The position numbers were made by a program, and so were the translations under genes. A DNA stretch of 40,013 nt. Origin: an uncultured Candidatus Saccharibacteria bacterium (GTDB lineage: Bacteria; Patescibacteriota; Minisyncoccia; Phycocordibacterales; UBA2100). Positions 1 to 40,013 of the stretch are shown piece by piece. Numbering within the stretch: position 1 is the stretch's first letter; every line of letters starts with the position of its first letter. The stretch lies in assembly GCA_964592945.1 (NCBI GenBank), contig CAZQGK010000001.1, forward strand, positions 9,224-49,236. Reading direction: 5' to 3'. The notes beneath the pieces were generated by a model. The model was given only the letters and a program-made list of their open reading frames with translations. It was not told where the DNA came from and made no database searches.

Positions 1-201
1 ATCAATGGTCTTGGCCGTACCGGTATAGAAGGGGTGTGACGCGCTCGAGATTTCTACCTGAAAAACAGGGTATTCTTTGCCGTCGTCCCACTTGTCCTTC
101 TTCGTTGTCTCTATCGTTGAACCAATGAGAAAACGCTTCCCCGAAGTGGAATCTTCGAAGATGACCATTCGGTATGTATCCGGATGAATGTCTTTTTTCA
201 T
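1..201 (-). CDS. rpmE: 50S ribosomal protein L31, type B (no CxxC zinc motif); C-terminus runs off the window start
   Basis: Open-ended, so absent from the ORF track. The reverse-strand ATG at 201..199 translates to [28 protein letters not shown]...[18 protein letters not shown]. This shows the L31 N-terminus MKKDIHP and the HPFYTG motif. Confidence 0.8.
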
Positions 202-248
202 GACTGGCAGAGAATACACGAAAAATCGGAAAAAGACAATGTTTGGCG

Positions 249-1583
249 TCACTGATTCAAAATATCTATCTCGGCCTGGATCTTGTCTACCAGCTCCATG
301 ACGCTGTCCCCGTAGAACGCGTTGGCGCGGCTGTTCCAATTGCTGCCTGCAAAATACTTCAATGCGGCGCGGCGTTCCGCCGTGCGCGTGCCTCCGGCCG
401 CGCCGTTGTCTTTCATGAGAAGCCCTGTCGCCAAAATAGCCGTCTGTGCATTCCACGGGTCGGGGAAATCGACCCCTGTCAGCTGTGAGAGCCGCGCTTT
501 ATAGAGCATCCACGTCGACGGAATGAATTGCGACGGTCCCATTGCTCCGCCATACCCTATGCTTTGCGGACATGATACTTGTGTTGTCGTCCAGTCCATG
601 CCGAGCGCCTCCGTAATCGTAACGAACGGCTGCGTGTCCCGCGGCGCTTTCATAACCTTTGCGAACGCCTTGCCGGTGTTCTTCCCCACTCCGCTGCCGG
701 TCGTTAAGTCGCGCACGTAGCATGAGCCGGTATTTTCCCCCAGATTGGATTCTTGGGTCAATATCGCGAGTATAAGCGCGGGGCGCACGCCTGTGTCGTT
801 CGATGCCTTTTTTGCGTAGTCATAGGCGGTGCCAAAGGGGATTGCGCCGGTATCCCGGAGACCGAAGAGTGCGGCGCGTATCGCGGCCGCTTGTTTTTTC
901 TTGTCGGCGATTATCTGCTGGTAGGTTTTCTCCTGACCCTTGGTGGCCGAGAGGATGGACTGCTTCTCTTTTTCATCATCCTGCACGGCCTTCTTCGCGA
1001 GTACCTGTACCTGCCGTACTTTCTCGGTCTCGTTCTGCTTGTCTTCGAGCGCCGCTTTGCGGCCCGCAAGGTCGGCTCGCAGTATAGCCATCTCAGTGAA
1101 AGACTCTCCGAGCGCCCGCTGAATGGATTGAAAGTCGTCAATATCCTGAAAAAAATTGTCGAGGCTACTGCCGAGTGCCATCTGGACAAGTGAGAGGTCG
1201 TCTATCTCGCGCGTGCGACGGAGAAGCTGTGCGAGCGATGCCTCACTTCGCGCGACTTTCGCATCCACCTGCGCGATTGATTGTTTCTTCTCGGAAATAT
1301 TCCCCTTAAGTTGCGTGAGTGTGACGTCGCTTTGTTTTATCTGGAGCTGCGCGATACGTATTTTATTGTCCAGTATCGCGATATCACGTTCAAGCGTTGT
1401 ACGCTGCTGCTGCAGAGTACTCAGCGTTCCTTGATTGTTGGCTATGTCTTTTTCGATCTGGTCAAGCTGCGCCTGAAGAGCGGCGCGTTCTTCTACGCTC
1501 GTCGCGGCACGCGCCTCAAATGGCACGAACGCCTGCCCAGCACAGAGAAGTACAACAAAAAGACCGACGCGAATGAAGCGCAT
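249..1583 (-). CDS. Secreted coiled-coil protein with a C-terminal MltB/SLT_2-like lytic transglycosylase domain
   Basis: 444-aa ORF with a signal peptide ([26 protein letters not shown]) and a long Q/E/K/L-rich coiled-coil region. The C-terminal ILTQESNLG (Glu-Ser) and [13 protein letters not shown] resemble the lytic murein transglycosylase B signature. Confidence 0.65.
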
Positions 1584-1606
1584 AATCCGTCAGTATAACA
1601 GACGGC

Positions 1607-2287
1607 CTATTCCTTCTTTTCTTTCTTTTCCCCCTTTCCCGGAGAGGCGGGACCGCCTTCGGCGGATGCGACTCCTTCTCCCCCCTCAGCAACTTTTTCG
1701 GTCGTGATGACGGTTTCCGGCGCCGGCGTTACCTCCACCGGTTCTTCTTTGAACTCCGTGACGGATGCGACGATCTCTTCGCCGTGTGTAATGAGCGAGG
1801 CGCTTGGAGGGAGGGCGATCTGCGCGGCAGTTATGTGGTCGCCGACGTTCGCGAGCTTCAGGAGGTCCACGACGAGATGGTGCGGCAATTCCGCCGGCGC
1901 CACTTCTATCTCGACTTCATGGAGCGCTTTGACAACGATGTGGCCGGCCTTTTCCGCCGGAGCGACGCCTTCGAATTCAAGCGGCACTTTGATCTTTATC
2001 TTCTTGCCTTTTTCGAGCACATAGAAATCGGCGTGGAGAAGCTGGCCGGTTACAGGATGAAATTGTGCGTCATGAATGAGTGTATCTTTGTCTTCACCGA
2101 GGCCCTTCAGGGTGACAATCGTCGTTTCGCCAGCCTCACGCCACACAGCGCTTAGCTTGCGTGCGTCTACCGAGATCGGTGTCGCCGCTTCTTTTGGACC
2201 GTAGAAAACGGCCGGCACGGCGCCGTTCTTCCTCAGCGTATCTGCGGATTCATTCTCCACTCGCGGTTTGACTTCAATCGCTAACAT
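1607..2287 (-). CDS. rplY: 50S ribosomal protein L25, Ctc form
   Basis: 226-aa ORF with LRKNGAVPAVFYGPKE near the N-terminus, two-domain Ctc-type length and a K/E-rich tail. TATACT lies 7 nt upstream of the ATG. Confidence 0.9.
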   Translation of the reverse strand: MLAIEVKPRVENESADTLRKNGAVPAVFYGPKEAATPISVDARKLSAVWREAGETTIVTLKGLGEDKDTLIHDAQFHPVTGQLLHADFYVLEKGKKIKIKVPLEFEGVAPAEKAGHIVVKALHEVEIEVAPAELPHHLVVDLLKLANVGDHITAAQIALPPSASLITHGEEIVASVTEFKEEPVEVTPAPETVITTEKVAEGGEGVASAEGGPASPGKGEKKEKKE

Positions 2288-2344
2288 GGGCAGCAGTATA
2301 CGGATTTGCGGCGCAAAAGCAAATATCCGGGCACAAAATTCTTG

Positions 2345-2353
2345 TGCTACAAT
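2345..2353 (+). promoter_or_regulatory. Extended -10 element (TGcTACAAT) upstream of the PfkB kinase gene
   Basis: tgctacaat at 2345..2353 lies in the divergent L25/PfkB intergenic region. It is followed by a 7-bp hairpin (gccgcgt...acgcggc, 2359..2385) that abuts the ATG at 2386. Confidence 0.35.
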
Positions 2354-2385
2354 AAAGAGCCGCGTTTCAAAGGACGGTACGCGGC

Positions 2386-3387
2386 ATGATTTCGCAAAAT
2401 CACATGCAATACGACTTCGTCGCTATCGGTGACATCACGACCGATGCTTTTATCAAGCTCAAGGATGCGGAGGAATTGATGAATCACGGCACGCGCGAGC
2501 TGTGTGTGCGTTTCGCTGACAAAGTGCCGTATGAGGAGGTCATCGAAGTACGCGCGGTGGGCAACGCGGCGAACGCCGCCGTCGCGGCGTCGCGCATTGG
2601 ACTTACCTCGGCCCTCATCGCACGCGTGGGCGACGACGAGAATGGTAGGAATTGCCGCGAGACCCTCAAAGGCAACGGCGTCGCCGACGAGTACGTCGAG
2701 ACGCAAGCGGGACTTCCGACCAACTATCACTATGTCCTCTGGTTCGGCGCGGAGCGTACGATACTCGTCAAACAAACGAAGTTCACCTATTCGATGCCGG
2801 ACTTCGATACTCCCCCGAAGTACATCTACCTGACATCGCTCGGAGAAAGTGCAAAGGATTTTCATCACGAGGTCGCGGCCTATGTCGCCGCACATCCAGA
2901 GACCAAGCTCGCCTTCCAGCCAGGCACCTTCCAGATAAAACTTGGTGCGGAAGCGCTCAAGGACGTCTACGCTGTCACTGAGATATTTTTCTGCAATAAA
3001 GAGGAAGCACAGCTCATACTCAAGACAAAAGAGGCGGACGTAAAGAAGCTCATGGAGGAACTTCGCGCACTCGGGCCAAAGACTGTCGTCGTAACGGACG
3101 GTCCGAACGGCTCGAATATTTTGAACGAGAGCGGCGTATGGCACGTGCCAATGTATCCCGACCCCGCTCCCCCGGTCTCCCGCACGGGTGCAGGTGACGC
3201 CACCGCGTCAACGACCGTTTCTTTTATCCACCTCGGACTGCCCGCGGGCGAAGCGCTCTTGAGAGGAATGATAAACGCCGCATCCGTCGTCCAAGGCGTT
3301 GGCGCGCAGACCAAGCTCCTCACCCGCACCGAGATAGAAGATTGGTACGCAAAAAAACCGTCGGATTTCAAAGCGACGCAGCTTTAA
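2386..3387 (+). CDS. PfkB-family carbohydrate kinase (ribokinase/fructokinase-like)
   Basis: 333-aa ORF with VGNAANAAVAASRIG (PfkB signature 1 region) and RTGAGDATAS (the DTxGAGD-type ATP/anion-hole motif). Confidence 0.8.
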   Translation: MISQNHMQYDFVAIGDITTDAFIKLKDAEELMNHGTRELCVRFADKVPYEEVIEVRAVGNAANAAVAASRIGLTSALIARVGDDENGRNCRETLKGNGVADEYVETQAGLPTNYHYVLWFGAERTILVKQTKFTYSMPDFDTPPKYIYLTSLGESAKDFHHEVAAYVAAHPETKLAFQPGTFQIKLGAEALKDVYAVTEIFFCNKEEAQLILKTKEADVKKLMEELRALGPKTVVVTDGPNGSNILNESGVWHVPMYPDPAPPVSRTGAGDATASTTVSFIHLGLPAGEALLRGMINAASVVQGVGAQTKLLTRTEIEDWYAKKPSDFKATQL

Positions 3388-4376
3388 GTTTTTTTCCGCG
3401 TAATGGCTTTTTTAGCCGCCGCGACAATGTGCGACACTCCCATGCCGTAGTGCTCCACCAATTCCGTCGGTTCGCCGCTCTGGCCGAACTTGTCGTGCAC
3501 GCCGATGAATTCTACCGGGAGCGGGCATTCTTGCGCCAGAAGCTCCGCCACGGCGGAGCCGAAGCCGCCTGCTATCTGATGTTCTTCGACGGTAACAATC
3601 GCACCCGCGGCGCGCGCTTCGCGGAGAATTGTCTCTTTGTCCAGCGGTTTTATCGTGTGCACATTGGTAACAGTGACCGCGATACCCTCGCCCTCGAGCT
3701 GCCGCGCCGCGAGAAGCGACTGGTAGACGAGGTGCCCAGTTGCGAAAATGGCCGCCCGGGGTGATTCTGACTTCCACAATACATTTGCCTTCCCTATTTC
3801 GAACGGTGTGTCCGGTGTCGTCATGATAGGTGTTTTGTCGCGGCCCCATCGCATGTAGACGGGGCTACCGAGTTTTGCCGCGGCAATGGTCGCCTTGCGG
3901 CCCTCTTCTGAATCACATGCCGAGATGACCGTGAAGTGCGGGAGTGCGCGCATCAGCGCCATATCTTCGAGCGCTTGATGTGTCGCGCCGTCGGGGCCTA
4001 CCGAGACGCCCGCGTGCATGCCGCAAACTATGGCGGGGACGTTGTTGATGCCTATCGTGGTGCGTATCTGCTCCCAATTCCTGCCCGGTGAGAACGTCGC
4101 ATAGGAAGTGAAGAAAGGTATTTTGCCGTACAAAGCCATGCCGGCGGCGACCGTCGCCATATTCTGCTCGGCAACGCCGCACTGGATGAACCGCTCCGGA
4201 AATGCCTTTTGAAAATGGTGTGCCTGCGTGCTCTCCGCCAAGTCGGCGGTCAAGACGACGACGCGCTCATCCGAGGTACCCGCTTCGACAACGCCTTTGC
4301 CGAATCCCTCGCGCGTCGAAGCCATTGCGGGCTTATCGAAAATATTCGCCGCCAATTTTGCGTCCGGGTCTATCAT
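3384..4376 (-). CDS. tkt: Transketolase, C-terminal (pyrimidine-binding plus C-terminal domain) subunit
   Basis: 330-aa ORF with FIQCGVAEQNM, GPDGATHQALEDMALMRALP and the typical split-transketolase subunit length. Confidence 0.9.
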   Translation of the reverse strand: MIDPDAKLAANIFDKPAMASTREGFGKGVVEAGTSDERVVVLTADLAESTQAHHFQKAFPERFIQCGVAEQNMATVAAGMALYGKIPFFTSYATFSPGRNWEQIRTTIGINNVPAIVCGMHAGVSVGPDGATHQALEDMALMRALPHFTVISACDSEEGRKATIAAAKLGSPVYMRWGRDKTPIMTTPDTPFEIGKANVLWKSESPRAAIFATGHLVYQSLLAARQLEGEGIAVTVTNVHTIKPLDKETILREARAAGAIVTVEEHQIAGGFGSAVAELLAQECPLPVEFIGVHDKFGQSGEPTELVEHYGMGVSHIVAAAKKAITRKKT

Positions 4377-4804
4377 ACGGTGACGTTGATGAGGTTAAGG
4401 CCGATATCTTCATCATAGCCGCGCAGTAGCGGTTGGGTCACCTGCCAGAGGCATAGTTCGAGCGTCACGGCAACGACCGCCGATCGTATATGCCCGCCGA
4501 GGCATTCAAGCGTCTCGTCGCAACGCGAGAGAACGGCGTGTGCGTGGACCTGTGGTACCTCGTTGAACTCGGTTATGTTGCCATCCATGCTCGCGACCTC
4601 GAATGGGCCCGGTTCGCTGCGGAATACGTATTCGCGGTTGGGCAGGTCATAGTAGCCGATCTCGACGTTCTCGACGGCACCGATCGCCTGGAATTGCCCC
4701 CAGTGGACTTCGTTCTCCTCACAAAAACGGACAAGGGTGGGGATGAACTCCTCGCCCCGCTCGAAGACCAGAAAGTAACCGTTGTGTATCTGTACCGCTT
4801 GCAT
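4373..4804 (-). CDS. PPC-domain (DUF296) protein
   Basis: 143-aa ORF. Its pattern (FIPTLVRFCEENEVHWGQFQAIGAV...VHAHAVLS...GGHI) resembles PPC/DUF296 family proteins. It shares a 4-nt stop/start overlap with the downstream transketolase subunit. Confidence 0.55.
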   Translation of the reverse strand: MQAVQIHNGYFLVFERGEEFIPTLVRFCEENEVHWGQFQAIGAVENVEIGYYDLPNREYVFRSEPGPFEVASMDGNITEFNEVPQVHAHAVLSRCDETLECLGGHIRSAVVAVTLELCLWQVTQPLLRGYDEDIGLNLINVTV

Positions 4805-4808
4805 AGTC

Positions 4809-5663
4809 CTATGAAAGTTCGCTGAGGAACGTATCTTTTTGCTTATCTGCGGGGATCTTGTCGGTGGGCCCCTTACCCGGTGGATTTCCGTGCCAGCGAT
4901 AATCGCCCTCTATTTCGCGGATACCTTTGCCCGGAATGGTATGTGCAAGGATCAATGTCGGCTTCTCACGAATTGCCCTCGCCTCGTCGCATGCCGCGAT
5001 GAATTGCGGGATGTTGTGGCCGTCCACCTCGATGACATGCCAATTAAATGCTTCATATTTATCGCGCAAGGGCTCCAGCGGCATGATGTCTTCGGTGTTA
5101 CCGTCTATTTGAATGTTGTTGCGGTCCATAATGCCGACGAGATTTGCGAGGCGGTACTTTCCCGAAAACATCACCGCCTCCCATGTATTCCCTTCTTCGT
5201 GCTCGCCGTCGGACATCGCGCAAAAAACACGGAAGCCTTTTCCGTCCATGCGCGCAGCATATGCGTATCCGGCGGACTCCGAGAGGCCTGAGCCGAGCGG
5301 CCCGGACGTCGTCTCGAGACCGGGCAGCATGTCGCGCTCCGGATGCCCCTGGAGCCGCGAGCCGAATTTGCGTAGTGTGAGGCATTCTACCACGGGAAAA
5401 TACCCTGCATGCGCCATTGTTGCATAGCGCACGGGTACGATATGACCGTTGGAAAGGATGAGGCGGTCGCGTTCCGGCCAGTCCGGATTTTTTGGGTCGT
5501 GCTTCAAGACGTGAAAGTACAGCGCGGTGAAAATATCCGCCATGCCGAGAGGGCCAGCGGTATGACCCGAACCCGCGGCGGCAAGCATCTCGATTATCGT
5601 CCGGCGTATCGCATTGGCACGTACTCCAAGCTCGCGCACCTCCTCGTCTGTCAGCGGCACCAT
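4809..5663 (-). CDS. tkt: Transketolase, N-terminal (TPP-binding) subunit
   Basis: 284-aa ORF with GSGHTAGPLGMADI, LILSNGH, GPLGSGL and SDGEHEEGNTWEA, which are classic TPP-binding motifs. Confidence 0.9.
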   Translation of the reverse strand: MVPLTDEEVRELGVRANAIRRTIIEMLAAAGSGHTAGPLGMADIFTALYFHVLKHDPKNPDWPERDRLILSNGHIVPVRYATMAHAGYFPVVECLTLRKFGSRLQGHPERDMLPGLETTSGPLGSGLSESAGYAYAARMDGKGFRVFCAMSDGEHEEGNTWEAVMFSGKYRLANLVGIMDRNNIQIDGNTEDIMPLEPLRDKYEAFNWHVIEVDGHNIPQFIAACDEARAIREKPTLILAHTIPGKGIREIEGDYRWHGNPPGKGPTDKIPADKQKDTFLSELS

Positions 5664-5667
5664 TGCC

Positions 5668-6372
5668 CTATTCTAGCGCACTTTCAGCTATAGATTTCAA
5701 CCGCTCGTAGGCGGCTTTGGGATCTTCGGCCTTTGTAATCGCAGAACCAACGCCGAAGCGCCTCGCCCCGGCGCGCGTGAGCTCCGCTATATTCTTTGTT
5801 GAGACCCCGCCGTCCACGCTGATGGTGAGCTCGGGATACTTCGAGTGTAATTCCTGGATACGTGCGATCGCCCGTACATCATACGGCGCACCCTGCTTGC
5901 CGAGCGTGGCGATAGACATCACCTGTACAACATCGCACGCCGGTACCACCCACTCCAATACGGGAAGCGGTGTATCGAGAAGTACCGCAAGTCCGGCCTC
6001 CTGCGCTCCCGCGCTGCGCCACGCGCCGAGCGCCTCAAGTATTTCCTTTTCGTCGGCAAATGCTTCCACATGCCCGATTACCCGCTGTATCCCCGCCTGT
6101 GCGAGACGCAAGCCAAGCTCACGAGGTTCTTCCACCATGAGGTGCGTTTCGTATTTCAGATTTCCGGCTGAAGGGAGTTTCGACGGGTCGTCGGAGAGCG
6201 TCTCGAGCTCGGCCCATTGCCCTTCCGCATACGGCCATGAACGCTCCGGTGTGAACATCCCGTCGCTGATGTCGAGCTGGACCCATTCCGAAAAACCGGC
6301 AAAAAATGCGGAGCGCCGCGAGAGCTCCGCAAGATCGGGCGGACACGTATTCGTCGGGACAATCTCGATCAT
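5668..6372 (-). CDS. rpe: Ribulose-phosphate 3-epimerase-like protein
   Basis: 234-aa ORF with LDISDGMF, THLMV, VMSIATLGKQG, SVDGGV and VGSAI, which align with the Rpe TIM-barrel motifs. Confidence 0.75.
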   Translation of the reverse strand: MIEIVPTNTCPPDLAELSRRSAFFAGFSEWVQLDISDGMFTPERSWPYAEGQWAELETLSDDPSKLPSAGNLKYETHLMVEEPRELGLRLAQAGIQRVIGHVEAFADEKEILEALGAWRSAGAQEAGLAVLLDTPLPVLEWVVPACDVVQVMSIATLGKQGAPYDVRAIARIQELHSKYPELTISVDGGVSTKNIAELTRAGARRFGVGSAITKAEDPKAAYERLKSIAESALE

Positions 6373-6381
6373 GAGGACGTA

Positions 6382-6843
6382 CTATGGACCGACAACATAA
6401 TTGCCTGCAGGTGCAGCTCCATTGAGTCCGGTCGCTCCTATGTTGCAGGATGAAATAGGGAGGGGCGTCGTCTCCATGGTGGCACCAAGACAGTAAAACT
6501 GGTTGTCGGATTTGAGCGCATATGAGTATGGGGCATTTGTCCCTGGGTCTTTCGGTTCCGCCGCAATGGCACCAGCGCTGACAACCGCGGCGATGGTGGC
6601 TGGATATGCGGGTATTGTCTGCTGACTGTAATAGAGCTCCATGGCTACCTGCAGCTGCTTGAGGTCCGCCATGCGGCGGGCGTCACGACCCTTCTTTCTG
6701 GCGCCGTTGAGGGATGAAAGAACGACCGACGAAAGGAGCCCGATAATCGCGATGACGACGAGAAGTTCGATTAAAGTAAAACCTTTGGTTTTACTTGTAC
6801 GTGCTTGCGTGAAGCCGCGGGATTTTTGTGCACGAGAATACAT
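6382..6843 (-). CDS. Type IV pilin / pseudopilin-like protein (prepilin N-terminal cleavage/methylation domain)
   Basis: 153-aa ORF containing KG|FTLIELLVVIAIIGLLSSVVL, the canonical class III signal and hydrophobic helix. The true start may be internal. Confidence 0.75.
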   Translation of the reverse strand: MYSRAQKSRGFTQARTSKTKGFTLIELLVVIAIIGLLSSVVLSSLNGARKKGRDARRMADLKQLQVAMELYYSQQTIPAYPATIAAVVSAGAIAAEPKDPGTNAPYSYALKSDNQFYCLGATMETTPLPISSCNIGATGLNGAAPAGNYVVGP

Positions 6844-6864
6844 ACAAATTTCTTTATCGCTGCA

Positions 6865-7107
6865 CTAGTAGGTATTGGCCCCCCAGTTCGGTGTGGTGGG
6901 TACATCCGAGGCTCCCGAACCGCTTACATACACAAAGATCGCAATTATGATAACAACCGCGGCGACCCCTATCAGCACATACTCCGCTTGCTGCCGCGTG
7001 GATGCGATTCCCCACTTGATAAGCAAGCCGCTTAGATCGAACCCTCCTGAAGCTACGGGCGGCCTGCCGAACTCATCTGTCTGGTCCTGAAATTGCATCT
7101 CACTCAT
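6865..7107 (-). CDS. Hypothetical small membrane protein with one C-proximal TM helix
   Basis: The track ORF 6865..7167 would overlap the rpiB 3' end, so the internal ATG at 7107 (MSEMQFQDQ...) is preferred. It has one TM helix (YVLIGVAAVVIIIAIFVYV). I recognise no family. Confidence 0.4.
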   Translation of the reverse strand: MSEMQFQDQTDEFGRPPVASGGFDLSGLLIKWGIASTRQQAEYVLIGVAAVVIIIAIFVYVSGSGASDVPTTPNWGANTY

Positions 7108-7157
7108 GTTGTCAATTGTATACGTTAGAACTACCCTGTACAACCTGGCTGGGGATA

Positions 7158-7658
7158 CTAGAGGCACCCGTCAATCTTCCGTATGCGTCTTTGATGGCGT
7201 TCTTCACCCGAAAATGGCCTCTCGAGCCATTCTTTGAGAGCTTCTCTTGCCTCTTCAATCGAGAGGAACCGGGCGCCGAGCGAGAGCGCGTTGGCGTCGT
7301 TGTGTTCGCGGGTCGAGGCGAGCATGCTGAGTTGACGCCCGGAGAGGTCGGTCTGCTCGCGGCCTGGCTTTCCATAATAGAGCGCGCAACGTACGCCTTT
7401 AAAACGATTTGCGACCATGGCCTCTCCCTGACCGGAAGCGCCTATCACGACGGCACGGCTATTGCGCTCTTGCACCGCATCCGCGGAGAGCTTTCGCGCC
7501 GCGCCTGCGATAATTTCCGGATAGTCATCGCTCGGGTCATTGACGAATGCACCGCAGTCTTCGACATCGTATTTCAATTCATCACGCACGTAGGCAAGAA
7601 GGATGTTTTTCAATTCGAATCCCGCGTGGTCGGTGGCAAAATAGACACGCATGGTCAT
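7158..7658 (-). CDS. rpiB: Ribose-5-phosphate isomerase B
   Basis: MTMRVYFATDHAGFELKN... is the RpiB/LacAB N-terminus. The start at 7658 gives an ATGA overlap with the gap stop; the track's longer start (7730) lies inside gap. Confidence 0.85.
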   Translation of the reverse strand: MTMRVYFATDHAGFELKNILLAYVRDELKYDVEDCGAFVNDPSDDYPEIIAGAARKLSADAVQERNSRAVVIGASGQGEAMVANRFKGVRCALYYGKPGREQTDLSGRQLSMLASTREHNDANALSLGARFLSIEEAREALKEWLERPFSGEERHQRRIRKIDGCL

Positions 7659-8674
7659 TTTAGACGCTTGGCGACTTCTGTGACATGTTCGATGAGCGTG
7701 TGTACGTACCCCATTTCGTTGTCGTACCACGCCATCACTTTGACGAGCGTTCCGTCTACGACGCGTGTCATCGCGAGGTCGGCTATGGCACCATATGGCA
7801 ATCCCAAAATATCGGCGGAGACGAGCGGCTCGTCGGAGACCGCAAAGACACGCTTCCAGCGGTCACTCGACGCACCCTTGCGGAGCGCGTCGTTCACTTC
7901 TTCGACGGTCGTCGGTCGATTCGACACAAAAGTGATATCGACGAGCGAGCCGCTCGGCACCGGCACGCGTACCGAAACACCGTCGAATTTTCCTTTGAGC
8001 TGCGGGTAGACGAGCGTCGTTGCCTTAGCGGCGCCCGTCGAGGTCGGCACCATGTTCTGTGCGGCGGCTCTTTGCTCGCGGAGGTCTTTTGCCTTGCCTC
8101 CGTCAACCAGACTTTGGCTCGCGGTATAGGCATGGGTCGTGTTGAGTATAGCCCGCTCGATGCCGACGGCCTCATCGAGAATACCGACGAGTGGGTTCGC
8201 GGCGTTCGTAGTGCACGAGGCATTTGAGGTGATGGGGCCGCAGGTGGCGAATTTTTCCTCATTCGCACCGATGAGTATGGTCTCCACACCCTCACCTTTG
8301 CCCGGTGCCGAGATGACGACCTGTTTCGCTCCCGCCTCAAGGTGCACCTTTGCCTTTTCCGCGTCGGTGAAAAGCCCGGTGCACTCGACGACGATATCTA
8401 TTTGGTGTTCCTTCCACGGCAACTTTACGGGCTCACGTTCCGCACTGAGCGTTATCTTTTTCCCGTCGACGAGCAATCCGCCCTCAGCGACGGCGACCGT
8501 AAACGGAGAGCGCCCGTAGACAGTGTCGTATTTTAAAAGGTATGCGAGATTTTCAGCCGACGCGAGGTCGTTGATAGCGACGACTTCAAACTCCTTCCGC
8601 CCGTGGGCGGCGCGCAAAAACCCCCTGCCGATACGTCCGAACCCGTTTATTGCTATTCGTGTCATGCTCGCCAT
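7655..8674 (-). CDS. gap: Type I glyceraldehyde-3-phosphate dehydrogenase
   Basis: 339-aa ORF with INGFGRIGR, the SNASCTTN active site and WYDNEMGY. Confidence 0.95.
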   Translation of the reverse strand: MASMTRIAINGFGRIGRGFLRAAHGRKEFEVVAINDLASAENLAYLLKYDTVYGRSPFTVAVAEGGLLVDGKKITLSAEREPVKLPWKEHQIDIVVECTGLFTDAEKAKVHLEAGAKQVVISAPGKGEGVETILIGANEEKFATCGPITSNASCTTNAANPLVGILDEAVGIERAILNTTHAYTASQSLVDGGKAKDLREQRAAAQNMVPTSTGAAKATTLVYPQLKGKFDGVSVRVPVPSGSLVDITFVSNRPTTVEEVNDALRKGASSDRWKRVFAVSDEPLVSADILGLPYGAIADLAMTRVVDGTLVKVMAWYDNEMGYVHTLIEHVTEVAKRLK

Positions 8675-8680
8675 TCTACA

Positions 8681-10081
8681 CTATTCCTGAGGGTGCATCC
8701 GCGACATGGGTGCTGTGGATGTCGCAGTCGCCGACGGTATGAATCCTTCCTGCTCACGTGCCTCTTTCCGGATGCGGCCGCCCTGCATGATGAGGTCCAT
8801 TTCCTCCGGAGTCGTGTCGGCAATTACAACGTCGTCGGTAAGGTAAGGCCTGTCCTTCACGTCGATGTGTTCAGAGCCTAGGAAGTCCGGCTGCTTCTCA
8901 AGGCGCCATATGCTCCTGTTAAACGGAAGAAAGAAGACGCTCGGATGGCTACGCATTAAGAGCCCGAACAAGAGCGAATACTCCTTGAACTCGCCGAGGG
9001 CGAGGCGTTCGCGGGTGTGAATGATGTACGTCCGTATATCGCTCGCACCGGTAACGAGAAAAAGGTCGAGTAAGCTTGAGCGCTCCGACTCGACGAGGTG
9101 CCGGTCGAGATGCGGTCGACGCACACGGTCTACCATTGTCAGCATATCCGCCCAGTATCGCTGGTCCCGTGCCGTATACAGAAAAGTCGCCGGCTGATAA
9201 AAATACCGGAACCCCCGCTTGATAAGCAATTCGAACGGCGACTTGCCTATGCCGCCGAAACGCGCCTTCGGCCCGGCAATGGGCAGAAAATAGAAACGGT
9301 CAACGAGAGAAATTCTGGCGGCGGGGAGGCCGTTCGCGGGATCGCGCATGATGTACAGCATAAAAAGGTGCTTTGCCGCCACACCGTCAAAGTGCGGTAG
9401 CTCGTACCAAAACGGACCGTGCGTTTCAAGGATTTCTCCTTGCATGAATGTCGAATGCTTCACCTCCATGGCATGAAGATGCGCGTGTACCGGCGACATA
9501 TCGCCCGTCCGGAATCCGGGAAGAGACAAAACGGGCACCGGGGTGTCCGCGTGGGACGCGCCCCCCGCGAGCATTCGTTCACGTCCGTTCACCGCCAGCT
9601 CAAGTTGCTCCGCATTTTGCTTCATCAGGGCCAACATCCGGTTGACATCAGTGAGTGTGGTCCGGTTCCCCGTCATGTCGTTGAACACAAACGAGTCCGG
9701 CTGTTTCTCAAAAGCATAGAACAGGCGGTGCATGAGTATGTACCGATTGACGCTCTTGGCATATGCGTCAGACGCGACACGCCATCCGGCAAGTAATCGT
9801 TGTGCGTTCTCTTCGGTCGGAGCCGCAATGAAAACCCGGCGACGACGTTCGCTCTCTACGAACGCCCGCAAGAAAGGGAGCGGTACCGCATATTTCGCAA
9901 GCGGGTATCGGACAAGAAAGAGTCTGCGGCGCCATGAGCCCTCCGACAGAAGCGACTCGAGGTCGAGAATGGCCGACTCAAGTTCGTCAAGTGCCCGCCC
10001 TGCGCCCTCGAGATCCAGGCCATCGGCGGCGAACAAGGGGTCCGTGCGCACCAAAGAATCGAATCCCTTGAACGGCTGCAT
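8681..10081 (-). CDS. E-family protein E1: uncharacterised, no TM helix, paralogue of 24083..25441 and distant homologue of the D family
   Basis: The start is set at ATG 10081 (MQPFKGFDSLVRTDPLFAADG...), which aligns with the E2 N-terminus. TATAAT lies 7 nt upstream. The track's 552-aa version would overlap the permease gene. The stop is only 6 nt from the gap start. Confidence 0.7.
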   Translation of the reverse strand: MQPFKGFDSLVRTDPLFAADGLDLEGAGRALDELESAILDLESLLSEGSWRRRLFLVRYPLAKYAVPLPFLRAFVESERRRRVFIAAPTEENAQRLLAGWRVASDAYAKSVNRYILMHRLFYAFEKQPDSFVFNDMTGNRTTLTDVNRMLALMKQNAEQLELAVNGRERMLAGGASHADTPVPVLSLPGFRTGDMSPVHAHLHAMEVKHSTFMQGEILETHGPFWYELPHFDGVAAKHLFMLYIMRDPANGLPAARISLVDRFYFLPIAGPKARFGGIGKSPFELLIKRGFRYFYQPATFLYTARDQRYWADMLTMVDRVRRPHLDRHLVESERSSLLDLFLVTGASDIRTYIIHTRERLALGEFKEYSLLFGLLMRSHPSVFFLPFNRSIWRLEKQPDFLGSEHIDVKDRPYLTDDVVIADTTPEEMDLIMQGGRIRKEAREQEGFIPSATATSTAPMSRMHPQE

Positions 10082-10088
10082 GCCGATG

Positions 10089-10094
10089 ATTATA
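10089..10094 (-). promoter_or_regulatory. -10 box (TATAAT) placed 7 nt from the E1 ATG; implies a leaderless transcript
   Basis: The reverse strand reads tataat-catcggc-ATG. There is no SD, and the box sits directly after the terminator hairpin of the upstream gene. Confidence 0.45.
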
Positions 10095-10097
10095 CAT

Positions 10098-10129
10098 AAA
10101 AAGGACCGGTGCGGGCCGCTGGCCCGCAC
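10098..10129 (-). terminator. Rho-independent terminator after the permease gene
   Basis: Perfect 9-bp stem (gtgcgggcc / ggcccgcac, 10109..10129) with a 3-nt loop. On the minus strand it is followed by cggtcc and then TTTTT. Confidence 0.6.
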
Positions 10130-10137
10130 AGAAAAAA

Positions 10138-11541
10138 TCATTTCAGGATGACATCGCGTTCCGAACACGGATGATACCACCGCCACACTGCCCCGAGGAC
10201 ACAGAAGACAAGCGGCACCGAGAACGCGACGATTGCGCCGAGCGGCGGGTTGTGCTCCACGAAGGTGAAGTACGGACCCGCGATGGCGCCGCCGACAACC
10301 CCGATGAGAACCACCCACGGAGATACCGCCCTTGGCCACAACAAGACGACGAAGATTGCAACGATTTGCTCACCCCTTACGATGCTCATGTTTTGAAGAA
10401 GTACTGCGATGTCGTTGACACGCAACGCCATCACAAATCCTCCGATGAGAGTGATGAACATGAATGCACGGCTCCACGCTATCGTTTCTTCTTCGCTCGA
10501 ACCTAAACCAAACCGCTTTACGATTTCTGTTCCCCATACCGTTCCGGCGCTCGCGAGCTGCGAAGCCAGAGAGGAAATGAGCACGACCGTTACGATCAGA
10601 ATCACTAAGGGTTCTGCGGCCGGCAGAAATTTGACGATCTCAAGCGCCGGCAGCTGGTCCTTCATCAAACCCATTCCAAGCATCCGTGCCAAGAAACCAA
10701 GCGAACCGTAGGCAACCAGGATAATCGAGAAGAGTACGACCGACACAGTGCCGGAGAGCACGAGACGGCTCTTTTCGATCGCATAGTTTCGTTCAACCAT
10801 CTCCGGTTTTGATATGGCACCGCCTATCAAAGACACCGCGAACGGGACGCCGAACACCCAGAACACATTCATCGGCGAAAGGTCCGGAAGCGGGATCGCG
10901 AAATCAAACGGCGCAACGGGAAAGATCCACAACAGGGCGATACCCGCTGCACCCAGGAATATGAAGAAGATCTTTCCGATATCTCCTATCATTGTTCCCC
11001 GCATACCGTGCGGCGTTGCCCACAGATACGCAATAACCCCGGCGAGGATGGAAAGTGTAAGCATGCTTACACCAAGATGCTCGCCAATCCACAGACGGAG
11101 TGTCTCCTGATTGGCCGCCTGCAGCATCGTCAGGTTGAGCGCCATCGTGTATGCGAGACTGATGATGGCGAAGATGGCGAAGACGGTGCGTAGCAACCCT
11201 CCCGAAACGCCCCGGGACACGTGCCCGAAGACCTCCGGGAGCGTGTACCCGTCTCCCTTTGCATTGTGCAGAGCCGGGCCGATTATCATCGTGAGAGCGA
11301 GGGCGAACACGTTCGGGACCGCAAAGGCGAGAAAGTGCCAAGGGCTTAGGAAGGCAAACGTGCCGCTCGCAAACAACGCAAGCGGCTGGGTCCAGTCTGC
11401 CGTGTAGGCAAAAGACCCGCGCAGCCAACCAAGATTCCTGTTGTGCACGAAGAAAGACTCGAGAGTCCGCGCAGCACGCGGGGCCACGAGCACGAGGGCC
11501 GTGAGGATGGTCAGCGTCCCTATGATCATAGATGTGGTCAT
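10138..11541 (-). CDS. Polytopic membrane permease, sodium:solute symporter (SSS)-like
   Basis: About 467 aa from ATG 11541, with AAGGAA 6 nt upstream. It is hydrophobic throughout, with roughly 12-13 predicted helices. The N-terminal LESFFVHNRNLGW...TADWT resembles the SSS family start (FFxxxRxLG). The family call is tentative. Confidence 0.5.
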   Translation of the reverse strand: MTTSMIIGTLTILTALVLVAPRAARTLESFFVHNRNLGWLRGSFAYTADWTQPLALFASGTFAFLSPWHFLAFAVPNVFALALTMIIGPALHNAKGDGYTLPEVFGHVSRGVSGGLLRTVFAIFAIISLAYTMALNLTMLQAANQETLRLWIGEHLGVSMLTLSILAGVIAYLWATPHGMRGTMIGDIGKIFFIFLGAAGIALLWIFPVAPFDFAIPLPDLSPMNVFWVFGVPFAVSLIGGAISKPEMVERNYAIEKSRLVLSGTVSVVLFSIILVAYGSLGFLARMLGMGLMKDQLPALEIVKFLPAAEPLVILIVTVVLISSLASQLASAGTVWGTEIVKRFGLGSSEEETIAWSRAFMFITLIGGFVMALRVNDIAVLLQNMSIVRGEQIVAIFVVLLWPRAVSPWVVLIGVVGGAIAGPYFTFVEHNPPLGAIVAFSVPLVFCVLGAVWRWYHPCSERDVILK

Positions 11542-11641
11542 GATGGATTCCTTGTTGGTGTATGATTTTTTAAGGAAGAACGGCCGCTTTTTTGAGACAA
11601 CTTCCAAGAGTTTACCACGAAGGTTTCCGGAAGAAAATAGA

Positions 11642-12751
11642 TTACTGGGAAATCAGCCGGATCTTGATATCTTTGTTTTCTTGCGTGAAAGGTCCCGCTG
11701 TTTGTACAATTTCAAGCGGTAAAAAGACACCTTTTTGTACGAGTTCAAACAAAGTCTGCGTCGGTGTGAGGAACAACTCACGCGAGAACTTATTCTTCGT
11801 TTCCTCCAGAAGCGCATCCGTCATCGTAGCGCCGCGACGGTACAGTCTCAGGGTAATTTGGCCTTTGGGCGAGCCGCCAGACTGGACCTCGCGGGCTTCC
11901 ACACGATAGTCGTCGACATACGGGAACAATCCAACAACGCGGTCGAACTCCTCACGCCGCAAGGTGGCTCCGGCGAGCTTTACATAATCACGGCCTGTGC
12001 GTCCGACAAGCTCAAATGTAACCGGCGCACCACACCGGCATTGCGGCAAAAACCGCGCAACATCTCCTACGCGGTACTGTCTAATATGTTCATCCTCTAT
12101 CGTAGTACTTATGTACACTTCCCCCGCCCCGCTCTCGTCAGGACCGACGATGTCGATCGTGACACCCTCTCCGGGATGATACTGGTTGCGCCTAAGGTAG
12201 CGGCAATTATCGAGTGATGACAGTCCTCCGAGTTCGCTCGTTACATAGAGCATGCGTACTGCGGCATCCGGCGTCTTTTCCGCAAATACACGCGCACGAT
12301 AGGCGGTAAGCATTTCGCCGGTAAGGAAGACATTTTTTATTCTTAGCCGTGCGGCGGTAGAAAGAGTCTCCAGTACTGCGGTGATAAACGATGGTACCCC
12401 GCGGAATGTATCCGGAGCAAAATCATCGAGAAGCATCCCTACCTCGGGTACCAGATCTCTGATATCGGTCGCCATGACTCGTATCGGCGCATTGCCCTCG
12501 CAGTAGCGCACTGAGAATACATTCGTAAGACGCGTGCTCATCGTGCCCATACAGGCGACCGGCCGTACCGAGTTTTTGAATATACTGAAAAGACGCGGCC
12601 GAGATAGTGTCGCGATGACCAGCGGCCAATCCCCCGTCGTTCCGGAGGTCGTGCGCACTATATATTGCCGCGCTTCCTCTGGCTTGAGATTAGCCGAGCG
12701 TAGTCGCGCGAGCGACCGTTCTCCAATTTCTATCAGATCAGCACGTTCCAT
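11642..12751 (-). CDS. Short PaaK/F390-synthetase-like adenylate-forming ligase A1
   Basis: 369 aa with RTTSGTTGDWP (P-loop), YRVGDVARF, CRCGAPVTFELVGRTGRDYVKLAG and a C-terminal NKDIKIR lysine. It lacks the N-terminal FY..LY segment present in A5 and A6. Confidence 0.8.
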   Translation of the reverse strand: MERADLIEIGERSLARLRSANLKPEEARQYIVRTTSGTTGDWPLVIATLSRPRLFSIFKNSVRPVACMGTMSTRLTNVFSVRYCEGNAPIRVMATDIRDLVPEVGMLLDDFAPDTFRGVPSFITAVLETLSTAARLRIKNVFLTGEMLTAYRARVFAEKTPDAAVRMLYVTSELGGLSSLDNCRYLRRNQYHPGEGVTIDIVGPDESGAGEVYISTTIEDEHIRQYRVGDVARFLPQCRCGAPVTFELVGRTGRDYVKLAGATLRREEFDRVVGLFPYVDDYRVEAREVQSGGSPKGQITLRLYRRGATMTDALLEETKNKFSRELFLTPTQTLFELVQKGVFLPLEIVQTAGPFTQENKDIKIRLISQ

Positions 12752-12753
12752 AC

Positions 12754-13491
12754 TTAAATTAAAACCGTGTCCGCCGGTATCCCCGTCCGGTACTTTACGA
12801 TCGGCGTCACAAGCTGCGCCAGCTTCGTGACGACAAGTTCGCCGTTATTGTTTTCAAGGACGCAATTCGAAAGCGGCCTCATAATAGGCTCCGAAAGTGT
12901 CGCCTCAGCTATCGCCCCCGTCTCCGGAAGAGCGAGAACGCAGCGTACGGTCCGCGCATATGGTGAGTATTGCGTGAGCGAGTTTCTATCAAATGCGGCG
13001 CCGACAAGCGTGATTGCTTCAAGTTGTTCGCTACGGCCGTCAAGGTACGGCCGTAGCCGCTCAAGAGCAGCAACATCCGTGATGAGCTGATCGACCTGAT
13101 ACCTAGATGCCGCATACGATGCTATGTCCGCGTCCTTTTCGCCTATCAGCGGCACCATGCCTCTGTCATAGCACCACATCGACTTCTCAAGCGCCTCATG
13201 CGGATCCGTCATATAGACCATCGGCCGCTTTGACTTCACTCCCCACGGCTCCCGCGCGATGTCCTCAAAACTCCATTCGGAAAGGAACGGCCCACCGGAA
13301 TTGTGCACGATCTTCACGAACGCCCGCTCGTCTTTGTAACGGCGCTGTGACAAAGGGGCGTGTATGAAGTCCGCCCGCGACACGTGCGGCAAGTTGGGAA
13401 GCCCCTTCGCACGGCCCCAGTGCCCGCTATAAAAAGACGAGGGGGCCCTCCGTACCCAAGTGATAAGTTCTTCTATCTGCTCGTCCGACAT
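12754..13491 (-). CDS. B-family protein B1: N-domain-only ligase paralogue with no P-loop
   Basis: 245 aa with a PaaK-like N-terminus (SFYSGHWG...LPHVSRADF). The P-loop position is degenerate (VHNSGGPF), and GELVVTKL...KYRTG is retained. The stop lies 2 nt before the A1 start. Confidence 0.75.
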   Translation of the reverse strand: MSDEQIEELITWVRRAPSSFYSGHWGRAKGLPNLPHVSRADFIHAPLSQRRYKDERAFVKIVHNSGGPFLSEWSFEDIAREPWGVKSKRPMVYMTDPHEALEKSMWCYDRGMVPLIGEKDADIASYAASRYQVDQLITDVAALERLRPYLDGRSEQLEAITLVGAAFDRNSLTQYSPYARTVRCVLALPETGAIAEATLSEPIMRPLSNCVLENNNGELVVTKLAQLVTPIVKYRTGIPADTVLI

Positions 13492-13611
13492 AGACTATCT
13501 GTGAAGGCTAGTGAAGTGAGTCTACCACGCGGTGTTTGCCTACGATGCGTAGCGACGGTATCATGCGAGCACACGAGTAGCATGTTCATTATTGGAAGGG
13601 AGGACGGAGTA

Positions 13612-13917
13612 ATGACCGAACCGTTGCCTGGTACGTCGCCGGCTGAATGCCAAGTATCCATCGGGGAACTCGGCATGGAAATGCTGTGGAGCCTGGTGAG
13701 AGCGGTGTGCGTCACCGTCATTCTGATCGGCCTATCGTGTGGTCCGGTCATTGCGATGGCGCAATTCGGCTTGGTCGGCCCGGGTACCCACCCGGGAACA
13801 CTGACGCTGGCATTCGCTCTTGTCATGACAGCAGTCGGAACACTGACCGGTGCGATAACATGTATCGCACTTATCGGCTCCCGGGTCCGGCTTACCGCGA
13901 ACGATATCGCGATGTGA
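13612..13917 (+). CDS. Hypothetical small two-TM membrane protein
   Basis: ATG 13612 is preceded by GGAAGGGAGGACGGAG. It has two hydrophobic helices (AVCVTVILIGLSCGPVIAMA and LAFALVMTAVGTLTGAITCIALIG). A good terminator follows. I recognise no family. Confidence 0.45.
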   Translation: MTEPLPGTSPAECQVSIGELGMEMLWSLVRAVCVTVILIGLSCGPVIAMAQFGLVGPGTHPGTLTLAFALVMTAVGTLTGAITCIALIGSRVRLTANDIAM

Positions 13918-13929
13918 GCGACACATAGC

Positions 13930-13971
13930 GACCGGCGCCATCTAGGATGGTGCCGGTCGTTCGACTTTTTT
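13930..13971 (+). terminator. Rho-independent terminator
   Basis: 13-bp stem (gaccggcgccatc / gatggtgccggtc, one mismatch) with a 3-nt loop, followed by gttcgacTTTTTT. Confidence 0.6.
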
Positions 13972-14046
13972 GAAATGGGAGACCGTGTCTCACCTTGTAT
14001 ACGAAGAACGTTCTCGCTTCGGTTCAACAGGCCTTATACCGGCTTC

Positions 14047-14075
14047 TTGAACAACATATCCCCTTGGGTTATAGT
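14047..14075 (+). promoter_or_regulatory. Sigma70-like promoter of TctC-1 (TTGAAC, 17 nt, TATAGT)
   Basis: ttgaac at 14047..14052, a 17-nt spacer, and tatagt at 14070..14075. It lies about 50 nt upstream of an SD-led ATG. Confidence 0.4.
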
Positions 14076-14126
14076 CGTGCCTGTGGTCGTTCGATTATCG
14101 GATGATCGGGAGAGGGAGAACACTAG

Positions 14127-15068
14127 ATGCGCTTTATTCGAATGATGCTCACTTACGCGTTCGCGTGCATTGTCTCAGGTCCGGCACTCGGGGAAACCTT
14201 TCCCAGCCGGGCCATTACGGTCATCGTCCCCACTACGCCGGGGTCCGGGACCGATATCGGCACGCGGCTCATCGCCGACCATATGTCCAAGACCCTGGGT
14301 CAGCCAGTGGTTATTGAGAACGTGGGCGGTGCCATCGGGATTGTCGGGACGAGGCGCTGTGCAGACGCGACGGCGGACGGCTATACGATCTGCGCCACCA
14401 ACTACGGCCAGATCGTTCTCGCGCCCTTCGACTACAAGGCACGGGGCGAGAAACTGGGCTACGAAGTGTCGTCGCTTAGGCCGGTGGCACGAACACTGCT
14501 GTTCGATTTCGTGCTCGTCGCGCACAAGAATGTGGGCGCCACGCTTCCCGAAGTGCTCGCGTACGCGCGCGCACACAACGGGCTTACCGTCGGTAACGGC
14601 GGTACGACCGGTGAGTACGCCACAAAACTACTGCGTGGCCTGCAAGCCACAAAAGTGGTTTTCGTGCCGTACCGCGGCGACCCGCTTGCAATGGCGGACG
14701 TCCTCAACGGAAGCATCAACGCCGCCTTCATGACGGCCACTGTCGCACTGCCGCACCTCAAGAGCGACATAGTGCGCGTGGTCGGCACAGTGGGAAGGAA
14801 AAAAAGCGCCCTTCTGCAGACCGTCCCCACCCTGTACGAACAAGGGTGCCTGGCCTGCGGAGACCTCGACTCATGGGGCGGTATGTTTGCCCCGAATGGC
14901 GTGCCGGAGGACAGGATGCGTATCCTGAGCCGGGCGGTTCTTGCGGCGCTCCATGACCCGGGCGTCATCGAGAAGCTGGAAAAGGCCAAGCTTACGGCAT
15001 ATCCAGCAGCCCCCGACGTGTTCGCGAACGTCATCAAGCACAACATCGCGGAGGCTCAGAAACGTTGA
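14127..15068 (+). CDS. Bug/TctC-family periplasmic solute-binding protein (TctC-1), orphan
   Basis: 313 aa with a signal peptide, then FPSRAITVIVPTTPGSGTDIGTRLIA and ...VENVGGAIG..., which are Bug-family N-terminal hallmarks. SD GGGAGAGGGAG lies upstream. Confidence 0.85.
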   Translation: MRFIRMMLTYAFACIVSGPALGETFPSRAITVIVPTTPGSGTDIGTRLIADHMSKTLGQPVVIENVGGAIGIVGTRRCADATADGYTICATNYGQIVLAPFDYKARGEKLGYEVSSLRPVARTLLFDFVLVAHKNVGATLPEVLAYARAHNGLTVGNGGTTGEYATKLLRGLQATKVVFVPYRGDPLAMADVLNGSINAAFMTATVALPHLKSDIVRVVGTVGRKKSALLQTVPTLYEQGCLACGDLDSWGGMFAPNGVPEDRMRILSRAVLAALHDPGVIEKLEKAKLTAYPAAPDVFANVIKHNIAEAQKR

Positions 15069-15083
15069 GCCCTATGACCTACC

Positions 15084-15116
15084 CCGGCGGCACGCGAGTG
15101 TCGCCGGAACATTTTT
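15084..15116 (+). terminator. Rho-independent terminator of TctC-1
   Basis: 10-bp stem (ccggcggcac / gtgtcgccgg, one G-U pair), GCGA tetraloop, then aacaTTTTT. Confidence 0.65.
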
Positions 15117-15145
15117 AATTACAAGACGGGCACACCTCGTGCAGA

Positions 15146-16561
15146 CTATTTACACTCGGTCGGATACACAGGGAGGCATCCTGTTGTTACCGGCGCCGAG
15201 AGCGTGCTGTGGAGGTCGTTCTCGACATGTTCCCGGAGCTTGTCTTTCAGAGTGGTTGCCTTCGCGACCTCTTTCGTGATGAGGTTTTCTTTTTCGCGCG
15301 GGTCGGTATTCAAGTTGTAGAGTTCTTCTTTGCCGTTTTCCAACGTAATGATGTATTTCCAACCATCCGCAGTGCGCACGCCGCGCTTGTGCGTGAAGTC
15401 GCGATAATCCGTCTCGATGAATACATCCCTGCCGGCGGTGGCAGCTCCCGTGATGTACGGCAAGAGACTTTTGCCTTCAAGCTGTCCGGCGAACGTGCCC
15501 GACGCCATTCCGAGCATCTGCACGAGTGTCGGTGCGACGTCCATCATGCTTACCTGCGCGGAAATTTTCACTCCTCCGCGCGTGCCGGGGATGCTCACTA
15601 TGACGGGCACATGCACGAGCTCGTCGTACAGCGTATGCCCGTGGTCGATGCCGCCGTGTTCATGCCACTCTTCGCCATGGTCGGATAGGACCACGATGAC
15701 CGTATTTTTGAGGAGTCCCCGCCCGTCCAGTGCGGCGATAAAATCCCCCACCCCGGCATCAGCCGCACGGATTTTGCTGTCGTAAAGGCCGTTCCAAAAC
15801 GCGACATCGGCGGGGGTAAGCGAGAGCGGGGAAACGAGTTGGTCCTCGCGGAGTTTTGCTTCCTCCTGCGGCGAGCCCGTGTACGGACCCTTGTAATCTT
15901 TCGGGACGAAAGACTCCGAACTGGTGGCGAGCTTGAACTGACCGTGGAGGTCATAGCCGTGGAAGAACATGAAAAACTTTTGATTCTTCGGAAGTGTGTC
16001 GAGCCACGCAAGCGCGTGCGTCTCGCTGTTGCCCAAGCCGCCGAATGTTTCCGCGTCGGTATAGATATCAAATCCCAGTCCGTAGCCGAACGCGTGCCCA
16101 ACACCCGCGTCTCCCGTAAACCCGCCGGTTACATATCCTGCGGCCTTCATCGCCTGCGCCAGCGTTTCTATCTGCGGCGAGAGTGCGCGCAGATCAGATA
16201 ATATTTGCTTCTTCGGGTCCTTCGGATCGTACTCGACATACTTGTTCGTCACCTTGTGCACGGAAGGGTAGGCGCCCGTCATGACGGACATGAACGCGGG
16301 CACCGTCCAGCTCGAGGCGGATATGGCGTTCACAAAGCTGTATCCCCCCGCCGCCAAGGCGTCGATGTGGGGAGTGGTCTCACGCGGGTACCCGAACGAA
16401 TGCACGCGGTCGGCACGCAATGTGTCTATACCGATGATGATGACGTTGCAGTCTTTGCACGATATGTCCGAAGACGTAGGCGAGCCTTTTCCGGACACAG
16501 CGAGACCGAGTGTGATGACGACAATGAATAAAACCGCCCCGAACAGCGCGCGCGTAACCAT
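15146..16561 (-). CDS. Membrane-anchored sulfatase-fold (alkaline-phosphatase superfamily) ectoenzyme AP-1
   Basis: 471 aa with an N-terminal TM helix, then NVIIIGIDTLRADRV...TPHIDAL and DHGEEWHEHGGIDHG. SSWTVPAF occupies the position of the sulfatase CxPxR motif. Confidence 0.8.
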   Translation of the reverse strand: MVTRALFGAVLFIVVITLGLAVSGKGSPTSSDISCKDCNVIIIGIDTLRADRVHSFGYPRETTPHIDALAAGGYSFVNAISASSWTVPAFMSVMTGAYPSVHKVTNKYVEYDPKDPKKQILSDLRALSPQIETLAQAMKAAGYVTGGFTGDAGVGHAFGYGLGFDIYTDAETFGGLGNSETHALAWLDTLPKNQKFFMFFHGYDLHGQFKLATSSESFVPKDYKGPYTGSPQEEAKLREDQLVSPLSLTPADVAFWNGLYDSKIRAADAGVGDFIAALDGRGLLKNTVIVVLSDHGEEWHEHGGIDHGHTLYDELVHVPVIVSIPGTRGGVKISAQVSMMDVAPTLVQMLGMASGTFAGQLEGKSLLPYITGAATAGRDVFIETDYRDFTHKRGVRTADGWKYIITLENGKEELYNLNTDPREKENLITKEVAKATTLKDKLREHVENDLHSTLSAPVTTGCLPVYPTECK

Positions 16562-16577
16562 AGTGCCCGGGAGTATA

Positions 16578-18164
16578 TCAAAAATATGGCTGGATTTCCT
16601 GCACGGGAGTCGGACCGGGAGTCGCCCCTCTCATTTTTACTTCCCAGTCTTCGAGCTTTGCGCGTAGCGCGACGATATCCGCATCATGCGCATGCGCGCT
16701 GTATATATTGCGTGTCTCGCCCGGATCGTTCGCGAGATCGTAGAGTTCGTACTCGGGCAACACGACAGGCTTTCCTGTGAGCCACCCCCACCAGGAATAT
16801 TTCAGGAGGGCCGTGCGCGCGAGACGATGAATGAGTTTCCATTTCTCTGTGCGTATCGCGGTGTCGTAGTAATGTTCCTTATTGTCGGCGGTTACAAATT
16901 GCGCCCACGCGGTCGATTCGATAGGCATGGATGATGGAAGAAAGATTGCCCTGCCCTGGAACGTAGACGAGAAAAGGCGCTCCCATAAGGGCGTGCGTGA
17001 CAGATACACCTCCCGCCGCGGCTGTGTCGAGGTTGCCCCCGTGAAGAAAGGCGACAGGTCGACACCGTCCACGACAGGTGCCGGTATACGCAGGAGCGAG
17101 AGCACGGTCGGCAGTACATCAACTCCGGAGGTCAGCGTCTCGATACGCCGCCCCGCGAGGGCCGGCATTTTGATGATGAGCGGCGTGTGGACCGTCTCGT
17201 CATAGATATCATAGTGCGCAATGTAGCCGCGCTCGCCCAAGGTCTCGCCGTGTTCCGACTGCAAAATGACAACTGTCCGGTCGGCAAGTCCAGTTTTTTT
17301 TATATAGTCGAAGAGTTCACCGACGATGCGGTCGGTGAGCACTAATCCGTCATCATAGCGCCCGTTCACATAGTCGATGTCTTCCTTCCCCACCGACCCC
17401 ACGGAGCGCACAGGCGTCGTTGTCGAGTAGAGGACGCCCCGGTATGCGAATCCGAGGTTGTCGCGCCACGTCATGCCTGTCCTTTTTACATCGTCAGTGT
17501 TGAGAAAACCGTCATAGGCGGGGTCGGAGAAGTGATTCGGTTCGTCCTGCCCATAGGGCCAATGCGCCGAGCCGATAGCGACCCACAAGAAGAACTGTTC
17601 GCGGTTGTGCCCGTCTATCCAAGCGATCGCGTCGGCAACCGGATTACCTCCGTGCTGATAGTATTTTGTATCTGATGCCGACGAGAGCACATACGTGTCA
17701 AATCCGCGCGTGAAGCCGGCTTTAAGGGCCGGATAATTGTAGAACTCCGGCGAGGATAAGAACGCCGCCGTCTGCATACCGTTGCTTTTAAAAATCTGCG
17801 CCATCGTGGGTACACTGTCGCGCAACACAGACTGAAAATTAATAACTCCGCTAGTGAATGGGTAGTTCCCGGTATGCACACTCATCTCACTAATAGGAGT
17901 GAGGAAACTCGTAGAAAAGTTATTACCGAAAACAATTCCATCCTTGGCCCACGCATCAATGTTGGGTGTGGTATCGCGTCCGTACCCGAAAAGGCCCATG
18001 TGGTCGGCGCGCACGCTGTCGACACTGATGAGAACCACATTCAGTTTGTCCGGCCGCAAAACGGCGGGCCGGTTTTTGTTTCCTATCAATAACGCGGCGG
18101 CCACCAGTACCACCGCCAGCGCCAGCGCCACTCCAAGTCGTCGCATGACCGAAGTATAGTACAT
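16578..18164 (-). CDS. Membrane-anchored sulfatase-fold (alkaline-phosphatase superfamily) ectoenzyme AP-2
   Basis: The start is set at ATG 18164 (MYYTSVMRRLGVALALAVVLVAAALL), 7 nt after the B2 stop. The track's 609-aa start overlaps B2. Motifs are NVVLISVDSVRADHM...TPNIDAW and SEHGETLGERGYIAH. SFLTPIS replaces CxPxR. Confidence 0.8.
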   Translation of the reverse strand: MYYTSVMRRLGVALALAVVLVAAALLIGNKNRPAVLRPDKLNVVLISVDSVRADHMGLFGYGRDTTPNIDAWAKDGIVFGNNFSTSFLTPISEMSVHTGNYPFTSGVINFQSVLRDSVPTMAQIFKSNGMQTAAFLSSPEFYNYPALKAGFTRGFDTYVLSSASDTKYYQHGGNPVADAIAWIDGHNREQFFLWVAIGSAHWPYGQDEPNHFSDPAYDGFLNTDDVKRTGMTWRDNLGFAYRGVLYSTTTPVRSVGSVGKEDIDYVNGRYDDGLVLTDRIVGELFDYIKKTGLADRTVVILQSEHGETLGERGYIAHYDIYDETVHTPLIIKMPALAGRRIETLTSGVDVLPTVLSLLRIPAPVVDGVDLSPFFTGATSTQPRREVYLSRTPLWERLFSSTFQGRAIFLPSSMPIESTAWAQFVTADNKEHYYDTAIRTEKWKLIHRLARTALLKYSWWGWLTGKPVVLPEYELYDLANDPGETRNIYSAHAHDADIVALRAKLEDWEVKMRGATPGPTPVQEIQPYF

Positions 18165-18171
18165 CCGCCTT

Positions 18172-18921
18172 TCAAACAGTGTCCGCCAAGTCGCCGGTGT
18201 AATATTTAATAATGGGGGTGGTGAGCGGCCTGTCTTTCGTGACCGTAAATCCTTCCTTGGTAGCGACCAGGAGGCAACCGGGAACAGGGATAAAAACAGG
18301 TTCGAGTGCGAACTCGGCTTCGGCAAATGCGCCGACCGCGGCTGCGGCGCGTACCAAGCGCATCCGACGCGCGTACGCGGTGAACGGCTGTAGTGTTCGT
18401 GTGTCAAAAGTCTCTCCTATGACCGTTATCGCCTCGAGCATTTCCTCCCGCTCCGCAAGGTATGGTGCGAGCTTTGTGAGCGCCCGTTCATCGGTGATGA
18501 GCGAATCGACGTTATACTTTCGAGCCGCAAAGGCGGCAATGTCGGGATCGGCCTCGCCGACGAGAGGGACCATGCCGTTCTCGTAACACCACACCGACTT
18601 CTCGAGTGCCTCATGAGAGTTCTCCATGTACACCAGCGGCCGCTTTGAGATGACGCCGAACGGTTCACGCGCAATATCCTCAAAGGCCCACTCGGAAAGA
18701 AACGATCCGTTCGCAGTATGAATAATCTTTACGAGAGAGATGTCGTCTTTGTATCTGCGTGTGGGAAGCGGAGCGCGCACGAAGTCGTCAATGGTAACAA
18801 GCGGCAACTCGTCGAAGGTGCGCTTGCCTCCCCATAGTTCCCGGTAAAAGGAAGCCTGAGGGTGGCTGGCAACAGCAGCGATGAGCCGCTCTATCTTATT
18901 GTTATCACGTAATTCAGGCAT
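18172..18921 (-). CDS. B-family protein B2: ligase paralogue with no P-loop
   Basis: 249 aa, alignable along its length with B1 and B3 (SFYRELWG, RRYKDD, FLSEWAFEDIAREPFG, HEALEKSVWCYENGMVPL, KYYTGD). The P-loop position reads IHTANGSF. Confidence 0.75.
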   Translation of the reverse strand: MPELRDNNKIERLIAAVASHPQASFYRELWGGKRTFDELPLVTIDDFVRAPLPTRRYKDDISLVKIIHTANGSFLSEWAFEDIAREPFGVISKRPLVYMENSHEALEKSVWCYENGMVPLVGEADPDIAAFAARKYNVDSLITDERALTKLAPYLAEREEMLEAITVIGETFDTRTLQPFTAYARRMRLVRAAAAVGAFAEAEFALEPVFIPVPGCLLVATKEGFTVTKDRPLTTPIIKYYTGDLADTV

Positions 18922-18923
18922 AG

Positions 18924-20039
18924 TTACGTGCGTTGCATAACCTTTACCTCTTTGAATTTGGCGGGAAAGGGTTCGGACACGAACTCGACAACGAGCGGGA
19001 GGAAGTTCTTTTCCGATACAAGTTCCCCGAGTGTCCGCGTAGGAGTGAGAAACAGGTTTTGGGATACCAATTCGGCGATGTGTGCACCTAATTGCGGATC
19101 TGAAACTCCATCGGCGCGGAACACGCGTAGCACGATCTTCCCCGTGATGCGGCCGTCAACTAATTCTTCCGAGGCCTCGGCACGATAGTCGTCGGCCATT
19201 CCCGGCTCCAGTGAAAGTACCCTGTCGAATTCCTCGCGTCGCAAAATCGTCCCGGCAATTTTCAAGTAGTCGAACCCACGCCTGCCGACAATTTCAAAAG
19301 TAATCGCCTCACCGCACGGGCAGGGACCGCACATACGCACAATATCGCCGGTGCGATATCTTTCTATCGTAACTCCCTGCGGTAAATGTCTCGTCACCAG
19401 GAGGTCGCCGTACCCGTGCTCGTCCGGCTCGCGTATTTCTATCGTTACGTCCTTGGCGGGATGGTACTGGTTCAGAGGAGTGTGCCCGCACGACGGCAAC
19501 GACACGGGCAAAAACAATTCCGTCACATTGTACATAGTCCGGATGCGGGCAAAAGGGAAACTCTCGCGCAGTAATTTTACCCGTGGTTCGGTCATCACCT
19601 CGCCTGCGACATCCATAGTACTCACTCCGCGTCGAACATCCTCAGGAACGTTCGACGAGAGCTTGATGGCGAACGATATGAGCCCGCGTATATGGTCGGG
19701 TGCGAATTCACTGAGCAGACGGGGAAGCTCCGGAGTGAAATCGTCGTAATCCAGGGCAAGCGATGCAGATCTGTTGCACGCAGGGTTGCTCCTCATTATA
19801 ACGAGATACCTCAAACGTATGCTTCGCGTACCGACACAGGTAAGACGCCGTCTTGAGTCGCCCACCCAATCCGGCGCAAGACGCCCGGCCGCAACGGCCA
19901 GCATGAGCCCCTTACCTGTGCTTCCGGAGGTCGTACACAAGCAATACGCATACACGTCTTTGTGCCCTTCACGTATCACTTCAGCAAGAAGAGGATCGCA
20001 TATGACCCGCGGCGCGTCTTTACGCTCTAATATCTCCAT
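18924..20039 (-). CDS. Short PaaK/F390-synthetase-like adenylate-forming ligase A2
   Basis: 371 aa with CTTSGSTGKG (P-loop), YRTGDIVRM, CPCGEAITFEIVGRRGFDYLKIAG and a C-terminal KFKEVKV. The start lies 6 nt after the C1 stop. Confidence 0.8.
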   Translation of the reverse strand: MEILERKDAPRVICDPLLAEVIREGHKDVYAYCLCTTSGSTGKGLMLAVAAGRLAPDWVGDSRRRLTCVGTRSIRLRYLVIMRSNPACNRSASLALDYDDFTPELPRLLSEFAPDHIRGLISFAIKLSSNVPEDVRRGVSTMDVAGEVMTEPRVKLLRESFPFARIRTMYNVTELFLPVSLPSCGHTPLNQYHPAKDVTIEIREPDEHGYGDLLVTRHLPQGVTIERYRTGDIVRMCGPCPCGEAITFEIVGRRGFDYLKIAGTILRREEFDRVLSLEPGMADDYRAEASEELVDGRITGKIVLRVFRADGVSDPQLGAHIAELVSQNLFLTPTRTLGELVSEKNFLPLVVEFVSEPFPAKFKEVKVMQRT

Positions 20040-20045
20040 AGCGCC

Positions 20046-20270
20046 CTACTCCAAAAAACCTCCGCAACTAACAAAGAGTATCTTATTCGGATTTTGTTTC
20101 GGCGCTTGTTGCACGCCGCTATCGGGCGAGCACTCATTGTCCGAAGCAAGTTTCGGCGTATTGTTGTGAGCGAAAAATTGCTGTACGTATATATATGTGT
20201 ACAAGAGCGCGGCAAACACGAAGGCCGCAGCGACGATGACCATTTGGCGGATAGTGATGCGCTCTCGCAT
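20046..20270 (-). CDS. Tail peptide C1: 74-aa N-terminally membrane-anchored peptide ending ...NPNKILFVSCGGFLE
   Basis: It has a basic N-terminus (MRERITIRQ) and a TM helix (MVIVAAAFVFAALLYTYIYV). The C-terminal SCGGF is shared with three other small ORFs but encoded by different codons. TACAAT lies 6 nt upstream of the ATG. Confidence 0.75.
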   Translation of the reverse strand: MRERITIRQMVIVAAAFVFAALLYTYIYVQQFFAHNNTPKLASDNECSPDSGVQQAPKQNPNKILFVSCGGFLE

Positions 20271-20276
20271 AATTTC

Positions 20277-20282
20277 ATTGTA
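20277..20282 (-). promoter_or_regulatory. -10 box (TACAAT) 6 nt from the C1 ATG; TTGCCC lies 16 nt further upstream
   Basis: The reverse strand reads TTGCCC-16 nt-TACAAT-gaaatt-ATG, with no SD. The spacer contains the 20288..20303 inverted repeat. Confidence 0.4.
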
Positions 20283-20324
20283 GCGCGTGCCCGTACGCGG
20301 GCAAGCCGCGGCTATATTACCGCC

Positions 20325-22031
20325 ATGTTACAATGGGGCACCATGTGTTTTTCTCCGAAGGAGCTTCCGAGCGGAGCCGTTTTGGGAGGATGTCTACTGG
20401 CCGTTCTTGCTCTTGCTCTGCTGGGAGTGTTCATATTCCGGGAGTGGACGACCTCTTTCTTCAGCTCCGCATTGCAACAAGCTAACGTCATCGAAACCGT
20501 AAGCGTACAAGGGGGCACCTACCATGTCGATCGCGGCTTCGTCTCAACATCAGATGCCGTTCCGGTCCAACCCGCACGAAAGATCGGGGCGCTCCGCCTT
20601 GCATACGCACTTACGCTTGCGAAGCGTTCGCCTCTCATCGCCCTTGCGGGAACGGATGCGGACAAACTGGATACGGCAACCACGCAATTGGAGGCGGTGC
20701 AGAATGCATTGGCCGATTTACAGAGCGAAGAAAACGACAAGAGACTGATCCGGAATACGCTCTTTCCCATACGTTGGCTCCGGGCGCTTGCGGATACCGA
20801 ACGGGCCCGGCAGGCATTTCTCACGAACAGTTCCGATCAAAATGAGACGAGGTATCGTGCGGCGCTTGAAGCTGCCGCCGTGGCTTTTGAGAGCGATTTG
20901 AGCCGGTACCGTGCGGCATTTGCGCAGACTGCGATTCCTTCCCAACGGATTGCCGTGATGAGCGGGATCGAAACCACGGAGAGCATTCTGCATGCGATAG
21001 ATGAGGCCGGGGCAGGCATGCAGGCAACGGGGTCGCGTCTGCGCAATCGAGAACGTTGCCTTTCGGGTCTCTTTTGGTTTTGTGGTGAGCGGGATCTCGC
21101 CATTCCTGCACTGGACGAACCACGCGACGTGCGATCGGGTGCGGCATCTCGCCTTCCCGCGGACGTGAACGATATGCTCGATCTATACGCCGCGGTCTTT
21201 GGGTTACCGGCGCTGAAGAACCGGACGGTATTTGCCATCAGTGACGATTCTTGTATCGAACCGAGACCGCTACCGCATTATTTCGTGATACCTCCGGACA
21301 ATGGAGCTGGTGTCCCCGACCTAGTACCCCCGATGCTATTTGTGGGAGACACGACTATTAACCGCATTGTAGAGCCGTCTGCGAATTGGAGAACGTTTAA
21401 TCAATATCTTTTGGATCTTGGCGTGAAATATACGCCGGGGAATCCGATCAGCTATTATCAATGTCCTGAGCTAAGAGGTCTTCAGGGGCATATCTTCGGT
21501 ATCGACGCCGTGTTCGAGGAAATACAAAAGGATCCGTCGTGGGCGAAACGCTTCGGTCATGTTTCCGTGGCCGGCACGCGCGTGATATCAGATGGTGACA
21601 TCACCGCATTCCTTGCCTCGACGACGCGCGCCGCGTCCGGGAACGGATCACCGTCGTCCGAGCGCGATCTTCTGACCGAGTTATCACTCATGGTCAAGAA
21701 TCGAAGTGCGGCGCTTGATCGGCTGGTCGCAGCAATTGCAACCATAGATCGTACAATTCCCGGACTGAAACAGTACGGCATTCACGAGGGATTTGACGCG
21801 AACTACCTTCTGATCGCTAAAAGCGGTTTTCCACAACTTTTTGAGACCCAAAATCCGTCGGTCGTCGGCACTACATCAATCTCAGTATTTGTCGGTAAGG
21901 GCTCTCCTCGTCCTTCGAACTCGCTGTGGTATTCACAATTGCCGGAGGAAGAAAAAATCACGGCCATGTCCGACTTGAAGGTGTGGGTCCGGCTGCATCG
22001 AGAATTCCTTAAGTCCGGCGTTGCTCCGTGA
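20325..22031 (+). CDS. D-family protein D1: membrane-anchored, uncharacterised, four conserved Cys
   Basis: The start is set at ATG 20325, with TATATT 6 nt upstream. The track start 20094 overlaps the divergent C1 gene. It has a TM helix (AVLGGCLLAVLALALLGVFIF) and blocks shared with D2 and D3: ALRLAYA..A.RSPL.AL.GTD, C-x2-G-x4-C and Y.C.E. Confidence 0.7.
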   Translation: MLQWGTMCFSPKELPSGAVLGGCLLAVLALALLGVFIFREWTTSFFSSALQQANVIETVSVQGGTYHVDRGFVSTSDAVPVQPARKIGALRLAYALTLAKRSPLIALAGTDADKLDTATTQLEAVQNALADLQSEENDKRLIRNTLFPIRWLRALADTERARQAFLTNSSDQNETRYRAALEAAAVAFESDLSRYRAAFAQTAIPSQRIAVMSGIETTESILHAIDEAGAGMQATGSRLRNRERCLSGLFWFCGERDLAIPALDEPRDVRSGAASRLPADVNDMLDLYAAVFGLPALKNRTVFAISDDSCIEPRPLPHYFVIPPDNGAGVPDLVPPMLFVGDTTINRIVEPSANWRTFNQYLLDLGVKYTPGNPISYYQCPELRGLQGHIFGIDAVFEEIQKDPSWAKRFGHVSVAGTRVISDGDITAFLASTTRAASGNGSPSSERDLLTELSLMVKNRSAALDRLVAAIATIDRTIPGLKQYGIHEGFDANYLLIAKSGFPQLFETQNPSVVGTTSISVFVGKGSPRPSNSLWYSQLPEEEKITAMSDLKVWVRLHREFLKSGVAP

Positions 22032-22047
22032 CCCGTACGTGGAGATG

Positions 22048-22425
22048 TCACACAGGAAATTCGCGTCTCTCAACCTCGCGAACCCTCTCCGGCTTAAAGT
22101 ACTTCTTAGCCAGCACAAAAAAACGCTCCGCTTTGGCGTCGTTATTTTCTGAATAATGACAATAAAACAGACGGATATGTGCGGTGCCGGCTTCGGGCCA
22201 TGTGTGTATGTCAACGCTGGATTCTCCAATTATCACAGAGACCGTCACTCCGCCTGCACCCTCAAACTTTTTACTCGCGACCGGCTCATATACCGTAAAG
22301 CCGGCCTTGCGCACGAGTCCTGCAAACGCAGCGCCTAGATCTGCATCGGTCAGTGCTGCGACATTCGCACAGTCCTGAAAAATCCAGCCGCGATCGATGC
22401 TTATGGTATCGTTCATGGTCCGCAA
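22048..22425 (-). CDS. speH: S-adenosylmethionine decarboxylase proenzyme (small, pyruvoyl-dependent type)
   Basis: 125 aa with VIIGESSVDIHTWPE, which is the self-cleavage Glu-Ser site and the HTWPE motif. Confidence 0.85.
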   Translation of the reverse strand: MRTMNDTISIDRGWIFQDCANVAALTDADLGAAFAGLVRKAGFTVYEPVASKKFEGAGGVTVSVIIGESSVDIHTWPEAGTAHIRLFYCHYSENNDAKAERFFVLAKKYFKPERVREVERREFPV

Positions 22426-22428
22426 ATC

Positions 22429-24093
22429 TTACGGAGTACTAATGATGCTCGGTAATCCGCGTTCGTATTCTAACTGTCGGACCGCATTAAATCTATACTG
22501 TGGCTGAAGGAATTGAGAAACAGCGGGATTGCGGTCAGTGGATATGATGTCCTTATGAGTGTCAAAATACCGGCGCTCAAACGGCGGCATGTGGAACAGT
22601 CCGGCATGCCTGGAGGATTCGTACCAATGATCCCCCTCAACAACTTTCTTCCTGCGAACGACGCGCGGATCGTATGCATCACTTGCAATGACCGATGCTT
22701 GGATTGCATCTGTCGTGCTACGTATTCCTCCCGCATATTCATACCGGTAGGTATATTTGAACACAGATCGTATGGTGGCTAAAATTACCGTCTGCGCCTC
22801 CAGATACTGGTTATTTGGTATGTGCGGGACAAGTATTCCGCCGGGAGAGAGGCGTGTCTTAGCAAGTTCATAAAACTCCTTCGACCACATACTGCTAAGC
22901 TGTGCCCTGCGCGGAGCAGGCACGTCGACGATTATTATGTCGAACTGTTGGTCGGTTTGTTGAAGGAACGTACGCCCATCCATGAAATGGCGTTCAATAC
23001 GTGGGTCATCAAAAACGCCGCCATTCATCTTTTGCAGATATTTTCGCGAAAGATTCACAAGCTTCTCGTCTATGTCCACATGCACAATGTGCGGGATGCC
23101 GGCGCGAACCAGTTGATACAGCGCTCCCCCGTCACCTCCACCGATGACCAATACTCGTTGCGCATCCGGATGTGCATTCACGGCCGGGAGGACGGAAAAT
23201 TCATGGTATGCGCGCGAAACCGTTCCTACGAATAACGTATCATCGAAATACAGGGAGATCCCGAAGGTGGGGTGGTCTATTATGGCGCTGTATTGAAATG
23301 GGGAGTGCGCGGCCTCGATCGGATTATAACGTGTTGCTAAACGAAAGAACGAGAGACTCGCTTCGGTAAAATACTTCTGAGAGCCGAAAAGAAGCGTACT
23401 TCCTCCAATTAATACCGCGATAGAAAGCACTATCCCGAATAGCTTTTTCTTCTCAACAAGGGAAAAAATGAGGAATACCGTGGCCGCATTTAGAATACCG
23501 CCTGCAATCATTGTCCCTTCGAGTCCAAGGAGCGGAATGAAGAAAATGCCTGCAGTTAACGCTCCGAGTACACCACCTAGGGTGTCCCCGGCATACACAA
23601 CACCGACATGCGTCCCGGAATGGGTCTCGCCTCGCTCCAACCATTGAACGGCCACCGGCAACTCGATACCCATGAGAAACGAGGGAAAAAGCAACGCCCA
23701 TGAAATGAACAGCGACTTCATCGCGAAAGTGGAAGAGTATATCCCGAGTGCCTCGGCAAGCGCAAAAAAAGAAAAGCCGTATAGCGCTATAAGCGCCTCG
23801 GCAACAACAAACAACAGAAGGAGGGGGTACTTGCGTCGCGTATACCAGGCGCCGGCAAATGCACCGAGCCCCAATCCTCCCATGAACCCTCCGATGACCA
23901 TGCCGGCGGAAAATTCAGTAATACCGACGAGGGTGGTTACAAATGAAAGCAACACCACTTCGTACATAATGCTCGCCATCCCGGTAGCAAAGAGGATAAG
24001 AAATAACAATGTGAGCGCGGTCGAATAGCCGACGTACGTGCCTGCATATGAACGAATCAACTGCAACATAATGGTCCGGATATTAATGTGCAT
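22429..24093 (-). CDS. speE: Polytopic membrane domain fused to a spermidine/polyamine synthase domain
   Basis: 554 aa. The N-terminal ~220 aa are multi-TM. The C-terminal part has VLVIGGGDGGALYQLV, VDIDEKLV and DIIIVDVPAP (aminopropyltransferase fold). The start at 24093 overlaps the E2 stop by 11 nt; ATG 24069 is an alternative. Confidence 0.8.
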   Translation of the reverse strand: MHINIRTIMLQLIRSYAGTYVGYSTALTLLFLILFATGMASIMYEVVLLSFVTTLVGITEFSAGMVIGGFMGGLGLGAFAGAWYTRRKYPLLLLFVVAEALIALYGFSFFALAEALGIYSSTFAMKSLFISWALLFPSFLMGIELPVAVQWLERGETHSGTHVGVVYAGDTLGGVLGALTAGIFFIPLLGLEGTMIAGGILNAATVFLIFSLVEKKKLFGIVLSIAVLIGGSTLLFGSQKYFTEASLSFFRLATRYNPIEAAHSPFQYSAIIDHPTFGISLYFDDTLFVGTVSRAYHEFSVLPAVNAHPDAQRVLVIGGGDGGALYQLVRAGIPHIVHVDIDEKLVNLSRKYLQKMNGGVFDDPRIERHFMDGRTFLQQTDQQFDIIIVDVPAPRRAQLSSMWSKEFYELAKTRLSPGGILVPHIPNNQYLEAQTVILATIRSVFKYTYRYEYAGGIRSTTDAIQASVIASDAYDPRVVRRKKVVEGDHWYESSRHAGLFHMPPFERRYFDTHKDIISTDRNPAVSQFLQPQYRFNAVRQLEYERGLPSIISTP

Positions 24094-25441
24094 AGGATTC
24101 TGTATGGCCCGCAGCCTTCCGGGCCTCTTCGCGAATACGGCCGCTTTGCATGATGAGCTCCAACTGTTCCGCGGTAGTATCTTCGAGTATCGCGTCCGCC
24201 GATCGATATAGTATGCCTTCCGGCTTTACCCTGCCGGAACCGAGGAAATTGGGCTTTTCAGCAATCCTCCACACGCTCTCATTAAACGGTAGATAGTAGA
24301 TGCTCGGATGAGTGCGCATGAGAACCCAGTACCATGCAAGGTGGGACGTGAACGTACCGTGCCGCATATGATCTTTCGCGTTCTCAAGGACGGTCTGGTG
24401 GTCCTCTACGCATGCTCCGAGAAGCAGATCGATCAGGCTCGATTTTTGCGCCCGCAGTGCTTGCGCGTCGAGCGACGGCCTGCGATGGATATCAACGATC
24501 GTCGAAACATCCGCCCAATATGTCTGATCGCGCATCGTATAAAAGTTTGTTGACGGCTGATACCAATATGGTATCCCCTTGCCTCTGAGATGCGCCAGTG
24601 AGCTCAGTTTTGTTGTATCAGGACCGATTTTCTGGAAGAGAAATAGATCAAGCGCAGAGATTTTGAGGCTCACGGTGCCGCTCCGATCATCGCGCACGAT
24701 ATAGAGCATGAACGGGTGTGTGGTCGGCGTACCGTCAAACTGTGATAGTTCGTATGCAAAAGGTCCGTGCTTCTCGAGGATGGTGCTGCGTCGAAATGGT
24801 AAGGAATGAGTGAGCTCGAGTTCGTGAAGGTGGGCGTAGCGTGCGGGGGCAGTACACTGCCGGTATTTCAGATCTGTTTCCGCAGTAGTTGGCTTTGGGA
24901 TCCGGGAACATTCCTTCCCCGCGGCAATCTCTTGGCGTGCTATAAGCTCGACACGCAGCCGATCTGCATTCGCACGAAGCGTCCGTAACGTGTGGTTAAT
25001 ATCCGAAAGAGTACTCGTGTTGCCATGCATATCCTGCAGCGGAGCCGCTTCTGCATTCTTGCGGTCAAGGCTGAGAAGTATGCGGTGCATCCGCGTGAAG
25101 CGCGCGACATCGGCACCATACGCGCTGCACGTAACATCCCATGCTTCAAGCAGATCACGCTGTGAGCGCCCGGTCGGGTTCGCGAGAAAGTGCCGGCGGC
25201 AGCGCTCGCTCTCGATGAACGCCCGAATGAACGACAGGGGAATGGCGTACCGCGTAAGCGGGTACCGCGTAAGGAACAAGCGTCGCATGAGCGAATGACC
25301 GCCGACTGCCTCCTCGAATTCACGGGCGACCGACTGAATGGCATCAAGCGCCGTCTCGGCGCGCTCAAGGTCCATGCCCACAGCGGCAAAGAGAGGGTCG
25401 TTTCGCACCAGATCAACAAATGTTTCCGTAACGCCTTTCAT
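24083..25441 (-). CDS. E-family protein E2 (paralogue of E1)
   Basis: The start is set at ATG 25441 (MKGVTETFVDLVRNDPLFAAVG), which aligns with the E1 N-terminus. TATACT lies 6 nt upstream. The track start 25465 adds 8 aa. It is collinear with E1 to the C-terminus (TTAEQLELIMQSGRIREEAR versus TTPEEMDLIMQGGRIRKEAR). Confidence 0.7.
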   Translation of the reverse strand: MKGVTETFVDLVRNDPLFAAVGMDLERAETALDAIQSVAREFEEAVGGHSLMRRLFLTRYPLTRYAIPLSFIRAFIESERCRRHFLANPTGRSQRDLLEAWDVTCSAYGADVARFTRMHRILLSLDRKNAEAAPLQDMHGNTSTLSDINHTLRTLRANADRLRVELIARQEIAAGKECSRIPKPTTAETDLKYRQCTAPARYAHLHELELTHSLPFRRSTILEKHGPFAYELSQFDGTPTTHPFMLYIVRDDRSGTVSLKISALDLFLFQKIGPDTTKLSSLAHLRGKGIPYWYQPSTNFYTMRDQTYWADVSTIVDIHRRPSLDAQALRAQKSSLIDLLLGACVEDHQTVLENAKDHMRHGTFTSHLAWYWVLMRTHPSIYYLPFNESVWRIAEKPNFLGSGRVKPEGILYRSADAILEDTTAEQLELIMQSGRIREEARKAAGHTESYAH

Positions 25442-25542
25442 GGCGATAGTATACCCTTTTGCCAAGGCAAAACGATTAGTATAGTATCAGCCACTGGTTC
25501 AAATCGTGGCGGATATCCGTCACAAGTACAAGGAGAAGGACA

Positions 25543-26535
25543 TTGAAAATACTTGCAAGAGTGGCTGCTGCGGCCGTGTTGGTCGTTGCATCTCTTGGGT
25601 TCGCGCAAGCGTATCCCGATGGGCCGGTGCGCGTTATAGTCCCGACGCAGGCCGGTAACCCGGCTGATATCGTGACGAGGATCTTGTGCGACAAGTTGAG
25701 TGAGATCCTCGGGGCTCGATTCTTCGTCGAAAACCGCCCCGGAGCATTCGGCGAGATCGCGTTCCGTGACCTCGTGCGGGCAGCTCCGGACGGTTACACG
25801 TTGGGGCACTCCGGCAACGGCCCGATAACTATCCTACCCGCTGCGCGAGTTGCAGCGGATATGCCGAAAGACAAGATCCCGTACGACCCGATACGGGATC
25901 TCGAGCCCATCAACTTCACCGCTTACGACCAATTCGTCTTTGCGGTGCCGAGGAGTAGTCCATTTCGCTCCTCGAAAGAGCTGGTGGACTATGCCCGGGC
26001 ACATCCCGATGAGCTCGCGATAGCCGCGGGTACACCGAGCGGCAGGTTGGCGGTTGCCTTCCTCAACGCAATCCCTGGCGTGCGCGTCAGGGAAATCGGA
26101 TCCGGACAAGGAGAGGAAACAGCGTACCGGGATATCCGTAGCGGCGAGAAGATTGACGGTATCTTCTCCACGGTGCTCGGGGCTCTTCCGAAAGAAGACA
26201 TCGTGCGACCGCTTGCCCTCGTCGGCGGGACCAGAACCCCACTGTTTCCAAACGTGCCAACGATGGTCGAAGAAGGATTCGAGACCTTCGACGCGAGAAT
26301 GGAAGCCTGGTACGCCTTCACCGGGCCGAAGGGACTTCCAAAGCCCATCATCGAGAAGCTGAGTAAGGCGATCGATACGGCCGTGCGCGATCCGCGCGTC
26401 CAAGAAAGGTTGGCGAAAATCGGCATCACGACTCGCCATTCGACAACCGCGGTTCTCAGCGATGAGATTGCGCGGCAGTACAAGGGACTGGCGGCGTTTA
26501 TGAAGGAGAACGGGGTCAAGTTGCTCGGTAAGTAG
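25543..26535 (+). CDS. Bug/TctC-family solute-binding protein (TctC-2), orphan
   Basis: 330 aa with a TTG start after AGGAGAAGGA. The signal peptide ends FAQA and is followed by YPDGPVRVIVPTQAGNPADIVTRIL. Confidence 0.85.
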   Translation: MKILARVAAAAVLVVASLGFAQAYPDGPVRVIVPTQAGNPADIVTRILCDKLSEILGARFFVENRPGAFGEIAFRDLVRAAPDGYTLGHSGNGPITILPAARVAADMPKDKIPYDPIRDLEPINFTAYDQFVFAVPRSSPFRSSKELVDYARAHPDELAIAAGTPSGRLAVAFLNAIPGVRVREIGSGQGEETAYRDIRSGEKIDGIFSTVLGALPKEDIVRPLALVGGTRTPLFPNVPTMVEEGFETFDARMEAWYAFTGPKGLPKPIIEKLSKAIDTAVRDPRVQERLAKIGITTRHSTTAVLSDEIARQYKGLAAFMKENGVKLLGK

Positions 26536-26562
26536 TCACCGTATTCTCCACCGACATGAAAA

Positions 26563-26591
26563 GGCGGCAGCGAAATCTGCCGTCTTTTTTT
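26563..26591. terminator. Bidirectional intrinsic terminator between convergent TctC-2 and A3
   Basis: 8-bp stem (ggcggcag / ctgccgtc, one G-U pair) with a 6-nt loop. It is flanked by AAAA upstream and TTTTTTTATTTTT downstream. Confidence 0.65.
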
Positions 26592-26605
26592 ATTTTTACT
26601 GCGCT

Positions 26606-27724
26606 CTATTGCGAGACTCGTCTAAGCTTCACGTCTTTATGTTTTTGAGGAAAGGGCTTGGCGGAAAATGTAACAGTAAGCGGCAAAAACGCGCCCTTCC
26701 CAACCAGGTCGGCAAGCGTCTGCGTGGGCGTAAGAAATACCGCGCGGGAAAAATTGCGGGCAATTTCTTCGGCGAGCGCGGGCGTGCCCTGCCCTTTGCG
26801 AGAGAAGACGTGCAGAATGATACTGCCTTTAAGTTTTCCATTGACAAGCTTTTCCCCCGCTTCCACTCGATAATCATCGATAGAATGCGCAAAGAGCGCG
26901 GCAACCCGATCAAATTCTTCGCGGCGGACGATGGTGCCTGAGATCTTGATATAGTCGTTGCCACCGCGGCCAAGATGTTCAAATGTGACCGGAGCGCCGC
27001 ATACGCACGGCTCGTTACTCAAGCGGCCTATATCGCCGATCGCATATCGCTCAATGTGTTCTCCGTACGAAAGGATTTTGGAGACGATAATATCGCCTAC
27101 TTCCGTTTCGTCCCTATCAATAATATCGATTTTGACGTCGGGTGCCTCGTGGTAGACATTTGGCGGGAGGTTTGTGCACTGCACGCCGATGAGGCCGATC
27201 TCGTTCGTCCCGTAGAACATCGTGATGCGGGCAAGCGGCGCAAGCGACCGGAAGGATTTGAGGCGCGCTGGCTCCAGGCGCTCGCCGGCGAGTCGGAACG
27301 TGCGAATAGCCTGAGGTACGACGGGCGTGGAAACCTTGAGTACGAGCCCGATAAACGATGCGGTCCCCGATACCTCGTCGGGCATAAGATCCTCGAGTAT
27401 GTTTCCGAGTCGCGGAACATCCTCATTATCAATGTTCAATACTGATCTCGGTTTCTCGCCGCGCGCGTGTCTGAAGTGGAGCGTGTTTGCCAGCCGGACA
27501 TTTCGTGAGCCCATACAGATGAGGAGATTTGAAGTCTCCGCGTACTTCGAAAACTGTCGGTCACCGTACTCTAGGACTGAGACGATAGGAGTGTCAGACG
27601 TCCCAGACGTAAGCCTGATGCCGAACCGGCAAGCCTCACGTGGCACAGAGGCAATAAAATCTTCGAGTAGCCGCGCATCGACCGCCGCGATATCTGTGCG
27701 ATCTACGAATCCTCCATCCGTCAT
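26606..27724 (-). CDS. Short PaaK/F390-synthetase-like adenylate-forming ligase A3
   Basis: 372 aa with RLTSGTSDTP (a variant P-loop), FYGTNEIG, YAIGDIGRL, CVCGAPVTFEHLGRGGNDYIKISG and a C-terminal KHKDVKL. It has an ATGA overlap with the B3 stop. Confidence 0.75.
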   Translation of the reverse strand: MTDGGFVDRTDIAAVDARLLEDFIASVPREACRFGIRLTSGTSDTPIVSVLEYGDRQFSKYAETSNLLICMGSRNVRLANTLHFRHARGEKPRSVLNIDNEDVPRLGNILEDLMPDEVSGTASFIGLVLKVSTPVVPQAIRTFRLAGERLEPARLKSFRSLAPLARITMFYGTNEIGLIGVQCTNLPPNVYHEAPDVKIDIIDRDETEVGDIIVSKILSYGEHIERYAIGDIGRLSNEPCVCGAPVTFEHLGRGGNDYIKISGTIVRREEFDRVAALFAHSIDDYRVEAGEKLVNGKLKGSIILHVFSRKGQGTPALAEEIARNFSRAVFLTPTQTLADLVGKGAFLPLTVTFSAKPFPQKHKDVKLRRVSQ

Positions 27725-28470
27725 ACGACCGTGATATCACGGATATCCGTGCGGTATCGAATGACCGGCGTAATCAGGCGTGTGAGCTTCGTGACGACAA
27801 GAGTGCCGTCCTCCGATTCGACAAACGTATTAGGCACCGTGCGGAATACAGGTTTATCGGCAAGCGGCGCTTCGGCAATCGCTCCCACCTCGGGCAACCG
27901 CAAAACGAAGCGGACCGTTCGCGCGAAATCCGAGAACGGCATGAGCGTCGGCGCGTCGAATGAATCGCCGAGAACGGTAAGCGACATGAGTTTTTCCCCG
28001 CGACGTTTCAAATATGGCAACAATTTCGGGAGAGATGCGGTGTCTGTGATAAGCTGGTCGATACGATACTTCCCCGCCGCGAACATCGCGATATCGGCAT
28101 CACGTTCGCCGATGAGCGGCACCATGTTGTTTTCATAGCACCACATGGATTTCTCCAATGCCTCGTGCGAGTCCTCCAGATAGACCATTGGACGCTTCGA
28201 TGGTACGCCCCATGGTTCTTGCCCGATGTCATCGAAACTCCATTCTGAAAGGAACGGGCCCTCTGGTGTGTGAACGATTTTCACCAGCGCTTTCTCATCT
28301 TTATATCGCCGCTTGGAGAGCGGCACTTTCAGAAAATCGTTCCGTGAGACCAAAGGGAGCTCGTCAAAATTTGCAACTCTCCCCCAGATTTCGCGGTAGA
28401 ATCCGGACATTCCGCTTTTCATCACGTCATCTACGAATGCTGATATGCTGTTTTTTATTCCGTGTTCCAT
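27721..28470 (-). CDS. B-family protein B3: ligase paralogue with no P-loop
   Basis: The start is set at ATG 28470 (MEHGIKNS...), 4 nt after the A4 stop, which gives 249 aa like B1 and B2. The track start 28548 overlaps A4. Motifs are GFYREIWG, RRYKDE and FLSEWSFDDIGQEPWG. The P-loop position reads VHTPEGPF. Confidence 0.75.
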   Translation of the reverse strand: MEHGIKNSISAFVDDVMKSGMSGFYREIWGRVANFDELPLVSRNDFLKVPLSKRRYKDEKALVKIVHTPEGPFLSEWSFDDIGQEPWGVPSKRPMVYLEDSHEALEKSMWCYENNMVPLIGERDADIAMFAAGKYRIDQLITDTASLPKLLPYLKRRGEKLMSLTVLGDSFDAPTLMPFSDFARTVRFVLRLPEVGAIAEAPLADKPVFRTVPNTFVESEDGTLVVTKLTRLITPVIRYRTDIRDITVV

Positions 28471-28474
28471 GGAG

Positions 28475-29626
28475 CTATATTCGTTGCGACAACCTGACCT
28501 CTTTGCCCTTCTCCTTCTCAAGCTCCGCTCCTCCAAACTCAACCGCAAGCGGCATTATATAACCGGACTCCACGAGTGTATTAAGCGTTTTGGCGGCGGT
28601 TACAAATAACTCCTCGGAAAAACGCCGCCGTATTCGCTCTAAAAGAGCGGCGTCACCCTGTCCATCTTTCCGGTATATCTTTAGGGTTATTCTGCCTTTG
28701 AGCTTTCCCCCCGACATGACACTGTCAACGTGGACGAAATAATCATCCATCAAATCGCTGCACAACAGTGCCACCCTGTCGAATTCCTCCCTTCGCAATA
28801 TTACGCCGGCCACTTTGAGGTAATCGGACCCGCGTTTCCCCACCACTTCGAAGGTGACCTTTTCACCGCATGCGCATTCTATACTATGGAGTCTGCCAAC
28901 ATCTCCGATTTTGTACCGTTGTATGGAAATATTTCTGTTGAAATTTTTTGAGATCAATATATCACCAACCCCGCTATCGTCGGGTCCGGCTATCTCCACC
29001 GTCACGCCATCGTGCGGGTGGTACTGATTCGGAGGCAGAAATCCGCAAGAGGGTTTTGATATCTGACCGGTTTCTCCGGAAGAATATAGCATCCGTATTT
29101 CCGCGTAGGGGAAAGAAGTGCGTATCAGTATCTCGGCCTTTTTTGACAGACCCTCCCCCGTAAACCGCAGACTGTTGATTTTTCTTCTCGCCTCTTCGTC
29201 CAAATAGTCGGTCATTTTGGAGATAAAGAATGGAAATCCATACAATCTGTCGGGCGCAAAATCAGAAAGTAGCTCGGAAACACCCTGTATCATATCGCGC
29301 GCATCCATAACAATAACGCGGGACGGACTGCCCGGATCACTGTTCCTCAAGAAAAGAAGCGAGCCAAGCCTCATTCCCAATACACCTTGGCAGAGGAGCG
29401 TTCTTTTTGCGCCGGCGGGAAATGTATGGATGTTGACCCCGCTTCCCCATGCGAGAAGAAGCGGTTCGCCGCCTGATGTGCCGGACGTCATGCGCAGACC
29501 ACAACGCTTGGCCTCTTCTTTCGGCGCGGACAAAAGGTCCGCCAGCATTTTTTCGGCCACAGGCTTAAAATCCCCGCGCTCCATGACGGAAGCAGTACGC
29601 ATTTCACTTTTCTTGAAGCTTTTCAT
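28475..29626 (-). CDS. Short PaaK/F390-synthetase-like adenylate-forming ligase A4
   Basis: 383 aa with RMTSGTSGGEP (P-loop), LYSSGETG, YKIGDVGRL, CACGEKVTFEVVGKRGSDYLKVAG and a C-terminal KEKGKEVRL. Confidence 0.8.
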   Translation of the reverse strand: MKSFKKSEMRTASVMERGDFKPVAEKMLADLLSAPKEEAKRCGLRMTSGTSGGEPLLLAWGSGVNIHTFPAGAKRTLLCQGVLGMRLGSLLFLRNSDPGSPSRVIVMDARDMIQGVSELLSDFAPDRLYGFPFFISKMTDYLDEEARRKINSLRFTGEGLSKKAEILIRTSFPYAEIRMLYSSGETGQISKPSCGFLPPNQYHPHDGVTVEIAGPDDSGVGDILISKNFNRNISIQRYKIGDVGRLHSIECACGEKVTFEVVGKRGSDYLKVAGVILRREEFDRVALLCSDLMDDYFVHVDSVMSGGKLKGRITLKIYRKDGQGDAALLERIRRRFSEELFVTAAKTLNTLVESGYIMPLAVEFGGAELEKEKGKEVRLSQRI

Positions 29627-29748
29627 TTTTTACCCCACGGAATCGCGCCTTATCATAAAGACAATTGGCGTGGAGTTCACCGGGTCGAGCAATCGTATCA
29701 CCGGGGCATATGTCCTGCAAAGCAGCAGGTTCTTGTACGCACATGGAA

Positions 29749-29777
29749 TTGACAGTTTTACACATACCACGTATGGT
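29749..29777 (+). promoter_or_regulatory. Sigma70-like promoter of TctC-3 (TTGACA, 17 nt, TATGGT)
   Basis: A perfect -35 ttgaca at 29749..29754, a 17-nt spacer, and tatggt at 29772..29777. It lies about 50 nt upstream of the SD-led GTG. Confidence 0.5.
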
Positions 29778-29830
29778 TTTCATCGGCTTGTTCCCAAGCC
29801 AAAATATTTGTGGACACAAGGGAGGAATCG

Positions 29831-30799
29831 GTGCACAAATTCATCATCGGTCTTTACGCACTTGTTCTGTCCGGGATAGCTTGGTCCGCGCAGGCCGCGG
29901 AACATGCCTACCCCAACAGGACCGTTACGATTGTCGTGCCCTTCACTGCGGGCGACGGAGCGGATGTGGCCGCCAGACTTGCGGCGGAGGCACTCGCAAA
30001 GGCCCTCAAGGGGAACTTCGTCGTGATGAACAGGCCGGGCGCCGGTGGCGCTATCGGTGTGGAGTCGGTACTTCAGTCGCCGAAGGACGGCTACACGATT
30101 TTGTTCACGACCAATACCCCGTTGACGATCCGTCGCGTGGTGTATCCGGGTACGACATCCTACGATCCCTTCAAGGATCTTGTTCCGCTCGGGGTCATAG
30201 CACGTTTCCCGAGCATCCTTGCGGTACGAAACGACTCACCATACAAGAACCTGCGCGAGTTGGTCGAATACGGCAAAGGCCATCCCGGGGCGCTTGGCTT
30301 CAGCACTCCGGGATTCGGTAGTCTCGGTCAGCTGAACCTCGCGATTCTGAATGCGCAAAGCGGTGCCGGCATACGAGCCATCCTCGAATACAAGGGGTCC
30401 ACCCCGGCTGTCACCGACCTGCTCGGCGGACATGTGGACGGCGTGGCAACATCGCTCGGTGCTGCAAGCAGCCACATACGGGGAGGCGCTCTGCGGGCAA
30501 TCGCGATATCGAAAAAGTTTCCCGGTTTCGATATTCCGACACTCACGGAATCCGGATACCGGGAGGATATCCTCGGTCTCTGGGTGGGTTTCTTCGCAGT
30601 CGCGGGCACTCCGCAAGAGACGGTGGACCGTCTCGTACCGGCAATCAAGCGGATGACGGACGACCGCGGGCTCTCCGAGAAACTTCTCGGAAACGGCATG
30701 CTGTTGGAATATATTCCGCCGGCGGCCGTGGAAAAGGAGCTCGACTGGGAAACAAAAACGGTCGCGAGCATCGTTAAAAAGCTGACAGCGCCAAAGTAA
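29831..30799 (+). CDS. Bug/TctC-family solute-binding protein (TctC-3), orphan
   Basis: GTG 29831 is preferred because GGAGG lies 5 nt upstream; the track start is 29810. The signal peptide (HKFIIGLYALVLSGIAWSAQA) is followed by AEHAYPNRTVTIVVPFTAGDGADVAARL. Confidence 0.85.
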   Translation: MHKFIIGLYALVLSGIAWSAQAAEHAYPNRTVTIVVPFTAGDGADVAARLAAEALAKALKGNFVVMNRPGAGGAIGVESVLQSPKDGYTILFTTNTPLTIRRVVYPGTTSYDPFKDLVPLGVIARFPSILAVRNDSPYKNLRELVEYGKGHPGALGFSTPGFGSLGQLNLAILNAQSGAGIRAILEYKGSTPAVTDLLGGHVDGVATSLGAASSHIRGGALRAIAISKKFPGFDIPTLTESGYREDILGLWVGFFAVAGTPQETVDRLVPAIKRMTDDRGLSEKLLGNGMLLEYIPPAAVEKELDWETKTVASIVKKLTAPK

Positions 30800-30820
30800 G
30801 CTGACGCTGGCAAGCATTCA

Positions 30821-30851
30821 GAGGGGGGCCCGACGGCCCTCCTTGTTTTTT
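30821..30851 (+). terminator. Rho-independent terminator of TctC-3
   Basis: 10-bp G/C-rich stem (gaggggggcc / ggccctcctt, two G-U pairs), cgac loop, then gTTTTTT. Confidence 0.6.
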
Positions 30852-30858
30852 ATGTATC

Positions 30859-31095
30859 TCACTCAATAAATCCCCCACAGCTGATGAAAAGCATTTTGTT
30901 CGGGTTTTCTTGCTGAGCCTGAAACGATGGGTCGGTGCATGCTCTTCCAATGGCAAAGGAGAGCGTCTGGTATACCGTACGGGTAACAAACCCGTGAACG
31001 TAGAGATATGCGCCCAGAATGACGCCAAAGAGAGCCGCGGCAAACAAAACTGGGTATGTCCGCAGGTAGTGCAACACACCGTCATCGTACCACAA
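30859..31095 (-). CDS. Tail peptide C2: membrane-anchored peptide ending ...NPNKMLFISCGGFIE
   Basis: The track start is TTG 31095 (78 aa). GTG 31077, with TACGAT 6 nt upstream, is an alternative, so the start is uncertain. It has a TM helix (VLFAAALFGVILGAYLYV), and the last 15 residues are near-identical to C1. Confidence 0.7.
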   Translation of the reverse strand: MWYDDGVLHYLRTYPVLFAAALFGVILGAYLYVHGFVTRTVYQTLSFAIGRACTDPSFQAQQENPNKMLFISCGGFIE

Positions 31096-31132
31096 AAGGG
31101 CTGAACCGCGCCTATGATAGTATCAACATTTC

Positions 31133-32797
31133 ATGGCCCTCCGACCAACACCTCCTTCTCAGTTCTTTACCCCAGTGATAGGCATTGTTTGTGCATTGTT
31201 ACTTGCGTCCGGATGGTATATGTATACCTCAAAACATGACCGGACCGCTCACGCTTTTTTCTTGGAGTCCCTGACCAAGGCCGGCATACCGGCCTCGGAT
31301 AACGACTCTCTTTCGGCACTTAAACTTGCGTATGCAAAGGCACTCGCGGGGCGGTCTCCGCTTATGGCCCTCGCCGGAACCGATCCGGAGACGATGTCAC
31401 TGTCCGTGGACAAACTGGAGCAGTCGGTCGTCCGACTTTCTACCTTGCAGAAAGACCGTAACGCGGATGAACTCGTACGCTCATCGCTATATCCGATCGC
31501 ATTTCTGCGCTCCATGGCGAACCTTGAAGCAGAACGCCTTCGATTTGTTTCGTCGGGAAGCGACACGGATGAACTCGCATACGAGACCGCCCAGTACGCG
31601 GCGATACGCGCATATAAAGACGATCTGCAAAGGTTCAGACGTGCATTTTTGCGCATAGTACCCGCTGACACCGCAGAGTTTACCAACGACTCAACAGTCA
31701 TAAGCCGGGACGGCATTATACGGGCCCTTGATGAACTCGGAAACAAAATCTCGAAAACCGAAGGAGCGCTACGACAAAGAAACCGCTGTCTTGCGGGATT
31801 CATATCCGCCTGCGACAGGAACAGCCTTACTCTTCCTATTGTTCCGGTTGTCAAGGATTTTCCGGTACATGCCGAAGACATTTCCCGCGCAGAGAAGATT
31901 CGTTCAATGTTGGGCGCCGCGTTCAACAACCCAACGATCGGGAACGCGCCGATCATTCAACTTTCCCGCAGCGCTTGCACGGAGTCTATCGGACTTCCGC
32001 CGCTTTTTGTTGTGCACACAGCCCAACCGTCGCCGACAAATGATGCAACGGGTTTGCGTGTGTCTTTTGTGGGGGACCTCAAGCTATTAAAAAGCGACCT
32101 CTATAATGAGGTGCCATTTTTCAAGTACTTTGCCGATCATGGCATCAGCTACGTGTATACGCCGATGTCGTTCTACACGTGTTCCGAAACAGGCTACGAT
32201 TTTGAGCGTGTTCTTGGCGTACGCTCGGTCAGTGAGTTTTCAAATGAGTTCAACGTGAGCCAGTATGTGAGCGGCACGACGAGCGCCGCTTTGCGGAAAC
32301 TTGAGCGGGTGCTCGCGCCGACAAATAGCATCTTGCGCGAATCGGACGCAATGCAATATCTCGCTGAAACGCAGGCGCTTATAACGAGCGGTGCACTCCC
32401 CCGACCGCCTGCCGGCGCCATTGAGTACCTATCGCTACAAATAGCAAACAGGACATCAAAGTTTGATTTCATCCTCGAAAATATTGCAGTCATTGAGGAT
32501 CACAACGTCAGGCTGGCACACAGAAATATACCGGTCGCGCTGAGTGCGCAGTACCTGTTCTTTACCCGCAGTGCGTTCCCACTTCTATTTATGAGTAGTA
32601 ATACTTCCGTCAGTGGACGATACGACCGGCCTTTCAAGGAAAATAACGCGGCGTTTAAAGAGCAAGCGTACACGCTTTATTCGTCGCTCCCTGATACGGA
32701 ATCAACACGCAACAAGCTTATACGCGAAATACGCATGTATACCAATCTTCATACTTCTCCTGAAAGCGTCCCCACGGAAGAGATACTCAATAGATGA
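31133..32797 (+). CDS. D-family protein D2: membrane-anchored, uncharacterised, four conserved Cys
   Basis: 554 aa with a TM helix (VIGIVCALLLASGWYMY). Motifs are ALKLAYAKALAGRSPLMALAGTD, RCLAGFISAC, SACTES and FYTCSE. It is divergent from C2 across a 37-nt gap. Confidence 0.75.
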   Translation: MALRPTPPSQFFTPVIGIVCALLLASGWYMYTSKHDRTAHAFFLESLTKAGIPASDNDSLSALKLAYAKALAGRSPLMALAGTDPETMSLSVDKLEQSVVRLSTLQKDRNADELVRSSLYPIAFLRSMANLEAERLRFVSSGSDTDELAYETAQYAAIRAYKDDLQRFRRAFLRIVPADTAEFTNDSTVISRDGIIRALDELGNKISKTEGALRQRNRCLAGFISACDRNSLTLPIVPVVKDFPVHAEDISRAEKIRSMLGAAFNNPTIGNAPIIQLSRSACTESIGLPPLFVVHTAQPSPTNDATGLRVSFVGDLKLLKSDLYNEVPFFKYFADHGISYVYTPMSFYTCSETGYDFERVLGVRSVSEFSNEFNVSQYVSGTTSAALRKLERVLAPTNSILRESDAMQYLAETQALITSGALPRPPAGAIEYLSLQIANRTSKFDFILENIAVIEDHNVRLAHRNIPVALSAQYLFFTRSAFPLLFMSSNTSVSGRYDRPFKENNAAFKEQAYTLYSSLPDTESTRNKLIREIRMYTNLHTSPESVPTEEILNR

Positions 32798-32822
32798 GAG
32801 GGACGTGCACACTGCACGTTCG

Positions 32823-32851
32823 TTGACAGCTGCATGAGCTGCCTCTACGAT
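32823..32851 (+). promoter_or_regulatory. Sigma70-like promoter of TctC-4 (TTGACA, 17 nt, TACGAT)
   Basis: A perfect -35 ttgaca at 32823..32828, a 17-nt spacer, and tacgat at 32846..32851. A 7-3-7 inverted repeat lies immediately upstream at 32803..32819. Confidence 0.45.
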
Positions 32852-32908
32852 GCGCGCAGGCACGTACAAATATCTGTTCCGACGTGCTGAATCAGGGAGA
32901 ACGAACGC

Positions 32909-33883
32909 ATGAAGCTACGACCTGTGGCCGCGGCGCTCATCGCGCTCGCGTGCCTTGCTGCCTCTCCGGCGAAAGCCGCGGAGGAATACCCGTGCCAAGG
33001 AACGGTTCGTTTCGTCGTCGGACTCCCGGCGGGATCCACGACGGACGCCATCGTGCGTCAGATAGCGGGTGAGATGGCACCGCTTCTGAAGCGGACGATT
33101 ATCGTTGAGAACATCGTGGGCGCCGACGGTGCCCTCGGTGCGCGAAACGCGCTCGCAAGTGCAGCCGACGGGTGCAACTACCTGGCGGCGACCAACGGCA
33201 TGCTCGGCATCGAACAGAGGCTGGGGCCGCAAGGCTTCGACCTCGAAAAAGCGGTGCCGGTCGGCATGTTCGCCCGCAACTACCAAGTGCTCGTAGTTCA
33301 CCCGGCGGTTGCCGCGAATTTGGGCGAGTTGCTCGCGTACGTGAAAGCGAATCCCGGGACGCAATTCGCGCGTTCCGCGACTTCAAGTCTCATCGCTTGC
33401 GCCTACTTCGCAAAGAAGGCGGGGCTTGCGATGAAAGACATCTTCTACAAAGGCGATCCGCTGCTGATGCAGGACGTAGTTGCCGGACGTGTGCCCGTGG
33501 CATGCCCGTTCCTGTATCCGGTCCGCGGACAAATCGAGGCCGGTGCATTGCGGGCGCTCGCCATCCTTGGGCCCGGGCCGTTCAGCGAGTTGCCGACCGT
33601 CCCGGCGATTACCAATGTGCTTCCGGGCTCCGAAAAGCTCGGGGCGCTCGAGGGCCGCGGTTTCTTCGTGTGTCCTCCAGGATGTCCGGAGGCGGCCGTC
33701 GAGATGTTCTCGCGATATCTGCGGGAAATTCTCGCAAAGCCTGCAACGGTTACCCGCTTCCGCGAAAGCAGCGCGGAGGCGGTCTACATGACGCCGGGAG
33801 CAACGGCGTTGTACATCAAGTCGCAAAAAGCCCTTTTTACCGAAGTGGTGCGGGAAATCGGGCTGGAGTTCAAACCAAAATGA
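32909..33883 (+). CDS. Bug/TctC-family solute-binding protein (TctC-4), orphan
   Basis: 324 aa with SD AGGGAG upstream. The signal peptide ends PAKA and is followed by AEEYPCQGTVRFVVGLPAGSTTDAIVRQI and ...VENIVGADG. Confidence 0.8.
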   Translation: MKLRPVAAALIALACLAASPAKAAEEYPCQGTVRFVVGLPAGSTTDAIVRQIAGEMAPLLKRTIIVENIVGADGALGARNALASAADGCNYLAATNGMLGIEQRLGPQGFDLEKAVPVGMFARNYQVLVVHPAVAANLGELLAYVKANPGTQFARSATSSLIACAYFAKKAGLAMKDIFYKGDPLLMQDVVAGRVPVACPFLYPVRGQIEAGALRALAILGPGPFSELPTVPAITNVLPGSEKLGALEGRGFFVCPPGCPEAAVEMFSRYLREILAKPATVTRFRESSAEAVYMTPGATALYIKSQKALFTEVVREIGLEFKPK

Positions 33884-33897
33884 CCACGCTGGATTTG

Positions 33898-33929
33898 CCG
33901 GCGGCGCCCCTGGGTGCCGCCGGTTTCTT
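33898..33929 (+). terminator. Rho-independent terminator of TctC-4
   Basis: 11-bp stem (ccggcggcgcc / ggtgccgccgg, one G-U pair), cctg loop, then TTTCTTACTT. Confidence 0.55.
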
Positions 33930-33968
33930 ACTTGGAAGAATGTCCGCCGTGCAATACCATACGTTGAA

Positions 33969-34700
33969 ATGAGCAAAGTAGTCACAGCGCCGGAGATGTT
34001 TGTCGAATTCCTCTCTTCTGTTGAAAAACATATCCCAGAAATGGAGTGTCGTGTTTTCCCCTCCTCTTTCGATGCCAACGACCCAAATCTGCGGGCAATT
34101 CCGCGACCGGTGGATTGGCAATGGACATCGTGTGAGCGGGCGCTCCGGCACGCTAATTCCAAAGGCGTGATGATGCGGCTACCGACATTTTGGCAAATCG
34201 GATTACCGCTTCATGCTGCATGTCGTGCGGTGGGGATTCCCATTTTCGTGAACGAGCCGGAAAATATTCCCGTCGGCGCCATGGCCCTCAAAACAGGCGG
34301 CATTGATACGGTCGTCACGGAAAATCGCGACGCGGCCGCATTTGCGGAGTACCTCGTCGCGCAAAAACTGCCCATGCCGCGATTGGGAATACTCGTGCAC
34401 CGAATTGAAGACGCATGGGACGTGTCCCGCGTAGTTCTCGATACGTGGAGTCTCGTCGCGCAAGAGGTGCACGCATTTCCCGGAGTACCCGTACTCGAAC
34501 AGTGCGCCGCGCTTTCAGCAGAGAAGGCCTCGCGATTCCATCTCTCCGATTCCTATCTCTGGGAAATTACCGGCGACGAGACATTGATAACGGGCAAGAG
34601 TGGCGACCCGATACCGCTTTCCCGATACCGGCTTCCCTGTTCCCTCAAAAAATCAGGGGAATGCTCTTGCGGAAAACCCGTATTCGAGCGACGCCTATGA
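33969..34700 (+). CDS. F-family protein F1: N-domain-only ligase paralogue with no P-loop, second type
   Basis: 243 aa. The pattern EVHAFPGVPVLEQCAAL...FHLSDSYLWEI...LSRYRL...GECSCGK follows the PaaK N-domain and stops at the CxCG motif. There is no TSGTTG-type P-loop. The stop overlaps the A5 start (ATGA). Confidence 0.7.
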   Translation: MSKVVTAPEMFVEFLSSVEKHIPEMECRVFPSSFDANDPNLRAIPRPVDWQWTSCERALRHANSKGVMMRLPTFWQIGLPLHAACRAVGIPIFVNEPENIPVGAMALKTGGIDTVVTENRDAAAFAEYLVAQKLPMPRLGILVHRIEDAWDVSRVVLDTWSLVAQEVHAFPGVPVLEQCAALSAEKASRFHLSDSYLWEITGDETLITGKSGDPIPLSRYRLPCSLKKSGECSCGKPVFERRL

Positions 34701-35962
34701 TGACGCTTCAACAACTGCATGACGTGGTCGAGCTCTGCACGAAAAGCGGTACTTCCCCTTTTTACCGGAAGCTCTACGGGATGAGTGCGGACGAACCGCC
34801 GAGAAATATCACGACGTGGGACGACTGGCTCTCACTCCCCGTGTTCGGCAAAGAGCATCTGACGGGACAGACGCTTCCGGGCCGCGCCTTTCCACCGCTC
34901 CGGAACATCGACGCCGTACTCGCCTCCTCCGGTACATCCGGCAATCCTCCCGTATACAGCCCGTGGACGCTCAATGACGGCTACGGGTACCGCCTGCAGT
35001 ATCACGATTTCAAAAAGGCGACACTTTCCTCGATGCCGACACCGTTTCAGCAGGATTGGATACTGAGCAAACACCAGCAGAAAGGACGACTGATAATTTT
35101 AGACCCGCGACGGCACAAAGCATCGCTCCATCTCGCGCAGGTCATGGGTGTCGACAGTATGTTCCTTATTCTCCACCATCTGCCCGTCATTGCGGAGGAA
35201 ATGGTGCGCCTCGGCATGAACGAAAACATACGCTTCATTGAAATTGCGGGAGAGACGTGCTCGCGCTCACTATTTCTCTATATACAAAAGACGTTCCCGA
35301 ATGCGGTCGTCTGCCCCATTTACGGCTCGACCGACGTTGAGACAAGTCCTATCGGGATACCGTGCAGGCCAATTACCGGTGAAGAGCCGCTCGAGGTGTA
35401 CCACGAAGGAGAGCGCACTCACCTCGAGATAATCGACAGCGGAACAGGCGCGGTCCTGCCGGTAAAAAAAGGAGCCGAGGGCGATCTTGTCATCACTGCA
35501 TACGCCGGCGAGACAGCTACATTCCCGCTTCTACGATACAAAATCGGAGACACCGTTCGTGTTGTAGAAGAGAAATGTGAAAAACACGGGACGTGGTCGT
35601 TCACCGTTCTCGGACGCACGGAGATGGACTTTCTGAAAGTCCCCGGCGGGATCCTGCGGGCGGACTCGGTTGAGCGCACGCTTCGGGCGTTTAGCAACGT
35701 CGTATCGGACCGGTTCGAATTGCACCGGTACGAGCGCAGTACCGCGGAGGGCCTTAAGGTTGAGGTGGTGCTACATATCGAGGCGGCACGGAACACTGAC
35801 ATGGAGGCACTGGCGGGTAAGATTTCAAGCGCGTTGCATGTGGGCGCTTCGTACACGTATAACGACGGTGTAAAAGAAGGTTTGTATCTCCCCCTCATTT
35901 GTGTTCCTCTCTCGGAATCGCCGTCGAGAACGGGAAAACGCGTACGAATGTTCCGACATTAA
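34697..35962 (+). CDS. Full-length PaaK/F390-synthetase-like adenylate-forming ligase A5
   Basis: 421 aa from ATG 34697; the track start 34415 lies inside F1. Motifs are FYRKLYG...WDDWLSLPVFGKEHL, SSGTSGNPP (P-loop), YGSTDVETSP, YKIGDTVRV, GRTEMDFLKVPGG and a C-terminal GKRVR. Confidence 0.8.
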   Translation: MMTLQQLHDVVELCTKSGTSPFYRKLYGMSADEPPRNITTWDDWLSLPVFGKEHLTGQTLPGRAFPPLRNIDAVLASSGTSGNPPVYSPWTLNDGYGYRLQYHDFKKATLSSMPTPFQQDWILSKHQQKGRLIILDPRRHKASLHLAQVMGVDSMFLILHHLPVIAEEMVRLGMNENIRFIEIAGETCSRSLFLYIQKTFPNAVVCPIYGSTDVETSPIGIPCRPITGEEPLEVYHEGERTHLEIIDSGTGAVLPVKKGAEGDLVITAYAGETATFPLLRYKIGDTVRVVEEKCEKHGTWSFTVLGRTEMDFLKVPGGILRADSVERTLRAFSNVVSDRFELHRYERSTAEGLKVEVVLHIEAARNTDMEALAGKISSALHVGASYTYNDGVKEGLYLPLICVPLSESPSRTGKRVRMFRH

Positions 35963-35985
35963 ACGTAGTTCTGTACCGCCCCGCT

Positions 35986-36013
35986 TTGACAACACCTTGG
36001 AAGCCGCTACAAT
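35986..36013 (+). promoter_or_regulatory. Promoter of C3 (TTGACA, 16 nt, TACAAT) with the -10 box 7 nt from the ATG
   Basis: ttgaca at 35986..35991, a 16-nt spacer, and tacaat at 36008..36013, followed by cggagct and ATG 36021. This predicts a leaderless or near-leaderless mRNA. Confidence 0.55.
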
Positions 36014-36020
36014 CGGAGCT

Positions 36021-36272
36021 ATGCACAGGCTATCTCTTTCCGGGGTACGTCTTGTTTTGGTTGGTATTGCGGCGTTCGTTCTGGGAGTTATAGGTTTCTT
36101 TTCGTATACAGGTACGTCGCCGTCCTTCCAGAAACTATCCTGCAGCGTGCGCGACGCACTTACGAGCGTAAATATATTCCGCGATTCATCTCCTATCGCG
36201 TCTGCCGGATGTGAGAACAAAACCGGCGAGGATGGCGAGATATACTACGTAAGCTGTGGTGGCTTCTTCTGA
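36021..36272 (+). CDS. Tail peptide C3: 83-aa membrane-anchored peptide ending ...GEIYYVSCGGFF
   Basis: ATG 36021 lies within track ORF 35901..36272. It has a basic N-terminus and a TM helix (LVLVGIAAFVLGVIGFF). The C-terminal VSCGGFF is identical to C4. Confidence 0.7.
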   Translation: MHRLSLSGVRLVLVGIAAFVLGVIGFFSYTGTSPSFQKLSCSVRDALTSVNIFRDSSPIASAGCENKTGEDGEIYYVSCGGFF

Positions 36273-37002
36273 TAGGCGCACAACGCCGGAAATGCTGATT
36301 GCGGAGCTCTCCGCAATTGAGCCGCGCATTCCGGAAATGGAGTGCCGCATTTTCCCATCCTCGTTCAATCCAAAGGACACTGATCTGCGCGCCTTTCCGC
36401 GGGCGATACATTGGCGATGGACTTCGTGTGAGCGCATGCTTCGATTCTTCGGTGCACAGGCGGTCATGACGCGAGTCCCGAACTTTTGGCAGCTTGAGTC
36501 GCTCGTTCACGCGTGTTGCCGGAATATCGGTGCGCCGCTTTTTACAAACGAACCGGAGAACCTGGCCTTGGGCGCGGCGGCTATCGTTTCTGCAAACGTC
36601 AACGCGATAATCAGCGAAGCGTCAGAGACCGCTCCATTCGTATCGTTTCTTCTTGAGCGGGATGTGCCGCTACCCGCGCTGTGGCTTCTCATCCATAAAG
36701 CGGACGCGCGCGAATGGAGTGTCCCTCCTTCGCTTATACAAAATGGAATTACCGTAGCGCAAGAGGTCCACCTATTTCCCGGGGTCCCAATTCTCCATCA
36801 ATGCCCGGCTCTCGCGAGCGACAAAAAACCCCTATTCCATGTGTCTGATGAGTACGAGTGGGAGATGTTGGAAAGCGAGACGCTTATTACGAGCGCCGGC
36901 GGCGACCCGCTTCCACTACACCGGCTGCTCCTGCCCATTTCTATCCATGCCGCCGGGGAATGCGCGTGCGGAAAAACAATTGTTCAAAAGCGCACCGTAT
37001 GA
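36256..37002 (+). CDS. F-family protein F2 (paralogue of F1)
   Basis: 248 aa from GTG 36256, which overlaps the last codons of C3; ATG 36292 is an alternative. It is collinear with F1 (IPEMECRIFPSSF, EVHLFPGVPILHQCPAL, GECACGK). The stop overlaps the A6 start (ATGA). Confidence 0.65.
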   Translation: MVASSDRRTTPEMLIAELSAIEPRIPEMECRIFPSSFNPKDTDLRAFPRAIHWRWTSCERMLRFFGAQAVMTRVPNFWQLESLVHACCRNIGAPLFTNEPENLALGAAAIVSANVNAIISEASETAPFVSFLLERDVPLPALWLLIHKADAREWSVPPSLIQNGITVAQEVHLFPGVPILHQCPALASDKKPLFHVSDEYEWEMLESETLITSAGGDPLPLHRLLLPISIHAAGECACGKTIVQKRTV

Positions 37003-38252
37003 ACCTCGAAGCCCTCAGTTCCCTCGTTACCCGCGCAACGGCCCCGGGCCGTTTCTACCGCCGCTTGTACGGCATGAAGGAAGGTGATGCGCCGCTTTCA
37101 ATCAATTCATGGGAGGAGTGGAAAACGCTGCCGCTCCTTACGAAAAGCGACCTGCTCAATGAGCCGCTTTCTGAGCGATCGTTCTTGCCAATCCGCGACG
37201 TTGACTATCTGACATCAACCTCCGGCACGACGGGGACGCTCCCTTTATTCAGTCCTCGTACCCAACTGCTCGAATATGAGTTCCGAACGGAATTTTACGA
37301 TGCCGCGGGACCGGTATTTTCATCCAAACTAGTTCCACACCAGCAGGAACAATTCCTCTCCGCGCGCAATCTCTGGCCGCGTGTTGTCGTCATAGACCCG
37401 CGCAACCCCGAAAGCTCCGTACGCCTCGCGCGCGCGGCCGGAGTCGACGCCATTTTTGCCTTCCTCTCTCACATTCCGCTCGTTGCCGGGCATATGGTGC
37501 GGGAAAGCATTGCAGAGAACATCCGGTTTATCGAGGTTGCAGGCGAGACCTGCTCGCGGGCGCAATTTGAATATATGCACAGGACATTCCCGAACGCGGT
37601 CATTATCTCAACCTATGGATTGAGCGAAGTGGAAAACTCTCCAGTCGGCATTCCCTGCCGCCCCATGACTGCCGGGAATCCGCTCCCTGTGTACCATGCA
37701 AAAGATGGCGTCTATTTAGAACTCCTCGATACCAAAACGGGTACAGTGCTCGAACCGGAAGCGGGCGTTGAGGGAGAATTGGTCATCACCGCATATCGTG
37801 GCGAACCGGCGGCATTCCCGACTCTCCGGTATAAGAGCGGCGACACCGTGCGCGTTGTTGACGAACACTGCACCGCTCATGGCTCATGGTCATTCACTGT
37901 CCTCGGGCGCTCCGACATTGATTTTGTGAAGATCCCCGGCGGCATGCTCAAAGTCGACGAAATTGGACGCACTCTTCGCGCCCTGAACGATGTGGTCACG
38001 GACAATTTTGTTCTGCATCTTCGAAACGCCGCTGACGGAGCACGGACACGGGCAATACTGCATGTCGAGCCGCATGCGGCGGTTGATCTCGCTGTTTTAG
38101 CCGGCCGTATCGCCATTGAATTGCGTGTCTCGCCCACTTCTAGCTATGCCGACGGCGTCGCACAAGGTCTCTACGAACCGCTGATATGCCAACTCCTCGA
38201 CAAAGCACGAGGCGACATATATAAGCAAAAGAGCATCATCCTCGAGCCGTAG
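36999..38252 (+). CDS. Full-length PaaK/F390-synthetase-like adenylate-forming ligase A6
   Basis: 417 aa from ATG 36999; the track start 36858 lies inside F2. Motifs are FYRRLYG...WEEWKTLPLLTKSDL, TSTSGTTGTLP (P-loop), YGLSEVENSP, YKSGDTVRV and GRSDIDFVKIPGG. Confidence 0.8.
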   Translation: MNLEALSSLVTRATAPGRFYRRLYGMKEGDAPLSINSWEEWKTLPLLTKSDLLNEPLSERSFLPIRDVDYLTSTSGTTGTLPLFSPRTQLLEYEFRTEFYDAAGPVFSSKLVPHQQEQFLSARNLWPRVVVIDPRNPESSVRLARAAGVDAIFAFLSHIPLVAGHMVRESIAENIRFIEVAGETCSRAQFEYMHRTFPNAVIISTYGLSEVENSPVGIPCRPMTAGNPLPVYHAKDGVYLELLDTKTGTVLEPEAGVEGELVITAYRGEPAAFPTLRYKSGDTVRVVDEHCTAHGSWSFTVLGRSDIDFVKIPGGMLKVDEIGRTLRALNDVVTDNFVLHLRNAADGARTRAILHVEPHAAVDLAVLAGRIAIELRVSPTSSYADGVAQGLYEPLICQLLDKARGDIYKQKSIILEP

Positions 38253-38284
38253 GCATGCGGCTCCCATGTCCCGCTGCTACCCCG

Positions 38285-38293
38285 TGGTAAAAT
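38285..38293 (+). promoter_or_regulatory. Extended -10 element (TGgTAAAAT) 6 nt from the C4 ATG
   Basis: tggtaaaat at 38285..38293, followed by caccgt and ATG 38300, with no SD. Confidence 0.4.
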
Positions 38294-38299
38294 CACCGT

Positions 38300-38536
38300 A
38301 TGGTCGGACATCCTACAGCTCGTACTGTGCGATACGCGGCGCTTGGGGTCGTCTCGTGCATATTGACCATCATCGGCCTGCAGACCCTCACCCCGCGCTC
38401 GGCGACATTGCAAAGGATTCTTCACGTAAGCACGTCGGGGGACGGGGTCTTCGCCGACAGTGGTTCCGCCTGCATCGTTGCAAAGAAGAGCTTGAAGAAT
38501 GAGGTTTTCTTCGTGAGTTGCGGAGGGTTCTTCTAG
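38300..38536 (+). CDS. Tail peptide C4: 78-aa membrane-anchored peptide ending ...NEVFFVSCGGFF
   Basis: It has a basic N-terminus, a TM helix (LGVVSCILTIIGL) and the C-terminal VSCGGFF. D3 starts 27 nt downstream. Confidence 0.7.
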   Translation: MVGHPTARTVRYAALGVVSCILTIIGLQTLTPRSATLQRILHVSTSGDGVFADSGSACIVAKKSLKNEVFFVSCGGFF

Positions 38537-38563
38537 CTTTCCCCGATACGATACAATGCCCCT

Positions 38564-40013
38564 ATGCAACGGGGCCGTCGAGTCTGGTGGGTAGCAGCCG
38601 CTTGCGCCGTCGTTATACTTGCCGCCATTGCGTGGATCGTGCATGTTAAACGGTATGACTCGGTTGATATCTTTTTCGCTACGGCGCTACGACAGGAACA
38701 CATCAAGGAACGCGTCGTCGTGGATGGGATCGTATATGCCGTGTCAGACGGACAGGTGGTGCGCGAAGGCAAGGGAACGGTGACCGGAAAGAATGCCACC
38801 GACGCACTCCGGATCGCCTACGCGCTTGCCATAACCCGCCGGAATCCGCTCCTGTCGCTTGAAGGTACCGACCCGGACAGGCTTGAGCGTGCGATTGTGG
38901 AGTTGCAGTCCGTCCAGCAGGCGCTCCATGATGCACAAGCAGAAGAGGCGGACGCACGGGCCGTAGGCTCCGCACTTTATCCTATTGAATTCCTCAAGAC
39001 TGCGGCTCGCGTAGAACGTGCGCGACGGTTATTCCTCAAAACAGGGGACCAAAAAGATTGGGAGGCTTACCGGCTGGTGCAGACAGAGACGGCGCGTGCA
39101 TATGATTCCGACGCAAGACGATTTGAACAGGCATTTATTGAAACGGTTCCCTCGGATGCGGAAAAGATTAATGTTGTGGGGGGAGGAAAGATCTTGAGCA
39201 GGGAAAGCGAGCTTGCAGCAATAGCGGGAATAAAACACAACGCCGGCCTCGTTCGGAAAGCTCTGGAGGCGCGGAGTAGTTGTGTATCAGGGACGGTATC
39301 TGCATGCGAGGAGAGTGACATTGCGCTCCCTATTGTAGAAACAAATCAAACAACTGCGGCGTCGAGCACGTCTCTTGCCCTCGCCGAAGAGGTAGAAGAA
39401 ATATTAATTCAGTCTACTCTTGCGCCGTCGCAGAACGGAACGGAAAGACCCGCGGCTGCAACAAAGCAAAGACCTGTAGAGCTATCGCAAAGCTTTTGCA
39501 TCAACTCATCGGCCGCTAGTAAGATATTTTCCGTTCGCGAGCAGAAAAACGAGAATGGGGCGGAGGTAGTATTCGTCAGCCTTATCAGTAACATACCTTT
39601 CATCAAGGCAAGTTCGTTCGCCGGTACACGTTATTTTGACTATCTTCTTTCCAAAGGCATCGAGTTCGTCCCCCTTTGGCTGACATCTACCTATACATGC
39701 GCCGAGTTGGGGAGCGACTATGGCGTCGCGCTCGTAATGCTCTCTGTCGACGAGAGTGTGCGTACGCACCCTTTCAGCGCCTTGCTGAAAAACAACACAT
39801 TGCAACTCGCTCAAGTAGAGAAAATGATATCGGATGCGCCCGTCATACGTGAATCCGATATCCGGCGCTACCTCGCCCTGGTGCGTGAATCCATGATCGG
39901 AGACAACTGTGTGGTCGGTTATTCCACAGAAATCGCGCGCTCCTTCATTGGCGACGATTGCTGGTTCCACAGCAACTACGTGGGCGACACCGTGATGGGC
40001 GACGACGTGAGTT
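38564..40013 (+). CDS. D-family protein D3 (3'-partial), with an in-frame hexapeptide-repeat (LbH)-like segment at the window end
   Basis: Open-ended, so absent from the ORF track. ATG 38564 has TACAAT 6 nt upstream. I translated it by hand with no stop through 40013. It has a TM helix (VWWVAAACAVVILAAIAWIV) and the motifs ALRIAYALAITRRNPLLSLEGTD, SCVSGTVSAC, SFCINS and TYTCAE. The last ~40 codons read MIGDNCVVGYSTEIARSFIGDDCWFHSNYVGDTVMGDDV. Confidence 0.7.
   Translation, partial: MQRGRRVWWVAAACAVVILAAIAWIVHVKRYDSVDIFFATALRQEHIKERVVVDGIVYAVSDGQVVREGKGTVTGKNATDALRIAYALAITRRNPLLSLEGTDPDRLERAIVELQSVQQALHDAQAEEADARAVGSALYPIEFLKTAARVERARRLFLKTGDQKDWEAYRLVQTETARAYDSDARRFEQAFIETVPSDAEKINVVGGGKILSRESELAAIAGIKHNAGLVRKALEARSSCVSGTVSACEESDIALPIVETNQTTAASSTSLALAEEVEEILIQSTLAPSQNGTERPAAATKQRPVELSQSFCINSSAASKIFSVREQKNENGAEVVFVSLISNIPFIKASSFAGTRYFDYLLSKGIEFVPLWLTSTYTCAELGSDYGVALVMLSVDESVRTHPFSALLKNNTLQLAQVEKMISDAPVIRESDIRRYLALVRESMIGDNCVVGYSTEIARSFIGDDCWFHSNYVGDTVMGDDVS

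Follow-up and report, generated by a model that had tools for sequence, protein, structure and literature searches.

Gene Content of the Locus

The window, i.e., the whole stretch of DNA analyzed here, comprises 40,013 nt from an uncultured Candidatus Saccharibacteria bacterium (GCA_964592945.1 CAZQGK010000001.1:9224-49236), and the feature under study spans positions 18172-38536. It encodes short peptides (C family), PaaK-like ligases (A family), partner proteins resembling the N-domain of PaaK (B and F types), and neighboring proteins of the D, E, and TctC families, as listed in the following.

8681..10081, minus strand: E2, second E-family protein, which ends the run B0-A1-membrane protein-E2
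11642..12751, minus strand: A1, short ligase of the second subtype, without adjacent peptide
12754..13491, minus strand: B0, third B-type partner
14127-15068, 29810-30799, and 32909-33883: the other three TctC-family proteins of the window, assigned by family HMM
18172..18921, minus strand: B1, inactive-looking PaaK N-domain with microdomain, 249 aa, starting 2 nt after the A2 stop
18924..20039, minus strand: A2, short PaaK-like ligase of the peptide-adjacent subtype, 371 aa
20046..20270, minus strand: C1, type I precursor, 74 aa, tail NPNKILFVSCGGFLE, with an N-terminal hydrophobic helix and a second conserved Cys; 6 nt upstream of A2
20325..22031, plus strand: D1, membrane-anchored D-family protein, divergent from C1
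24083..25465, minus strand: E1, cytoplasmic D paralogue without membrane helix and without conserved Cys
25543..26535, plus strand: secreted binding protein of the TctC family
26606..27724, minus strand: A3, short ligase of the second subtype, its start overlapping the B2 stop (ATGA)
27721..28470, minus strand: B2, B-type partner, 249 aa from the MEHG start
28475..29626, minus strand: A4, short ligase of the peptide-adjacent subtype, 383 aa
30859..31095, minus strand: C2, type I precursor, tail NPNKMLFISCGGFIE, an orphan adjoining D2
31133..32797, plus strand: D2, D-family protein whose structure was modelled, divergent from C2
33969..34700, plus strand: F1, inactive-looking PaaK N-domain without microdomain, 243 aa
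34697..35962, plus strand: A5, long PaaK-like ligase, 421 aa, its start overlapping the F1 stop (ATGA)
35986-36013: promoter-like site at C3
36021..36272, plus strand: C3, type II precursor, 83 aa, tail EIYYVSCGGFF
36256..37002, plus strand: F2, F-type partner, 248 aa
36999..38252, plus strand: A6, long ligase, 417 aa, its start overlapping the F2 stop (ATGA)
38300..38536, plus strand: C4, type II precursor, 78 aa, tail EVFFVSCGGFF
38564..40013, plus strand: D3, D-family protein directly after C4, running off the window end

Our survey covered the window and 37 related loci (31 non-redundant, from Kaiserbacteria, Adlerbacteria, and other Parcubacteria) and yielded 53 distinct peptides. The gene neighborhood of approximately 31 kb has so far been found only in Parcubacteria and contains two paralogous modules, each with a peptide of approximately 75 aa, a PaaK-like adenylate-forming ligase, and an inactive-looking PaaK N-domain partner. 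In the type I module, a short ligase is accompanied by a partner (B) that bears an N-terminal microdomain; in the type II module, the long ligase bears this microdomain and the partner F does not. An earlier reading of the window from its sequence alone (the sequence-only reading) had proposed two system subtypes, of which the two matched forms are found; however, type I and type II are not alternative subtypes but paralogous modules, as both occur together in 14 of the 31 loci and more than two tail variants exist. An extra pair of B-type partner and short ligase without peptide, B0-A1 (11642-13491), lies beyond the range that this reading had considered.

As for the neighboring genes, the TctC protein at 25543-26535 scores 115.7 bits for Pfam PF03401 (gathering threshold 27), and a TctC or DctP neighbor is present in 25 of 32 loci. 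The D fold was modelled confidently and gave no structural match. Genes for an AdoMet decarboxylase and an aminopropyltransferase adjoin the modules in the window.

Peptides With an Invariant Cysteine Near the C-Terminus

All four peptides that had been proposed, C1 to C4, are present at the given places with the given tails, each tail lying at the protein C-terminus right before the stop codon. Six-frame translation of the window yields four SCGGF strings, all of them in C1-C4, while 0.0 are expected (300 shuffles). Common to the peptides are a membrane helix at the N-terminus, a cysteine conserved in the context "A-x-A-C", and an invariant Cys-Gly-Gly whose distance to the stop is exactly 4 or 5 residues. 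All 53 peptides have this Cys; within a type it lies at a constant distance from the C-terminus, and the last residue belongs to a single class: type I tails consist of Cys plus five residues, CGGF[LIF][E/D/Q/N], and type II tails of Cys plus four residues, C-G-x-hydrophobic-[F/Y], the commonest being CGGIY. The contrast of GGF[LI]E and GGFF tails drawn by the sequence-only reading is therefore correct for the window, but too narrow across genomes, where it widens to E/D/Q/N at Cys+5 versus F/Y at Cys+4. Since type I variants ending in Gln or Asn occur, the alpha-carboxylate is the only carboxylate common to all peptides. From genome to genome the peptide core shows high conservation, with the peak at the extreme C-terminus, not in the membrane helix. 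Every synonymous Cys and Gly codon and all three stop codons are in use in the tails, which shows that selection acts at the protein level. C2 had been placed beside A4, from which it is in fact separated by a bidirectional terminator and a TctC gene on the plus strand; C2 is thus an orphan with D2 as its neighbor. Another orphan peptide is found at 4573-4821 of locus L002.

Active-Looking Ligases and Inactive-Looking Partners

The ligases of the window are 369-383 aa (short; A2, A3, A4) or 417-421 aa (long; A5, A6) in length, in agreement with approximately 370 and 420 aa across the survey. The short forms lack the first approximately 45 residues, which correspond to the PaaK "FYRxLYG...W..LP..K" segment and, in the long forms, to the N-terminal microdomain that is also known from PaaK (PMC7497051). 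Besides the peptide-adjacent short ligase a second subtype exists (A3), which in related loci is encoded downstream of B and upstream of E. All ANL core motifs are conserved as consensus or invariant columns in 40 long and 13 short sequences, i.e., the P-loop (SSGTSGKP/TSGTTG), YGxxE, RYRIGD, the hinge GRxxxD..K..G, and the C-terminal Lys, and profiles of both ligase forms match PaaK structures best (4r1l, 2y4o, 9s3l, 2y27; E 1e-12 to 1e-16). By these motifs and matches the A proteins are assigned to the PaaK-like branch of the ANL superfamily, which includes NatL2, AjiA1, and ClxA, and look catalytically active. They are not equivalogs of the phenylacetate-CoA ligase PaaK, since the best score of 57 bits is far below the family cut-offs (TIGR02155, 646; NF041878, 700); the Pfam AMP-binding cut-off is not reached either. 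Unlike for PaaK, genes of the paa pathway were not seen in the window, an active-looking protein is paired with an inactive-looking paralogue, the microdomain moves between the subunits, and there is a link to ribosomal peptides.

The partners B and F stop at the hinge after approximately 245 aa and lack the P-loop as well as the C-terminal subdomain with the catalytic Lys; the P-loop position reads PSSFxPxDP in F and HxxxGxFLSEW in B. Judged from these sequences, both look inactive as enzymes. The model of F (pLDDT 94.1) retrieved 6siw, 6tm4, and 2y27 with Foldseek (E 1.8e-10, probability 1.0, TM 0.70-0.75), and F is accordingly predicted to share the PaaK N-domain fold. B aligns with residues 1-155 to residues 1-171 of the long ligase (probability 94%) and with residues 108-243 to F (probability 92%). 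Between partner and ligase genes there is either an ATGA overlap or a gap of 2-4 nt. As the microdomain resides either on B or on the long ligase, every pair adds up to a single microdomain together with an active and an inactive core, a composition suggestive of a ligase-partner heterodimer.

Co-variation of Peptide Tail, Ligase Form, and Partner Type

A long ligase immediately precedes the type II peptide in all 25 cases with an adjacent ligase, and type I peptides with an adjacent ligase lie beside a short one in 15 of 15, so that all 40 adjacent pairs in the 31 non-redundant loci are matched and none is crossed (Fisher p = 2.5e-11, with kinship ignored). The long ligase is combined with an F partner (26/26) and the short ligase with a B partner (21/21), i.e., in 47 of 47 pairs. 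Both associations had been claimed by the sequence-only reading and are borne out here, together with the plus-strand orders F1-A5-C3 and F2-A6-C4, which the coordinates confirm. The pairing also holds in locus L035 with its rearranged order B-short ligase-peptide-D. The outcome that the sequence-only reading had named as refuting, tails combined freely with either ligase form, did not occur. Finer tail variants (IY, TF, G-CGGFF, SFF/GGFF) follow sub-clades among the long ligases. Most of the signal stems from one ancient duplication, which, together with the conserved gene order, leaves effectively few independent events, and the co-variation alone is therefore no proof of an enzyme-substrate relationship. 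We infer that ligase and peptide are cognate enzyme and substrate. As in RiPP (ribosomally synthesized, post-translationally modified peptide) pathways, short putative precursor genes are conserved across genomes beside a putative tailoring enzyme, with 40 peptide-ligase adjacencies in the 31 loci and selection on the peptides at the protein level.

A Putative C-Terminal Thiolactone

The CGG-tailed, membrane-anchored peptides and their matched ligases and partners probably constitute a new, uncharacterized peptide-modification system, which is described in no curated family and in no literature that we found. The likeliest mechanism, to which we assign a probability of roughly 0.4, is that the proposed heterodimer adenylates the C-terminal carboxylate of the peptide and the invariant Cys captures it to form a thiolactone. 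The inactive subunit would dock the peptide, and the ligase would adenylate the alpha-carboxylate of the last residue (type I: Glu, Asp, Gln, or Asn; type II: Phe or Tyr, which resembles an aryl-acetate). The invariant Cys, swung round by the flexible Gly-Gly, would then attack the acyl-adenylate, giving a C-terminal thiolactone of five or six residues in a step corresponding to the thioester-forming second step usual for this enzyme class. Subsequently, the peptide may be inserted into the membrane or exported, and D and the TctC/DctP binding proteins may act on it or sense it outside the cell. Thiolactone formation is supported by the pairing counts, the active-looking ligases, the inactive-looking partners, the gene coupling, and the fixed tail geometry.

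Moreover, two precedents support it. GrcB adenylates a carboxylate at the expense of ATP, and capture by a Cys yields a thiolactone near the C-terminus of a ribosomal peptide; this enzyme belongs to the E1/ThiF superfamily, carries an RRE domain, and joins an internal Glu side chain to the C-terminal Cys (PMC12250964). LuxE is PaaK-like, forms acyl-AMP, lacks the C-terminal subdomain, and hands the acyl moiety on not to CoA but to a Cys of its flexible C-terminal tail (PMC9157457). B and F resemble LuxE in lacking the C-terminal subdomain; unlike in LuxE, which uses myristate as substrate and carries the Cys in its own chain, the Cys here resides on a separate peptide. An identity with LuxE acyl-protein synthetases was rejected because the A proteins keep the C-terminal subdomain and B and F lack the P-loop. 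Compared with GrcB, the ring would have the opposite orientation, and the adenylating enzymes are ANL/PaaK-like, for which reason a GRC-type RiPP with a ThiF-like GrcB was rejected as well; neither an RRE domain nor a known RiPP enzyme family was recognized in the module proteins A, B, F, D, and E (Pfam, NCBIfam). No ANL or PaaK-type enzyme with activity toward a peptide C-terminus turned up in the literature that we searched.

Two further precursors are similar in parts. The staphylococcal AgrD precursor has a membrane-associating N-terminal helix, and AgrB forms the ring without ATP by cutting off a C-terminal extension. The peptides share with AgrD the N-terminal helix and, in type II, a would-be ring of five residues (Cys plus four) with a bulky hydrophobic end (CGGIY and CGGFF compared with CDFIM and CSSLF); unlike AgrD they end exactly at this ring. 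An agr-type autoinducing system was rejected since the C-terminal extension is absent and the scanned module proteins match no Pfam family, AgrB included. The mycofactocin precursor MftA ends in ...CGVY and is processed by the radical SAM enzyme MftC, the RRE protein MftB, and the peptidase MftE. It is likewise short and highly conserved with a functional extreme C-terminus of Cys-Gly-hydrophobic-Tyr, but a radical SAM enzyme, RRE protein, and peptidase were not recognized here.

Several observations argue against thiolactone formation. D, E, the second type I short ligase, and the binding proteins have roles that it does not explain, the conserved peptide core is unlike most antimicrobial ribosomal peptides, and both orphan peptides and the peptide-less pair B0-A1 exist. 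The small effective number of independent events behind the co-variation and the lack of reported ANL enzymes with such activity also count against it. Likewise, the Lys/Arg bias of the peptides is a weak guide to their membrane topology, with approximately 2.1-2.3 on the N side versus 1.4-1.7 on the C side.

Alternative Explanations

One alternative, which we regard as rather unlikely, is a LuxE-like acyl loading, in which the ligase adenylates a small organic acid, possibly captured by the neighboring TctC/DctP proteins, and transfers it to the thiol of the tail Cys, making the peptide either an S-acylated product or an acyl carrier that is tethered to the membrane and independent of CoA. 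PaaK-family enzymes, including the structurally closest PaaK, NatL2, AjiA1, and ClxA, normally activate small aryl or alkyl acids, LuxE passes its acyl-AMP to a Cys without CoA (PMC9157457), and the binding proteins that flank the modules are of families that typically bind carboxylates. However, acyl loading does not directly explain the fixed distance of the Cys from the very C-terminus, nor the joint switch of last-residue class (aromatic versus acidic/amide) and ligase form, and no TctA/B or DctQ/M membrane components were recognized beside the binding proteins in the window.

Equally doubtful is a transfer of the adenylated C-terminus to an external nucleophile such as an amine, amino acid, polyamine, or protein lysine, by which the peptide would serve as scaffold or tag much as pearlin scaffold peptides, Pup, or ubiquitin-like proteins do, with a Cys thioester being transient at most. 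The tail-anchored evidence fits this transfer as it fits the thiolactone, and the high core conservation agrees with a scaffold or cofactor role. Furthermore, Pup ends in GGQ/GGE, which the type I C-terminal E/D/Q/N recalls, the second ligase and the cytoplasmic E of type I could perform further steps, and the AdoMet decarboxylase and aminopropyltransferase genes lie nearby. Polyamine genes were, however, found in none of the 37 related loci, condensation enzyme, transferase, and protease families were not recognized in the modules, and the invariant Cys and Gly-Gly would have no necessary role.

Least probable, and in our view improbable, is that the peptides serve D as partners or small membrane subunits, that the ligase pairs have unrelated small molecules as substrates, and that the co-variation reflects only gene order inherited from a single ancient duplication of the whole neighborhood: D adjoins the peptide genes (downstream or divergent) more consistently than the ligases do, the orphan C2 included, ligase pairs such as B0-A1 lack a peptide, and the two classes are deep clades, so that the co-variation statistics are not phylogenetically independent, but the pairing survives the rearrangement in L035 and holds at the finer sub-clade level, conservation peaking at the extreme C-terminus is unusual for a structural membrane subunit, and only 6 nt separate C1 and A2.

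Possible Fate of the Putative Thiolactone

If the heterodimer forms a tail thiolactone, the system might represent an unrecognized class of ribosomal peptides in Parcubacteria that are exported, cleaved at A-x-A|C, and cyclized head to tail, although we consider this extended sequence of events speculative and on the unlikely side. The heterodimer of ligase and inactive paralogue would spend ATP inside the cell and store a Cys-to-C-terminus thioester in the tail; after export, a cut at the conserved A-x-A|C site would free an N-terminal Cys, which could attack the thioester as in native chemical ligation and thereby close the peptide head to tail. Another possibility is that D and the TctC/DctP binding proteins read the thiolactone itself as an AIP-like signal.

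Peptides With Cys-Gly-Gly Tails and Their Gene Order

Six-frame translation of the window yields exactly four SCGGF strings, and such strings are absent from shuffled window sequence. Each is followed by zero to two residues before the stop codon and ends a small ORF, so that the four tailed peptides described by the sequence-only reading are present and their tails are terminal:

20046-20270, minus strand: C1, small ORF ending with the SCGGF tail (type I)
30859-31095, minus strand: C2, small ORF ending with the SCGGF tail (type I)
36021-36272, plus strand: C3, small ORF ending with the SCGGF tail (type II)
38300-38536, plus strand: C4, small ORF ending with the SCGGF tail (type II)

The tail consensus is NPNK[IM]LF[VI]SCGGF[LI]E for C1 and C2 and [YF][YF]VSCGGFF for C3 and C4; written out, tail sequences read EVFFVSCGGFF and NPNKILFVSCGGFLE. 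The peptides (median length 74 aa) are composed of a short N-terminus with Lys/Arg, one hydrophobic helix, a linker, a conserved Cys and the invariant Cys-Gly-Gly. In front of the upstream Cys there is usually A-x-A or L-A-S-A. In the peptides of all loci this Cys lies a fixed distance ahead of the Cys of the CGG motif, 14-17 residues in type II and 18-24 residues in type I, and it may either mark where cleavage occurs or act as a second reactive thiol. A lipobox at this position was rejected, as the motif is A-x-A-C, is placed 25-35 residues past the helix and has no Leu at -3. The N-terminal helix and a spacing from Cys to the end of 4-5 rather than 3 residues likewise led to the rejection of a CaaX box or a sorting signal at the C-terminus. 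At the invariant tail positions all synonymous codons are used and all three stop codons occur, which argues that selection acts at the protein level.

On the minus strand C1, the short ligase A2 (371 aa) and its partner B1 (249 aa) are separated by gaps of 6 nt and 2 nt, and on the plus strand the partners F1 and F2, the long ligases A5 and A6 and the peptides follow in the order F1-A5-C3-F2-A6-C4, the F stop codons and ligase start codons sharing an ATGA overlap. The proposal that every peptide sits beside its ligase and partner thus stands for C1-A2-B1, F1-A5-C3 and F2-A6-C4 but not for C2, which is separated from A4-B2-A3 by a plus-strand TctC gene, encoding a secreted binding protein, and a strong bidirectional terminator. 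A further partner-ligase pair, B0-A1 (11642-13491), lies outside the range covered by that reading and has no peptide. The full type I module has the order peptide-short ligase-B-second short ligase-E, in which the two short ligases belong to distinct sub-clades, and the window comprises two sets of each type, one of the type I sets being split between 8.7-13.5 kb and 18.2-20.3 kb. Despite the very small genomes of these bacteria, about 31 kb of the window is given to these modules.

Totals of a promoter and terminator scan were no higher than in shuffled sequence, and the strongest individual sites alone were used. The best promoter-like site of the region (TTGACA-16-TACAAT, 35986-36013, plus strand, 11/12 matches) is located in the 58-nt gap directly before C3, so that C3 may be transcribed from a separate promoter within the F1-A5-C3 run.

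Several other genes lie within or next to the modules. A multi-pass membrane protein of 489 aa (10138-11607, minus strand) without a Pfam or NCBIfam match is part of the run B0-A1-membrane protein-E2, and a weak relative follows B in locus L021. B1 and the TctC gene at 14127 enclose two adjacent genes (15146-18146, minus strand) for membrane-anchored proteins of the sulfatase or phosphodiesterase family, and a small protein at 6382-6843 (minus strand) has a type IV pilin-like N-terminus, GFTLIELLVVIAIIG. Between modules, at 22048-24093 (minus strand), an AdoMet decarboxylase (125 aa) is followed by an aminopropyltransferase (554 aa) carrying a long N-terminal multi-helix membrane domain. A polyamine link as a core feature was rejected because these two genes are absent from all 37 related loci.

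Pairing of Tail, Ligase and Partner Across Related Loci

For comparison, 14 genome loci were collected by a search with a 40-sequence alignment (a single-protein genome scan gave none), 10 metagenome loci were anchored on the short ligase and 13 loci were obtained via exact-protein look-ups, three of them anchored on the membrane-anchored D family; all were annotated by means of family HMMs and by scanning for the tail motif. The collection comprises 53 non-redundant peptides; C-G-x is followed by two residues in 35 of them and CGG by three in the other 18. The two-residue tails include CGGIY (15), CGGFF (5), CGGIF (4), CGGTF (3) and single variants, and F or Y is the last residue in 34 of the 35; all 18 three-residue tails fit CGGF[LIF][EDQN].

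The suggestion that the tail variant co-varies with ligase architecture is borne out in these loci. Two-residue tails are found directly downstream of a long ligase in 25 of 35 cases and never beside a short one, and three-residue tails are found beside a short ligase in 15 of 18 cases and never beside a long one (Fisher p = 2.5e-11, kinship among loci ignored). Partner type likewise follows ligase form, with F directly upstream of long ligases in 26 cases (B in none) and B adjacent to short ligases in 21 cases (F in none). Tails paired freely with either ligase form, the outcome named as refuting, did not appear among the collected loci, and in L035 the pairing is kept under another gene order, B-short ligase-peptide-D. 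What does not hold is the view of two system subtypes as alternatives, since 14 of 31 non-redundant loci carry both module types, typically as [B<-short ligase<-peptide I] beside [F->long ligase->peptide II->D->D].

In the ligase tree, long-form sub-clades each have their own tail variants (IY, TF, G-CGGFF, SFF/GGFF), and A5 and A6 fall into different long-ligase sub-clades of the tree of all ligases. A third tail variant, ...LFVGC[GS]GFF, occurs in L007 (490-738), L010 (7367-7729) and L029 (4643-4909). The gene before it in L007 and L010 is a strongly divergent long ligase whose F partner is divergent too; in L029 it has no adjacent ligase, but a divergent pair lies about 2 kb upstream in the same locus. 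Tandem type II peptides with different tails (CGGIY, CGGTF) follow two consecutive long ligases in L006 (12651-13156) and L008 (12524-13181).

The cluster lies beside housekeeping genes of core sugar metabolism (split transketolase, ribulose-phosphate epimerase, RpiB, GAPDH) in the window (3384-8674), in L027 (1-2709) and in L035 (1-2716). The same neighbors in at least three loci suggest a conserved chromosomal position and a vertically inherited, important function rather than a mobile accessory one.

Ligases and Their Inactive Partners

The distinction between short and full-length ligases was correct: the first ~45 residues of the long ligases are absent from the short ones. The best curated-family match of the ligases is PaaK, with 57 bits against cut-offs of 646-700, and their family profiles match solved PaaK structures (E 1e-12 to 1e-16). 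As the ANL catalytic motifs are all kept across 40 long and 13 short sequences, the ligases probably function as adenylate-forming enzymes; they belong to the PaaK-like branch, yet are not PaaK. A5 has homologues in Kaiserbacteria, Minisyncoccia and other Patescibacteria.

The partners B and F have no sequence match in Pfam, NCBIfam or PDB, and Pfam scans covering 13 sequences of B and 84 of D returned nothing beyond chance hits. In pairwise BLASTP with the long ligase, B and F shared the FYR motif alone, and it took profile comparison and a structure model to relate them to the ligases. Residues 1-155 of B align with residues 1-171 of the long ligase (probability 94%), spanning the PaaK N-terminal microdomain, and residues 108-243 of B align with residues 85-227 of F (probability 92%). 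The AlphaFold model of F1 (pLDDT 94.1) superposes on the N-domains of NatL2, PaaK1 and AjiA1 (E 1e-10, TM 0.70-0.75). At the P-loop position B carries HxxxGxFLSEW and F carries PSSFxPxDP; F ends at the hinge and has a Cys3His ligand pattern (C179, H191, C232, C234) also found in the ligases. By profile and model, B and F are predicted inactive PaaK N-domains. Type I modules combine an active short ligase with a partner containing the microdomain, and type II modules a long ligase containing it with a partner that does not, so that every pair combines an active and an inactive core with a single microdomain. These complementary architectures and the stop-start codon overlaps point to a heterodimer of ligase and partner. 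In such a heterodimer the inactive subunit would bind the NPNK.LF or the acidic-IFF motif of the peptide, with the last residue placed in the acyl pocket.

Candidate Substrate Relationship and Relation to Known Systems

We give the modular description a probability of about 0.9. That the peptide tail is in some way the substrate of the ligase is somewhat better than an even bet, and the specific route through carboxylate adenylation and a thiolactone is tentative, falling a little short of even odds. By this route the ligase would adenylate the alpha-carboxylate at the peptide C-terminus, and the invariant Cys behind the flexible Gly-Gly would act as thiol acceptor, giving a thiolactone of 5 or 6 residues. 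Adenylation of the alpha-carboxylate is favored by the fixed position of the motif relative to the C-terminus, by the class of the last residue, which switches together with ligase form, and by the type I Gln/Asn variants, in which the alpha-carboxylate is the sole carboxylate common to all. The C-terminal Phe/Tyr resembles the aryl-acetate substrates of the PaaK-like branch, and thioester formation is the usual last step of ANL enzymes. ATP-driven thiolactone formation in a ribosomal peptide is described for GrcB (PMC12250964), and a second precedent is PaaK-like LuxE, which transfers an acyl group to a Cys within a flexible C-terminal tail (PMC9157457).

In the manner of LuxE, a small acid could instead S-acylate the peptide Cys; considering the features that favor the peptide's own carboxylate, we regard this as unlikely. 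Equally unlikely is that the C-terminus is activated, as those features favor, and then handed to an outside nucleophile rather than to the invariant Cys. The absence of any enzyme-substrate link is still less probable.

The ligases share the ANL superfamily and PaaK-like branch with PaaK, but the PaaK equivalog thresholds are not reached. Defining features of agr, GRC and LuxE are lacking, as enzyme class or architecture differs, and the system at most works like these. Literature searches turned up no description of it and nothing relevant on PaaK-like enzymes in RiPPs, on Parcubacteria with PaaK or on peptide C-termini as targets of ANL enzymes. No curated family covers B, F, D, E or the peptides. 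The system, a putative ribosomal peptide with an ATP-dependent tailoring ligase, is uncharacterized and widespread in Parcubacteria, and four of its components constitute uncharacterized families, one with a probable new fold. If confirmed, an ANL ligase with an inactive paralogue would be a new kind of enzyme for peptide macrocyclization, and for the candidate phyla radiation the system could be a first lead on peptide signaling or surface chemistry. The perfect pairing supplies cognate and non-cognate sets for direct testing.

The D and E Families and Other Conserved Neighbors

Four invariant cysteines and a membrane helix at the N-terminus mark the proteins of the D family (~555 aa); both features are absent from their paralogue E (hhalign probability 97.6%), suggesting an outward-facing D and a cytoplasmic E. 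An exhaustive profile search finds at least 759 cluster representatives of D (word-indexed homologue searches gave 2-3 proteins only). The D model is very confident (pLDDT 94.7, pTM 0.92) and has no significant structural match in PDB or a viral structure library, so that D probably adopts a new fold. The D tree, labeled by adjacent peptide type, has a star-like topology.

Of 32 loci, 25 have a binding protein of the TctC or DctP family. The two families are interchangeable: DctP (TRAP) replaces TctC in many loci (L025-L032, L037), where its gene is sometimes inserted in opposite orientation between F and the long ligase. Membrane transporter components matching the binding proteins were not recognized in the window.

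In L035 (13891-19862) and at least 17 other loci (e.g., L001-L006, L025-L027, L030), an array of three to five membrane-anchored paralogues of ~390 aa each, rich in Cys and lacking a Pfam match, lies downstream of the D-D pair. The window stops within D3 and contains none of these arrays. In the D protein of L035 (P0229), which is 954 aa long, the C-terminus is extended by a Cys-rich stretch of ~410 aa.

Follow-up and report, generated by a model that had tools for sequence, protein, structure and literature searches.

The window, by which we mean the whole stretch of 40,013 nucleotides analysed here, encodes four microproteins that end in the same short motif. A six-frame search located SCGGF in exactly four ORFs, and in 4/4 it is C-terminal, as the initial annotation had stated, with one or two residues after it; the number of such terminal ORFs expected by chance, computed from 1000 Markov-shuffled windows, was 0.003 per window. 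The proteins, designated C1–C4, are 72–83 aa long. Two carry a type-1 tail and are encoded on the minus strand, C1 at 20046..20270 (74 aa; tail KQNPNKILFVSCGGFLE, the ORF ending in KILFVSCGGFLE before the stop) and C2 at 30859..31077 (72 aa from a GTG; tail ENPNKMLFISCGGFIE, the ORF ending in KMLFISCGGFIE). The other two carry a type-2 tail and are encoded on the plus strand, C3 at 36021..36272 (83 aa; tail GEDGEIYYVSCGGFF, the ORF ending in EIYYVSCGGFF) and C4 at 38300..38536 (78 aa; tail KNEVFFVSCGGFF, the ORF ending in EVFFVSCGGFF). A -10-like hexamer lies 6–7 nt before each start codon (TACAAT, 6 nt before the ATG, for C1, then TACGAT, TACAAT and TAAAAT), a spacing that points to leaderless transcripts. 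The automatic ORF list had over-extended C2 (78 aa from TTG) and C3 (123 aa from GTG), and starting after the -10 box gives the 72 and 83 aa quoted above. Each protein has a single strongly hydrophobic segment near its N-terminus, modelled by AlphaFold in C1 as a helix over residues 7–34 with pLDDT >90, and a second Cys 15–22 residues before the tail Cys, that is, with 14–21 intervening residues. Promoter boxes, helix and Cys spacing had thus been described correctly, and the SCGGF codons reported for the four genes (agt-tgc-gga-ggt-ttt, agc-tgt-ggg-gga-ttt, agc-tgt-ggt-ggc-ttc and agt-tgc-gga-ggg-ttc) are exact.

As had also been noted, every C gene adjoins a gene for an ANL adenylating enzyme or for the orphan protein D. 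C1 is the first cistron of a C1-A-B-sulfatase-sulfatase operon and lies 6 nt upstream of A (18924..20039, minus strand, 371 aa), a PaaK-like ANL enzyme with a P-loop TSGSTG, YRTGD, GRxxxDYxKxxG and a C-terminal Lys; the Shine–Dalgarno sequence of A (GGAG) falls within the last codons of C1. B (18172..18921, minus strand, 249 aa) is a degenerate ANL N-domain without a P-loop, in which a PaaK-like FYRxxWG...LP motif at the N-terminus and a YxTGD-like motif at the end are preserved. Divergent from C1 is D (20343..22031, plus strand), with an N-terminal TM helix, four invariant Cys and a leaderless start after TACAAT. C2 is likewise divergent from a D paralog (31133..32797, plus strand) and goes with a minus-strand A-B-A operon (28475..29584, 27721..28470 and 26606..27724), from which it is separated by an opposite-strand TctC gene, an arrangement also seen in loci L009 and L012. 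On the plus strand, a second subtype of the degenerate N-domain, B' (33969..34700, 243 aa, ending CxCGK), is followed by A' (34697..35962, about 420 aa), a PaaK-like ANL enzyme with the N-terminal microdomain, and C3 lies directly 3' of it. C4 lies downstream of a further B'-A' pair (36256..37002 and 36999..38252; the latter matches NCBIfam PaaK-type at ~1e-16 and Pfam AMP-binding at 5e-5) and 28 nt upstream of a third D gene (38564..40013, plus strand), which runs off the window. The last 55 aa of this third D resemble a hexapeptide (LbH) repeat. Two minus-strand genes encode D2, a TM-less D paralog without the four Cys: one (24083..25465) is in an operon with a speE-like gene and speD, and the other (8681..10081) ends a B-A-12TM-D2 operon, in which a B (12754-13491) and an A (11642-12751), lacking a C gene beside them, precede a 12-TM protein.

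Clustered at 50% identity, the SCGGF microproteins form at least 207 clusters, of which 58 reach E<=1e-10, and 13/13 genome matches were Patescibacteria MAGs. No match was found in Pfam, NCBIfam or PADLOC, and a full-text literature search for 'SCGGF' returned nothing relevant, in agreement with the earlier failure to recognise a known family. The proteins do not fall into the DltX, AgrD, lipobox, ubiquitin-like or known RiPP families. We conclude that they are an undescribed family found only in Patescibacteria (CPR). The dN/dS ratio was 0.09–0.22, which is not neutral, and the invariant tail positions of 27 genes draw on the full sets of four Gly and two Cys codons and on six Ser/Thr codons; the proposal that constraint acts on the peptide rather than the DNA is therefore upheld, and C1–C4 are genuine genes under purifying selection.

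The proteins share a short N-terminus, one membrane helix, a flexible linker of ~40 residues and an invariant C-terminal tail. The K/R charge bias across the helix is weak (1.9 vs 1.6). The tail, with the consensus K-x-N-P-N-K-x-L-F-[IV]-S-C-G-G-F-[LFI]-[ED]?, is at the extreme C-terminus in 152/154 sequences; in the same proportion (152/154) two or three residues separate CGG from the stop, so that the free carboxylate is always 4–5 residues from the Cys. Two subtypes can be distinguished, type 1 (NPNK..LF[IV]SCGGF[LI][ED]) and type 2 (acidic-[VI][YF]F[VI]SCGG[FI][FY]). The linker had been called poorly conserved, which holds only in part, because type-1 proteins conserve the nine positions preceding the Cys (N-P-N-K-x-L-F-[IV]-S) almost as strongly as SCGGF itself. 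The tail Cys was present in 161/161 sequences counted, although selection on the motif itself requires it, and the upstream Cys was absent from 7/161; given these losses, the tail Cys probably has a role beyond disulfide formation. Modelled by AlphaFold from a 149-sequence alignment, the tail is unstructured alone (pLDDT 50–60), and for that reason looks like a binding segment.

De novo clustering of 32 non-redundant loci showed that only ANL A/A', the ANL remnants B/B', the orphan D/D2 and TctC are conserved neighbours. Among 27 C genes in 17 loci, most of type 1 have A or B 7–135 nt downstream on the same strand, and 8/10 of type 2 lie 43–131 nt downstream of A'. Type-1 tails (NPNK...FLE) are encoded upstream of A/B and type-2 tails (acidic...VSCGGFF) downstream of B'-A'. 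Tail subtype thus matches ligase subfamily, which strengthens the link drawn initially between the peptides and the enzymes of the island. D is the nearest neighbour of C (median 56 nt; 14/20 D genes are within 110 nt of a C gene), but D sequences do not cluster by tail type, so the type-specific residues of the tail are more likely to be read by the ligase pair.

By profile, A matches structures of phenylacetate-CoA ligase (8e-16) and of DltA (2e-5) in the PDB. The A ligases retain the P-loop, YRTGD, the hinge GR..D..K..G and the C-terminal Lys, and look catalytically competent. B is colinear with the N-domain of A (hhalign E 7e-5) and, without a P-loop, looks like a non-catalytic partner. 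The PaaK N-terminal microdomain is missing from A and kept in B, but kept in A' and missing from B', a complementary pattern that fits obligate A·B and A'·B' heterodimers. Exactly four Cys, in four invariant columns, were found in 20/20 D proteins and none at these positions in the TM-less D2 paralogs, which suggests that D has a disulfide-bonded outside domain.

The tail probably acts together with the adjacent ligases. The reading that we favour, tentatively and on the basis of synteny, is that it may be a dedicated substrate or acyl acceptor of the adjacent ligase pair, undergoing thioester chemistry at the Cys or the terminal carboxylate before presentation to D. The cognate pair would consist of one active PaaK-like ANL enzyme (A or A') with a P-loop-less remnant (B or B') as its non-catalytic partner. 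This cytoplasmic ligase would spend ATP on carboxylate or thiol chemistry at the tail. In one version it would adenylate the carboxylate at the tail's own C-terminus, which would form an intramolecular thioester with the invariant Cys 4–5 residues upstream; in the other it would load a small carboxylic acid onto that Cys. The helix would hold the charged tail at the membrane, and D would receive or process it, probably on the outer face. We infer the tail-ligase contact, the tail chemistry, the membrane side and the role of D alike. Several points count against this reading. The ligases are cytoplasmic, but the D partner, and probably the tail, look extracytoplasmic. Exactly two Cys follow the helix in 147/161 C proteins, which would fit an outside disulfide rather than a free thiol, and ATP-dependent enzymes would then have no access to the tail unless it were modified before export. 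The weak charge bias across the helix also weighs against it, the A-B pair at 11642-13491 has no C gene, and no ANL enzyme acting on the tail of a ribosomal peptide is known to us. The adjacency of C and ligase genes may reflect a shared pathway only, by analogy with dltX and dltA.

It is rather unlikely, though still to be reckoned with, that C acts at the outer face as a structural or docking subunit, with the helix as a signal anchor, the two Cys forming a disulfide loop, and the C-terminal hydrophobic residues and free carboxylate plugging into the D ectodomain or TctC; the ligases would then serve the same pathway without ever touching the tail. The closeness of D to C and the two-Cys pattern of C are consistent with this, as are the four Cys of D that its cytoplasmic paralog D2 lacks, the unstructured tail with its strict distance to the C-terminus, and the small-residue motifs in the C helices (such as AA..F.A and GxxG). 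It would also suit TctC paralogs that have cleavable signal peptides and no obvious anchor, and the fact that the residues invariant in D/D2 are few (Arg, Tyr, Glu and Pro) and include no catalytic nucleophile. However, it leaves unexplained why the subtype of the tail goes with the ANL subfamily rather than with the subtype of D, why C is the first cistron of a ligase operon, and why Ser and Gly-Gly flank the Cys invariantly; moreover, the upstream Cys is lost in some members and the tail Cys never.

We regard release of a processed product from C as improbable, whether an AIP-like cyclic thiolactone between the Cys and residue +4 or a lipoprotein-type product. Such a precursor would be in keeping with the Ser or Gly at -1 in 143/154 tails, where the PROSITE lipobox core requires [AGS], with L-F-[IV] at -4 to -2 in most tails, with C-G-G-F-F being a Cys plus four residues, the ring size of staphylococcal AIPs, and with the single acidic residue added in type-1 tails, as after the AgrD cleavage site. 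Across the 32 loci, however, C has no recurrent neighbour of AgrB-like, peptidase, exporter or receptor kinase type, and the core is invariant over all the clusters where signals usually diversify. Invariance is as strong at +1 to +3 as at -4 to -1, and the lipobox-like motif, ~40 residues after the helix and with Lys at -6, is not at the end of a signal peptide. A DltX-like acyl shuttle, in which the ANL enzyme would activate a small acid in the cytoplasm, a putative membrane transferase would move the acyl group to the tail Cys on the outer face and an anchored, DltD-like D would pass it to a surface polymer, seems to us slightly more improbable again. In its favour, the arrangement resembles dltX-dltA: the gene for a one-helix microprotein that ends in an invariant hexapeptide immediately precedes an ANL gene, the system includes an outer protein anchored by its N-terminus, and DltA is among the profile matches of A. 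Against it, no MBOAT, AT3, carrier protein or SGNH domain was found within the window, polytopic membrane proteins occur near C genes only inconsistently, the motif has Cys in place of the FxYxxF tyrosine, and D has no invariant Ser or His. In favour of the C ORFs being due to chance, non-functional, or pieces of longer genes with read-through of a stop codon, it can be said that public gene callers often overlook them, that C1 is not on record and that no gene is called at the C2 position beside D on the source contig. Yet both TAG and TGA serve as stops, the gene that follows starts after its own ribosome-binding site or -10 box, and this explanation, to which we give practically no credence, is refuted by the four ORFs observed against 0.003 expected, the at least 207 clusters and the dN/dS values.

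Among known systems, the lipobox resembles the tail in that L-F-[IV]-S-C fits the PROSITE core [LIVMFWSTAG](2)-[LIVMFYSTAGCQ]-[AGS]-C and in the Gly-Gly after the Cys, common in lipoproteins; here, however, the motif is C-terminal, ~40 residues past the hydrophobic segment, with charged residues at -6 and -10, and the 'mature protein' would be just 4–5 residues. PqqA, MftA and the TglA/PEARL scaffolds are scaffold-type ribosomal precursors with an invariant C-terminus. Like them, C is encoded by a small gene beside modifying enzymes and has a conserved, not hypervariable, core, with chemistry expected at the conserved extreme C-terminus. Unlike them, it replaces the soluble leader with a true hydrophobic membrane helix and has no radical-SAM, PEARL or peptidase genes nearby, and its modifying enzyme would be an ANL, to our knowledge unprecedented in this class. 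AgrD, the precursor of staphylococcal autoinducing peptides, also has an N-terminal membrane-associating segment; the tail Cys thiol of C could close a five-residue thiolactone with the +4 residue, and type-1 tails have an acidic residue just past that ring. AgrD, however, has a hypervariable core and a 14-residue recognition tail, whereas the core of C is invariant and its tail ends at the ring, so that the energy would come from ATP through the ANL enzyme and not from peptide-bond cleavage; AgrB peptidase and AgrC/A genes are also lacking here. DltX is the membrane microprotein 'acyl shuttle' of the Dlt D-alanylation pathway (PMC12148441). C resembles it as a one-helix microprotein with an invariant C-terminal hexapeptide containing one nucleophilic residue, encoded directly beside an ANL adenylating enzyme in a system with an outer-face N-anchored protein. 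It differs in having S-C-G-G-F rather than F-x-Y-x-x-F, so that the nucleophile would be Cys and not Tyr, in the 40-residue linker between helix and motif, and in showing no sequence homology; the locus has no DltB (MBOAT), DltC carrier or SGNH DltD, and its PaaK-like ligase is paired with a dead paralog. The ANL enzymes PaaK, a phenylacetate-CoA ligase, and LuxE, an acyl-protein synthetase, resemble the system in the enzyme itself: by profile (8e-16) A and A' belong to the PaaK type, and they retain the motifs for adenylation and thioester formation, although the Pfam and NCBIfam models of LuxE gave no match. Here the enzyme is paired with a truncated P-loop-less paralog, and the Cys accepting the acyl group would belong to a separate protein, the membrane-anchored microprotein. 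LuxE moves an acyl group to a Cys in its flexible C-terminal tail, which provides a precedent for a peptide Cys as acceptor.

A six-frame search of the 40-kb window (55% G+C) found exactly four occurrences of SCGGF, and each of them ends a small ORF. These ORFs encode the membrane microproteins C1 (20046-20270, minus strand), C2 (30859-31077, minus strand), C3 (36021-36272, plus strand) and C4 (38300-38536, plus strand), in all of which a short N-terminus is followed by one strongly hydrophobic segment. The codons used for S-C-G-G-F are different in each copy, exactly as the initial annotation had listed them, and the second cysteine reported there is likewise present, lying 15-22 residues ahead of the tail cysteine. 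ORFs ending in SCGGF arose at a rate of 0.003 per window in 1000 Markov-shuffled windows, and a chance origin of the C ORFs is excluded. It was also considered that recoding or an alternative genetic code might make these ORFs the fronts of longer genes; this was rejected because TAG and TGA are both used as stops, long ORFs in the standard code occur throughout and each downstream gene has a start of its own. We conclude that the finding of the C genes is real and robust.

A profile of the four C peptides was used to seed the family and recovered 19 proteins of 65-85 aa, nearly all with an identical tail. When 1.84 billion representative proteins were searched exhaustively with an HMM, 207 clusters were recovered at E<=1e-3, and 58 at E<=1e-10; nearly all are 57-114 aa long, with the HMM match extending to the final residue. 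When anchored on the cysteine, the tail logo reads K(-11) N(-9) P N K x L F [IV] S C G G F [LFI] [EDQ or stop]; the phenylalanine at -3 is shared by 152 of 154 sequences, and the C-terminus lies 2-3 residues past CGG in 152/154. Two tail types can be distinguished: type 1, ...C-x(6-12)-K-x-NPNK-x-LF[IV]SCGGF[LI][ED], which includes C1 and C2, and type 2, ...C-(acidic stretch)-[VI][YF]F[VI]SCGG[FI][FY], which includes C3 and C4. Example tail peptides are KQNPNKILFVSCGGFLE and KNEVFFVSCGGFF. For the closest orthologue pairs dN/dS was 0.09, 0.18 and 0.22, and at the invariant tail positions Gly is encoded by all four of its codons, Cys by both and Ser/Thr by six. These low ratios and the varied synonymous codons argue that selection on the family acts at the protein level, and they bear out the earlier proposal that it is the peptide, not the DNA, that is constrained.

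All of the matches (13/13) obtained by scanning one genome per GTDB species came from MAGs of Patescibacteria, labelled as Kaiserbacteria, Parcubacteria, Giovannonibacteria, Nomurabacteria, Minisyncoccia or 'Saccharibacteria'. The initial annotation could not assign the peptides to a known kind, and neither could we: Pfam (even at E<=10), NCBIfam and PADLOC hold no model for the family, and a literature search with the SCGGF motif returned no relevant context. Public gene calls often omit the C genes. C1 is not on record, no gene is called on the source contig at the position of C2 beside D, and C3 is recorded as an over-extended protein of 123 aa.

The start codons of C1-C4 each follow, at 6-7 nt, a -10-like hexamer that often has the extended form TGGTAnnnT. 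The same layout precedes 15 of 27 C family members in other loci, against a background of 2.5%, and it is also seen before the gene for the membrane-anchored protein D that starts at 20343 and before that for its paralog D2 at 10081. The hexamer-to-start regions are 20258-20270, 31065-31077, 36009-36021, 38288-38300, 20331-20343, 10081-10093 and 38552-38564; 6-8 nt upstream of these starts the hexamer is TACAAT, TATAAT or TAAAAT, often with TGG further upstream as in an extended -10 element, and no Shine-Dalgarno sequence is visible. The recurrence of this spacing across loci and at D and D2 suggests that leaderless transcription is habitual in the source genome, where first cistrons appear as a rule to have leaderless mRNAs. 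Several genes are over-extended in the mechanical ORF list, namely D (20094-20342), C3 (35901-36020), D2 (10082-10339) and both genes for the A' ligases (34415-34696 and 36858-36998), and the apparent overlap of the D ORF with C1 on the opposite strand vanishes when the leaderless starts are applied.

An all-against-all comparison of the window proteins showed that the island is built of repeated families. These include ligases of about 370 aa, designated A (11642-12751, 18924-20039, 26606-27724 and 28475-29584), and of about 420 aa, designated A' (34697-35962 and 36999-38252), together with three copies of a protein B of about 245 aa and two of a protein B' of about 243 aa. Alignment of the six A and A' paralogs shows that they carry the P-loop [ST]SG[ST]TG, YxTGD, the hinge GRxxDxxKxxG and the C-terminal catalytic Lys. 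Their joint profile matched phenylacetate-CoA ligase structures in the PDB at 7.9e-16 and DltA at 2e-5; PaaK-type models of NCBIfam matched at about 1e-16, far below the trusted cut-offs. By these motifs and profile matches A and A' are classed as members of the ANL superfamily, in its PaaK-like branch.

B and B' gave no match in Pfam, NCBIfam or PDB searches. B is tied to ANL enzymes only by profile-profile comparison with A, in which it is colinear with the N-domain (hhalign E 6.8e-5 over 212 columns). It has HxxxGxFLSEW where TSGTTG is expected and its sequence stops at a YxTGD-like motif, so that both the P-loop and the entire C-terminal domain are missing. On this sequence comparison B and B' are classed as homologous ANL remnants, and B is probably inactive. 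The PaaK N-terminal microdomain (FYRxxYG...LP), recognised by comparison with E. coli PaaK, is found in exactly one member of each pair: in B and not A, and in A' and not B'. This complementary pattern suggests that A-B and A'-B' are obligate heterodimers of an active and a dead subunit.

D is encoded at 20343-22031, at 31133-32797 and from 38564 to the window end; about 520 residues come after its single N-terminal helix. D2 (8681-10081 and 24083-25465) has no transmembrane segment and is homologous to D over its whole length. Searches of the PDB by phmmer and with a 32-sequence profile were empty, as was Pfam with every member; an AlphaFold model built from seven sequences was poor (pLDDT 49.6), and the best Foldseek match to the PDB had an E-value of 0.27. 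C and D/D2 are orphan families. In the copy that starts at 38564 the last 55 residues (39850-40013) cease to align with other D proteins and resemble a left-handed beta-helix hexapeptide repeat (weak Pfam LbH match, E 0.0012); a fusion or frameshift may account for this, or a join in the assembly where the window ends.

The charge bias around the helices, with K/R counts of 1.9 before and 1.6 after in C and of 2.0 and 1.6 in D, is too weak for the positive-inside rule to fix the topology. The cysteines of D are more informative. Beyond the helix, each of the 20 D proteins analysed carries four Cys, no more and no fewer, and these fill four invariant columns. In D2 (n=12), Cys is absent from three of these columns and occurs once in the fourth, Leu, Ile and Thr being the commonest residues; D2 proteins have 0-5 Cys at other positions. 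Invariance in D and absence from D2 form the signature of a disulfide-bonded extracytoplasmic domain in D and a cytoplasmic location of D2, and the pattern in D indirectly suggests that the C tail, too, may be located outside.

A first synteny set comprised 17 loci with 27 C genes. A type-1 C gene usually heads its operon, and A or B follows 7-135 nt downstream; three times, a gene of the TctC family on the opposite strand intervenes before A/B, exactly as at C2. Type-2 C genes lie 43-131 nt downstream of A' in 8 of 10 cases, in the order B'-A'-C and often with D next. Addition of metagenome contigs gave 32 non-redundant loci with 43 C genes, and all ORFs of this second set were clustered. The only recurrent neighbour families of C were A/B (69 members in 26 loci, median distance to C 781 nt), D (27 members, 19 loci, 56 nt), B' (13 members, 11 loci, 91 nt), D2 (12 members, 11 loci, 2953 nt) and TctC (11 members, 8 loci, 3004 nt), and no polytopic protein recurred near C in the 32 loci. 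The tail subtype of C strictly follows the ANL subfamily. D subtypes do not correlate with the adjacent tail type, and D sequences do not group by tail. Literature searches on Patescibacteria combined with phenylacetate-CoA ligase, microprotein or adenylate-forming enzymes returned nothing relevant.

Several further genes accompany the module. The island encodes four binding proteins of the TctC (tripartite tricarboxylate) family, each with a cleavable signal peptide (14127-15068, 25543-26535, 29810-30799 and 32909-33883), and has no recognisable TctA or TctB; the TctC proteins have no obvious anchor in a cell that lacks an outer membrane. The sole transporter candidate is a 12-TM protein (10138-11607), which was dismissed as an MBOAT- or TctA-like transferase, having no Pfam match at E<=10 and occurring in just four loci. 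Two sulfatase-family genes with N-terminal helices (15146-18164, minus strand), an unusual cargo for a CPR genome, end the C1-A-B operon. The operon at 22048-25465 (minus strand) combines D2 with S-adenosylmethionine decarboxylase (speD) and with a spermidine-synthase-like protein to which an 8-TM domain is fused; still larger fused SpeE-like membrane proteins occur in related loci (751 aa in L019), which hints that polyamines are linked to the module. In locus L001 the module is flanked by a heme-oxygenase-like protein (PF14518, 9238-9864) and a class-III aminotransferase (14784-16172), which could hint at small-molecule chemistry tied to the module. A Cys-rich family of about 370 aa, with 41 members in 18 loci (L016, L013 and others) and none in the window, lies several kb from C and may represent surface proteins typical of these MAGs. 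No fifth, degenerate C gene was found upstream of the B-A pair at 11642-13491, and an anti-phage defence role was set aside after PADLOC gave no match. The island is flanked by housekeeping genes (GAPDH, transketolase, ribulose-phosphate epimerase, L25 and type IV pilin), the same ones as in other MAGs. The pilin gene (6382-6843, minus strand; GFTLIELLVV, Pfam N_methyl) is a close neighbour of the island but not part of it, with the pentose-phosphate genes on one side and GAPDH on the other.

Any account of the function of C must explain the invariance of SCGGF, its fixed spacing of 4-5 residues to the free carboxylate, the shared operon with an active and a dead ANL whose subfamily varies with the tail subtype, the adjacent D gene whose subtype does not, the membrane helix and the disorder of the lone tail. 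The initial annotation had put the peptides forward as substrate or carrier of the island's enzymes, and this is the best-supported reading: the tail may be the dedicated substrate or acyl acceptor of the ligase pair, a view that we hold tentatively and at somewhat under even chances. With lower confidence, we favour a chemistry in which the ligase would adenylate the tail's own C-terminal carboxylate and the tail Cys would capture it as a thioester. The fixed Cys-to-terminus spacing points that way, as does the matching of the last tail residues to the ligase subfamily: tails that end in an aromatic residue accompany A', the more PaaK-like subfamily, and those with an acidic or aliphatic end accompany A. 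Equally allowed is the loading of an external acid onto the tail Cys, which would be more conventional ANL chemistry. With the tail as ligase substrate, D would receive it, most likely outside the cell, and if D is outside, modification of the tail would have to come before export. A fuller version of the substrate reading, which we regard as unlikely, would make C a ribosomal, single-use 'charged tail', bearing a thioester or acyl-Cys made in the cytoplasm and spent outside by D. The ANL pair would spend cytoplasmic ATP on an internal thioester between the C-terminus and the Cys 4-5 residues upstream, or alternatively would load the Cys with an acyl group, the tail then being a genetically encoded stand-in for the thiol of CoA or pantetheine. 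The signal-anchor helix would take the energy-rich bond across the membrane, where the D ectodomain could use it for ATP-independent ligation or release on the surface of the episymbiotic CPR cell.

A large part of bacterial diversity belongs to the Patescibacteria (CPR), which combine a host-attached life with tiny genomes rich in unannotated genes. About 30 kb of the present genome is devoted to four to six copies of a module consisting of a microprotein, an active ligase with its dead paralog and an orphan membrane-anchored protein, and the module also occurs in Kaiserbacteria, Parcubacteria, Nomurabacteria and related MAGs; from this recurrence its importance to these organisms is clear. 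Should the tail be the substrate of the ligase, it would provide the first known case of an ANL enzyme acting on a ribosomal peptide, and could be a new route for delivering activated groups to an ATP-free cell surface. Even conservatively there are three new protein families (C, B and D/D2), and the key gene, C, is one that standard gene callers overlook. The hypothesis is directly testable with synthetic tails and recombinant ligase pairs, with no need to culture the organism.

The main rival to the substrate reading is that the tail is purely structural, a disulfide-looped element on the outer face that docks into D or TctC; we consider this possible, and rather less probable than a substrate role. 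Exactly two Cys follow the helix in 147 of 161 C members; the upstream Cys is missing in seven of 161, and the tail Cys is present in all, as the selecting motif demands it. The AlphaFold model built from 149 C sequences predicts a helix confidently for residues 7-34, whereas the tail has pLDDT 50-60 and no regular structure and probably folds only on a partner. The pairing of tail subtype with ligase subfamily, and the independence of D subtype from tail type, count against this rival. That C is a processed signal or lipopeptide seems improbable. The neighbours of C in the 32 loci include no recurrent peptidase, exporter, radical-SAM enzyme or membrane acyltransferase. Precursors of the AgrD/AIP type have an AgrB-type membrane peptidase and an AgrC/A sensor alongside, and a C-terminal recognition tail after the ring; no such genes are present in the window or among the recurrent neighbours, and the C tail, unlike AgrD, stops 4-5 residues after the Cys. 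A lipobox ends an N-terminal h-region and has no charged residue in the six preceding positions. The core pattern of C fits, but its motif lies a median of 41 residues past the helix and has Lys at -6 in 100 of 154 members, and this assignment was rejected.

Other peptide systems were compared in the same way. ThiS/MoaD, Pup and UBact have Gly-Gly (or GGQ/GGE) as their last residues, with a beta-grasp fold or a Pup-type partner ligase (E1-like, PafA), whereas in C 2-3 residues follow GG in 152/154, the tail has no predicted fold, and no ThiF/E1 or PafA/Dop domain is found in the window. Known RiPP classes have a class-defining maturase next to the precursor and a hypervariable core; the core of C is invariant, and no radical SAM, YcaO, LanM/B/C, ATP-grasp, lasso cyclase or PEARL maturase is present in the window or among the recurrent neighbours. 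LPXTG, PEP-CTERM and GlyGly-CTERM signals place a TM helix and a basic tail after the motif and come with a sortase, exosortase or rhombosortase. In C, by contrast, the helix lies at the N-terminus and the motif has nothing after it; an XrtW match to one member (E 0.12) was discarded as noise. AgrD, the lipobox, ubiquitin-like proteins, sorting signals and known RiPP classes thus each fail at least one of the defining features tested. The nearest analogue in layout to C with A is DltX with DltA: DltX is a membrane microprotein that has an invariant C-terminal 'acyl shuttle' hexapeptide, F-x-Y-x-x-F, and is encoded beside an ANL ligase (PMC12148441). The DltX motif has a Tyr, whereas the C tail, L-F-[IV]-S-C-G-G-F-[LFI]-[ED] in the logo of 154 members, has no conserved Tyr in type 1. 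DltX is single-pass with an extracellular C-terminus, and C has one confidently predicted helix, its K/R bias of 1.9 on the N side against 1.6 on the C side being too weak to place its C-terminus. Pfam analysis of every sizeable ORF in the window found no MBOAT (DltB), PP-binding (DltC) or DltD/SGNH domain. A DltX-like shuttle seems improbable, much as does the processed signal or lipopeptide. We rate the module as outside every described kind of system, though biochemical results could still bring it down to an acyl shuttle or scaffold peptide of an unusual kind. As far as the searched databases and literature show, it is an undescribed, CPR-restricted, multi-copy module centred on a Cys-tailed microprotein.

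Follow-up and report, generated by a model that had tools for sequence, protein, structure and literature searches.

What does a cysteine held at a fixed distance from the C-terminus do in a set of small proteins encoded among ligases of the ANL type? The question is raised by the window (the whole 40,013-nt stretch analysed here, from an uncultured, ultra-small Kaiserbacteria bacterium), in which four small ORFs of 74-83 aa each, designated C1-C4, share a Cys-containing tail. An earlier note on this DNA had suggested that a ligase adenylates the C-terminal carboxylate of these peptides, after which the Cys closes a thiolactone or an amine is joined. The tail was followed through related genomes together with its neighbouring genes, and a different role, in which the thiol itself is the reactive group, is put forward tentatively below.

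Features of the window

The features discussed are listed in Table 1. About 30 kb of the genome consists of repeated copies of a module made up of a C peptide, ligases and a D-family ectoprotein, and no paper describing this module was found in the literature. The window holds six ligases and four C peptides; one ligase set, ordered E / permease / short ligase / B, is without a peptide. The distance from the -10 element to the C3 start codon suggests a leaderless C3 transcript. The polyamine module that had been placed 2 kb away contains a real SpeE-like gene, at that distance from C1 and not from C3 or C4. Two candidate features were discarded: the permease at 10138-11607 is not MBOAT-like, and a 184-aa ORF at 13473-14027 on the minus strand looks non-coding. 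An Rfam scan of the window gave no match.

Table 1. Coordinates and properties of the genes and elements considered in the window.
Feature	Coordinates	Strand	Description
B2	18172..18921	-	Truncated ligase-like partner of short ligases
A2	18924..20039	-	Short (371-aa) PaaK-like ligase, after C1
C1	20046..20270	-	74-aa type-1 microprotein; tail NPNKILFVSCGGFLE, ending FVSCGGFLE; short ligase begins 7 nt downstream
D1	20343..22031	+	D-family, divergent from C1; start is the in-frame ATG behind TACAAT
SpeE-like gene	22429-24093		2 kb from C1
Ligase set nearest C2	26606..29626	-	Short ligase 26606-27724, B partner 27721-28548, short ligase 28475-29626
C2	30859..31095	-	78-aa type-1 microprotein; tail NPNKMLFISCGGFIE, ending FISCGGFIE
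D2	31133..32797	+	554-aa D-family, divergent from C2; copy used for structure model
F1	33969..34700	+	F2 paralogue, 47% identity
A5	34697..35962	+	Long PaaK-like ligase; A6 paralogue, 45% identity; directly upstream of C3
Promoter-like site	35986..36013	+	TTGACA-16-TACAAT, 11/12; -10 ends 7 nt before C3 ATG
C3	36021..36272	+	83-aa microprotein; tail YVSCGGFF, tail Cys codon 36255-36257; near-consensus promoter directly upstream
F2	36256..37002	+	248-aa truncated PaaK-like N-domain paralogue, no P-loop; start overlaps C3 end
A6	36999..38252	+	417-aa long PaaK-like ANL ligase; P-loop TSGTTG intact; start overlaps F2 stop, 4 nt
C4	38300..38536	+	78-aa microprotein; tail FVSCGGFF, tail Cys codon 38519-38521
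D3	38564..40012	+	N-terminally anchored large D-family ectoprotein; runs off window; TACAAT 6 nt before ATG

Conservation of the C-terminal tail

Four matches to TGY-GGN-GGN-TTY are present in the window against 0.45 expected, a count reached in 0 of 100 shuffles, and every match is the 3' end of one of the small ORFs. The Cys is fifth from the C-terminus in C3 and C4 (CGGFF) and sixth in C1 and C2 (CGGF[LI]E). The codons used for C-G-G-F differ among the four copies, which indicates that selection acts on the protein. C1-C4 are the sole ORFs of this kind in the 812-kb assembly, and a Pfam hmmscan of all four (E<=10) returned no AgrD and no DltX (PF12459) match.

A profile search detected 98 relatives of the C peptides (clusters at 90% identity), and the spacing reported in the earlier note proved to be family-wide. 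The tail Cys is sixth from the end in 65 of the 98 (type 1) and fifth in 32 (type 2); one relative carries a 19-residue extension, so the spacing is kept in 97. Distant low-GC genomes retain it with C[AS]G in place of CGG (FVSCAGFLE, FVSCSGFLK, FVTCAGYLD). The tail is near-identical across distant lineages, genera and GC contents, and genomes carry several paralogues that share a tail. The consensus (hydrophobic-hydrophobic-[VIL]-[ST]-C-[GAS]-G-hydrophobic-hydrophobic, followed by E/D/Q in type 1) is the only conserved part of the C peptides. Type-1 tails are the "NPNK" tails, in which this polar, invariant stretch precedes the last 10-11, very hydrophobic residues. Among the 97 relatives C-G-G and F(-3) are invariant, and the motif is least conserved in its last one or two residues: type-1 tails end in Leu (48), Ile (10), Phe (3) or others, followed by Glu (32), Asp (27) or Gln (6), with the last residue missing in two members, and the final residue of type 2 is Phe (21), Tyr (8), Leu (2) or Ile (1), that is, Phe or Tyr in 29 of 32. 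The search for fused or longer forms of the C peptides found none, which is weak evidence. The strictly terminal position of the motif is under selection.

Two other readings of the motif were rejected and a third was set aside. F-[VI]-S-C is a poor lipobox, as it lies about 45 residues past the sole transmembrane helix and its Phe at -3 is invariant. CaaX prenylation calls for a Cys in the fourth position from the end, whereas here it is in the fifth or sixth, and the island showed no prenyltransferase. As regards cleavage of a double-glycine leader or a ubiquitin-like Gly-Gly end, no C39 peptidase or E1-like enzyme was present among the island proteins scanned.

Membrane topology and the second cysteine

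The C peptides have a basic N-terminus, one transmembrane helix, a linker with a second (mid) Cys, and the tail. Lys and Arg are richer on the N-flank of the helix in 75 C peptides and poorer in four; from this charge bias the peptides are predicted to be N-in/C-out, which would put the tail on the extracytoplasmic side, beside the D ectodomain. The apolar run has a median length of 20 residues, with only 12-15 in about a quarter of the peptides.

The mid Cys is conserved in 95 of 97 C peptides and lies 13-22 residues from the tail Cys (median 21 in type 1, about 14-16 in type 2). Three members lack it and all keep the tail Cys, which argues for a role of the tail Cys beyond that of a disulfide partner; no detected member lacks the tail Cys. 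The genome also encodes a membrane-anchored DsbA-like CPYC protein.

Ligases, truncated partners and D proteins

The genes flanking the C peptides encode PaaK-like ligases and thus bear out the ANL assignment of the earlier note. In a profile search, A5, A6 and the short ligases aligned to PaaK structures with E-values of 4.5e-15 to 4e-12, and the P-loop residues S75, G76, T77 and G79 are invariant. On two PaaK equivalog models A5 and A6 scored 42.9-58.2 bits, and for the ligases as a group the scores were 58-60 bits, far below the cut-offs of 646.3 and 700. No signal sequence was seen in the ligases. F2 gave no Pfam or NCBIfam match; its AF2 model (pLDDT 85.8) matched PaaK-family N-domains in Foldseek (E 3.5e-7, prob 1.0). 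A search for related loci in a collection of genome contigs found nothing with F alone and five loci with the ligase alignment. CoaE was not found in five genomes, in which CoA might be obtained by salvage.

The D family comprises 495 clusters at 50% identity and yields a confidently folded model. No clear match to a PDB fold was obtained for the D2 model (Foldseek E 0.048 at best; VIA Z <= 7.0, generic helical bundles only), nor a usable neighbour in the ESM Atlas, and no catalytic motif was recognisable in D. In 39 of 46 sequences the N side carries the higher net charge, from which an extracytoplasmic ectodomain is predicted. Exactly four Cys are present in the ectodomain in 119 of 124 sequences, as expected of an exported, disulfide-bonded protein.

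Genomic context of the tail classes

Gene context was counted for 21 peptide genes in ten related genomes, which are kin and not independent samples. For each of the 21, the tail class agreed with the nearest ligase's type (11/11 and 9/9 for the two classes, plus one NPN-type peptide without the last residue). Type-2 tails belong to operons of F, a long ligase, the peptide and D, and type-1 tails adjoin a short ligase and its B partner. A ligase lies within 8 kb of every one of the 21 genes; D is the commonest immediate neighbour, no more than 300 bp away from 16 of them. Of 301 genomes sampled from the order, only the same 6-7, about 2%, contained C, D and B/F. Genomes with B only have type-1 tails only, B/F occur only in genomes that hold D (save one weak B-like case, G234), and all but one of the genomes with B/F and D hold C; no C peptide was detectable in G221, where D and F are present. 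These patterns of gene order and co-inheritance support the view that tail and ligases are parts of a single system.

In one genome, G011, an operon of AcpS, a carrier protein, a DltA-like ligase and a DltB-like MBOAT lies exactly between a C gene and a D gene. This genome is 100% complete and gave no match to DltX (PF12459) or DltD (PF04914); C and D thus occupy the positions of DltX and DltD, in this single case. Among the ten system-bearing genomes MBOAT (PF03062) was found only in G011, as was a phosphopantetheinyl carrier (PP-binding) among five genomes.

Candidate functions of the tail

It is possible, and we propose it tentatively, that the C tail is a membrane-tethered reactive-Cys arm, a thioester shuttle that works like DltX. 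C would be a bitopic membrane microprotein whose N-terminus lies in the cytoplasm and whose tail of about 45 residues projects outward, and the reactive group would be the invariant thiol rather than the terminal carboxylate. The acyl group might come from an acid that the cytoplasmic PaaK-like ligase activates together with its dead-paralogue partner. The arm would carry it as a thioester or another thiol-linked intermediate and, on the outer face, might present it to the D ectoprotein; the nature of the acyl group, the acylation of the Cys, the crossing of the membrane and the part played by D are all presumed steps. The mid Cys could serve as a protecting or resolving partner, and the short, fixed distance from Cys to end would let the tail thread into a partner's active site. 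In favour of a working thiol, the Cys, both Gly and F(-3) are invariant and the last one or two residues vary. Against it, a membrane is predicted to separate the tail from the cytoplasmic ligases, MBOAT is absent from nine of the ten system-bearing genomes, D has no known fold or recognisable catalytic motif, one genome with D and F lacks C, one ligase set lacks a peptide, and the Dlt insertion is a single instance. A plain structural disulfide would account just as well for two Cys outside the cell and a DsbA-like enzyme.

That simpler account, in which D has C as a small subunit with a structural or regulatory role, the two Cys of C forming an extracytoplasmic disulfide loop and its hydrophobic end docking as a strand or plug while the ligases act on an unrelated acid, is somewhat unlikely. 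It would accommodate the two conserved Cys in a predicted outside segment with a loop of variable length, the encoded oxidoreductase, the proximity of D with its four ectodomain Cys, and the ligase sets that have no peptide. It sits poorly with the loss of the mid Cys in three members and of the tail Cys in none, and an invariant Ser-Cys-Gly-Gly within a hydrophobic strand looks more like an exposed reactive site. The tail class, moreover, follows the ligase type and not D only, and the restriction of B/F to D-holding genomes, with its one weak exception, would be unexpected if the ligases were independent. The proposal of the earlier note, adenylation of the C-terminal carboxylate by an ANL ligase before export followed by attack of the Cys to give an AIP-like thiolactone or by ligation of an amine such as a polyamine, is improbable. 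The ring would have five residues in type 2, and in type 1 six, or would close through the terminal Glu or Asp; the AIP spacing that had been pointed out thus applies to the 32 five-residue tails and not to the 65 six-residue ones, and a ring size that differs between classes speaks against the idea. The strictly terminal position, the type-2 pattern C-small-small-bulky hydrophobic-bulky hydrophobic-COOH, the Phe/Tyr ends of that class, which would suit the aryl-acid pocket of a PaaK-like enzyme, the covariation of tail class with ligase type, the RiPP-like order F / ligase / peptide and the strong promoter of C3 itself all favour it. In addition, a protein of 75 aa probably enters the membrane only after translation, and could then be modified while still in the cytoplasm. 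ThiF-like enzymes such as GrcB and EnfB offer a precedent for such chemistry: they adenylate a carboxylate, including the C-terminal one, with ATP, and the product is captured by a Cys thiol (the GrcB thiolactone) or by a backbone N (PMC12250964).

Several observations weigh against a ring. The terminal residues are the least conserved, with E/D/Q interchanging, two type-1 members without the last residue and one 19-residue extension; the conserved mid Cys is left unexplained; the predicted outside position of the tail contrasts with ligases that have no signal sequence; the tail is almost invariant, unlike the strain-variable AIPs; and no AgrB was found in the five genomes searched, nor a receptor kinase in the island. 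No ANL enzyme is known to us to adenylate the C-terminus of a protein, and the literature search returned no example. The amine variant, modelled on Pup and LysW, found no specific support: a terminal E/D/Q is confined to type 1, where two members do without it, the SpeE/SpeH module does not adjoin C3 or C4, and no GS-like (PafA) or ATP-grasp (LysX) family was present among the island proteins scanned. A fuller version of the ring hypothesis is quite improbable; in it the PaaK-like ligase, with the dead N-domain paralogue as peptide-binding subunit, would adenylate the type-2 Phe/Tyr carboxylate in the cytoplasm, the Cys four residues upstream would close an AIP-sized thiolactone, and the ringed tail would be exported on its own signal-anchor and read by D. 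Very improbable, finally, is the reading in which C gives rise to a secreted hydrophobic signal, being cleaved after the transmembrane helix or at the NPNK/acidic stretch to yield a Cys peptide of 10-11 residues that would act between cells, possibly after modification by the ligase. The signal-like N-terminal helix with its short apolar run in about a quarter of the peptides, the very hydrophobic last residues behind the polar NPNK, and the promoters that C genes have of their own would agree with such a precursor. The median apolar run is, however, anchor-like, tails are near-identical across lineages with several same-tail paralogues per genome, and a processing protease, exporter or sensor kinase was not seen in the island.

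Significance and comparison with known systems

A tiny CPR genome that gives some 30 kb to one module probably does so because the module is important for surface biology or host interaction. Among known systems, the PaaK-family ligases (PaaK1/2, BT_0428, ClxA, AjiA1, NatL2) resemble those of the window in that A5, A6 and the short ligases keep the P-loop and F is predicted by its model to fold as a PaaK N-domain. They differ in that each ligase here is paired with a truncated paralogue without a P-loop, and in that the neighbouring genes encode a peptide and an ectoprotein and not an aromatic-acid catabolic or benzoxazole pathway.

The C-terminal extension of AgrD is removed by AgrB and the ring is formed without ATP; AIP rings follow the order Cys-small-small-bulky hydrophobic-bulky hydrophobic, and AIPs vary among strains. 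The C peptides are, like AgrD, small precursor-sized proteins with a membrane-associating N-terminus, and in type 2 the Cys is followed, as in AIPs, by four residues ending in bulky hydrophobics. The likeness to Agr drawn in the earlier note went no further: AgrB (PF04647) was not found in G000 (82% complete) or in four near-complete system-bearing genomes, and there is no Agr-type C-terminal extension, the motif being already terminal with the stop 4-5 residues after the Cys in 97 of 98 relatives. Type 1 has six-residue spacing, the tail is invariant and not hypervariable, and a second Cys is conserved. If a thiolactone did form, AIP-type chemistry would be extended to a phylum and an enzyme class new to it; in type 2, ultra-small episymbiotic bacteria would make AIP-like rings by an ATP-driven, AgrB-independent route, and an ANL enzyme would for the first time have been shown to use the C-terminus of a protein. 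GrcB and EnfB differ in being E1/ThiF-like with an RRE domain and not ANL enzymes, and no ThiF-like or RRE family was found in Pfam scans of the island proteins. GrcB joins an internal Glu side chain to a C-terminal Cys (PMC12250964), a bond orientation reversed relative to the thiolactone proposed for the C tails.

The comparison with Dlt bears on the reactive-Cys arm that we prefer. The nucleophile of C is Cys and not Tyr, the PF12459 model is unmatched, and the linker is longer (about 45 aa) and has the second Cys; the ligases are PaaK-like with a dead partner and not DltA, nine of the ten system-bearing genomes have no carrier protein, MBOAT or SGNH protein, and the D model, with no clear PDB match, gives no support for an SGNH-like fold. 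Like DltX, C is a single-TM microprotein with an extracytoplasmic C-terminus (for C, predicted from charge bias only) whose sole conserved feature is a motif at the extreme C-terminus, in which aromatic residues flank one invariant nucleophile, FxYxxF in DltX and F-x-S-C-G-G-F in C. As in DltX and the MBOAT-fused "acyl shuttle" hexapeptide FxYxxF, a nucleophile is held at a fixed distance from that end, and as in Dlt an ANL ligase gene is adjacent and an N-terminally anchored ectoprotein is the partner (DltD there, D here). Were the proposal correct, the microprotein, the truncated ligase partner and D, three families so far without a function, would each gain one, and the loaded Cys would be the protein-encoded equivalent of the phosphopantetheine arm or of the tyrosine shuttle in DltX.

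Cysteine-tailed microproteins in the window

The source assembly comprises 812 kb in 120 contigs and is 82% complete; the window covers positions 9224-49236 of its contig C1. The pattern TGY-GGN-GGN-TTY was found four times in the window, against 0.45 occurrences expected by chance, and each occurrence closes a small ORF (C1 to C4); no further Cys-tail ORF was found elsewhere in the 812-kb assembly. The ORF translations bear out the spacing of the tail Cys described in an earlier note, which placed it fifth from the end in C3 and C4 (type 2) and sixth in C1 and C2 (type 1). Codon choice within the tail motif differs among all four copies, which share a plan of basic N-terminus, single hydrophobic helix, and weakly conserved linker. 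TACAAT followed after 6-8 nt by ATG was matched five times in the window (0.87 expected), including at start codons of C genes and of genes for D, large proteins predicted to be N-terminally anchored ectoproteins. A TTGACA -35 element also precedes C3, and TAAAAT lies 6 nt upstream of the C4 start codon (ATG). The genes for C and D look as if they are transcribed without leaders, each from its own promoter.

Coordinates of the features discussed
Feature	Position	Strand	Remark
C1	20046-20270	-	tail FVSCGGFLE
C2	30859-31095	-	tail FISCGGFIE
C3	36021-36272	+	tail YVSCGGFF
C4	38300-38536	+	tail FVSCGGFF
TACAAT promoter-like site at C1 start codon	20268-20282	-
TACAAT promoter-like site at D1 start codon	20329-20345	+
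TACAAT promoter-like site at C3 start codon	36008-36023	+
TACAAT promoter-like site at D3 start codon	38552-38566	+
D2	31133-32797
A5, long PaaK-like ligase	34697-35962
A6, long PaaK-like ligase	36999-38252
F partner (F1)	33969-34700
F partner (F2)	36256-37002
TctC-family binding protein	14127-15068		interspersed in island
TctC-family binding protein	25543-26535		interspersed in island
TctC-family binding protein	29810-30799		interspersed in island
TctC-family binding protein	32909-33883		interspersed in island
Dlt-like operon of genome G011	L009:10338-13818 = G011:C1:350337-353817

Tail motif, second cysteine, and topology

A profile built from 17 peptides of this and related genomes was searched against a collection of 5.8 billion proteins and returned 98 clusters. 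Type 1 accounts for 65 of these (Cys sixth from the end; motif N-P-N-K-M-L-F-[IV]-S-C-G-G-F-x-[EDQ], with N, P, N, F, C, G, G, and F invariant) and type 2 for 32 (Cys fifth; motif [IV]-[YF]-F-[VLI]-[ST]-C-G-G-[FTI]-[FYLI]). The sole member with a non-terminal tail (P0072, 1 of the 98 clusters) carries 19 residues after CGGFLE on a 1-kb contig, and this extension could reflect read-through or a sequencing error, or be a genuine variant. The aligned tails indicate that the fixed Cys-to-end distance is a family property under selection, because the spacing is maintained family-wide, including in remote, low-GC genomes within the order, where C-A-G or C-S-G replaces C-G-G. The position table of the 98 clusters shows the final one or two residues to be the least conserved of the motif; the last two positions of type 1 read L48/I10/F3/Y2/E1/V1 and then E32/D27/Q6, and the last residue is missing altogether in two NPN-type peptides.

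In 95 of 97 peptides a second Cys (the mid Cys) follows the helix and precedes the tail Cys, by approximately 21 residues for type 1 and by 13-16 for type 2. Three members have lost the mid Cys and retained the tail Cys; loss of the tail Cys was not seen among the detected family members. The N-flank of the helix contains more Lys+Arg than the opposite flank in 75 peptides and less in 4, and the median length of the apolar run is 20 residues, so that the C peptides are predicted to be signal-anchor proteins whose N-terminus stays inside and whose tail projects outward. A DsbA-like protein, membrane-anchored and bearing a CPYC motif, is also encoded in the genome.

Ligases and other island genes

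Paralogous sets of the window were defined by all-against-all protein comparison and include four short PaaK-like ligases, three truncated B partners of these, three D proteins, and two related E proteins, alongside two sulfatase-superfamily proteins and one membrane-fused SpeE-like protein. The long ligases A5 and A6 can be aligned to PaaK structures and keep the P-loop, with scores far under the PaaK cut-offs. Their truncated partner F matches no Pfam family; its AF2 model (pLDDT 85.8) was matched by Foldseek to the PaaK-family N-terminal domain (ClxA, AjiA1, PaaK1; E 3.5e-7, probability 1.0). Since F resembles a PaaK-family N-terminal domain and has neither P-loop nor C-terminal domain, F stands to the long ligases as B does to the short ones. 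The four TctC-family proteins look like orphan carboxylate-binding proteins adjoining carboxylate-activating ligases, and no match to the TctA or TctB families was found among the proteins scanned. A peptide-less ligase set at 8681-13491(-) comprises E, a 489-aa polytopic permease-like protein, a short ligase, and B, with no D gene alongside. No match to CoaE (dephospho-CoA kinase) was obtained in five system-bearing genomes (G000, G011, G179, G217, and G255), and a PP-binding carrier is absent from four of them, which prompts one to ask what thiol serves the PaaK-like ligases.

The D protein

The D family contains 495 representatives at 50% identity and matches neither a Pfam nor an NCBIfam family. 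D has an N-terminal TM helix whose N side carries the higher net charge in 39 of the 46 usable sequences, and exactly four Cys outside this helix in 119 of 124; C219, C227, C282, and C350 are invariant, as are P121, E132, R135, and Y348. We read D as a probable extracytoplasmic, disulfide-bonded ectoprotein. The D2 model (pLDDT 95.4, pTM 0.93) had no convincing counterpart in a PDB comparison, and D may represent a new extracytoplasmic fold. E is a relative of D, sharing roughly 21-27% identity with it along some 200-400 residues. An additional full-length D paralogue lies on a different contig of the source assembly (G000:C51:386-2050), with no Cys-tail ORF on that contig of 5.6 kb.

Linkage and distribution

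Gene context was sampled for 21 peptide genes at 11 loci in 10 genomes, which are kin, so that the counts overstate independence. Of the 21, 16 have a D gene and 14 a ligase no more than 300 bp away, and all 21 have a ligase within 8 kb. Tail class agrees with the type of the nearest ligase throughout (21/21), with 11 fifth-position tails beside long ligases and 9 sixth-position tails beside short ones; the apparent exception is an NPN-type peptide minus its last residue. The link between tail and ligase drawn in the earlier note therefore holds. Nine loci share the type-2 arrangement F / long ligase / C / D, and type-1 genes mostly follow the order C / short ligase / B, D being divergent. Among 301 sampled genomes of the order, the peptide was detected in 6, D in 7, B in 5 (plus a weak match in G234), and F in 3, all within one handful of genomes, and B-only genomes have type-1 tails exclusively. 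Because they are linked and co-occur in the same genomes, peptide, ligase pair, and D are taken as one accessory system, carried by roughly 2% of the sampled genomes. The genome G221 (L045:9726-11058, G221:C3) encodes F, a long ligase, sulfatases, and D, with three tandem 142-165-aa single-TM proteins upstream of D in place of a Cys-tail peptide, which was not detected there; G221 may thus carry a variant of the system. A literature search found no paper on the Cys-tail motif or the C/ligase/D module.

Candidate mechanisms

All mechanisms considered for the C peptides, the ligases, and D are ones that we infer from sequence. The earlier note, whose interpretation is partly supported overall, had proposed that a ligase adenylates the C-terminal carboxylate of the peptide, which would then form a thiolactone with the tail Cys or an amide. 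Conversion of a free C-terminus to a thioester requires ATP and ANL enzymes produce acyl-adenylates, so the logic is sound; the type-2 tail is also AIP-like (Cys plus four residues, bulky hydrophobics last), and the chemistry has precedent in ThiF-like GrcB and EnfB, which carry out ATP-dependent peptide thiolactone formation and C-terminal adenylation (PMC12250964). Against this, the residue destined for the acyl pocket of the ligase is the most variable one, the two types would form rings of different size, the mid Cys is given no role, and the tail is predicted outside while the ligases have no export signal. A tail near-invariant across lineages and within-genome paralogues is more in keeping with an enzymatic handle than with a signal, and AgrB, AgrD, and ThiF-like components are all absent (no AgrD Pfam match for C1-C4, no AgrB in the source genome and four near-complete system-bearing genomes, no ThiF-like component among the island proteins scanned). 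Amine ligation at a terminal Glu gains no specific support; terminal Glu/Asp/Gln is neither universal nor essential, and the polyamine module invoked for it is close to C1, not to C3 or C4. Activation of the carboxylate is thus unsupported and mildly disfavoured, the sequence evidence leaning against it, and we consider it improbable.

We tentatively prefer to see C as a tethered arm with a reactive cysteine, whose most likely function would be that of a thioester carrier. The ligase pair would activate an acid, the Cys arm would link the activated acid to D at the outer face, and the mid Cys would be a protecting or resolving partner. Counting seriously against this possibility, MBOAT is absent from nine of the ten system-bearing genomes checked, which leaves this reading short of a membrane-crossing step, and D has no catalytic signature. 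A plain structural disulfide between the two Cys of C would account for both cysteines equally well, and is judged rather unlikely.

Comparison with known systems

DltX is a single-TM microprotein ending in the extreme C-terminal hexapeptide FxYxxF, whose invariant Tyr takes over D-alanine from DltB, an MBOAT, and passes it on to DltD, an ectoenzyme (PMC12148441). Its nucleophile lies at a fixed distance from the free end because the tail has to be threaded into the partner proteins. The C peptides share this anatomy, with Cys as nucleophile where DltX has Tyr. The genome G011, from the same genus and 100% complete, has an inserted operon of AcpS, a PP-binding carrier, a DltA-like ligase (491 aa), and a DltB-like MBOAT (394 aa), immediately flanked by a type-1 C gene on one side and a D gene on the other, and neither DltX nor DltD was matched in this genome. 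By analogy, this insertion is a direct hint of a DltX-like role for C. The reactive-cysteine arm is favoured on account of this operon and of the shared anatomy, and DltX would be the closest working analogue of the C peptides.
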